Assembly (NCBI RefSeq): GCF_004010195.1
Contig: NC_057757.1
Coordinates: 8,932,980-8,982,502 of the forward strand
Direction of reading: 5' to 3'
DNA: 49,523 nt
Origin: Chiloscyllium plagiosum
Lineage: Eukaryota
The translations under genes were made by a program, and so were the position numbers. This document shows positions 1 through 49,523 of the stretch, in pieces; positions within the stretch are counted from its first letter, which is position 1; the number at the start of each line of letters is the position of its first letter. Under the pieces are notes generated by a model. It did not search any database. It was given only the letters and a program-made list of their open reading frames with translations, and was not told where the DNA came from.

Positions 1-582
1 GAGGGATTGAGTTCCGGAGTCCTGAGGTCATGATGCAGTTGTATCAGACTCTGGTGCGGCCGCATCTGGAATATTGTGTGCAGTTTTGGTCGCCATACTA
101 TAGGAAGGATGTGGAGTCATTGGAACGGGTGCAGAGGAGGTTTACCAGGATGTTGCCTGGTATGGAAGGAAGATCGTATGAGGAAAGACTGAGACACTTG
201 GGGCTGTTTTCATTAGAGAAAAGAAGGTTTAGGGGTGACTTGATTGAGGTGTACAAGATGATTAGGGGGTTAGATAGGGTTGACAGTGTGAACCTTTTCC
301 CGCGTATGGAGTCGGGTATTACAAGGGGGCATAGCTTTAAATTAAGGGGGGTAGATATAGGACTGAAGTTAGGGGTAGGTTCTTCACTCAGCGAGTCGTA
401 AGTTCATGGAATGCCCTGCCAGCAGCAGTGGTGGACTCTCCCTCTTTATGGGCATTTAAGCGGGCATTGGATAGGTATATGGAGGATAGTGGGTTAGTAT
501 AGGTTAGGTGGGCTTGGATCGGCGCAACATCGAGGGCCAAAGGGCCTGTACTGCGCTGTATTCTTCTATGTTCTATGTTCTA
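1..582 (+). mobile_element. CR1-clade LINE, 3' end of ORF2 plus 3'UTR and microsatellite tail
   Basis: ORF 30..401 has the CR1 C-terminal motifs LYQTLVRPHLEYCVQFWSP, LERVQRRFTRM and LEKRRFRGDLIEVYK. It ends in a (TTCTATG)n tail at about 564-582. CpGs are retained, so the copy looks young. Confidence 0.95.
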
Positions 583-583
583 A

Positions 584-2650
584 TCACAGTTGTGCTCTCA
601 TCATTGAAGCAATAACCTTTGCTTCAAAGAACCATCTGACCATGTCCAATGACATGGCCCAAGAATGTGACTTAGTTTTTCCAAATTTACTCTTAGACAG
701 GTTTATCACGAAGTCTACTTCACGAAGTTCATGGAGAAGTTCCGATAGATGGTGCAAATTTTCCTTCCATATGTGTCTGACAGTCACCAGGTCACTGATG
801 TTCACCACAAAATTTGGTAATCCAGAAATGGCTTTATTGATTAGTCTTGAAAGGTGGATAACAAATTGTTCATACAAACAGCATGACATTAAACTGGTAC
901 AGTCCATTCCATCTCACAAAAGCCAAATTTGCCTTTGCTTTTTCAGATAAAGTTACCTGATGTATCCTCTGAGTAAGTCCAACTTATAAAGATAAGTTAC
1001 TTATCCCACCTTCTCAATTAGTCTTCCAAATGCGGAATAGCACATGAATCAGACTTTATAACCGCATTGACTTTGCAATAGTCCACACATAATCATTGGT
1101 TACTGTTGAATGTTGTCACCATTATGATGGGTAAGCTACAGTTGTGGCAAATTACTTCAATGATATTGGATTCAGCAAATGTACAATCCCATGTTGCCAA
1201 CTGTAGAGGGTTAAGTTTATAAGGATGTTGCTTAATTGGAACAACATTTCCAATTTCTACATTATGTGTAATTGGATTCGTACTTCCCAACTTATTCCCA
1301 CACATCTCTCCATGTGATTATAATAACTCTTTGAGATCATTTCAATTTTCGTCTGGACGTTTGCTCAATAATGTATCTCAATTTCAGAGAATGTCTGCAT
1401 TGTCCAATTTAATTTGTGCGATGTCCAGTTTCGACTCCTCCAAAATTGGTTCCTCACTCTGTGCTGTCACAAATACCACATTCTTCTTTTCCTTTTCTAT
1501 TCGAATACCTTTTGAGCATATTCACACGACACACTCCAAGAATTCTTTCTATCTGGCAGTCTTACCAAACAATTCTCTTCACTCACTTTTCTTTTTGATG
1601 TGATAAGGTTCATGAAACCCTGCTTATACAGGTTGACCTATCATTGGAAGTAACTTGATCACCAGTCGATTGGTGATTTTTAAATCCCATTGCGATTTTA
1701 AAAAACTGCGATTTTTAAAATATTTCTTGTCTGCTTCCTGATTCATCACGTGCTGTACTACTTATCTCTTGCCAAAACATCCACTCTATTTAGTCTTTCC
1801 TTAAAATTTGACAAATTTTTCAAATATGTGGTCTCTGAGTTTTGACGCAACAATTTCTCCTTCATTTACTTCAGTGATCTTCTCGACTTATGCCCAAACA
1901 TTAATACAAATTGACTGAATTTGTTGGATTCATTTGGTGCATGTCATTTGCAAAAGTACAAATGGAATCCCTTTCTTCCAATCGTCTCGATAGTCTTGAC
2001 TCTGAACATTCAACAAGGCCTTTAGAGTTTGCTGCTACCCTTCTAAACGTCCCTACGATTCTGGATTTGAATCGTATTGTTCCTAAGCTGTACAAACGTC
2101 CTGGAATAATTCTGATGAAAATTTGTCCCTCCATTTATTTGTATTTCTAAGTGTAGTCTGTATCTAGTAAAATATTTGAAGAACTCTACTACAATCCTTT
2201 TAACCATGACACTACACAATAGAGTGGCTTCTGGAAATCTACTGGTTGCATCTATTTTGGTCAACCAATATTGATTCCCACTTTTTTGTTTACAGTACTC
2301 TGCAATAAATAAAGGGTATTTTAAAAGGTTGCTGAAATGCAGGAATAGGCGTTAAAGTTGCTGGTTTAATCACAGCTTGAGCGTTTCAATTTACCTGACA
2401 CGTATGAAATGCCTTGCAAAATTCATCCACATTCTTATGCACTCAAGAACAAAAGAAATGTTCCTGTATTTTGGCTGGAGCTTTCCTTACTCCCAAGATG
2501 ACTTCCATTTGTGAATTCATCTGCCACCCGCAACAACTAATTTCTTTAACCCAGCTCTAATGCAACTTGATGATCTTCACGTTTCCCATCAGCTTGAATA
2601 TGTGATGGTTTCCACTTCATCAGAAAGACCTCATTTATAGGATGGTAACC
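584..2650 (-). mobile_element. Degenerate Ty3/Gypsy LTR retrotransposon pol remnant, Gmr1-like (integrase upstream of RT)
   Basis: Minus-strand translation in order: integrase zinc-binding region (HLGVRK...FCKAFHTCQ, about 2500-2390), core (GNQYWLTKIDATSRFPEA, about 2280-2210), C-terminal VCRVNMLKRY (about 1535-1505). Then RT motifs PIKQHPYKLNP, CVDYCKVNAV, KLDLLRGY and INLSKSKFGK (1305-584). Many stops and frameshifts. Confidence 0.85.
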
Positions 2651-2689
2651 TTCTGGGTTACACTCGGACTCTCTATTCTATATACTATT

Positions 2690-3035
2690 CCCTAACTAAT
2701 GAAGACTAGCATTTCTTTTACCTTCTAAACCATCCTGTCCAACTGTCCGAACAGCTTCAGGGATCTATGGACTTGAACACCAAACTCCCTTCGTTCCTCA
2801 GCACTCCCCTTGGACCTACCATGTATTTAGCCCCTCCAGCCCATTCTGCCATTCAGAAAAAACATGGCTAATTTGACATTCCTCACATGCAGTTTCTTGC
2901 CTTTTCCCAAAACCCCTGATTCCTCGACTGATGAAGGATCTACCTCTGATCAAGATGAGCTCCAGTCATTAGCTTGCCCTCTCTCCGTGGATGCTGCCTG
3001 ACCCGCTGTGGTCTCCAGCGTTTCTTTTTTCTGTT
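2690..3035 (-). mobile_element. Short decayed CR1 fragments followed by a Penelope-type terminal piece
   Basis: The reverse complement resembles the CR1 segment RDLGVQVHRSLK. 2980-3035 (gatgctgcctgacccgctgtggtctccagc) resembles the Penelope-derived terminal sequence seen at 11245 and 40950. Confidence 0.5.
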
Positions 3036-3579
3036 TTAACTGTACCTGCAGTAATAAGATTCCACAAGGATTTACCTCTCTCAGTCTAAAATAAACACAA
3101 GGACTCTGCTCCCACAGCTCTCCTTGTGGCTGTGCCGTCCTATTCAGCACCCGTAAAACACATTTTAGTTTCTCATTTATTACCTCACCTAGGTGTGTAC
3201 TAACTACCCTTGCAATTTTAAGACCTAGTCTTACTACAGTCTGATTTGCATAATTTCCACATTTTATTTCAGCTGCTAAACGATTACCATTATCTTTTCT
3301 TTGGCACTCTAATTGATATTATGTTCAATTTCTGTTTCAAGTTTTCATACTGTTCCTTATTCTAAATTCTACTGTCAACCCGAGTTCTTTTTGCTTTGTA
3401 CATTGGATGCCTGGAATTCTGGCTAAAAAAGCGTTTATGGCCTTACTATTCCCAGCAACCACGGTGGTGTGCTGATCAGATTCAATTCAGTTTCTGCGGT
3501 TACCTGCATCCACTTTTTGTTATACACTTGTGTCACGTGGGCATCGTTGCTCTGGTATTTGTTTCCTGTTCCTAGTTGC

Positions 3580-3985
3580 TCGTTCAGAAAGTGTACCACT
3601 GCAGTCCATGTGGTGTAGGTAGACCCACAATGCTGTTAGAGAGAGAGTTCCATGACTCAGACCAGCGACGCTGAAGAAACAGCAATATATTTCCATGTCA
3701 GGATCGTGCGTGGCTTTGAGGTGAATGTGCACAGATTTACATTCGCCTGCATCTGTTGCCTTTGATCGTCTCTGTGGTAGAGGTCGGGGGTTTGGAAGGT
3801 GCAGTCTAAATGCATTTTGTGGATGGTACACACTGCTGCTACTGAGAATAAGTGGTGGAGGGATTGGATTTTTGTGGATGTGGCGGAAATTATGCTGGCT
3901 GCTTTGTTCTGGGTAGTAGCAAGTTTCTTGAGTGTCGTTAGTGCTGTCTCATCCAAAGCACATGGGGAGCCTATCGTCACACTCT
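3580..3985 (-). mobile_element. Non-LTR retrotransposon 3' fragment (L2/CR1-group LINE)
   Basis: ORF 3657..3980 (TQNKAASIISATSTKIQSLHHLFSVAAVCTIHKMH) resembles the LINE RT C-terminal motif SLHHRRxVAA. A related copy lies at about 15950-16200 (+). Confidence 0.7.
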
Positions 3986-4039
3986 TGACATGTGTTTTGT
4001 GGAGGTTGAACCGGCTTTGCCTTTTTTTAAAGTGGAATC

Positions 4040-6287
4040 TTGCTATAAAATTACAATAGTGAACACAATGGGTTCTTTCTTGATTATATGTTTTACTGAG
4101 ATCTGTCTCTTGATTAACTTATACAAATATCAGCCGAATGTATTAAGTCAGTCTGGAACAGGGTTTTTTTTAGAGCAACAAGACGGTGCTATTTTCTGGG
4201 TCTGTAGATTGTGGGGGATCAAAATTGGCAGTTTGTAAAGTGATATGCTCTTCCTGTTGGATGTGCGAGATTAGGCAGAATTTTGAAGTTCTTGATTATT
4301 ATGAATGCAGGAAGTGGCTTTGGTTGTGAATACTATCAGGTCTCATGAATCGGCTGGAGCGGCAGTTGGAGTCTCCTGTGGTTTTTCCCATCTCAAACCG
4401 GCAAGCTGTTTTGCAAATTGAGGGCCTGATGGATTCTCAGGGGAAGGTAGCACGAACAGCCAAGTTTCTAGTACTGAGAATGGCTCCACTCTAATGAGGG
4501 GTACGTCAGGTTCCAAGTGATGGACCATGATAGGGAACCCTCACGTCTAAGGCAAAAACAGATGTTTCTTTGGCTGTCAGATAAAAATTAGAATGCTGTA
4601 TCACCTCCCCAGTACCAAGGTCAAAAATATCTCAGGGAGTGTGCAAAATGTTCTCAAAGGGGAGAGGGACCAGTGGGAGGTCATTGTACACATTGGAAAT
4701 AACGACATCGGAAGGAAAAGGATGAGATTCTGCAGGGAGAACATAGGAAGTTAAGTAGGAATTTGAAAAGGAGGTCCTCAAAGGTAGTCACATCTGGATT
4801 ACTCCCAGTGGTACGAGCTAATGAGGATAGGATAAGGAGGCTACAGCAGATGAATGCATGGCTGGGGAGCTGGTGCAGTGGAAAAGGGTTCACATTTTTA
4901 GATTATTGGAACCTCTCCGAGGGTAGAAGTGACCTGTAAAAGAAGGAAGTATTGCACTTGAATTTGAAGGGGTGAAGGGTGGAACCCAGGAGAGTTGTGA
5001 GGAAAGAGATCGATCTGAGACTAACATAGGCGGGAAATGAGAGTCAAACAGTCGGGGCAAGCAGGAATCAAGGAACGAACTGGCAATTAAACTGCATTTA
5101 GTTCAATGCAAGAGGCCGAACATGGAAGGCAGATAAACTCAGGGCATAGTTATAAACTTGGGACTAGGATATCATAGCAATTACAGAAACATGGTTAGAG
5201 GGTGGACACGACTGGCTGCTAAATGTTTCAGGATGCAAATACTCTTGGAAGGATAGAAAGGGGGTAAAGCAATCAGTGGTAGTGGCACTTTATATAAGGG
5301 ATAGCATTACTGCTGTACTTAGGGAGGAGGTTCTGGGGAATACATCGAGGAAAGTTATTTGGATGGAACTGAGAAATAAGAATTATAGGATCACCTTATT
5401 GAGATTGTATTATAGACCTCCTATTAGATATCAGAAATTGAGGAACAAATTTATAAGGAGATTTATGTTATCTGTACGAATAATAGGGTGGATTTGGCAG
5501 GGATTTCAAATTTCCAAACATAGACTGGGATTGTCAGAGTGTTAAGGGTTTAGATGGAGAGAAATTTATTAACTGTGTACGAGAAGATTTTCTGTTTCAG
5601 TATGTGGATGCACCTACAGAGAATGAGCAAATCCTGACCTACTCGAGGAAAATAAGGCAGGACACGTGTATGAGGTGTAAGTGGGGGAGTACTTTGGGGC
5701 CAGGGACCATAATTCTATCGTTTTAAAACAGTGATAGTAAAGAATAGACCGGATCTAAAAATTAAACTTTTAATTTGGAGGAAGGGCAATTTTGATGGCA
5801 TTCAGCAAGAAATTTCAATGGTGATTGGGACAGATGTTTGCAGGTAAAGGGGCACCTGGAAAATGGGAAGCCTTGAAAAATGAGATAACAAGAATCCAGA
5901 GACAATATATTCCTTTTAAGATGCAAGGAAAGGCTAGTAGGTGTAGGGATTGGTGGATGACTGAAGAAGGTGAGGTTTTGTTTCAGGAAAAGAAGGAAGC
6001 ATATGTCAGTTATAGACAGGAGAGATCGAGTGAATACAGAGCAAAGTATAAAGTCAGTAGGAGTATACTTAAGAGAGAAATCAGCAGGACAAAAATGGGA
6101 CATTGAATAGCTGTGGCAAATAAGGTTACAGAGAATCCAAAGGGTTTTTATAAATATATTAAGGACAAAAAGGGTAGCTCCGGAGAGAATAGGGTTCCTT
6201 AAAATTAGCAAGGCAGAAGGAGTTTGAGCAGATACTAAACGTGTATTTTGCATCAGTCTTTCCTATGGAGAAGGACATGGAAGATAG
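4040..6287 (+). mobile_element. Long decayed CR1 LINE, 5' part: putative 5'UTR, ORF1 (Cys-rich N-terminus plus SGNH esterase-like domain) and ORF2 APE endonuclease
   Basis: About 4240: ICSSCWMCE. About 4600-4960: LPSTKVKNISGSVQNVLKGE, VIVHIGNNDIG, TSGLLPVVRA, MNAWLGSWC. About 5085-5550: NCI.FNAR, DIIAITETWL, LYYRPP. Disrupted throughout. Confidence 0.85.
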
Positions 6288-6882
6288 ATGGAGTTTAATT
6301 CAGATAAATGCGAGGTGCTGCATTTTGGGAAAGCAAATCTTAGCAGGACTTATACACTTAATGGTAAGGTCCTAGGGAGTGTTGCTGAACAAAGGGACCT
6401 TGGAGTGCAGGTTCATAGCTCCTTGAAAGTGGAGTCGCACGTAGATAGGATAGTGAAGAATGCATTTGCTATGCTTTCCTTTATTGGTCAGACTACTGAG
6501 TACAGGAGTTGGGAGCTGGAAATGTGTTGCTGGAAAAGTGCAGCAGGTCAGGCAGCATCCAGGGAACAGGAGAATCGATGTTTCGGGCANNNNNNNNNNN
6601 NNNNNNNNNNNNNNNNNNNNNNNNNNNNNNNNNNNNNNNNNNNNNNNNNNNNNNNNNNNNNNNNNNNNNNNNNNNTGAGCTGCCAGAGGAAGTGGTGGAG
6701 GCTGGTACAATTGCAACATTTAAGAGGCATTTGGATGGGTATATGAATAGGAAGGGTTTGGAGAAATATGGGCCGGGTGCTGGCAGGTGGGACTAGATTT
6801 GGTTTGGATATCTGGTCGGCATGGATGGGTTGGACTGAAGGGTCTGTTTCCATGCTGTACATCTTTATGGCTCTATGACTGT
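6288..6882 (+). mobile_element. 5'-truncated CR1 LINE nested in the older CR1 (spans a gap, with a Penelope-type terminal insert at about 6513-6589)
   Basis: MEFNSDKCEVLHFGKAN...RDLGVQVHSSLKV, then a 3'UTR ending in ctttatggctctatgact. The host CR1 resumes at about 6883. Confidence 0.85.
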
Positions 6883-9260
6883 ATATAGAATGTGGGGAAA
6901 TAGTTGGCAAGATCTTTAAATATGTCCCATATTCAGGAGAGGGAGGTGTCGGATGTCTTGAAATGCAGAAAAATGGATAAATTCCGAAGTCCTCATTAGC
7001 TGTAACGTAGAACTCTGTGGGAAGCTAGGGAAGTGATTGCTGGCCCCCTGCTGAGATATTTCTATCAACGATAGTCATAGGCGAGGTGCTGAAAGATTGG
7101 AGGTTGGCTGACATGGTGCTTAATTTAAGAAGGGTCATAAAGAAAAAAACAGGGAACTTTAGACAGGTGAGCCTGACATTGGGAGTCGGCAAGTTGTTGG
7201 AGGGTTTACTGAGGGACAGGGTTTACATATATTTTGAAAGACAGTTTAAGGATAGTCAGCATGGCTTTGTGCGTGGGAAATCATGTCTCACGACGTTGAT
7301 TGAGTTTTTTGAAGAAAGATCAAAGAGGATTGAGGAGGGCAGAGCTGTGGACATGATCTAAAAGGACTTCAGTAATGTGCTTGAAAAGTCGACTTATTGG
7401 TTGACTGGTTGGCAAGGGTAGATCTCATGGAATGCACGGAGAACCAACCATTTGGTACAGAACTGGTCCGAAGGTAGAAGACAGAGGATGGTGGTGGAGA
7501 GTTGCTTTACAGACTGGAGGCTTTTGGTCAGTGATGTGCCACAAGCATCGGTGCTGGGTCCACTGCTTTTCATCATTTATATAAATGAATTGGATGCGAA
7601 CATAAGAGGTCTCGTTAGTATGTTTGCAGATGATACCAAAATGGGAGGTTAGCTCAGATTACTATGGGATCTTGATCAGAGAGGTAAATGGCCTGAGGTA
7701 AGTGGCAGATGGAGTTTAACTTGGATGAATGAGAGGTGCTGCATTTTGGAAAAACAAATCAAAGCAGGAATTATAAGCTTTATGGTAAGGTCCTGGGGGG
7801 TGTTCCTGAAAAAAGAAACCTTGGAGTTCATGTTCACAGGACCATGAACGTAGAGGTGCAGGTGGATAGGATAGTGAAGAAGGTATTTGGTATGCTTTTC
7901 TTTATTGGTCAGAGCATTGAGTATCGGAGTTGGAAGGTGATGCTGCGGCTGTACAGGACTTTGGTTCAACCACTTTTGGAATATTGCGTGCAATTTTGAT
8001 GTCTTTCCTATTGGAAGAATGTTGTGGTTCTGTTCGCCGAGCTGGAAGTTTTTGTTGCAAACGTTTCGTCCCCTGGCTACTCTAGGAATTCCCTGGCTGT
8101 TCTTTGTCTGGCTTGCCCTATGATAGTAGTGTTGTCCCCGTCGAATTCATGTTGCTTGTTGTCTGCGTGTGTGGCTACAAAGGATAGCTGGTCGTGTCAC
8201 TTCGTGGTTAGTTGATGTTCATGTATGCGGATTGTTAGCTGTCTTCCTGTTTGTCCTATATAGTGTTTAGTGCAGTCCTTGCATGGTATTTTGTACACTA
8301 CATTCGTCTTGCTCATGTTGGGTATCGGGTCCTTCGTTCTGGTGAGTAGTTGTCTGAGCGTGGCAGTTGGTTTGTGTGCCATTATGAGTCCTAGGGGTCG
8401 CAGTAGTCTGGCTGTCAGTTCCGAGATGCTCCTGATGTATGGTAGTATGGCTAGTCCTTTTGGTTGTGGTATGTCCTCGTTCCGTGGTCTTTCTCTTGGA
8501 AGAATGTTATGAAATTTGAAAAAGTTGAGAAACGAATGTTGCCAGGGTTGGAGGATTTGAGTTATGTTGAGACGCTGAATAGGTTGGGGCTGTTTTCCCT
8601 GGAGTTTGAAGGGTGACTTTATCGAGGTTTATAAAACCATGAGAGGCATGGATAGGATAAATAGACAAAGTTTTTTTCTTTCCCTGAGGTGGGCAAGTCC
8701 AGCAAGGGGGCCATAGGTTTAGGGTGAGAGGAAAAAGGTACAAAAGGGACCTAATGGGCAACCTTTTCGTGCAGTGAGTGGCGAGTGTATGCCAGAATAA
8801 GTGGTGGAGGCTGGTACCAGTACAGCATTTGAAAGGCACCTGGATGTGTATATGGACAGGAAAGGTTTAAAGGGATATGGGCCAAATGCTGGCAAATGGG
8901 ACTAGATTAGGCTAGGATACCTGGTAATCATGGATGAGTTGGACTGAAAGGTCTGTTTCACTCATTTTAAGTAAGAACAGGAAATATACACATAACGGTA
9001 GTGTTCTTGGGAACATTGACAAACAAAAGGCCTTGAGGTACAGGTTCAATTTTCCTTGAAAGTAGAGTCGCAAGGAGACAAGAAAGTGAATAAGGCATTT
9101 CGTCTGCTTGCCTGTATTGGTCAGTGCATTGAGTATCAGAGTTGGGAGGTCATGTTACAATCCTTTCGTTTGGTCACTTTTGGAATATTGTTTTCAGTTG
9201 TGGTCTCCCAGATATAGAAAAGATGTGCAACTTGAAAGAGCTCAGAAAAGACTGAGATAT
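6883..9260 (+). mobile_element. Continuation of the decayed CR1 ORF2 (RT) and 3'UTR, plus a further CR1 fragment at about 8960-9260
   Basis: QHGFVRGKSCLTTLIEFFE, VPQASVLGPLLFIIYINELD, FADDTK and LYRTLVQPLLEYCVQF motifs. 3'UTR at about 8800-8960. Confidence 0.9.
8024..8495 (-). mobile_element. Penelope-like element fragment (GIY-YIG endonuclease region) inserted in CR1
   Basis: ORF 8197..8382 contains NVVYKIPCKDCTKHYIGQTGRQLTIRIHEH. A 13-bp direct repeat TTGGAAGAATGTT flanks it at 8011-8023 and 8496-8508. Confidence 0.9.
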
Positions 9261-9577
9261 TATGTCAAGTGACAATAACCTTTTTAAAGAGGTGAATTTA
9301 AAACAGGACCTTAAGGGAGCTGAGTATTCAGAAGGACTTAGAGAAGGAGTCCAGACATTCAGACACCTCAGTTGCACAGGATTGTTCCCAGTTGTCAGAC
9401 TTATACTTGTTTCTTACTTGTTCATTTAATTTAATTCCATGAAACTGTCATTCCTTTTACTATCATGCCAACAGGTAACATTTACATCATAGCGGAATAT
9501 TGAACACTTTCATAAATAGTGTTTCATTGCTACGAGTGAGAGTTTGAACTCGAGAATTTGGAGAACAATATGCCTGT

Positions 9578-10167
9578 TGTTATGGATGAGACCAGACCCC
9601 TCAACACATTGTTTAAGCAGGAAACACAGACCGTGACTTTGCTATTTATTTCAAGAGGTGTATGTTGGATATTCCCTGTGTAAATTAGCTGGGTCGACTG
9701 CCAAGTTTTCAACAAACAAGATTTATTTCCAAAGTTACAGAATGAAGCACAAAGAGCAGAAAACAGAATAACTGATAACTTATCCGATCCGAAGCCAATT
9801 TAATGGTGCTGTTCCAACAATACTTGCAACAGTCTCAATACACACATTCCTTCACACAATCAGTAAAACATAGCACAGGCAACTTACAGTTTCTATAACA
9901 GAGAGAAGTCAGCAGCCTGTTTCACACATCCCCTGCTACAACTGAACTGACTAAAGTTCTGAACTGAATTGAACTATACAGCTAAAGAGCTGACCACGTC
10001 CCTTTGAATATGCCGGGTTTTTAAAAAGATGTCAAAGTATTATCTGTTAGGGTAAACAAGACGCCCCAGAGAACAGTTTAAATCTCAGACACGATGGAGC
10101 CTGGCCAATTGTCTCTTCTCTGAAAAAAATACTCAAGTAACCTTGTAACAGAACCAGTAAAGTGACA
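9578..10167. mobile_element. Solo LTR, related to the LTR at 31990-32654
   Basis: Starts TGTTATGGATGAGACCAGAC (compare TGTTATGGAGCAGACCAGAC at 31990) and ends ...GTGACA. Flanks ctgt/atgt form a near 4-bp TSD. An alternative end is TAACA at 10150. Confidence 0.65.
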
Positions 10168-11086
10168 ATGTCATTGTGATAAGTGGCTACTGGGGGGATG
10201 GATTTGTTGGCGGAAAGCAAACACCTTCCAGGCCGGCAGAAAAAATTAAAACAAAGAAAATGTCCAGAGTTTATAATTTGGTATCAGGCTGATATGGTGC
10301 TGGAACACAAGAGTCAAGAGGTAACAATGGAATGAATGACTGTTTCACTAATTATGAGCTGAGGCAGGGATGAGTTTAGCAGCTGCTTTACAGGTGGAAA
10401 CAATAATTCTTGGTGATGATGCAGATATCTTTTTTAATTGATCTCAGGCTCCATTATGAATCCACAAGCAAACAGGGCTCATCCCGAGTGAGTTCCTGCT
10501 GAGCTCGATGGAGTCAGTGACAGCCAAAAAGCATTTTCATGGAACAATGACATTGTCGGCTCTTCGGCCACATCCAACCACATTCCCGAGTTTCGGATCT
10601 CATCTGCCACTGAATGGGCCTTGGATTCCCCATCATCACAGTCGCTGATGCGTGGAAAGAAACGAATCAGGAAAAGGAGTGATATCAGGGTGAATTGAAC
10701 GGAAGCAGAATAAATATTTCTGAAAGCACATTTATAATCAAAGGACACAGATTTCCACAATATACTGTTCAATCTTTATATTAAGAAAACATCTTAGACT
10801 TTTTCTTCATTTGTCCAGATCTGTGAATCAGAGAATTCCACAAGGGAGAGTAGACAGAAAACTGAGGTTGCTGATCCCATTATGGCCTGCAGTGAACGAC
10901 GGCACTTTCCTCCAGGTGACTGATTCTGTTTCTCTATCCAGTTCATTCACTAGGAACGGATTTCTTGGGATGATTTTGTTTTCTCTCTCAGGCATACCTA
11001 ATTCCTCTTTTTGTTTTGCTTTAGTTATTCCGTTTTCTACCAACTGTTGCTGAATGCTGACAGTACTTGACAATACTTGGCTCCTG

Positions 11087-11271
11087 GGAGGAGAAAGTGA
11101 GGGCTGCAGATGCTGGAGATCAGAGCTGAAAATGTGTTGCTGGAAAAGCGCAGCAGGTCAGGCAGCATCCAGGGAAGAGGAGAATCGACGTTTCGGGCAT
11201 AAGCCCTTCTTCTGGATTCGAAACGTCGATTCTCCTGTTCCTTGGATGCTGCCTGACCTGCTGCGCTTTTC
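11087..11271. mobile_element. Short palindromic Penelope-terminal-repeat-derived insertion with TSD
   Basis: Inverted arms (ggaaaagcgcagcaggtcaggcagcatcc...gacgtttcg / cgaaacgtc...ggatgctgcctgacctgctgcgcttttcc). 16-bp TSD caatactt(g/t)gctcctg at 11071-11086 and 11272-11287. The empty site is visible in the paralogous segment at about 22110-22140. Confidence 0.85.
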
Positions 11272-11438
11272 CAATACTTTGCTCCTGCCATCTCTTTCCT
11301 TTTCCTTCTCAGAGAGAGCCATTCCTTGCCCATTATAAAAATAGTGTTACCATATTGCTACTCCTCCTTCTCCTTTCGTTCCATTTCTCACGTGGACTCT
11401 TCATTCGATTATTTGCTGCACCTCACTTTGGCTCACAT

Positions 11439-12266
11439 TTACTTGCATTTATTGATCAATTGAATTATTTTTATAACTGGTTATTTCACGGCACAATTTA
11501 ACCGGTATCTGAAAATATTGTGTCCCACCAAATAAATAAGTGACTTTGTACAGCAACTTAAGTCTCGCAACATATATGTGGCTTGTTCAAAGAGGTAAAA
11601 AGCAGCAGAATCCAAGGAATGATCAGCATTAAAGAAAAGTGAAATTTGGCAGATAGAGCGGAGAGTAAAATCACAGAATTCTTTCTGCTCTCTGTCTCAG
11701 GATCATTCTGTATGCTTCTTTGACCCCTCAGTTCATTATACATCTTGATAGCTTCAAATATATGTCTGATAGTCAGCATGTTGATAAGAGAACAAAAGTG
11801 AATGGGAGAAATGGTGTTAAAAAATGTTAAAAATATTTAAAACTTGCCCACCGAGGCCCATTACTATACCTGGACCTGATATAGTATTGCCATGGAACAT
11901 TGTTTACAGGTTGAAATCGAAAGTAGTTGGGAATGTTCTTTACGAAAAATAAAATGCAGATTATTGCTATAACTCTCATCCCAGTTTTCTCCGTACTATA
12001 CTTAGTTTTCATCTGATGAAAATAAATCACGGCAAATTGATCAAAACAAAAAGCAACAGTGAACCAGACAGAACAATCGATTGTCAAGCAGCTCAGGACA
12101 TAGACGATACTACAAACAGGAGTGATGTCCAGGAAACACGGTGGAGAATAATAGTATGGAAATCGATGAAGTATGATATAAAACATAATGGCCACCAGAT
12201 AGTGGGTGCTGCATGTCAAAAGGCCGCACTTGCCCTGAACTTAGATTAGAATCACAACCAGACTGA
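11439..12266 (-). pseudogene. GPR139/GPR142-like class A GPCR pseudogene, copy 1 (main coding exon)
   Basis: Polypyrimidine tract plus TACAG acceptor at 12267-12296, then VSLVVILI*VQGKCGLLTCSTHYLVA (TAA at 12241-43). Further motifs: PVCS...DCSVWFTVAFCFDQF, KNIPNYF, LTIRHI, DPETESRKNSVILLSALS. Stops, frameshifts and deletions. Exon 1 not found. Confidence 0.85.
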
Positions 12267-14809
12267 CTGTAAGTGGGAGAAAGGGGAAAAAAAACAGACT
12301 TGAAGTTACTGATCAAACATTCTGTGCTCGTTAGTAATTGCTGCAGATTGTAGTAATTGCACAAAAATAATTGCTGTTTCAAATTTAAAGAATGAAGATT
12401 AATTAATCTGAACCATGGCATTAAACTTAGTAAATGAATCACTTGCACTTTTAGAAGACACAGGGGAAAAAATAACATAAGCAGTAGATTGCTTACAGAA
12501 ACACAGTCACGTACTCAATGTTTTTTTTGGGGTGGGAGGGTGTTTGGCAGGAGTCAATTTCACCTTTTTTATAAATTACTCAGACTGGATGGAATTTCTC
12601 ATAACATCACAGCATCGATAGGAAAACATCCGGGATCTATGAATGGGAGTCAACTAGCACAGACATTGATTCTTGTATTCGGCTTTGGAACCTCAACATC
12701 TCAGATTGCCTCCAGAATTGTATATTCACACTCTGTAAGTGATAGCAAGGGTGTTGAATCACTCCACACTGTCCAGGATTGGATGTCCTGCAAAATATGG
12801 ACGAAGCAATGATCAGACACTAAGTCCCTCCCACATGTACAGGATTGAACATCCTGACAATGTGACCAATGAAAGTATTCAGTAATGAACTCTACAATTA
12901 TGTCCCAGATTTTATACCAACCTCAATTAGAAGAACGTCAACATTTGATAAGTCCCCCCATCTGTTCAAGACTGTACACCACTGCCTCTACCAAAATAAA
13001 ACCTGAGTCAATGCAGCATTAGTCATTTCGGCATTCCAGTTGAGAAATCAGACAATTTATCTGGGATGAAGCAAAGCTTCCTGCCTGGCGTTAAGGCTCA
13101 CACTCTGAAGTTCCTCTCTTAGGCCCTCTCCTGGTGATTGATAAATGCCCACCCAGATTCGAAAGAATCTGGAGGCAGAAATTCCCATAATTTAACTAAC
13201 GTTTTCCATGCAAATCGCCAGAATTTTACCACATCCTGGCATTAGAGACTGATCAACACTATATTAGTTGATAGCCAAAGACAAAATAATACTCTCAATT
13301 GAATGTGCTTGGGAGGGACTTCACAGAGACGAGAATTGTTTGGAGAATGTCAAAGGATAACAGCAAAGAAGGGCAACATGGGAAATGTTTGACAAAATTG
13401 TTTGAGCCACTGTGTTGCCTGTTGCTACAACAATACAGATCTCAGTGTTTGTCCTGTTAACTCCGCACAGTTTGCTGCTGTGATTCAGATTCTTTAAGAA
13501 GTACAGTGTTTCTTTTTCACAAATGACACAATTCACACGCCAATTTTTCAATCAGATAATTCAATACACATCATAAAATTGGAACCCTGTGCTCAAAACT
13601 CGTTCCAGCGATCTCTCCTCCCAAATTTCGCACCCCCTACATATCCACTGACTTATAAAAAAAGCAAGATAGTCAAAGCCATCCAGGCTGATTCCTCCCT
13701 TACCACTCCATAATGACCTGCTCAACCCACCCAATGCCCCCATTGTATCTGTGTTCCCATGTGGAGTAAACTGCCTGAGCAAGATCCACCAACAAGATAC
13801 CCTGACATGCAGGAATGGGAACACCAGATGTCACTTGCTACATAACCCACCTGACTGATAAAAGCTTTGAACCACAGAAAGACTGGTCTTGCTGAACACT
13901 TTCCGGCACAAGTCGAGGCCAGTGCTCAGCCAACCCGCGTCAATACAACTTCAGTGCAAACATATTATAGAGAAACAGAAACCAGTACAATCTTGCACAT
14001 GACTGATAGTCTCCTAATTGACTATTCACTTTAAACTCAGTAAGTGAGGACACTATTGTACAGCAGTGACATTTGCCTTGCTAAATGGAAATAAAATAAC
14101 TAACAGTTGTAGGTGGACATCGGAATGATTCAATTCAGAAATTTATTCAACTAAAGTTGATCCTTACAATGAATACCAACAACAGCAAGGTTGAATATTT
14201 TTTTCAACCCTCTCCCTTGGACATAATCGTTTTGTTGTTCGTCAAACAGCCTCTCCTTTCCTCCAAATGGCAATCTGTCGGAACTGGACAATTCTCACAG
14301 AATTGGAGCTGTCACAGTTCCAGAGACATTATTTTATTTTGTGAGGTATCTCCACTGGAAAACTGTAATAATCATGTGATATCACTGAGATTTAAGATCA
14401 TGTTTGGATAACTCAAAAACTGGATTAATTTGATTATATTAGATCTCAGTCGCTTATTGCAATTTGTCTTCAAACAGCAACGCTTGTATTATTTCACTAT
14501 CAGTCCCGTCAATATTTAAAGTTCTTTTGAGTCTTTTCAGTGATAACCTTCGTTTTTCTGAGGCTACTCAGTCATTCAACACTTCATTTTGTAGAGTTCC
14601 TTGACAGCTGTTCTCTGGCACATTGTTACACGACTGCTTTCCTTGTTCATTCAGTTTTACAACTCAGTTGGGAAAATCCTTCTGTGAATGAGCACTCTAG
14701 TGCAGAACCTGAAGCTGGTACGGACCACAACAACAGTTGGAACTTAAACTGGGTAATATCTTCTTGAAACACATACAAAGGAAAAAGACTAATCCAGGAA
14801 GTTGATCTC

Positions 14810-15660
14810 AGAATTCTAGAATGGCAGAACCATATAAGAATACAACAGGCCCTTTGGCCCATCATGTTTGTCTTGCAAAGATTGCACTAAATCTACATCA
14901 GTACCACTTCTCAGCACTTGACTCAGAGCCTTCAATGTTATGAGATTTCAAGTGAGCATCCAAGTTTTTTTTAAAGGTTGCGCGACTTCCCATCTCTTTA
15001 ACCTCCCAGCCAGTGCATTGCAGGTCCAGACGGTCCTTTAGGAGAGAAGTGTTTTCCTCATGTCCCCTCCAAACCTCCTGTCTTTCTACTTTAAATTATG
15101 CTTTGCGTGCATTGGCCCTTTGTCTAAGGGTAACAACTGTTTTCTTATACACCCTGTACATGCCCCTTGTTATCTTATACATCCCAATCTCTACTCTAAA
15201 CAAAGCAACTCAACATTATCCACTTTCTTTCTTCACAACTAAATTGCTGCCGCACAAGCGACATTCTGGTGAATCTCCTTTGTACTCGCTCCAAAGCAAT
15301 CACATCGTTGCTGTGGTGTAGTGACCAGAACTGGATATAACACTCCAATGTCCTGTACTGCTCCAACAGGACCTCCCTGCTCTTATAATCAATACCTCGA
15401 CTAGTAAAGACACATGTCCTGTATGCCTTCTCAACTACCCTATTAACCGGCTTAAGGACTCTGTAAACAAGCAGCTCAATTTCTATTCTCCAGGCTTCCT
15501 TTTGTCCCACCCTTGCATTGAGTCCATGCCTTGCCTTGTGAATCCTGCTGAATCACATCATCTCACATTTAATCCATGCTAAACTTCATCTACCACCAAT
15601 CTACTCATTTGACCAATCAGTCTATTTCTATCTGTAACCTGAAACTATTTTCCTCACTGC
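14810..15660 (-). mobile_element. Decayed CR1 LINE 3' portion
   Basis: ORF 15196..15510 contains RGIDYKSREVLLEQYRTLECYIQFWS and ALERVQRRFTRM. The reverse-complemented 3'UTR (acaggccctttggccc) is at about 14845. Confidence 0.85.
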
Positions 15661-15949
15661 CCTGATTAATGTTTTGTCAGCCACAAATGTGGACATTTAC
15701 AACAAATTCAAGAAATGGGAAACCATATAAACGTATAATGTTGCACACACATGAAATCAAAGAGGAAAGCAAGAAGTGCTGCTGAAATTTAGCAAATCTC
15801 TCAGCACCTGTAGAGAGAAATACAGAGTTAACCTTTTGCGTTCAATATAACTCTTGAAAACAGTGCTGAGGAGAAGTTATGTAGGACAGAAACGTTCATT
15901 GACTTTCTCTCTTCACATACAGCAGGCCTACTGAGTTTCTTCAGAACTT

Positions 15950-16200
15950 TCTGCTCGACAGCAAAGTTGCCAGTTTGATTGGCACCATACTTATGAACAG
16001 TCAGTCCATCCTCCACCAATATTCAGTGGCAGCATTGAGTATCACTGACAATATGCACTGCAGAAACTCACCAATTCTCCTTAGACAGCTCCAAATCAAT
16101 GCCCACTACCATCCTAAAGACTAAGGCGATAAATGCATGAGACCAACTATACTTGCATGTTCCCTTCTCAGCCACTCACTATCCTGACTTGGATATATAT
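15950..16200 (+). mobile_element. LINE 3' fragment, same family as 3580-3985
   Basis: KVASLIGT...SVAA...NMHCRNSP, and the shared 3' motif cactcactatcctgacttggatatatat. Confidence 0.55.
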
Positions 16201-16204
16201 TCTT

Positions 16205-16540
16205 ACGGTAAGATTGCTATAGTCCCATGAACCATTGGCTCCACTCTCATTAGTGAAACTCAACTGGTCGTGAGTTTAACCTGAGGACCGTTGTATGTCG
16301 GGATGGGTTGAGGTTGAGAATGTAGAACTTTCCTGGCCATCTCAGCCAGAGTAGGAATTGAACTTGCGCTGTTGGTATCACTCTCCATCACAAACCACCA
16401 ATGCAAACACCATTGCTGCAGGGGGTCAGTTAGTACAGTTGGCTGGACGGTTTGTCTGCAATGAGCAGATGTGAGGGGATCCTTATGTTAAACTCACCAC
16501 CAGGTCACTCTCTCTCTATGAGAGAACAGCTCTCTGGAAT
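16205..16540. mobile_element. Two decayed tRNA-derived SINE copies, head-to-head (minus about 16205-16400, plus about 16420-16540)
   Basis: A-box-like head gtcagttagtacagttggctggacgg at about 16425 and a minus-strand B-box-like ggaattgaac at about 16353. The body ttaaactcaccac...ctctctcta(a)tgag is shared with the copy at about 25525-25745. Confidence 0.55.
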
Positions 16541-17999
16541 GAAGGTGATTCCTTCAGTGTCCCTTTTTCACAATCTTGGAAAATCCCTCTCTCCCCTTCC
16601 CTTCACACCACAGACAAATTGTTCCTACACCATCAGGACACCAATGGCACAAAGAAGCAACTACCACCACATTCTCAACAGTAATAAATAGTGACCCAGT
16701 CAACAATGGCCAAGTACCCTAAATTAATTAATGAAACAAGTCCGCTAAAAGAAAGAACACCAAGATTCTGGCTGCCAGAAAATTCAAACACTTTTACAAT
16801 AAAATTGTTTGGTGTGTCACCATTTGGCAGATTTTAGGTGGATGGTGTGGATGGGAAGGGGCGTGACCATTGTTGCAAGAGAATGCAGTAATTTGATGAA
16901 TGCTCAGTTAAACCACATTTTAACCATGATAACACGCATTGAACAGAGAACGGCGCTGGCTGAATCTTCTGTAAAAACGTTTCTGAACTGTGAATATTTT
17001 CAAATAGCACTATCAGGAAGTGGTTACTCCATGTAGTAGGTCTTAAACTCCCTGCAGTGAAAAACAGGCATAACTTCTTATAATCCTAAATAATAGTCTG
17101 ATAGTTGGTTAGTCCATGTGACTTAGACGTAAACATACCACTCGTGATCCAAGATTGGGCAGGGTTTATGACCGAGGGGTATAAAATATAGTGCTCGTGC
17201 CCACATTTCAGTAAATTGGTTACCATCATTGTAACGAGATTGTTGTGCAACCAGGATAGAATCTGTAATGGTATTTGAAGCGTGTAGTTTTCCCTGGTGT
17301 AGCTGTGGGATAAGACAAGTCCCAGAAGAGCACAGTAACTTCTAGAGTGAAAAGTTTCGCATTCAAACCAACGACGATTGATTAGTGTAAGGATATGACA
17401 TTAAAACATCTGATCTGAAGGAGATAGGGAATGAGACTTGGGTCAAGAGCAGGCTCAGAATGGTCTATCTGAGACGAGTCCCCATCATCTGTCCTGTGGG
17501 GATAGACTCGCTGTCTGCACTTCAAAACCTCACTTTCCAGTTGTAAATCTTGTCTTACTGAATTATCTAATGTCATTGCTAACAAATTATTTCAATCTGA
17601 TTTATGCAAAGCAAACCATACCTGATTGTATTTGTTAAATGACTGCAAATAGTGGTAACTGTTTAGTGAACCTATTTGACTCCCTTGAGGCTTGATGTTA
17701 GAATTGGAACTTGAATTAGATTTTATTATCATGTGTACTCAAGCGTTAGAATACCTGAGCTCAGTGAAAAGTGCATACAGTCGCCATTCTCCACCACCAT
17801 CTTGGTTCAGAAACCAAGATGTCTGCAAAAATATAGATTCAGTTCCCTTATTTGGCCATACACAGGCAGAATCTGCCACATCCTGAAGAAATCTTTCGAA
17901 AATGGGTTAACCACTATCCAGCTTGTGGAAGAGCTTTACTCTTGAATTCTTAAGAATGTTGCTCTTCCTGGTGATTCATTGTTCAGGCCCAATGTATTG

Positions 18000-20200
18000 G
18001 AAGATTGAAGGTGGACGCCCTGCATTCAGAAAGGGAATCAAAAGCAGGAATATCAGGCCAGTTAGCTGAACACATCACAGGGAAATTGTTGAAAGGTATT
18101 ATTTAACCAGACACACGGGACACGTTGACCAGTTCAAGTTAACCTGCAGAGATGACTTTGTTCGTGATTTAATGGCATTTTTGAGAAAGTAAAATGAAAT
18201 AAAGAGAGTCCAGAGTCAACATATTCCTGTTAGGGTGAAAGGTATATTCCTGTTAGGTGCAGGGAATGTTGGATGACGACAGAAATTGAGGTTTTGATGA
18301 AGAAAAAGAATGAAGCATATGGCATGTATAGACAACAAAGATCGAGTGATTCCTTAGAAGACTATAAAAGCAGTAATAGTATACTTCCAAGGGAAATCAT
18401 GAGGGCAAAATGAGGGCAAATAACTTTGGCAAATCAGGTTAAGGAGAATCCAAAGGGATTATATAAATACAATAAGGAGAAAAGGGTAACTAGGGAGAGC
18501 ATAGGGCCGCTTAAAGATCAGCAAGACCACAAATGTGAGGTACTGCAACAGACTGGGGAGATACTGAAAAAATGTTTTGCATCAGTGTTTACTGTGGAGA
18601 AGGGCATGGAAGAAATCGAATGCAGTGAGGTGGCAAGGTGGCTCAGTGAGTAGCACTGCTGTATCATAGCGTCAGGGACCCGGGTTCGATTCCAACCTCA
18701 AGTGACTGTCTGTGTGGAGTTAGCACATTCTCTCCGTGTCTACGCAGTTTTCCTTCCAATGCACAAGTTTTCTCCCAAAGTCAAGATATGTGCAGGTTAA
18801 ATGAATTGGCTGTGCTCAATTGCCCGTAATGTGCAGGTTACGTGCATTAGTCATGGGTAAATCTAACATAAGAGATTGAAGGAGAGGTCTGCATGGTTAA
18901 TCTTCGGAGGGTCAGGGTGGACTTGTTGGACTGAAGGGTCTGTTTCCATACTGCAGCGATTCTCTTAAATAGATGGGTGAGTTTTAAAATATGTCCATAT
19001 TAGAGAGGAGGAGGTGCTGGATGTCTTGAAACACTTAAAAATGCAAAATCCCAAAGACCTGGTCAGGTGCACCTAGAACTCTGTGAGAAGCGAGGGAAGT
19101 GATTGCTGGGCTCCTTGCTGAGATATTTGGATTATTGATTATCGCAGGTGAGGTGCTGAAAGACTGGAACTTTTGTCAAATGTGATTTCACTATGTAAGA
19201 AAGGTCAGGGAACTGTATACCTGACATCGGTGGTGGGCAAATTGTTGGAATGAATACTGAGAAACAGGACTTCCATGTAATTGGATAGACAAGGACTGAT
19301 TAGGGATAGTCAGCATGGTCTTGTGAGTGGGCAATCACGTCTCACTAAATTGATTGAGTTTTTTGAAGAAGTCACCAAGAGGATTAATGAGGAGAGAGCG
19401 GTGGACACGATCTCTAAGGACTTCAGTAAGGTATTTGACAAGGTTCCTCATGATAGACTGGTTAGCAAATTAGATCTCATGGAATACAGGGAGGAAGAAG
19501 ACAAATGGTGGTGGTGGAGGGTTGTCTTTCAGACTGGAGACCTGTGACCAATAGAGTGCCAAAGGATCGATATTGTGTCCACTGTTTTTTTGTCACTTAT
19601 ATAAATGAGTTGGATGTGAACATAAGAGATACTTAGTAAGACTGTAGATGATACCAAAATTGGTATGTCGTGAACAGTGAAAAGTACAGTTCGGAGTACA
19701 ATGGGATCTTGATCTGATGGGATAATGCACTGAGGAATTGCAGATGGAGATTAATTAGATAAATGTGAGGTGCTGTAGTTTGGACAGGCAAATCGGAGCA
19801 GGACTTATACACTTAATGGTAAAGTGCTGGGGAGTGTTGCTGAACAAAGAGACCTTGCAGTATTGGTTCATAGCTCCTTGAAAGTAGAGTCGCAGGTAAA
19901 TACGACAGTGAAGAAGGCAAACAGTATGTTTTTCTTTATTGGTCAGAGCATTGAGTACAGTAGTTAGGAGGTCATGTTGCAGCTGCACGGGAAAATTAGT
20001 TAGGCCACTTTTGTAATATTGTGTGCATTTCTGGTGTCCTTTTTTCAGAAGGATGTTGTGAAACTTGAAAGGGTTCAGAAAAGATTTAAAAGGATGTTAT
20101 CAGAGTTGGCGGATAAAGGGCACAGATAGGTTAAATAGGCATGGTCTTTTCCCTGGGGTAGGGGAGTCCAGAACTAGAGGGCATAGGTTTAGGGTGAGAG
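18000..20200 (+). mobile_element. Decayed CR1 ORF2 fragments
   Basis: ANQVKENPKGLYKY, QHGLVSGQSRLTKLIEFFEEV, DFSKVFDKVPH, DDTKIG and SRTRGHRFRVRG motifs. Confidence 0.9.
18629..18965 (+). mobile_element. HE1-type V-SINE nested in CR1
   Basis: tRNA-like head ggtggctcagtgagtagc...gggttcgattcc, V-domain-like tgtgtggagttagcacattctc, CR1-like tail ggacttgttggactgaagggtctgtttcc. Confidence 0.85.
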
Positions 20201-21145
20201 GTGCCTTCGTTTGGGATTGTTATTTTGTGTTTGGCTATCAATTTAGACCTGCACTTATTACTCTCTGATGCCAAGCAGTGCTACAAATCTGCTGGTCTCC
20301 ATGCAGAGTGCCAGGTAAACTATGGGGATTTCTAGCCCCGGTGTATGCTGCAAATCTGGGAGAGAGGTCTCCAATCACAAGGAGAAGGCCTCGTTTAGGA
20401 GGTTGGATTCATAAATCTGGACATCAGTCAGGAAGCATTGTTTCATCCCAGATAAAGTATCTGATATAAGTTGCAATTATTAATGCTGTATGGATATTGA
20501 TTTTATTTGGCTGGGACTGCGGTGTGTAGTCGTGGACAGGTGGGGGAGTCCGTGTAAAACTGCAGTGGTATCAAATCTGTGACATGGTGGTTGGAATCAC
20601 TTTTGTATACCTTCCTGGTTCCCATTGTCAGGATGTTCAAACCTATGCACGAGGAAAGGACTCAATGCATGATCATTTGTTCATCCATATTGTGGAGGGC
20701 ATCCATTCCTGGACATTGTAGAAAGAGACTCCAAAGTCTTTTGGGGGAGTCTTGCAATTAGAGTCTCTGTTAGGTTTCTCACATTCTTTGTTTCACTAAT
20801 CCCTGCTGTCTTTGTTTGGATATTATGGTCTTAGGAGGAACTCCAGCCAGTCACAGTAAACTAGAAAGCTGGTGGAATCAACACTTGCCAAACCCCTCCC
20901 TCCAAAAAAACTTGAGTACATGACAGTATTTCTGTGAGCAATCTGCTGCTCATTTCCTTTCTTCTATCTTTCATAAGTGCAAATTATTAATTTAGACAGA
21001 ATTTGTTGCATGGTTCAGCTTCTTTAAATTTCATATAACACAAAATAACAATTATCTTTGTTCCACTACTTACAGTCTGGAATCAGGCACGGAGAATGTT
21101 TGATCAGTAACTTGAAGACTTTTTTTTTCTTTTTCTCTCTCTTAG

Positions 21146-21960
21146 TCTAGTGGTTAATCTTAGCTCAGGGCAAGTGCGGTATTTCTACATGCATCAGTTG
21201 CTATCTGGTTGCCATGGCAGTGTCTTATCTACTGTTCATTTTTCTTATAATATACTTCATTAATTACAGCAATATTATTATTCACGGTGTTTCCTGGACA
21301 TCAGTCCTGTCTGTAGTGTTTGCTATGTCCTGAGCTGCTTGACAATTGATTATTCTGTCTGGTTCACTGTTGTTTTTCATTTGATCGATTTGTTGCTGTG
21401 TGTTTTATTCAAATGAAAACTGAGTATTGCACAGAGAAAACTGCAATGAGGGTTCTCGCAATCAGTGCTTTCTTTTATTTAAAGAACATTCCCAACTACT
21501 TTCGATTCAAATCTAGAAAAATCATCAACAACATTCCATGGTGCTGTTATACCAGCTCCAGTTATTGTAATGACTGCCGGTGGGCTATACTTTCAATATT
21601 TTGAAACCATTTTAACAGCATTTCTTCCATTTTCTTTTATTCTCCTTATCAACATTCTGATATTCGAGACCATTAAGGTGCTAAAGGGATTGGGGGTCCA
21701 GTGAAACACAGATAATGATATAGAGAGCAGAAAGATTTTACTTTTTGCCATATTCACCAGCTCCATATTTCTCTGATTGATGCATATTTAATATTGTTTT
21801 CATATCAGATTTTCACTGAATTCAACTGCTTTTGATCTCGTTGAACAAGTCGCATATGTGCTGCGGATCCTAAGTTGCTGAGTTTCAGAGACCAGTTAAA
21901 GTGATGCAGCGAAATAGCCCGGGTCTAAAAATAATTAAAATGATGAATAACTTCAAGTAG
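21146..21960 (+). pseudogene. GPR139/GPR142-like class A GPCR pseudogene, copy 2 (main coding exon)
   Basis: T-rich acceptor at 21121-21145, then QGKCGISTCISCYLVAMA, FLDISPVCSV, DYSVWFTV, FDRFVAVC, YCTEKTA, KNIPNYF, LPFSFILLINIL, YVLRILSC. Multiple frameshifts and stops. Exon 1 not found. Confidence 0.85.
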
Positions 21961-22747
21961 CTGAGAGCCAAAATTAAGTGCAGCAGATAATGGAACAAGG
22001 AGTCAGTGTGAGGAATGGCGCAAAAGGAAAAGGAGGAGAAGCAATGTGATGACACTTCTGTTTTCATGGTCAAGGAATGATTCCATCTGAGGACCAGGAT
22101 GAAGGAGACTGCAGAAGCAAATCACTGTCAAGTGCTGTTAGCAATGTGCAGCAGCTAGTAGGAAACCGAATAGCAGAAACATAATCTGAAAGAGGAAATA
22201 GACACGGACAATAAATACATTCATCACAATTAATACGTTGTCCGTGAATGAAGCTGATACAGAAATAAATTACCTGGAGGAAAGTATCATTGTTTCTTGC
22301 AGGACAGAAAAGGAAGCAGAAGGGAAGGGTCTTCTCTGCTCTCCCTCACTGAATTCTTTGATCCACGCTTCTGGACTATTATTTTAAAAAATCAGAAGTT
22401 TCCTATTTTAAAAAAGAAATAACATCCTGGAAAGATTCTGTGCTTTTTGATTGCAAATTTATTTTCAACAATAATTAACTTTGTTTTCAATCAGTTTGCT
22501 GATATCATTCAGTTTCTTTATCCATTCCTTTCCACGAACCAGCTGATAATTTCCGAGGGGAATGCAAGGCCAACCACAGGGACTTCTGGACTCCCTCTCT
22601 GCACCTTCCAAGGACCGGGGTCCCTCTCCTAATAAAGATAATCCCAAAATACACCTCTTGAGGTAAGTTATTGTTACATGACCTAATTTCACCTTTAGTG
22701 GGTCACATTCAACTGTTTAATTTCTCATGATAAAGGTATTTTAAGTG

Positions 22748-23059
22748 TTTGGGGATTGTATTATGTTAAAGTGCATTGTGATGATATTAGTGAATATAGC
22801 TGTCTTCCAAGCAGGTGACCTGGGTTTGGGAATTGTATTATGTTAAAGTGCATCGTGATGATATTAGTGAATATAGCTGTCTTCCAAGCAGGTGACCTGG
22901 GTTTGGGGATTGTATTATGTTAAAGTGTACAGTAGTGATATTAGTGAACATAGCTGTCTTCCAAACAGGTGACCTGGGTTTGGGGATTGTATTATGTTAA
23001 AGTGTACAGTAGTGATATTAGTGAACATAGCTGTCTTCCAAGCAGGTGACCTGGGTTTG
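22748..23059 (+). repeat. Tandem array of 4 x 77 bp whose unit contains a decayed tRNA-Gly(TCC)
   Basis: Units start at 22751, 22828, 22905 and 22982. Each holds gtga(at/ac)atagctgtcttccaa(g/a)caggtgacctgggttt, which resembles vertebrate tRNA-Gly-TCC GTGAGCATAGCTGCCTTCCAAGCAGTTGACCCGGGTTCG (recalled sequence). Confidence 0.9.
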
Positions 23060-23619
23060 ATTGCTATCAATTACAATTTTCAATTTTCACATTGATTAAT
23101 CAGAAAACGTCAGTGAAGTAGAATTTGATCAGATTGCAATATATACAGCTTTCATTCCAAGACCGTAAAAAGCAAAGCAGAAGCAGACAAAGGCACTTGG
23201 GACTAAACCATTTTCCTGCTGCTTTCTCTCACTCCTACCTCCCACCCTCCCCCGCCCTTTCTGATCCCACAGAGATGCCGTTGGGTGTGCTCCATCCCTG
23301 TTGGGTGTACCCCACCTAGAGTGAGCTGGGAACTGACTGGATTGGCTAGGTATTGGGCTGGGGTGGGGGGGGGGGCCTTTGAGTAACAGATATGGAGGTA
23401 AGTCAGTGAGGTTCTGGCAAACATTGTCTCTTTTGCCATGTGCACTGAACAGGGGTGAGTATCTGTGTGTTTCCAGTTTGATCCGTCAACTTCACACCCT
23501 CCCCCTCTCTGAATCTGCCATTTGGAAGCAAACTTCTGGAGCAGGGTCTGTCCCTAATGAGAGAAAGGAAGAAACCATCCAGAGACTTAGGACCAACTGG
23601 AATGGTGACAAACACCTCT

Positions 23620-23872
23620 TTAATCTCATCTCTCTGATTTTTCCTTTATCTCTGTCTCTCTCTGTCTTGGTCTCTCACTCTGTCTCTCTCACTTTATACT
23701 TGTCTCTCCCCCTCCCAATTTTTCTCCTTCTCACGCTGCCTTTCTCTCTTTCTTACTAACAGTCCCTCTTTTTGTCTTTTTCTCTCTTGCCTCCTCTTTC
23801 TACCTTCATCCATGTCCAAGGTCACTTCTGCCTCTCTCTGCCTCTCTCGCCTTCTCCCTCTCTCCTCCTCAG
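23620..23872 (+). repeat. CT-rich low-complexity tract
   Basis: Near-continuous pyrimidine (TC)n-like sequence. Confidence 0.8.
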
Positions 23873-24189
23873 GAACTCAGGGCAAGGTAAGTCTCCTCTC
23901 CTCCCCTCGCAGACTAATAGGCCCTGAGCTGGAGGACATGGTGAGGACGTGCAGAAACTAACTGGCCTTTTGATTGACGGCTGCAATGCACACCAAGATC
24001 CCACCCTGCAACTGCCCCCTCCACAAACTCAATGAGTCCTCATGCCCCTTCAACTTGCCCTTCCCCACAGCAGGAGAAAAGCAGGAGAGACAGACAGAAA
24101 GATGGATCCAACTGCATTATCTGTACAGCACCCTATGGCACTGAGTACAAATCTTCCCAATGTGCCTTCCCCTTAGTACAGGGCAGAAG

Positions 24190-24500
24190 AATCCAGAGGG
24201 AAGGGAGAAAGAACATGCAGGAGGGAAAGAGAGATGGACATACAGCCAAAGAGAGGGAGAGAAATTGTGAGAAGGAGAGACAGACAGAGGGAGTAAGAGA
24301 AAATGAGAAGGACCGACAGAGAGTGGGAGACAGAGATAAAATGTCAGACAGATCCAAGGAGAAAGAGGGCATGCAGGGAGAGAAAACACAAATAGAAAAG
24401 GAGTTCAGAAAGAGAGCAAAAGAGTAATCACAGGGAGACATGCTGGACAGAGAGAGAGAGAGTTGCAACAACAGAGACGTAGAGATAAGAGAGTGTGAGT
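24190..24500 (+). repeat. GA-rich low-complexity tract
   Basis: Degenerate (GA)n/(GACA)n sequence. Confidence 0.8.
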
Positions 24501-24905
24501 GCTGCTACAGTGCAGTCAGAGTGATCTTCAGAGAAGAGCAGCAAGATCGCACAGGGCTGATAAAAAGGTGCACAGAGAGATGAGCAAGGATGTTGGTTTT
24601 GTGAAAGATTAAATGATTATGCTTTCCTGAAACAAATGGTGGGGTGACAAAGAGGTAGAGAGATCTCGGAAGGAAATCTACAGGGGAACGTGAACAGAAC
24701 GGAGATGTGAAGGATGCGGATAGATGGGGACTGAAGGAGAGACAGCTGCGAACTTGGAAGTAGAGATGACAGCTGTCGTGAGAGATGGAGATAGTGAAAT
24801 CGATGGGATCAAAGTGTGCAGCAGCCTCCCCCCATCTTTTTGCTCTTTTGCTTCCCACCCGAGCCAGAACACACCACCTTATGGTAACAATTGCACAGCT
24901 TGTCT

Positions 24906-24907
<2 letters not shown>

Positions 24908-24942
<35 letters not shown>
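24908..24942. repeat. (GT)n microsatellite
   Basis: Perfect GT dinucleotide run. Confidence 0.98.
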
Positions 24943-24943
<1 letters not shown>

Positions 24944-25524
24944 TCGTGTCGGATTATTCTGTCTCTAGTTCTATTTCTTCTCTGGCGATTCCTCAGAGTA
25001 GAATGATTTGTTTCTCTCCATCTCTGTAATGTCTCCCAAATCAACGTTGAATCATTCATAACCCTGTTGAATGGCAGAGCAGCCTGGAGGGGCTGAATGG
25101 CCTCTGCCTGCTCCTATTTCAGATGGTCTTATGTTCTTATTGCTATCATTCGGCCCTTAGCCCTAACCCTGGAGGCTATGACGCCACAAGGGGCTGATCT
25201 GAAGAGTGTTGCACTCTTCTGAAAGTATGGAAGTGAACCTGCCTTTCTGGATTGGCGTTCCAGACTCTGAGTGAGAAGTGAAATCTCCTCGAGGCTCCTC
25301 TTAGTCTCTCACTGCAAGATAGAGCAGGCCAGTCACAAAGCAAACAGCAGGATAGATGTGCTCTGTTCTGCAGGTGCATTTCAGAAGGAGATGCTTGTCT
25401 CCTTCATCAGTTTTCTGTGCACTCCGTCCTGGTTTGAGGGGCCGAAAAGCCTATCTCCAGTTTACTATTGAGGTGCAGGCTGCCCAATATTGACTTATAC
25501 AGGCCATGTTTCCAGACTGAAACT

Positions 25525-25745
25525 GATTAGCTCGGATGGCTGGACAGTTAGTTCGCAATACAGAATAAAGCCAAATGTAGGGGTGCAATTCCCCCACTGG
25601 CTGGCACTACAATGGAGGATTCTCTTTCTCAACCCCTCCTCTCTCCTGTCACATGGTGAACCCAAGATTAAACCACCATGACTCATCTCTCTCTAATGAG
25701 GAGTTGCCCCATGTTCGAGTAAGACTACGGTGAGTTTACATTTAC
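25525..25745 (+). mobile_element. Decayed tRNA-derived SINE (same family as 16205-16540)
   Basis: Head ttagctcggatggctggacag...gtgcaattccc; body ttaaaccacc...ctctctctaatgag. Confidence 0.55.
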
Positions 25746-25749
25746 TTGC

Positions 25750-26330
25750 ATCTGGAGCACTGTGTACAGGACTGGTCAGTGTACTGACAGAGGGATATTA
25801 ATGTGTGGAAATAGATCAGAGAAGGTTTACTGGTTTCATCCACACTGGAATGATCGGATTGCTTGATGAGGAAAGTGTGCTCACCTAATCAAACTCTTCA
25901 AGACGTTAGCAGGAAAAGACAGGACAGATCAAGGGCGGCACGGTGGCACAGTGGTTAGCACTGCTGCCTCACATGATCGGATTGCTTGATGAGGAAAGTG
26001 TGCTCACCTAATCAAACTCTTCAAGACGTTAGCAGGAAAAGACAGGACAGATCAAGATAAATGATTCCCACTGGCTGGCGATTTGAGAACGAGAGGGAGC
26101 AGAGTATGAGAATGAGGACCCAGAGCGTTCAGAAGCAATGCTATCACAACCACCTGATGAAGGAGCAGCGCTCCAAAAGCTAGTGCTTCCAATTAAACCT
26201 GTTGCACTATAACCCGGTGTTGTGTGATGTTATGAAGCACTTTGACACACAAAGGGTGGGAGTGGTTTGGAACGCTCTTCCCCAAACAGCAGTGGATGAT
26301 GGATCAGTTGTTCAGGTTAAATCTGAGAGA
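25750..26330 (+). mobile_element. Old CR1 3' fragment containing an 84-bp duplication, an HE1 SINE head (25934-25972) and a Penelope terminal piece (about 26145-26230)
   Basis: HLEHCVQDWS, DQRRFT and TQRVGVVWNALPQ motifs. Inserts recognised by similarity to copies elsewhere in the window. Confidence 0.7.
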
Positions 26331-27084
26331 GTGTTTTTTTTTTACAAGTTTTGCTGTAGAACAGGCATCAATTTGGCTTTAGTCTGCTTGCACTGTTTTC
26401 GATGTTGAACTTAACTTCACTTTATTTTTCTTTAAATGATCAGTGATGCCTTTGTCTCCAGTGGATGTGATCAGCAGCAGCGTCAAAACACCCACTGGAG
26501 CCCTTAGGTCTGAATCGGCACATGCAGCCAGTTCCCAAGCCCGCACTCAGTCAGGTTGGACCGTGGCCGAGTTTCCCATCTGCACCAATCGGCAACTCAC
26601 CTTCGCTTGCTCCAGGGCAACTCATCTCAGCCACAACGGACCAAACCCCACACTCCGAAGCTTCATCAATAACTTCAGCTCCGCCCACAGTAGCAGCTTC
26701 TTCCACCAGTCAAAATCCACAAAACGTTCGGAAGAGAACCCTTTGTGGACAATGCAGTATTCTGTCCGCTTTGCCCAGAGAGCAAGCTGAGACGGTTAAC
26801 AGTGAGACTGGAGAACACAAACACAAAAACACAATCACACAATGGTCACCATGGACACCGCTTCACTGTGTGTGATCCGAGATAGTTTACGCTGGGTCTC
26901 CTTGACCATCATAGATGCTAGTCTACTGCCAAGGACGGCACATCTTCACTGGTCCTGGTATCCTCCATCCTGTTGGGAACGACTGTGATGGTTTCATGGA
27001 GGGTGATGAGCCAAGCCTTATAGGCCCCGAGTGTTTGTACCTCTGTCAGCCGCTACATTGCTTCCTAACTCCTCATCCAGCCTT

Positions 27085-27860
27085 TACATCCCTTCCTACC
27101 TCTGTAACCTTCTCCAGCTCCTATATCCCTATCTCTGTAACCTTCTCCAGCTCCTACATCCCTCCCTATCTCTGTAACCTCCTCCAGCCCCTACATCCCT
27201 CCCTATCTCTGTAACCCCCTCAAGCTCCTAATTCCCTCCCTATCTCTGCAACCTCCTCCAGCCTCTACACTCCTCCCTATCTCTGTAACCTCCTCCAGCC
27301 CCTACCCCTGCCCTATCTCAGTAACTTCCTCCAGCCCTTACACCCCTTCCCTATCTCTGTAACTTCCTCCAGCCCCTACACCCTTCCTTATCTCTGTAAC
27401 CTCCTCCGGCCCCTACATCTCTCACTGTCTCTGTAACCTCCTCCAGTCCTACATCTCTTCTTATCTCTGTCACCTCCTTCAACCCCTACACAACTTCCTG
27501 TTCTGTAATGTCCTCCAACCCCAACACCCCCTCCCTATATCTGTAAACTTATCCAGATTTACTCCATTCCCTAACTCTGTAAATGCCTCCAGCACCTACA
27601 CCCCTCCTTATCTCTCGAAACTCCTCTCACCCCTACTCTACTTCCTATCTCTGTAAACTCATCCAACCCCTCCCTATCTCTGTAAATGCTTCCAGCACCT
27701 ACACCTCTCTCTTTCTCTGAAAACTACTGCAGTGCCTACATACCTCCCTATCTCTGTAAGCTCCCCGATCGCTTACACTCCTCCCTACCTCTGTAAACTG
27801 CTCCAGTCCCTACACCCACTCCCTATATCTGAACCCACCTACAGCCCCTACAGCCCTCCC
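27085..27860 (+). repeat. Minisatellite, unit about 37 bp (CCCTCCCTATCTCTGTAACCTCCTCCAGCCCCTACAC), roughly 20 copies
   Basis: tatctctgtaa recurs at 37-bp spacing (for example 27167 and 27204). Copies become more degenerate toward the 3' end. Confidence 0.95.
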
Positions 27861-27864
27861 CAAC

Positions 27865-30347
27865 TCCTTCATTAGGTGGTTGTGGAGCATAACATCGTAA
27901 AACACAGAATTTATAGCAAAAGATTATCGTGTGATGTAACTGAAATTATATATTGGAAAAGACCTGGATTGTTTCTTACGTCTCTCATCTTTTTAAATGA
28001 CCATGTTGGTTTCAGTTCTTTCATATATAAATCCCAGAACCTTTTTAAAGTTACATTCGCAAGTGAACTTTAACAATAGATGCCATGTCAGCTCAGACAA
28101 TGCACTGAAGGTGTGAGGTGCCCTTTGTGAGGCTGTCTGTGCTATAATGTTCGGACCAATTCGATTTCTGAAGAAGGGATTTACAGAATCTGATATGCAT
28201 TTATGCAGTTTTTGAGCGAAATAAAATGTAATTCTGCAAGTACAAATTCACTGGACAAAGTTTGTGCGTGTGTGCATGTGTGTTTTTGGGGGGAGGTGAG
28301 ATGCATGCCCGTGTGAGTGTAAAGGTGTATAAGTCTGTGAGACGTTGCATGGGTGGGTGATTTTGTGGTTGTTTCTGTGTGAGCGTACGAGAAACCCACA
28401 GTTGCACATAAATCTCTTGGCCTCTAACCTGGTGTTGTGTGATTTTTAACTTTGTACACCCCAGTCCAACACCGGCACCTCTAACTCATGACTACTATCG
28501 ACACCACAAATTGTGGAGAAGCTTTAAGTGCAGATGATTTCCAAGATATTAACACAGACATCAAGTTTCTTCAGAAACGAAAGTTTCCAAAAAGGAAAGT
28601 TCCTAAAAGGATTACGGATCACACATCCACTCAAGTTGACCTGCAACACTGATTACGGGGACAGACTTTGTCACCATGCCTCTCACAAACTCCACAATCA
28701 TCTTGAGCACCAACTCTACAGCAGGAGCCACAACCTCGAAATTTGGATGGAGTCCACACTCTCAGAATTCACTCAGCACACAGCAGTACAATTACAGGAC
28801 ATTGCCAAACAAGCATTGAGACAAAACTACACGATGTTCATGCACACCAATATCAGCTGGAGAAACTTGACATCACCACCAGCAGTAGTCAAGCCTGCCC
28901 TGGCACCAAAGTGGAAAACGTTATCATCACAGGGAAGTTGACCGTTAACTTATCGGACTACATCCTTCAACCGGAAGAGATTGAATTTCTCACCAGTGGT
29001 CTCAATTTCTGTCCAACCACCAAAATGGGCCCCGTGAGTCTTGCAGCAGACATGAAGGAGTTCATCAGATGAATGAGACTGCGGGAGTTCTTTCAAGACG
29101 CCAGCAGTGATCGCAAGGAGCCCACTGACGAACTGGAACAGTCATCACAGGGATCCGTAGAATAGCGACCAAAGAAGGAGCCAACTTGGACACCACAGGA
29201 GGGCCACTGCCCTGGGCTTGACATGTATGCTTAAACCATCAGAAAATAGAAAAATGCCAGATTCATAGGCCGCACCCACAAGGTACAGCAAAACATCCCC
29301 TGATCACAACGCAACGCCATCCAGGCTCTCACAACAAATCACAACATTGTCAACAAAACAGCAAATAAAGGAGGAGCCATTGTCATTCAGGATAGAACAG
29401 ATTACTGCAAGGAAGTGTACGGACAACTGAACAATCAGGAACACTACCGGCCAAAGAACACCACCCGTGAACTCAACACATTGACCAGGACTTTGGATCC
29501 AGTCCTTCAGAGTTCCCTACGCACCCACATCCCATGTTCTTCTCATGTACATGACTTCTACTGCCTTCCAAAGACACACAAAGCCAACACACCAGTACGT
29601 CCCATCATATCAGGCAATGGGACCCTGTGTGAGAACCTCCCTGGCTATGTCAAAGGCATCTTGAAACCCATTGTACAGGGGACCGCAAGCTTCTGTTGTG
29701 ACACTACAGATTTCTTACAGACACTCAGCACCCACTGACCAGTTGATCCGGGAACATTCCTCATCACAATGTGTGTTTCAGCACTCTACACCAGCATCCG
29801 CGCCCCCCTCAAATGATGGCAAGGCAGCAACTGCCTCAGTACTCAACACCAACAACTGCAATTTCCGAGCACCATCCTACAACTCATTTACTTTATCATC
29901 AACCTCAACATGCTCACCTTTGACAACTAGTTCTTCATGCAAACTCACACCAAACCGCTATGGGGACCACATTTGCACTCCAGTATGCCAATATTTTCAT
30001 GCACAGGTTCGAACAAGACTTCCAACTAACACTATAAACCAGGTACATGGACAGTATTTTCTTCCTCTGGACACGTGGCGTGGAGCTTTTGCAACAATTA
30101 CACCATAATATTAACGAGTTTCATTCTACTATCAAACTCGGGATGGGCTATTCTTTAGTATCTGTCTCATTCTTGGACACATGCATCTCCATCAAGGATG
30201 GGCACCTCAGCACCTCACTCTACCGGAAACCTACAAAAATCCCCACGATGCTACACGTCTCCAGCTTACCATATTAAAACTGCTATTGCCTCTGGGCAAG
30301 TCCTACGAATACAATGGATCTGTTCAGATGAGGAGGAACATGATGGG
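27865..30347 (+). mobile_element. Penelope-like retroelement: inverted terminal-repeat segment (about 27865-28400) followed by a disrupted ORF with RT
   Basis: VNLSDYILQPEEIEFLTSGLNFCPT, YCLPKTHK, PVRPIISGNGTLCE, VSFLDTCISI and STSLYRKPT are Penelope RT motifs. 27865-27920 matches 46125-46180, and 28425-28480 is the reverse complement of 46025-46080. Runs into a gap. Confidence 0.9.
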
Positions 30348-30847
30348 NNNNNNNNNNNNNNNNNNNNNNNNNNNNNNNNNNNNNNNNNNNNNNNNNNNNN
30401 NNNNNNNNNNNNNNNNNNNNNNNNNNNNNNNNNNNNNNNNNNNNNNNNNNNNNNNNNNNNNNNNNNNNNNNNNNNNNNNNNNNNNNNNNNNNNNNNNNNN
30501 NNNNNNNNNNNNNNNNNNNNNNNNNNNNNNNNNNNNNNNNNNNNNNNNNNNNNNNNNNNNNNNNNNNNNNNNNNNNNNNNNNNNNNNNNNNNNNNNNNNN
30601 NNNNNNNNNNNNNNNNNNNNNNNNNNNNNNNNNNNNNNNNNNNNNNNNNNNNNNNNNNNNNNNNNNNNNNNNNNNNNNNNNNNNNNNNNNNNNNNNNNNN
30701 NNNNNNNNNNNNNNNNNNNNNNNNNNNNNNNNNNNNNNNNNNNNNNNNNNNNNNNNNNNNNNNNNNNNNNNNNNNNNNNNNNNNNNNNNNNNNNNNNNNN
30801 NNNNNNNNNNNNNNNNNNNNNNNNNNNNNNNNNNNNNNNNNNNNNNN

Positions 30848-31215
30848 TCCTGCTTTGCAGAACATTTATGTTCTGCCCAACAAAAAGATGCTGTGCTTCC
30901 AATTGCCTGCCACGTCTCCACCCCACCCTGCTCGCTGGCCAACATCTCTGTCTCAGGCTTGGTGCAGTGCTCCAGCGAAGCTCTGAGCAAGCTGGAATAA
31001 CAGCGCTTCCTCTTCCACCCAGGAACTCCACAGCATTCTGGACATGGTATTGAGTTCAACAACTTTAGGGCTTAACCTCTCCCAAGTCCTTACCCTCACC
31101 CCTACACTCCGAGCCGTGTTCCAACATAGTCTACTAGTATACAGAACCCACTGTTACCAACTAACATTCCCCATTAACAGCTATTCACCCTCCGAGCCAG
31201 ATCCTTATCCACTCC
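30848..31215 (+). mobile_element. Penelope-like element 3' end (decayed GIY-YIG C-terminus and 3'UTR)
   Basis: PIACH...ANISVSGLVQCSSEA.SKLE*QRFLF...GIEFNNFR parallels the ERLIFRLRTLQPQGMNADF end at about 37640-37700. Confidence 0.65.
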
Positions 31216-31920
31216 TTTGATGCAAATACCTCACTTGCTCTACCCACCAACTTTGTTTGGATCAACAATATCCGAATGGTCACCGGCCACTTCATTTGTT
31301 TAGCCACGTTCTCAAAGAATTGAAAAACACTTCTACATCTGTCTCATAGAAAGAACACAGTGCTTGGACATATTTAAACAGATACCAATCTGGCCTTTGG
31401 CTACAATGGGCTTGCTCATGATCACTATCCCACTCACGCAACCTCCCTTCTACCTCCACTCTCACCCTTTTAAGTTGACTTGCCCCTCTAATTGCTAACT
31501 TCTGATTTGAAATTCTCTCCCGCTTTCTCTTTTCTCTTCTTTTAATTGCAATTCACACTGTTGCATTTCCTTTTCATTTACAAGCTGCATTTGAATTCTA
31601 GCCATTTCCAAAGATTTCAGTGGCATTCCCAGCAATGTTAAATGCCGCGTTATTGTTGCAATTACTTCCCCTTTTCTCACAGACCCTGTCAACCCCAACG
31701 CCAACTTGTCTGCAAACCCCAACTCCAGCTTGTCTATAAACCCCAACTCCAACTTGTCTACAACCCCAACTCCAGCTTGTCTATAAACCCCAACTCCAAC
31801 TTGTCTACAAACCCCAACTCCAGCTTGTTTGCTTTGCTCAATTTTTTGCAAATCCCCCAAAAGTCACTTCGTCCAATACCAAAATAGTTTTAAACATCCA
31901 AAACAAATGACACTAACACC
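31216..31920 (-). mobile_element. Gypsy (Gmr1-like) gag 5' fragment with an internal 24-bp tandem expansion
   Basis: Minus strand: GDLQK...DKLELG...SVRKGEVIATI, a coiled-coil-like segment, then LFKYVQAL...DVEVFF / FENVAKQMKWP...LLIQTKLVGRASEVFAS. About 6 copies of accccaactcca(g/a)cttgtcta at 31690-31830. Confidence 0.75.
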
Positions 31921-31989
31921 TACCACTTGCTGCGTCAAGTCCAACAATCCTAAACCCAACTTAGAATGATACATTGTGATCCGGACATT

Positions 31990-32654
31990 TGTTATGGAGC
32001 AGACCAGACACCTTGAAGATATTTATTGAAAGTCACCTGGACCCTCACCTTTTCTTTTTTTAAAGGTAGATGTGAAGTGCGTATTCCAGATACAATGCGG
32101 CTGGTCAAACGACCCGACGTTAAGTAAAACACAATAGATTTAAACACTACAGTTAAAATACAAACAAGATAAAGAGGAATTTAGAATAACTCGACTATTG
32201 GAAAATTTAACTGAATAATAAGAGGGGTACCTATTACTAATAAACTGTTCCAATGTGGTAACATCCCATAAACTCACCGCTTGGCAAAACTGCCAATTCA
32301 GGCCCAGATTCTTAAATACAGTTCTTCAATCCTGGTGGAACAAAGCATCAAAAGAGATCCCAGAAAAAGTACCAGCTCGGAATCTTTCACTGAAGCTCCC
32401 TACTCTTCTGGGACCCCAGATAGCTTCTGACTGCTCCAGCTAAAATATAAACGAGAAAGTCTGGTCTGTGAGAGCTGGCCACTCCCATTGAAGCTGCTTC
32501 CATTGTTCCAACCTTTAAAAGTAACAGAAAGGCCTCCTACCTTATTTACTGGAGCCATCTCCAGTAGCCAGTTTGGCACCTCTGCCTTTACAACCTCTTT
32601 AAAAAAAAACACAGGATATAATAACGTTTTGAAGGAAATGACAGCGTCGTTACA
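31990..32654 (-). mobile_element. 5' LTR of the adjacent gag-bearing element
   Basis: TGTTA...TTACA termini, directly upstream of gag on the minus strand. It is followed by aatgtccggatc, a possible remnant of a tRNA-Pro primer-binding site (TGGGGGCTCGTCCGGGAT). Shares its terminus with the solo LTR at 9578. Confidence 0.7.
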
Positions 32655-32694
32655 GGTGGGGTTGAACGGGGATCCTTGGTAAATGTGCTGCATT

Positions 32695-33125
32695 AAGTCA
32701 TGGAGTCATAGAGTCTACTCCACAGTAAAAAGGCCCTTTGGCCAACACATCTGCGCCAGTCAGAAATGACCACCTATCTATTCTAATCCCATTTTCCAGC
32801 ACTTGTCCCATAGCCTTGTGCTTATCAAAATAACTCTTCAATGTTGTGAGTGTGTCTATCTCTACAGGCAGGAAGTTCCAGATTCCCACCACCATCTGGG
32901 TGAAAAGGTTTTCTCTCTCACATCTCCTCTAAACATGCTGCCCTTTAAGTTAAATTGACACCGCACCCCCTCCCCTCCAGGCATTGCTCTCTCCATCAAG
33001 AGGAAATGTTCCTTCCTGTCTATGCTGTCTGTGCTCCTGATGATTGGAAATGTCTCATCGATGTCTCTTCTCAATCACCTCTGCTCCTGTGGAAGAGCAC
33101 CCCAGTCTGTTCAATCGCTTTTCAT
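32695..33125 (-). mobile_element. Decayed CR1 3' end
   Basis: FRGDVREK, VVGIWNFLP, and a tail reading gactctatgactccatgact on the minus strand. Confidence 0.8.
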
Positions 33126-33404
33126 ACCTCCGGGAAAGGTCTATGAACACAACCAAAACCTGATGGCTATGTCCTGCCACTTCCCTCCTGAACACCTCCA
33201 TTGAATCTGTATCCATCATAATCTGAGGCAGTGCACCCAGAGGCAAACAATTAGCTGCAGGATTGACCTTTGCTCATGTCTCCATTGCTTCTTTCACCAA
33301 ATGTTTAAAATCGATGTAGATGTGTTTGTCAATCTGTGGGAACATTATTTGTTCATTACCAACTGTGTCTGGAACACCCATGTTTTGTGTACCCATACGA
33401 CACC

Positions 33405-34282
33405 AGGCAACACCAAAATGGGAGGGGTAGTGGGTAGCGAAGAAGGTCACCTCAGAGTACAATGGTCTCTTGATCAGATGGACCAATGGGCTGAGCAGCA
33501 ACATATGGAGGTTAATTTTGATAAATGCGCGGTTCTGCATTTTGGAAAAATAAATCTTAGCAGCACTTACATATTTATTGGTAAGGTCTTAGGGAGTGTT
33601 GCTGAGCAAAGAGACCTTGGAATGCAGGTTCATACCTCTTTTAATGTAGAGTCACAAGTAGATAGGATAGTGTAGAAGGTGTTTGGTATGCTTTCCTTGA
33701 TTTGTAAGAATATTGAGTATGAGAGTTGGGAGGTCATGTTGCAGCTGTACAGGACATTGATTCGGCCACTGGTGGAATATTGCGTGCAATTCTGATCTTG
33801 TGAAACTTGGAAACATTCAGAAAAGATTTAAAAGGATAGTGCCTGGGTTGAATGATTTGAGGTACATGGAGAGGCTGAACACGCAGGGGCTGTTTTCCTT
33901 GGAGTGTCAGAAGCTGAGGATGACCTTATACAGTTCATAAAATCATGAGGGGCATGGATAGGATAAATAGACAGAGTAGTCCAAAACTAGAGGACATAGG
34001 TTTAGGATGAGAATGGAAAGATATAAAAGCGAGCGAAGGGGCATCTGTTTCACGCAGAGGATGGTACGTGTATGGAATGAGCTGCCAGAGGAAGTTGTGG
34101 AGCTGGTGCAGTTGTAACATTTAAAAAGCATTTGGATGGGTATATGAATAGGAAGGGTTTGGAAGGATATGGGCCGGGTGTTGGCAAATGGTATTAGATT
34201 GGTTTGGGATATCTGGTTGGCATGGACGATTTGGACCAAAGGGTCTGTTTCTGTGTCGTACATCTCTATGACCCTATGACTC
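33405..34282 (+). mobile_element. 5'-truncated CR1 LINE
   Basis: NTKMGGVV...FDKCAVLHFGK...RDLGMQVH; 3'UTR ending ctctatgaccctatgact. Confidence 0.9.
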
Positions 34283-35171
34283 ATATTAATCCCACAACTA
34301 TTTTTAAAAAAATTATGTTTGAAGAACAATCTCCCTCTCTCGATTCTATTCACGCAACTGAAGTTCCTTAGGTTTTACCCACATGAATGAATCTGCTCTT
34401 CACTCTCTTTCTTTGTGACTCTCTGACCAAACTGAAGCAATTGATAGTTGCTACTACCTCAGAGATTTCAAATTCTCCAGGTCTCTGCTCACCTCTGAAC
34501 GGGAGGTTTTCAGTCTTTTCAAATGGGAAAGGACCTGATGCAAAGTTTCAAGGCAAGTGGGGTGTATTCCATTCCTTTTCTATGTTTTGCCTTGCAGATG
34601 TTAGACAGGCTTTGGGGAGCCAAGAGGTGAGTTACTGAGTGCAGTATTCCAAGCTTCTGACTTGCTTTAGGCAGTATGTGTCCACCTACAGCACATGGAC
34701 TGTAGGGATGAAGAAAGCAGCCCATCCCCCACCTTCTGGAGAATAACTAGGGACTGGAAATAAATGCTGCTGCACCCAGAGACATCTTCAGCCCACCAGG
34801 TGCTAAAAAAAGCCAGAGCATTTATGTGGCTAGTTTAGTTAAGTTTCTAGTCAATGGCTCCAGGACGTTGCTGGTGGGGAAATCAGTGACTCTCCCCTCA
34901 GTGAACGTCTCCATTGAATTATGCCAACACTAGATCACTCAATGGACTGACAATTAAACTCTCCCATTATAATTTCTAATTTAGGTTTGTTCTTACTACC
35001 CACTGTTGATTTGTTTCAGAAGATATCTTTTTTAGAATTGTCAAACACGGACTATTCTAATAATATGCAGATTTGGACGAATGATTGTAATTGGGGGAGA
35101 AGGGATAGGGTTAACTGGTCAGGACATGTCCTGCTCATGCACACATTCCCCTTACAGTTTTTGATTTCATT

Positions 35172-35483
35172 TGGGCGGCATGGTGGCACAGTGGTTAGCA
35201 CTGCTGCCTCACAGCGCCTGAGACCCGCGTTCATTTCCCGCCTCAGGCGACTGATTGTGTGGAGTTTGCACGTTCTCCCCGTGTCTGCGTGGGTTTCCTC
35301 CGGGTGCTCCGGTTTCCTCCCACCGTCCAAAGATGTGCAGGTCAGGTTAATTGGCCGTGCAAAATTGCCCGTAGTCTTAGGTAAGGGGTGAATGTAGGGG
35401 CATGGGTGGGTTGCGCTTCAGCGGGTCGGTGTGGACTTGTTGGGCCGAAGGGCCTGTTTTCACGCTGTAATCTAATCTAATCT
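35172..35483 (+). mobile_element. HE1-type V-SINE, well preserved
   Basis: gggcggcatggtggcacagtggttagcactgctgcctcacag head, V-domain ggagtttgcacgttctccccgtgtctgcgtgggtttcctccgggtgctccggtttcctccc, (TAATC)n tail. Confidence 0.95.
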
Positions 35484-35651
35484 ACTTTTGTTTGTAGTTG
35501 TAATTAGGCTCATTAACTTGGGTATTGATTTTCTGATCTGATGAATTCTGCCTGCTACAAATGATGGAAGTTTTGTCAATTTCTCAAAAAGAGAACTGGC
35601 TAATCCCTGACAAGAATCATCAAAATAACTGTAATTTACAAAAGGGAAATT

Positions 35652-37223
35652 ATGTCTCTTAGTTTTATGGTCAAGCTGAAGATTCTGTGGGTGATCACTG
35701 ATATACAGAGGATTTACTACCCGGTCTTAGCTGCTGTTGGTGTCCCGGGTAAGTTACACGTGAAGGATGATGTCTTAAGATGTGGAGTGTGTTATCTTAA
35801 TTATTGTGACACTTTTCTTTGATTTGTCTTGCGTTTCAGCAATGACCAGCCATCAATAACAATTCCGTTTTTCAATAAGAATTCATTAACAACATACCAT
35901 TTGTGAGGCGAAGAAACAGTCCCTGCTTTTCCTGCAATTAACCCCTTTCCTTCAGAACATTACTGCTGAATGCAGGTCTTAATCGCTCAGTTGGCATGAG
36001 AGAGCAGATCATCAAGCAAGTGCTATGCCCTCTGACTGCGGGAGCTGATTGTTCACGTTGTTTCTGTAACTCCTTCTCAGGGATGATCAAAGCAGATGCT
36101 GTTGTAACAGCTATTGTAACAGTTTCTCATTGTCCCATTCATCTCAGGAAACAGTCTATTCGAGGGTCATCACTGCTTCTGTACGGGTGTGAAAGGTATT
36201 CTTTTTGATGCATGAGCAGCTGTGAAAGTGGTGAATTTTACATTGGTACACATGGCTTTCTGATTTTTGTTTGACTGCACAGTTATCATTGCCTTTGACT
36301 GCAGTTTTTCCATTCTCTGACAGGCACCACATTTAGAATCCATCCTGATTAGAATGTTAATAACAAATTTGTGAAAAAGTTTCAGTTTGATGGAAGAACA
36401 TGGGATACCCATTAAGAATGAGTTTCAATATTGCATTTAAATAAAGCAATAAAAAGCATGTCTTCATTATACCTGAGCAATAAATGAATTTATTTATCTT
36501 CTTCTTTGAAGTTAATGTGATTGCAATAACGATCCTGATTCGGGGTAAATGTGGCCTTTCCAAATGTGTCACTCATTACCTGGTGGCTATGGCAACGGCA
36601 GATCTACTGGTCATTATCTTCGATCTGATACTACGTCAAATTCCCATCACATATCGGGAGGAGTTTCTTTTCCTACATGATGTCACCTTGTGCAACATCC
36701 ACGCTGTTCTGCTTTATGCAGCCACAGACTGCTCTGTCTGGTTCACGGTCACGTTCACCTTTGATCGGTTTGTAGCCATATGTTGCCAAAAGCTGAGAAG
36801 TAAACATTGCACCAAGAAAACAGCGGGTGTGGTTTTAGGAACAGTGACTGTGCTGAGTGGTTTGAAGAACATTTTATATTAGCCAACAGAGCTCGCAGGA
36901 GACTCCGGGCTCAGAAAACTGGGGACAGTGTCAGTGACCCAGAGATGGGGAGTCGGAGGAACTCCATGATTATGTTATTTATTATATCTAGTAATTTCAT
37001 CACGTTATGGGTGGTGTTCATTGCTTATTCCATCTTGAAACGATTTGATTACTTGGGATATCCAGTTGCTTTGCCAACATTTGTAAGTGAGATTGGCTTC
37101 ATGCTTCAGCTCCTGAGTTGCTGCACAAACACCTTTATTTATGCAGTTATCCAGAGGAAATTCAGATCAGAGATGAAAAATGGAATAATATATCCCTTCA
37201 CAATGTTTATCAAAATAATTTGA
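35652..37223 (+). pseudogene. Two-exon GPR139/GPR142-like class A GPCR gene, copy 3 (exon 1 35652-35748, exon 2 36512-37223), frameshifted by an internal deletion at about 36870
   Basis: Exon 1 MSLSFMVKLKILWVITDIQRIYYPVLAAVGVP followed by a G|GTAAGT donor, spliced in phase 1 to AG|TTAAT. This gives VNVIAITILIRGKCGLSKCVTHYLVAMATADLL...FTFDRFVAICC...LKNI. The other frame continues ANRARRRLR...DPEMGSRR...LQLLSCCTNTFIYAV...stop at 37223. ECL2 and TM5 are missing. Confidence 0.9.
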
Positions 37224-37311
37224 TGATGTTTACTTGCCAATGTCTGAAACACTAAATATATATTTTCTCTGGATTAAGATCCCAATCTGAGATCCGAGAT
37301 TTTATGTTTGC

Positions 37312-38090
37312 TTGAGCTGAAAAATGTGTTGCTGGAAAAGAGCAGCAGGTCAGGCAGCATCCAAGGAACAGGAGAATTGACGTTTCGGGCATACGCCATT
37401 CGTCAGGAACGAGGAAGATGTGCCATGCAGGCTATGATAAAAGGTAGGGAGGAGGGACTTGGGGGAGTGGCATTGGGAATGTAATAGATGGAAGGAGGTG
37501 AAGGTGAGGGTGATAGGCAAGAGAGGGGGTGGGGCCGGAGAGGTCGGGAAGAAGATTGCAGGTGAAGAAGGTGGTGCTGAGTCCGAGGGCTGGGACTGAG
37601 ATAAGTTGGGGGGAGGGGAAATGAGGAAGCTGGAGAAATCTGCATTCATCCCTTGTGGTTGGAGGGTTCTGAGGCGGAAGATGAGGCGCTCTCCTCCAGG
37701 CGTCATGTTGCCATGGTTTGGCGATGGAGGATGCCAAGGACCTGCATATCCTTGGCGGAGAGGGACGGGGAGTTAAAGTGTTCAGCCACCGGACAGTTGG
37801 GTTGGTTGGTGCGGGTGTCCCAGTGGTGTTCTCTGAAACATTCCGCAAGTAGGCGGCCTGTCTCCCCAATGTAGAGGAGGCTACACCGAGTGCAGTGGAT
37901 GCAGTAAATGATGTGCGTAGAGGTGCAGGTGAATTTGTGACTGATGTGGAAGGATCTGTTGGAGCCTTGGAGGGAAGTGAGGGTGGAGGTGTGGGCATAC
38001 GTTTTACATTTTTGTGGTTGCAGGGGAAGAAGCTGGCAGTGGAGGTTGGGTTGGTGGGGGGGTGTGGACCTGACAAGGGAGTCGCGGAAT
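37312..38090 (-). mobile_element. Penelope-like element 3' part (GIY-YIG endonuclease plus terminal repeat with hammerhead motif)
   Basis: Minus strand: FPCNHK, VIYCIHCTRCSLLYIGETGRLLAECFREH, ERLIFRLRTLQPQGMN. The terminal sequence is the same family as the palindromic inserts. Confidence 0.9.
37378..37408 (-). ncRNA. Minimal type I hammerhead ribozyme motif
   Basis: Minus strand CTGACGA-ATGGC-GTAT-GCCC-GAAA-CGTC: CUGANGA and GAAA core, short helix II, palindromic ACGT helix III and a GUC cleavage triplet. Confidence 0.65.
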
Positions 38091-39249
38091 GTTAAACCAC
38101 CCTGGAATTAGGGAATTGATCTCAATGATCAGCTTGATTATATCGAATGAGATAGCATGCTTGAGGGGCCAAATGGCATATCTTCTATGTTTCTGTGTAA
38201 TGTCTTCAGGGTCACTGACAAGACCCATGTTGGGTGGGAGAAAAAGCTGTGGGGGTGACCAAAGTGGCTGTGTCCCGATATGGGCAGCTTCACCGAGTAG
38301 GCAAGTCATTGGNNNNNNNNNNNNNNNNNNNNNNNNNNNNNNNNNNNNNNNNNNNNNNNNNNNNNNNNNNNNNNNNNNNNNNNNNNNNNNNNNNNNNNNN
38401 NNNNNNNNNNNNNNNNNNNNNNNNNNNNNNNNNNNNNNNNNNNNNNNNNNNNNNNNNNNNNNNNNNNNNNNNNNNNNNNNNNNNNNNNNNNNNNNNNNNN
38501 NNNNNNNNNNNNNNNNNNNNNNNNNNNNNNNNNNNNNNNNNNNNNNNNNNNNNNNNNNNNNNNNNNNNNNNNNNNNNNNNNNNNNNNNNNNNNNNNNNNN
38601 NNNNNNNNNNNNNNNNNNNNNNNNNNNNNNNNNNNNNNNNNNNNNNNNNNNNNNNNNNNNNNNNNNNNNNNNNNNNNNNNNNNNNNNNNNNNNNNNNNNN
38701 NNNNNNNNNNNNNNNNNNNNNNNNNNNNNNNNNNNNNNNNNNNNNNNNNNNNNNNNNNNNNNNNNNNNNNNNNNNNNNNNNNNNNNNNNNNNNNNNNNNN
38801 NNNNNNNNNNNNNNNNNNNNNNNNNNNNNNNNNNNNNNNNNNNNNNNNNNNNNNNNNNNNNNNNNNNNNNNNNNNNNNNNNNNNNNNNNNNNNNNNNNNN
38901 NNNNNNNNNNNNNNNNNNNNNNNNNNNNNNNNNNNNNNNNNNNNNNNNNNNNNNNNNNNNNNNNNNNNNNNNNNNNNNNNNNNNNNNNNNNNNNNNNNNN
39001 NNNNNNNNNNNNNNNNNNNNNNNNNNNNNNNNNNNNNNNNNNNNNNNNNNNNNNNNNNNNNNNNNNNNNNNNNNNNNNNNNNNNNNNNNNNNNNNNNNNN
39101 NNNNNNNNNNNNNNNNNNNNNNNNNNNNNNNNNNNNNNNNNNNNNNNNNNNNNNNNNNNNNNNNNNNNNNNNNNNNNNNNNNNNNNNNNNNNNNNNNNNN
39201 NNNNNNNNNNNNNNNNNNNNNNNNNNNNNNNNNNNNNNNNNNNNNNNNN

Positions 39250-42200
39250 ACACTTGGTCCCCAACTCTGAAACATCGATGTGAATTGTACGCATTCCGGT
39301 CCCAACACTGATCCCTGAGGCCGAGCACTAGCCCCTGATCACCAACCAGAAAAACACCCACTTATCCGCACTCTTTGCTTTCTGTGAGTGAACCAATCTT
39401 CGATCCATACTAATACAGGAACCAGAACACCGTGCACCTTGTCCCTTTGGAGCAGCTCTTGTGTGGCACCTTGTCAAATGCCTTGTGGAAATCCAGATAC
39501 ACCACATCCACCAGTTCCCCTATACACCATAAGACCAGAGGTCAGAGGAGAAGAAATTAGGCCATTCAGCCCATCAAGTCTGCTCTGCCTTAAGTTTCTC
39601 TCGCTTTCTTACTGTAACTCTTTATCCCCTTGTCAATCAAGAACATATCTATCTCAGTTTTAAATATCCTCAATGACCTAGCCTCTACAGCTGTAAATTC
39701 CAGACATTTCCCACTCTCTGGCTGAAGAGGTTTCTCTGTACCTCCGTTCGAAAATGTCTTTCCTTTACCTAAGGCTGTGCCCTTGGGTCCTCACCTTTCC
39801 TACCAATGGAAACATCTTCCCAATGCCCACTCTGTCCAGGCCGTTCAGTATTCTGAAAGCTTCAATCGGATTCCTCCCTTGTCCTTCTCAACTCCATCAG
39901 ATATAGTCGCAGAGTCCTCAAACGCTCCTCATTTGTTCATACTGTCATTCCTGGGATCATTCTCATGCACCTCCTCTGGACCCGTTCCAGAGCCAGTAAA
40001 TCCTTCCTGAGGTACGGGACCCAAAACTACACACAATACCGGAAATATGGTCTGACAAGAGCTTTACAGAGCCTCAGAAGTACACCCCCTTTTTTTATAT
40101 TCGAACCCTCTCGAGAGGAGTGACAACATTGTCTTTGCTTTCCCAACTACTGACTCAATCTGAACCTTCACCTGAACAGAAAACTGGACTAGGACTCCCA
40201 AGTCCCTCTGCACTTCTGATTTCTCAATTTCCTCACCATTTAGTAAAAATTCCATGTCTCTGTTCTTCTGACCAAAGTGCATGACCTCGCACTTTCCCAC
40301 ATTGTACTCCCATCTTCCCCTTCTTTACCCACTCTCCTAACCTGTCCACATCTTCCTGCAGCCTCCTCACCTTCTCAATGCTACCTGTCCCCTCTACCTA
40401 TCTTTACATTGTCTGCAAATCTAGCCAGAATGCTGTAAGTTCCTCCATCCAGATCATTAATGTTTAAAGTGAAAGGTTGTGGTCCCAACACTGATCCTTG
40501 TGGAACATCACTTGTCACCAGGTTCAATCCTGAGATGGCCCCTTTTATCCCCACTATATTCTTCCTGCCAGACAGCCAAGATTCTATCCATGCTAGTACC
40601 TGGATTCTAACACCATGCCCCTTATCTTTCTCAGCGGTCTGCTGTGCAGCACCTGGTCAAAGGCCTTCTGGAAGCCCAGATAGATAACTTCCATTGGTTC
40701 TCATTGGTCTAATCAGCTCATTATTTCCTCAAAGAATTCGAACAGATTTGTCAGACATGACCTTACCCTGATGAAGGAGAAAGTGAGGTCTGCAGATGCT
40801 GGAGATCAGAGGTGGAAATGTGTTGCTGGAAAAGCGCAGCAGGTCAGGCAGCATCTAGGGAACAGGAGAATCGACGTTACGGGCATTAGCCATTCTTCAG
40901 GAATGAAGAAGGGCTAATGCCCGAAACGTCGATTCTCCTGTTCCCTCGATGCTGCCTGACCTGCTGTGCTTTTCCAGCAACACATTTCCACCTCTTCCCC
41001 TGATTAAACCATGCTGACTTTGACCTATTTTGTCATGCACTTCCAAGTATTCAGAAAGCTCATCCTTCCTAATGGACTCTAAAATCTAACCATCAACTGA
41101 GGTCAGGCTAATTGGCCTAGAGTATCCTCTCTTTTGCCTTGCTTCATTCTTAAACTGGGGGTTACATGACAGTGATTTTCCAAACCCCTGCGTCAGTTCC
41201 TGACTCCGGTGATACCTGATAGACCACGGTGAAAGCCTTCACTTTCTCTTCAGCACTCTCCTTCAGGTTGGAGCCTGTCATATCCAGGGGATTTATCCAT
41301 TATCAAACTTCCAGATTTTCTAGCAACTTCTCATTAGTGATGGTCACCCCACTCATCTCTGCCAAACATCCCCTCCCCACCTGAACTTTTGGGATTTTAC
41401 TCATGTCTTCCTTTGCAAAAACTGATACAACGTACGTTTTCAGTTTTTCCGCTATTTCTTTGTTCCCCATGGATTTGGATGGGAACAGGCTTAGAGGGCT
41501 GAAGGGCCTGTTCCTGCACTGTAAAGTTTCTTTGTTCTGTGTACAACTTCTCCTGCATCATTTTCCAGCAGCACGATGGGCATTTTCTCCTCTCTGTTGC
41601 CCTTTGAATATTGAAAGAAACCCCTGCAATCTTTCCTAATATTACTGGCTAGCTCACCCTCATATTTAATCTTCTCTCTCCTTACATCGTGCTTTGCTTC
41701 CCATTGTAAGCTTCCCAATCCTCTGGTTTCCCACTGCCCATCCCCACATTATGTGCTTTCTCTTTTGCTTTTATACTACCCCTGCATTCCCCAGTCAGCC
41801 ATCGCTGCCTCATCCTCCCTGTCCCACGCTTCATTTCTCTCGGCATTATTCTCTTCTGTGTCTCCTGAATTACTCCCAGAATCCCCTGCCATTACTGTTC
41901 CACTGTCTTTGCTGCTCGGCTCCTCTCCCAGTCAATTCTCCCCACCTCCTCCCTCATGCCTCTGCAGTTACCTTTATTCAGCTGTAATACTGTTACTTCT
42001 GATTCTATCTACTCCCTCTCACATTGCAGTGTAAATTCAATCATATTATGGTCGCTGCCTCCTAAGGTTTCCTTCACCTTAAGCTCCCTTATCAAATTTG
42101 CCTCATTGTACAATACTAAATCTAGTATTGCCTGTTCCCTCGTGGGCTCCACCACAAGCTGCTCCAAAATGCCAGCTCGGAGACATTTCACAAATTACTT

Positions 42201-42539
42201 TTCTTGCAATCCCCAACCAATCTGATTTTCCCAGCCATCTGCATATTGAAATCCCTGTGATCACTGTAAACTTGCCTTTATTACACACCTTCTGTATCTC
42301 CTGGTGTAACTAGTGCCCCAGCTCTTGACTCCAGTTTGGAGGCATGTAGATAATTCCAGTTATGGTTTTCATACACTTGTGATTCCACAACTCTACCCAC
42401 ACAGATTCTATGCCATCTGACCTTACTTCCTTTATTACTATTGGTTTAATTTCAATCTTTTACTAACAAGGCATTCCTAGCCCCTCTGCCCAACTGCCTG
42501 TCTTTTCGGTAGGATATACATCCTTGGATATTTAGCTCC
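39250..42539 (-). mobile_element. Decayed CR1 LINE ORF2 (endonuclease to 3'UTR from 42539 to about 39530) plus an adjacent CR1 fragment
   Basis: EPTREQAILDLVL, LGGSDHNMIEF, VPQGSVLGP, KCEVMHFG and RDLGVLVQ motifs on the minus strand. Confidence 0.9.
40775..40996. mobile_element. Second palindromic Penelope-terminal-repeat-derived insertion, nested in CR1
   Basis: Long inverted arms centred near 40900. Flanked by ccctgat(g/t)aa direct repeats at about 40766 and 40998. Confidence 0.85.
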
Positions 42540-43061
42540 TGTAAATATATGGCTTACTTGTAAAATAGAAGGCAGGCTGCGAGAGTAAATATACTCGGCA
42601 TTCGGAAGCCTGTGGTGATGCTGTGTAACGTGCGTAGAAGGAGGTCACGTGATGCTCCGTTTCGCACCCCGGTGGCGTGCGAGGAGGTCACGTGATGCTG
42701 CATTTCGCGGGCGAGGAGGTCACGTGATGTTCCATTTCGCGTGCAAAAGAAGTTCACGTGGGGTCGGACATCCGGGAATGCGAGGAGGCGGAGAATGGAG
42801 TCAGACCAACAGCCAATCAGAAGATAATCCTACCTCAGTGATTGCATGACGTTTTTTATTGTATAAAAGACTGGGTCAGGGACAGGAATAGGTCTTACTT
42901 TTTTCAACTGACACACTTTGTAGTTTGTCAGGGACAGAATGTTCTAGACCAAGACCTCGTTGTACTTTGTCCACTTAGTGTTTAAAATAAATTAAGAGTG
43001 TGAGACTGAATATCGTCTCCTACTGCTTCATTTGAAGAACACGCAGGAGTGGGCTCACACA
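42540..43061 (+). mobile_element. LTR-like promoter cassette (probable solo LTR)
   Basis: TGTAA start and ...CACA end. GTCACGTGA at 42644, 42687 and 42719, CACGTG at 42755, CCAAT 42813, TATAAAA 42862, AATAAA 42986, which is U3-R-U5 order. CpG-rich. No TSD seen. Confidence 0.65.
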
Positions 43062-43089
43062 TTGAAGAAAGTGAGTTGGTAGATTGAGC

Positions 43090-46010
43090 CAAAGTCCGAC
43101 ATGACCAATATCTTGGCAGCCAAGTTTGCTCATTATCCAAGGGAGGGTTTAAACTACATTGGCAAGGGCGTGGGATCTCCAACAGCATGGAGGCAAGTGT
43201 GAGGCTCAAGGTGATACAGTAATCAGAAAGAGGAATTTGAAGAGACAGGTCAGACTGGAACGTGACAGGGAGCGAGGAATACCAAGTGGAGTAAATTACA
43301 TCTGTTTCCATGAAAGAGGGCTGACCGGGAAGGCTGATGAACTCAGGGAGTGGATAGGTACATAGGATTGGGAGATTGTACCCGTTACAGAAACATGGAT
43401 AAGACAGGGACAGGACTGTCAGCCTAACATACCAGGGTACTGGTGCTTTTGGTGGGACAGAGGGGGTGGATGGAGGGGAGGGACATACATTTTTCATCAC
43501 AGCAGTAATCAGAGATGAAATAACTGAAGGGTCATCCAGTGAGGCTTTGTGGGTGGAGCTAGGAAATAAAAAGAGGATAGTGATGTTATTGGGGTTGCAC
43601 TACAGGACCCCAAACAGTCAACAGGAATTAGAGGAACAAATATGCAGGGAGACTGCGGAGATTTGCAGGAGCAATAGGGTTGACATAGATTTTATTTTCC
43701 ATCATAGACTGGGAATGCCATAGCGTTAAGGGCTGAGATGGGGTGGAATTTGTTAGGTACATTCAGGAAGGTTTCCCCAAGCAGTATATCGAGGGCTCTA
43801 CTCAGGAAGGGACAAACCTCGATCTCCTTTTGGGAAATGGGGCAGGACAGGTCACAGAGGGGACACAGAACATAGAGCAGTGGGGAAACACTTTGTGACC
43901 AGTGGCCATGGTTCCATTCATTTCACGATAGTTATGCAGAGGGACCAAACTGATCCACAGGTTCAAGTTCTGAATTGGGTGAAGGTGAAGTCTGATGGAA
44001 TTAGACAGGAACTTACACGGGTTGACTGGAGAAGTTTGTTTGCAGGTTCAGGGAACTCCGGCAAGTGGGAGGCCTTTAAAAGGGAGATTGCTGGAGTTCA
44101 AAGTGTGTATGTTCCTGTGAAGGTGAAAGGATTGGGTGACAGGAATAGGGAATCCTGGATGACAAGAGATATTGAGGCTTTTACCTGTAAAAATGTCGGC
44201 ATGGCTCAGATACAGGCAGCTGGGATCTTGAGAACCCCTGGAGGTACATGGAGGATATAGGAATTTACTGGAGAAGGGGGATAAATCTCCTGGTCCTGAC
44301 AAATATATCTATAAACACTGCGAGAGGTGAGAGAAGAAATTGCAGGGGCCCTGGCTGATATTTTAGCATCATCGCTAACCACGGGTGAGGTCCTTGAAAA
44401 CTGGAGGGGAGCGAATATTGTGCCATTCTTCAAGAAGGGCTACAAAAATAAACGTGTAAACTATCGACCAATAAATCTAACATCTGGGGTGGGTAAGTTA
44501 CTTGAGAAGATTCTGAGAGATAAGAAAAACATGCGTTTGGAAAATCAGGGTTTGATTTGGAGTAGTGAGCACGGTGTTGTGAATGGGAGACCGTGCCTCA
44601 CAGATTTGTTGGTGTTCTTTGATGAAGTGACCAGGAAAGTTGACAAGGGCAGGGCAGAAGATGTGGTCCATATGGATTTCAGGAAGGCCTTTGATAAGGT
44701 TCCACAAGGGAAGGTGATCTGGAAGATTAGATCGTATGGAATCGAGGAGGAGCTGGATACACAATTGGCTTGGTGGCAGGAAGCAGAGGGTAATAGTGGA
44801 AGGATGCTTGTCAGACTGGAATGCCTCAGGGGTCGGAGCTGGGCTCATTGCTCTTTGTTATCGATATCAATGTTTTGGATGAGAACGTAGAAGTGCATGA
44901 TTATTATGTTTACCGACGACACTAAAATAGGCAGATTCATGGACAGTGAGGAAGGGTATCAGAAATTGCAGCAGGACCTTGATCAGCTGGGAAGGTGGGC
45001 TGAGAAATGGCAAATGGAGTTTAATATTGATAACGATGAGATGTTGCGTTTTGGAAAGTCAAATCATGGGAGGAGTTTCATAGTGGATGGTAGGGCCTTA
45101 AGGAGTGTAGTGGGAGAGAGGGACCTTGGAGTTGAGGTGCACAGCTCTCCCTCAGTGGAGTCCTAGTTAGACAGGGCAGGGAAGAAGGCTTTTGGCACAC
45201 TGGCCTTCATCAGTCAGGGCACTGAGTATAGAGTTTCGGAAGTTAAGTTGCAGTTATACAGGACGTTGGTGAGACCACACTTGGAGTATTTTGTACAGAT
45301 TTGCTCACCTTGCTATAGGAAGGATGTTATTTAACTTGAAAGAGTGCAGATGAAATTTACAAGGATATTACCTGTACTCAACAGTCTGAGTTTTCAGGAG
45401 AGTTTGGACAGGCTAAAACTTTCTTCTTTAAAGCATTGCAGAATGGTGTGGTGGGGGTGAACTTGTACAGATGTATAAGATCATGATCAGCATGGATTGG
45501 GTCAATGCACATAGTCTCGTTTACATCGAGTTGGGCAATTGAGGACTAGAGGGCATCAGTAAAAGGTTAGTGGGGAAAGAATAAAAGGGAACCTGATGGA
45601 TAACTGTTTTTAAAAGAGCGTGGTACGCATATAGAATGAGCTGCCAGCAGAGCGGGGCTGCACAGTGGCTCAGTGGTTAGCACTGCTACCTGAGAACGCC
45701 AGGGACTGGGCTCGATTCCCTACTTGAGCGACTGTCTGTGTGGAGTTTTCACATTCTCCCGTGTCTGTATTGCCTTCCTCTCACAGTCCAAAGATGTGCA
45801 AGTCAGGTGAATTGGCCATGCTGAGTTGCCATCGTGATAGGTGCGTTAGTCAGAGGGAGATGGGTCTGGGTGGATTATTCTTCGGAGGGTTGGTATGGAC
45901 TTGTTGGGCCGAAGGGCCTATTTGTACACTGAAGGGAATCTAATTTTAAAAAAGAAGTGTTGAGAGGCAGGTGTGTTAACAACATCTGAAAGGCATTTGC
46001 ACATGGAGAG
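43090..46010 (+). mobile_element. Long decayed CR1 LINE (end of ORF1, ORF2 endonuclease and RT, 3' end)
   Basis: KADELREWI, LHYRTPNS, NWRGANIVPFFKKG, NYRPINLTS, DFRKAFDKVP, FTDDTKIG and LVRPHLEY motifs. Confidence 0.92.
45653..45945 (+). mobile_element. HE1-type V-SINE nested in the CR1 3' end
   Basis: cagtggctcagtggttagcactgc head, V-domain, ggacttgttgggccgaagggcct tail. Confidence 0.88.
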
Positions 46011-46021
46011 GAAAGTGTGTT

Positions 46022-46192
46022 TTGGAGATGCTGGTGTTGAACTGACGTGTACACAATTAAAAATCACACAACATGGGTTATAGTCCAACAGGTTTATTTG
46101 GAAGCACTAGCTTTCAGAGCGCTGCTCCTTCATCAGATGGTTGTGGAGTACAGACTTGTAGGACACAGAATTCATAGCAAAAGTTTCCAATG
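46022..46192 (-). mobile_element. Penelope-type terminal repeat with hammerhead motif (46105-46139)
   Basis: Minus strand CAT-CTGATGA-AGGAGCAGCGCTCT-GAAA-GCTA-GTG. Same family as 26145-26230 and 27865-28480. Runs into a gap. Confidence 0.8.
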
Positions 46193-48534
46193 NNNNNNNN
46201 NNNNNNNNNNNNNNNNNNNNNNNNNNNNNNNNNNNNNNNNNNNNNNNNNNNNNNNNNNNNNNNNNNNNNNNNNNNNNNNNNNNNNNNNNNNNNNNNNNNN
46301 NNNNNNNNNNNNNNNNNNNNNNNNNNNNNNNNNNNNNNNNNNNNNNNNNNNNNNNNNNNNNNNNNNNNNNNNNNNNNNNNNNNNNNNNNNNNNNNNNNNN
46401 NNNNNNNNNNNNNNNNNNNNNNNNNNNNNNNNNNNNNNNNNNNNNNNNNNNNNNNNNNNNNNNNNNNNNNNNNNNNNNNNNNNNNNNNNNNNNNNNNNNN
46501 NNNNNNNNNNNNNNNNNNNNNNNNNNNNNNNNNNNNNNNNNNNNNNNNNNNNNNNNNNNNNNNNNNNNNNNNNNNNNNNNNNNNNNNNNNNNNNNNNNNN
46601 NNNNNNNNNNNNNNNNNNNNNNNNNNNNNNNNNNNNNNNNNNNNNNNNNNNNNNNNNNNNNNNNNNNNNNCTGGAGGTTGGCATATAGACACTGCCCTGG
46701 CTCAGGGGGAAGAGCCGTTGGATAATTTGCACCAAGAGGACGTCGCAACTTGGAGGGTTAGATTGTCTGATTTTGGTCAGTGCTCAGAGACAGGAGAGTG
46801 TGATTATGAGTGAGGTATGGACAGGGACACAGACAGCCGCAGAACAGGAGCCTCACTTTTTGGCAAGAGTAACAACTGTGACACCAGAGGAACCGAAAGC
46901 CAATCAAGTGGGAGAAACGGAGAGCAATAGAATTGTAGTCGGGGTCTCACAGGGATCGTCACCGAACGTGAGTCCAGGAGGCTGTGTTCCCTTCCCTTGC
47001 TGGGGTTCAGAGTCTATGGTCAGGGCTAAAGACAAGTCTGCAATGGGATGGGCAGGATGCATGTAGGTACAAGCAACATATACCAGGCAAGAAACAAGGT
47101 TCAACCTGGTCACTGTCAGGAGCTCGGTGTCGAATGAAGAAGCTGAAACCTCAGACATCTGGATTAATATCGATGCCAAGTGTTAATTGGCACAGAGCCA
47201 ATCAGATTAGGGAGAGCCATTGATGGCTCAAAGACGAGTGTGGGAGAGTTGGGTTCTGGTTCTCTCATCACAGATGCTACCAGACCTACTGAGGTTATGT
47301 TTCAAATTTCCAGTGACAGCAGTCTCTACTCTGTAGTTCGATCGCTGTTACCTCTCTTTGGTCTATAACACCAGACTCCATCACTCGCTCGTTAAATCTG
47401 TTCAATTCCATCCTCCACTTTCTGCTACTTCTTGCTAATATTAATAATGGCCTACCTGCGCCCAATGCTGTTCACTGGTATCATCCTCACACTCTCTGCC
47501 AAATCCAAAATTGTTGCAAAGAAAATGGTCACATTTTTTCTCGGTATTGAATGTCAAAAGCATTCATATATAAATATATATAAAACAAGAATAAAATGCT
47601 GAGCCTTGCAATAAAAGCAACATGGCTTCCACTCTGCTGGCTGCCAGTTACAGTGATTTATGATCACAGCACGTTTCTGTCCGAATGCAGTCTTTCTCCA
47701 CGGTGGCCTTCTGCAATTCATTACAATAGCTTCAGTTTTTAACCAGACTCTCAGGTAATGATTTGTGAAACACTTGGCACAGCCGTACCTGCATTAATCA
47801 TTTATTTTCTTTCATCAGGCACAGTCACAAATGGGGAGGGTTATTTCAAGTGTACACAGCCCTGGTGTTAAACTGACCTGCCTGTATTCTCTGGAATGTA
47901 CTCTTATAATCTTGAGAAAGGTGTCCCATTCTCCAGTTTGTGTGTTGGGTCAGGGGGGCTGGGTTGAGCTGCATTTTCTGGTTTTATGAAGCAGAAAAGA
48001 ACATTTCAAAATGTTTCTATATTAAAGAGGAAAGCATGGAATTGTCCAGAGTTTGCTGTTAGATGGTTAAAAAGGAAAGGAGTTACAAAAATGAACGCTG
48101 GTCCATCAAAAAGTGAGGCTGCGGAATGAAGGAGGTGGGAAGGGAATTGGACAATCATTTTGCCTTCAGCAAAAGCAGCAATTAGTGGAAGAACTCAGCA
48201 GGTCTGGCAGTATCTGTGGAGGGAAAGTAGAGTCAACAGTAGCATGAAGAAGGTGGTATGTAAATGCTGGTCTTCATTTCAGGGAGAAATGTTAGATCCC
48301 AGAAATAGTCACAAATCAGGAAGTGCCATGCAGAGAGGAGTTAAATATATTTCCAATAAAGATATTTGGAATTGTGCACTGAAAATCCCCAGGATCCAGA
48401 TGGACACCATCCTTTTGGGTCCAATAGAAGTGAGGTAATTGGCTCATTGGCTCTCACTTACCGACATTCATTGATTTGGACCCAGTTCCATTAGATTGGA
48501 ATGTAATAAATATAACGCTTACGTTGTGTGGAAT

Positions 48535-48625
48535 CCCTGCACACAGATGGTACGCGGAGGGTTGGAATTAATCCCAGGTCCCCGGCACTGCGAAGTAACA
48601 GTGCTAACCACTGAGCCACCGTATT
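48535..48625 (-). mobile_element. tRNA-derived SINE 5' fragment (HE1-like head)
   Basis: Reverse complement cggtggctcagtggttagcactgttacttcgcagtgccgggacctggg. Confidence 0.65.
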
Positions 48626-49365
48626 ACCTCAGAGTAGAGCTCTGAGGTGCAGAGGGACCTGGGTGTACGAGTGCAAGAATTACAGAAGGTTAAGATTGCA
48701 GGTACAACAAGTAATCAGGGAAACTCATAGGATATTATTGTTTAGAGAACTGAATACAAAAGTAGGGAGGTTACCCTTGAATTATACAGGGGACTGGAGT
48801 AGTGTCCTGCAGATGAGGTCCTGCAGAATGATGGGGTATCAGGGAAGAGAGGTCGCCACAGGAAAGGGGGAATTTAATGAGGGCCATTCAGGGCAGATCC
48901 TGAGGAGCCCACAGCACCATTTCACAAGGGGGAAAGTTGGGCGAGCCACAATGGGCCAAATGTCCTCTCCCTGGGGCTTGAGGTGACAGGGATTCTGTGA
49001 CTGGGATCTTGCTGTGCGTCGGGGGTCGGAGGTGCAACCACAGGCTGTCCATCTACACAAAAACATTTACCCCCAAAGTCCAGGGGGTGGTGCTGAGAGA
49101 TAGAGAGAGTGTATCCAGGACATGGAGGGAGTTTATGTGGGGGGCTAATGGAGGGGGAGGGTCGGCACAAAAAGGGCACTGAATAATGGGGGGGGGTAAA
49201 GCAGGGGTGAAAACTGGGAACGGGAGTCACATAATTGCGGTGGATGTACTACTTGGGGTAGGGGCATCTAAATAAGGGGCGGGGGTTACACAATGAGGGC
49301 AATTTTGTTCCCACACCCCCATTTTTGAACCTCTGCCTCCGTGGGTGCCCCAATCAGCACAGGTA

Positions 49366-49523
49366 AGATTAGATTAGATTAGATTACTTACAGTGTGGAA
49401 ACAAGCCCTTCGGCCCAACAAGTCCACACTGACCCACCGAAGCGGAACCCAACCATACCCCTACATTTATCCCTTACCTAACACTACGGCCAATTCACCT
49501 GACCTGCACATCTTTGGACTCTG
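49366..49523 (-). mobile_element. HE1-type V-SINE 3' half (truncated by the window end)
   Basis: (AGATT)n tail and the reverse complement of the 35330-35483 sequence. Confidence 0.92.

Follow-up and report, generated by a model that had tools for sequence, protein, structure and literature searches.

Three receptor pseudogenes and a decayed exon

The window, a stretch of 49,523 nucleotides from Chiloscyllium plagiosum, contains three class A GPCR pseudogenes, with GKCG motifs at 12234 (-), 21169 (+) and 36544 (+). YLVA and then SVWFT are located downstream of GKCG in every copy, which bears out the three paralogues proposed in an initial annotation of this DNA; a chance motif match was rejected as a reading of the three loci. 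The features are as follows.

10617..13298, (-): duplicated block around copy 1, comprising part of the intron, exon 2 and 3' flank, inverted relative to the copy-2 block
11439..12266, (-): copy 1, exon 2 (end of TM1 to stop), old pseudogene, 64% identity to P0121 (Stegostoma)
17902..17970, (+): decayed family exon 1, with ATG, stops and a phase-1 GT donor
20211..22571, (+): duplicated block that surrounds copy 2 and matches the 10617..13298 block
21146..21960, (+): copy 2, exon 2, old pseudogene, 61% identity to P0121
35652..35748, (+): copy 3, exon 1 (ATG to TM1 ...GVP-G), intact, GTAAGT donor, HMM E 5e-12
35749..36511, (+): copy 3, intron of 763 nt interrupting TM1 in phase 1, donor at 35749 and acceptor at 36511
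36512..37223, (+): copy 3, exon 2, with one 181-nt frameshifting deletion

As the initial annotation had it, all three copies are disrupted, copies 1 and 2 by stops and frameshifts and copy 3 by its frameshifting deletion. The shared signatures that it quoted are wholly intact in copy 3 only: copy 1 reads GKCGLL and FDQF, the change of DRF to DQF removing R3.50, and copy 2 is frameshifted within SVWFTV.F.FDRF. The phase-1 TM1 intron attributed to copies 1 and 3 has both of its ends in copy 3, but in copy 1 it is represented by the acceptor alone (12268-12267), exon 1 not being found with HMM and PSSM searches. No further exon-2 copy was found in the window by tblastn with 138 relatives as queries; the remaining matches are scattered, with no more than 3 per kb, and involve non-receptor portions of a small number of long gene models. 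The region is repeat-rich, and four N gaps interrupt the window. TRF (score 30) detected no 26-bp satellite array in 12300-21100 or 33000-36500.

Copy 1 carries three stops (12243, 11829, 11483), two frameshifts (near 11786 and 11640) and several deletions, and its end branch in the tree is 0.6, versus 0.14 for P0121. Copy 2, its sister in the tree (support 100/93), has three stops (21702, 21774, 21789) and five frameshifts (near 21272, 21373, 21590, 21880 and 21903), and the original splice acceptor, the counterpart of that in copy 1, is deleted. Segments of the two blocks are 66-68% identical by self-BLAST; in the block alignment, exon 2 has 75% identity and the flanks 67-74%. The exons differ at 23.0, 23.7 and 29.0% of codon positions 1, 2 and 3, respectively, and this similar divergence indicates decay close to neutral. 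Copies 1 and 2 are an old inverted duplicate pair, whose decay is almost neutral.

The exon 1 at 17902-17970 is identical in 12 of 20 residues to exon 1 of P0193, which belongs to a subfamily other than that of copies 1 and 2. Its score, with the GT donor, is 49, which none of 30 shuffled windows reaches under the GT condition (maximum 39); without that condition, 2 of 30 exceed it. The region of this exon, at 17.9 kb, has no homology to the DNA upstream of copy 1. A fourth family remnant at this position is probable, as either exon 1 of copy 2 or the remains of a fourth gene.

As claimed earlier, the tree separates copy 3 from the subfamily of copies 1 and 2. Copy 3 has 82% identity to P0005 and is without lesions other than the 181-nt deletion at 36875/36876, which removes the end of TM4, ECL2 and TM5 and leads to a stop at 36880-36882. 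Copy 3 died recently, by deletion and frameshift. The alternative that it is alive after all, the deletion being an assembly error or a polymorphic allele, would fit the single lesion, an end branch that is not lengthened (0.12, versus 0.09 for intact P0005) and the N gaps in the window. It would also fit the absence of the join from related organisms: at 36875/36876, contigs from two of these depart from the window sequence instead of passing through the join, the sequencing runs compared being those of relatives whose best share of the window's words is 0.40. However, the breakpoint has only ~2 nt of shared microhomology, presumably too short for the usual assembly collapse, and this alternative is improbable. 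The three local copies are ordinary pseudogenes.

A large receptor family in cartilaginous fishes

Counted as protein clusters (90% identity), 1557 of 1685 candidates fall within the family at E<=1e-3. Of the best 120 of these 1557, 119 are named, and every one of the 119 is from a shark. By hand count, these comprise 56 from Heterodontus (which may include isoforms and faulty models), 30 from Heptranchias, 18 from Pristiophorus, 7 from Stegostoma, 3 each from Mustelus and Scyliorhinus, and 2 from Carcharodon. Members occur also in rays and a chimaera. There are 133 family representatives at 50% identity with E<=1e-30, and 19 of the 20 looked up are from sharks, skates, rays or Callorhinchus. 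Within the copy-3 subfamily, Stegostoma and Heptranchias proteins have 75% identity. A salamander query returned 25 of 1675 candidates, namely 20 clusters from as many amphibian species, one from sturgeon and four from elasmobranchs; the receptor seems to be single-copy in amphibians.

The initial annotation had supposed a cartilaginous-fish expansion with birth-and-death turnover, and both parts hold. The expansion is large, and turnover is seen in the pair duplicated together with its flanks and in the dead copies. By cluster count the family is not small, and it is not a set of 1:1 orthologues of a known receptor, the two outcomes that would have spoken against that reading.

Among the literature matches listed, in which subscription journals are thinly covered, we found no description of a chondrichthyan GPR139-like expansion. 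The supplements of PMC7677710, PMC12361510 (its searchable files), PMC10529500 and PMC6504862 gave no matches. That of PMC8455134 contains one GPR142 orthogroup label, with no link to this family apparent from the portion of its orthogroup table covered. A single-cell run of a related organism, without tissue label, yielded 47 reads in ~2% of the run, all partly aligned and none at least 95% alike.

Class assignment and lineage

The family belongs to the class A (rhodopsin-like) GPCRs. Against a 7tm_1 cut-off of 30.5, the copy 3 fragment scores 40.8 bits and intact relatives 68-73 bits. The model of P0005 (mean pLDDT 74.6) has seven long helices and helix 8, and the structures ranked highest in the fold search, which tie at Z 21-22, are class A GPCRs; GPR139 is not singled out, standing at rank 7 in a tie with peptide receptors. 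Both in the 116 rows kept out of 138 and in a set of 69 diverse rows, N1.50, D2.50, D/E-R3.50, C3.25 and the ECL2 cysteine, W6.48 and N7.49-Y7.53 are near-invariant, and P6.50 and P7.50 are mostly missing. Among the Pfam families specific to OR, TAAR, V1R, V2R and T2R, none matched P0003, P0005, P0009, P0080, P0121 or P0172, which matched 7tm_1 only. Weak unrelated Pfam matches were also recorded in intact members. Membership in Srw (PF10324) was rejected: copy 1 scores 19.8 bits, below the cut-off of 22.2, and the intact members scanned have no match.

In a tree with amphibian, sturgeon, coelacanth, teleost and amphioxus rows, the chondrichthyan sequences group together (96/89), and their sister is a conserved receptor of amphibians and sturgeon (99/99); a quick 90-row tree gives chondrichthyan monophyly a support of only 75. 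Coelacanth and teleost rows lie just outside the combined clade, in an unresolved fork with amphioxus. The family profile scores 184 bits with the salamander protein, 177 with coelacanth, 162 with teleost, 126 and 112 with amphioxus and 106 with mollusc, but only 63.9 with human GPR139. Because of this order, in which GPR139 ranks below amphibian to mollusc proteins, and because of the cysteine pattern described below, orthology to GPR139/142 was rejected, and a multi-copy family of this kind does not consist of 1:1 orthologues of a known receptor. The earlier designation "GPR139/142-like" is therefore apt as the nearest human or solved-structure label and fails as a statement of orthology. 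Judged by these comparisons, "GPR139" appears to be a best-hit label, and the family appears to descend from a receptor lineage distinct from GPR139.

Rinne et al. 2019 (PMC6504862) described GPR210A/B and a third subtype as orphans beside GPR139 and GPR142 that occur in coelacanth, gar and some fishes and have no human orthologue. The name derives from Ensembl trees; the word "shark" occurs 0 times in the text of that paper, which describes no expansion. Among the literature matches listed, with their thin coverage of subscription journals, "GPR210" was relevant only there. The amphibian/sturgeon sister receptor is probably a candidate member of this GPR210 group.

Variation in the ligand pocket

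For 69 family rows, which are automatic gene models and may include some pseudogenes, the 15 pocket positions have a mean entropy of 2.62 bits. The mean over all TM positions is 1.61, and none of 10000 random sets is as high as the pocket; extracellular-half TM positions have 2.18 (pocket higher, P=0.010). The cytoplasmic face has 0.38 bits, and R3.50 and N5.58 are each present in 69/69 rows. In 20 amphibian rows, pocket entropy is only 0.02, whereas TM positions average 0.40. Thus, the G-protein face is held in both sharks and amphibians, whereas the pocket is hypervariable in sharks and nearly invariant in amphibians. The deep pocket of the copy-3-like subfamily is conserved (L3.32 in 103 of 104, D3.37 in 103, H5x43 in 101, Q7.42 in 101), so diversification lies between subfamilies and in loops rather than everywhere. 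In the amphibian sister receptor, F3.33, W6.48, P6.50 and N7x38 are retained together with a basic residue at 6.51, a set that resembles the Trp/Phe pocket of GPR139.

A putative ligand-detector repertoire

A variable pocket with a constant G-protein face fits a diversified ligand-detecting repertoire. The loci in the window are dead members of a chondrichthyan two-exon class A GPCR family evolving by birth and death, and we consider it fairly likely that its intact paralogues form such a repertoire. One receptor lineage, apparently distinct from GPR139, is present as a single cluster in each amphibian species and in sturgeon and has radiated into many subfamilies in cartilaginous fishes; residues facing the G protein and the paired cysteines of TM3 and ECL2 stay constant, and ligand-pocket positions vary. 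New members are born by segmental duplication that includes flanks, as with copies 1 and 2, and die by deletion or frameshift, as copy 3 recently did. Intact paralogues may detect many related small ligands, which would probably be exogenous; the GPR139-like pocket residues of the amphibian sister suggest that aromatic amino acids or short peptides are the likeliest. Counted against a repertoire is the finding that intact Stegostoma and Heptranchias members match 7tm_1 only and not Srw.

Diversified ligand detection, in whatever tissue, has a good probability. Given the pocket diversification, a chemosensory role may plausibly be hypothesized; the single likeliest site of use, at somewhat below an even chance, would be a chemosensory epithelium exposed to the outside, as in nose, taste buds or skin. 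Against this reading stands the fact that all three local copies are dead. Against the nose in particular, the catshark olfactory epithelium is reported to be dominated by V2R/OlfC in microvillous neurons (PMC10116579), and the 50 top olfactory-specific catshark genes given in PMC11979771 include no GPCR, although V2Rs were missed there too.

The repertoire might instead serve immune or irritant surveillance, a possible but less probable alternative. Microbial, parasite or damage-derived peptides would be detected on leukocytes, skin or somatosensory neurons, and not in smell or taste, perhaps in the manner of mammalian formyl-peptide or MRGPR receptors. The FPR and MRGPR clusters undergo birth-and-death evolution. 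The same variable pocket and constant G-protein face would be expected, V2Rs apparently account for the catshark nose, and cartilaginous fishes are reported to have no MAS1-related receptors (PMC8455134). However, the closest solved sequence is GPR139, and neither FPR nor MRGPR.

Mostly neutral amplification is unlikely. In that case, repeat-rich regions would often duplicate a small two-exon gene, of which a few conserved copies would have an endogenous function and the rest would drift. The window is consistent with this in that it lies in a repeat-rich region, 3 of 3 local copies are dead and the codon-position differences between copies 1 and 2 are close to neutral. However, many full-length models keep the invariant motifs across sharks, rays and chimaera (including R3.50, N5.58 and the low-entropy face), the copy-3 subfamily is conserved between Stegostoma and Heptranchias, and variation is concentrated in the pocket.

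Least probable is that the ligands are peptides of an expanded family, endogenous or reproductive (neuropeptide, seminal or pheromonal), and that the receptors thereby resemble the related MIP, sex-peptide and FMRFamide receptors; the neighbors by language-model features are FMRFamide-receptor-like, but such receptors usually hold the pocket invariant, as the amphibian sister gene does, and we know of no matching peptide expansion.

If the chemosensory form of the ligand-detector reading applies, a bolder proposal can be made tentatively: cartilaginous fishes may have built their largest chemoreceptor repertoire, more numerous than ORs, TAARs, V1Rs and V2Rs taken together, out of a GPR210-type receptor for aromatic amino acids or peptides. 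This would be an additional, unrecognized vertebrate chemoreceptor family, parallel to the co-option of srw in nematodes, and bony vertebrates would have kept the receptor single-copy or lost it. Cartilaginous fishes have large olfactory organs. Their complete olfactory receptor genes average 43.8 (20-62; PMC10869828), and the question of how shark chemosensation works on so small a receptor set could be addressed directly with existing RNA-seq and in situ probes. Whatever the tissue, a family that numbers at least dozens in each genome and goes by an automatic "GPR139" label would alter the picture of these fishes as GPCR-poor that is drawn in PMC8455134. The invariant amphibian orthologue would be a tractable ancestral receptor for deorphanization in Xenopus.

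Comparison with known receptor systems

GPR139 is the best solved-structure sequence match to the family and has W6.48 and N5.58 in common with it. At 3.33 the copy-3 subfamily has an aromatic residue, and at 5x43 a His, as does the GPR139 agonist site (PMC5430874). With positions mapped by alignment to GPR139, the equivalents of F109, H187, W241 and N271 in the copy-3-like set are Y/F in 102 of 104, H in 101, W in 104 and N in 0; in the copy-1-like set they are mostly different. Position 3.25 of the GPR139 chain is not Cys, and the chain carries P6.50, R6.51 and N7x38, whereas the shark family has C3.25 with the ECL2 cysteine, a DPE motif before TM6, P6.50 in only 7/69 rows and N7x38 in 3/69. 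In addition, the shark family is multi-copy and GPR139 is single-copy. The resemblance to GPR210 would lie in the coelacanth and teleost rows, which are among the nearest outside relatives and may include GPR210 members; the true sister of the family, by contrast, is the amphibian/sturgeon gene.

The nearest non-chordate clusters by language-model features (0.96-0.97), which are FMRFamide-receptor-like or Srw-like, belong to the protostome clade of FMRFamide, MIP and sex-peptide receptors and Srw. According to PMC8514136, GPR139/142 themselves are grouped with the receptors of the MIP/SPR, FMRFa, proctolin and myosuppressin types. Median identity between the family and invertebrate rows is ~23%, and the family is an independent vertebrate radiation. 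The Srw clade, which includes srw, a nematode chemoreceptor family (PMC3963977), provides a precedent for chemosensory co-option.

In genome dynamics, the family resembles the OR, TAAR, V1R, V2R and T2R repertoires in having clustered copies, pseudogenes, a variable pocket and a constant signaling face. It is not a member of any of them, differing in that intact relatives match 7tm_1 only and in its two-exon coding region, and sensory-neuron expression is a feature of those repertoires.

Three disrupted receptor genes and one remnant

The locus consists of three ordinary pseudogenes plus one remnant. These and the other elements of the window are as follows.

5088-9250, 18191-20090, 33444-34281 and 43757-45330: decayed LINE-type retroelement copies
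11089-11273, about 37320-37400 and 40775-40995: SINE-like repeat
11439..12266 (-): copy 1, exon 2
17178-17195 (+): TATA-like sequence, ~720 bp upstream of the decayed exon 1
17902-17970: decayed exon 1, with ATG and phase-1 donor
21146..21960 (+): copy 2, exon 2
22747-23059: 77-bp tandem repeat, 4.1 copies, 95% matches, just past the copy 2 block
25865-26118: 123-bp doublet
27071-27860: 37-bp array, 21.7 copies
30348-30847: N gap
31691-31828: 24-bp array
35652..37223 (+): copy 3
35652-35748: exon 1 of copy 3, intact, followed by a 763-nt phase-1 intron in TM1

A six-frame scan detected three GKCG/YLVA/SVWFT motif sets, at 12234 (-), 21169 (+) and 36544 (+), in agreement with the three paralogues of the initial annotation; tblastn with 138 relatives found no further exon-2 copy in the window. 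Frameshift-aware alignment against the nearest intact proteins likewise upheld the claim that all three are disrupted. Copy 1 has three stops and two frameshifts (181/282 residues identical to P0121, a Stegostoma relative of copies 1 and 2), and copy 2 has three stops and five frameshifts (161/265 identical to P0121). Copy 3, which matches its intact Stegostoma relative P0005 at 200/243 residues, carries a single lesion, in which 5 bases stand for 62 codons. This 181-nt deletion shifts the frame and eliminates ECL2 and TM5 together with the end of TM4. The signatures described as common to the copies are represented by motif sets at all three loci, but are complete as quoted only in copy 3. 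Similarly, the phase-1 TM1 intron attributed to copies 1 and 3 is present in copy 3, whereas no exon 1 of copy 1 was found in the window.

The decayed exon 1 shares 12 of 20 residues with P0193, a family protein from a different subfamily than copies 1 and 2. Its score was equalled by none of 30 shuffled windows when a GT donor was required, and was beaten by 2 of 30 when it was not. Among the retroelements, an RVT_1 match at 44315-44887 (E 2.6e-6) falls below the cut-off. Frames 8197-8628 and 28707-30108, which resemble Penelope-type elements, gave no Pfam match.

A large receptor family in cartilaginous fishes

The two-exon family to which these copies belong is real and very large. It represents a lineage-specific radiation of an already known type of orphan receptor, and the proposed cartilaginous-fish expansion is borne out. 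A search with the TM1-TM4 piece of copy 3 returned 1557 proteins out of 1685 candidates (90% clustering), a count inflated by isoforms and faulty models. Among the best 120 of these 1557, all 119 that carry a name are from sharks, and 56 come from one species by hand count. The best matches to copy 3 are from Stegostoma (84-87% identity), so the window probably derives from a carpet shark. A search with copy 1 gave 18 of 38 candidates, sharks throughout. A profile built on 18 full-length members and run against a 50%-identity library matched 133 proteins at 1e-30, 789 at 1e-10 and 4363 at 1e-3. When 20 representatives were looked up, 19 were from sharks, skates, rays or Callorhinchus, and one was unnamed.

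Near-identical tandem copies occur; for example, one Rhinoraja cluster has eight members, seven of them listed with a contig of one size. Many public models of the family (P0001, P0002, P0004, P0091, P0100 and others) either are chimeric, with two receptors fused or a retroelement in place of exon 1, or go under names of unrelated proteins (CCR3-like, opsin-like, vasopressin V2-like, capa receptor-like). Such models hide the size of the family.

The expansion is apparently unpublished. No paper describing it was found in a literature search that covered few subscription papers. "GPR" had no text match in PMC11979771, PMC8455134, PMC10620051 or PMC13113109, and receptor names had none in the supplements of PMC7677710, PMC12361510, PMC10529500 and PMC6504862.

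Possible chemosensory role

Two observations count in favor of a chemosensory role: the canonical receptors of cartilaginous fishes are few (an average of 43.8 olfactory receptor genes; PMC10869828), and the wider clade includes FMRFamide-receptor and Srw relatives (see also PMC8514136, PMC12208981 and PMC3963977). Counted as contrary or neutral are catshark olfactory neurons, which are reported to be dominated by V2R (PMC10116579), and a catshark olfactory library, with no GPCR among its top 50 genes (PMC11979771). One single-cell run yielded 47 paralogue reads, all <95% identical and each only partly aligned; at most, these hint that paralogues are transcribed. A close rival, tentatively held, is that the family serves in immune or irritant sensing; cartilaginous fishes lack MAS1-related receptors according to PMC8455134.

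History of the local copies

Copies 1 and 2 lie within an inverted duplicated block of ~2.4-2.7 kb, whose segments are 66-68% identical. In the tree they are sisters adjoining one intact Stegostoma protein (100/100). Because they differ to a similar extent at codon positions 1, 2 and 3 (58/252, 60/253 and 73/252), most of their divergence probably accumulated without selection on the protein. The SINE-like repeat interrupts the 3' flanking sequence of copy 1 and is missing from copy 2, so it was inserted after the duplication; similar sequence also occurs directly 3' of copy 3.

The end branch of copy 3 is 0.12, compared with 0.09 for its intact neighbor, which points to a recent death. Contigs from two related organisms diverge from the window sequence at 36874-36875, and their loose ends run on as in intact genes; no listed piece of these contigs crosses the join. 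The best of the sequencing runs compared shares 0.40 of the window's words, so the organism of the window is probably not among them, and an assembly error or an allele is a less likely alternative to a true deletion. P0005 and P0121 are listed on Stegostoma contigs of different length (15.9 and 48.4 Mb), and thus the neighborhood of copies 1-3, which includes the N gap, may reflect a scaffolding join or be peculiar to this lineage.

Relationship to GPR139 and GPR210

In a search of solved-structure sequences, the best match for the family is GPR139, which explains the automatic name. The label "GPR139/142-like" reflects no more than this nearest match: when one alignment supplies the profile for all, human GPR139 scores 63.9 bits and is exceeded by proteins from a salamander (184), coelacanth (177), teleosts (162, 114), amphioxus (126, 112) and a mollusc (106). 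Among 1675 candidates, a salamander query matched 20 amphibian clusters (20 species), one sturgeon and four elasmobranch proteins; no amniote or teleost was among the matches, a weak absence given the limited reach of the word index.

A 53-row tree, with hand-picked rows that include many nameless family members and neither true GPR139 nor GPR142, unites 36 chondrichthyan-type rows in a single clade (96/89), whose sister is the amphibian/sturgeon gene (99/99). A quicker 90-row tree supports the joint clade at 96 and the shark clade at only 75. Of 150 representatives, 75 did not pass a coverage filter, and a further 15 were taken out manually because they were multi-stretch models. An orphan group next to GPR139/142 was given the name GPR210 by Rinne et al. 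2019 (PMC6504862), who worked with coelacanth, gar and fish sequences; sharks do not feature in the text of that article. The shark family is probably a chondrichthyan radiation of one GPR210-type lineage. The sister receptor (P0252/P0299 clade) is conserved in frogs, salamanders, a caecilian and sturgeon, is mislabelled GPR139, has no amniote match in the search above and is apparently single-copy.

Intact shark-family members are class A receptors, in which R3.50, N5.58 and the DPE motif are invariant and the C3.25/ECL2 cysteine pair is near-invariant. Over 69 family rows, the entropy of pocket positions, which follow generic class A numbering and were in some cases inspected beforehand in a subfamily alignment, is 2.62 bits. 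The corresponding values are 1.61 bits for all TM positions, 2.18 for those in the extracellular half (P=0.010) and 0.38 for the cytoplasmic face. No part of the bundle varies more than the pocket in the shark family, and none varies less (0.02) in the amphibian gene. In the copy-3-like subfamily, variation falls in ECL2, ECL3 and the N-terminus, and the deep pocket is conserved. Judged from these alignments, the simplest reading would be that the family forms a repertoire whose members share their signaling output and differ in tuning to aromatic amino acids or peptides. New here are the sister gene in amphibians and sturgeon, the probable GPR210 link and this contrast in pocket variability.

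The amphibian gene retains F3.33, W6.48, P6.50, K6.51 and N7x38 in 20/20 rows, and its GPR139-like invariant pocket makes it a candidate for deorphanization in Xenopus. This pocket is close to the GPR139 agonist site (F109, H187, W241 and N271; PMC5430874), with Gln where GPR139 has His. Unlike the shark family, the GPR139 chain has no Cys at 3.25.
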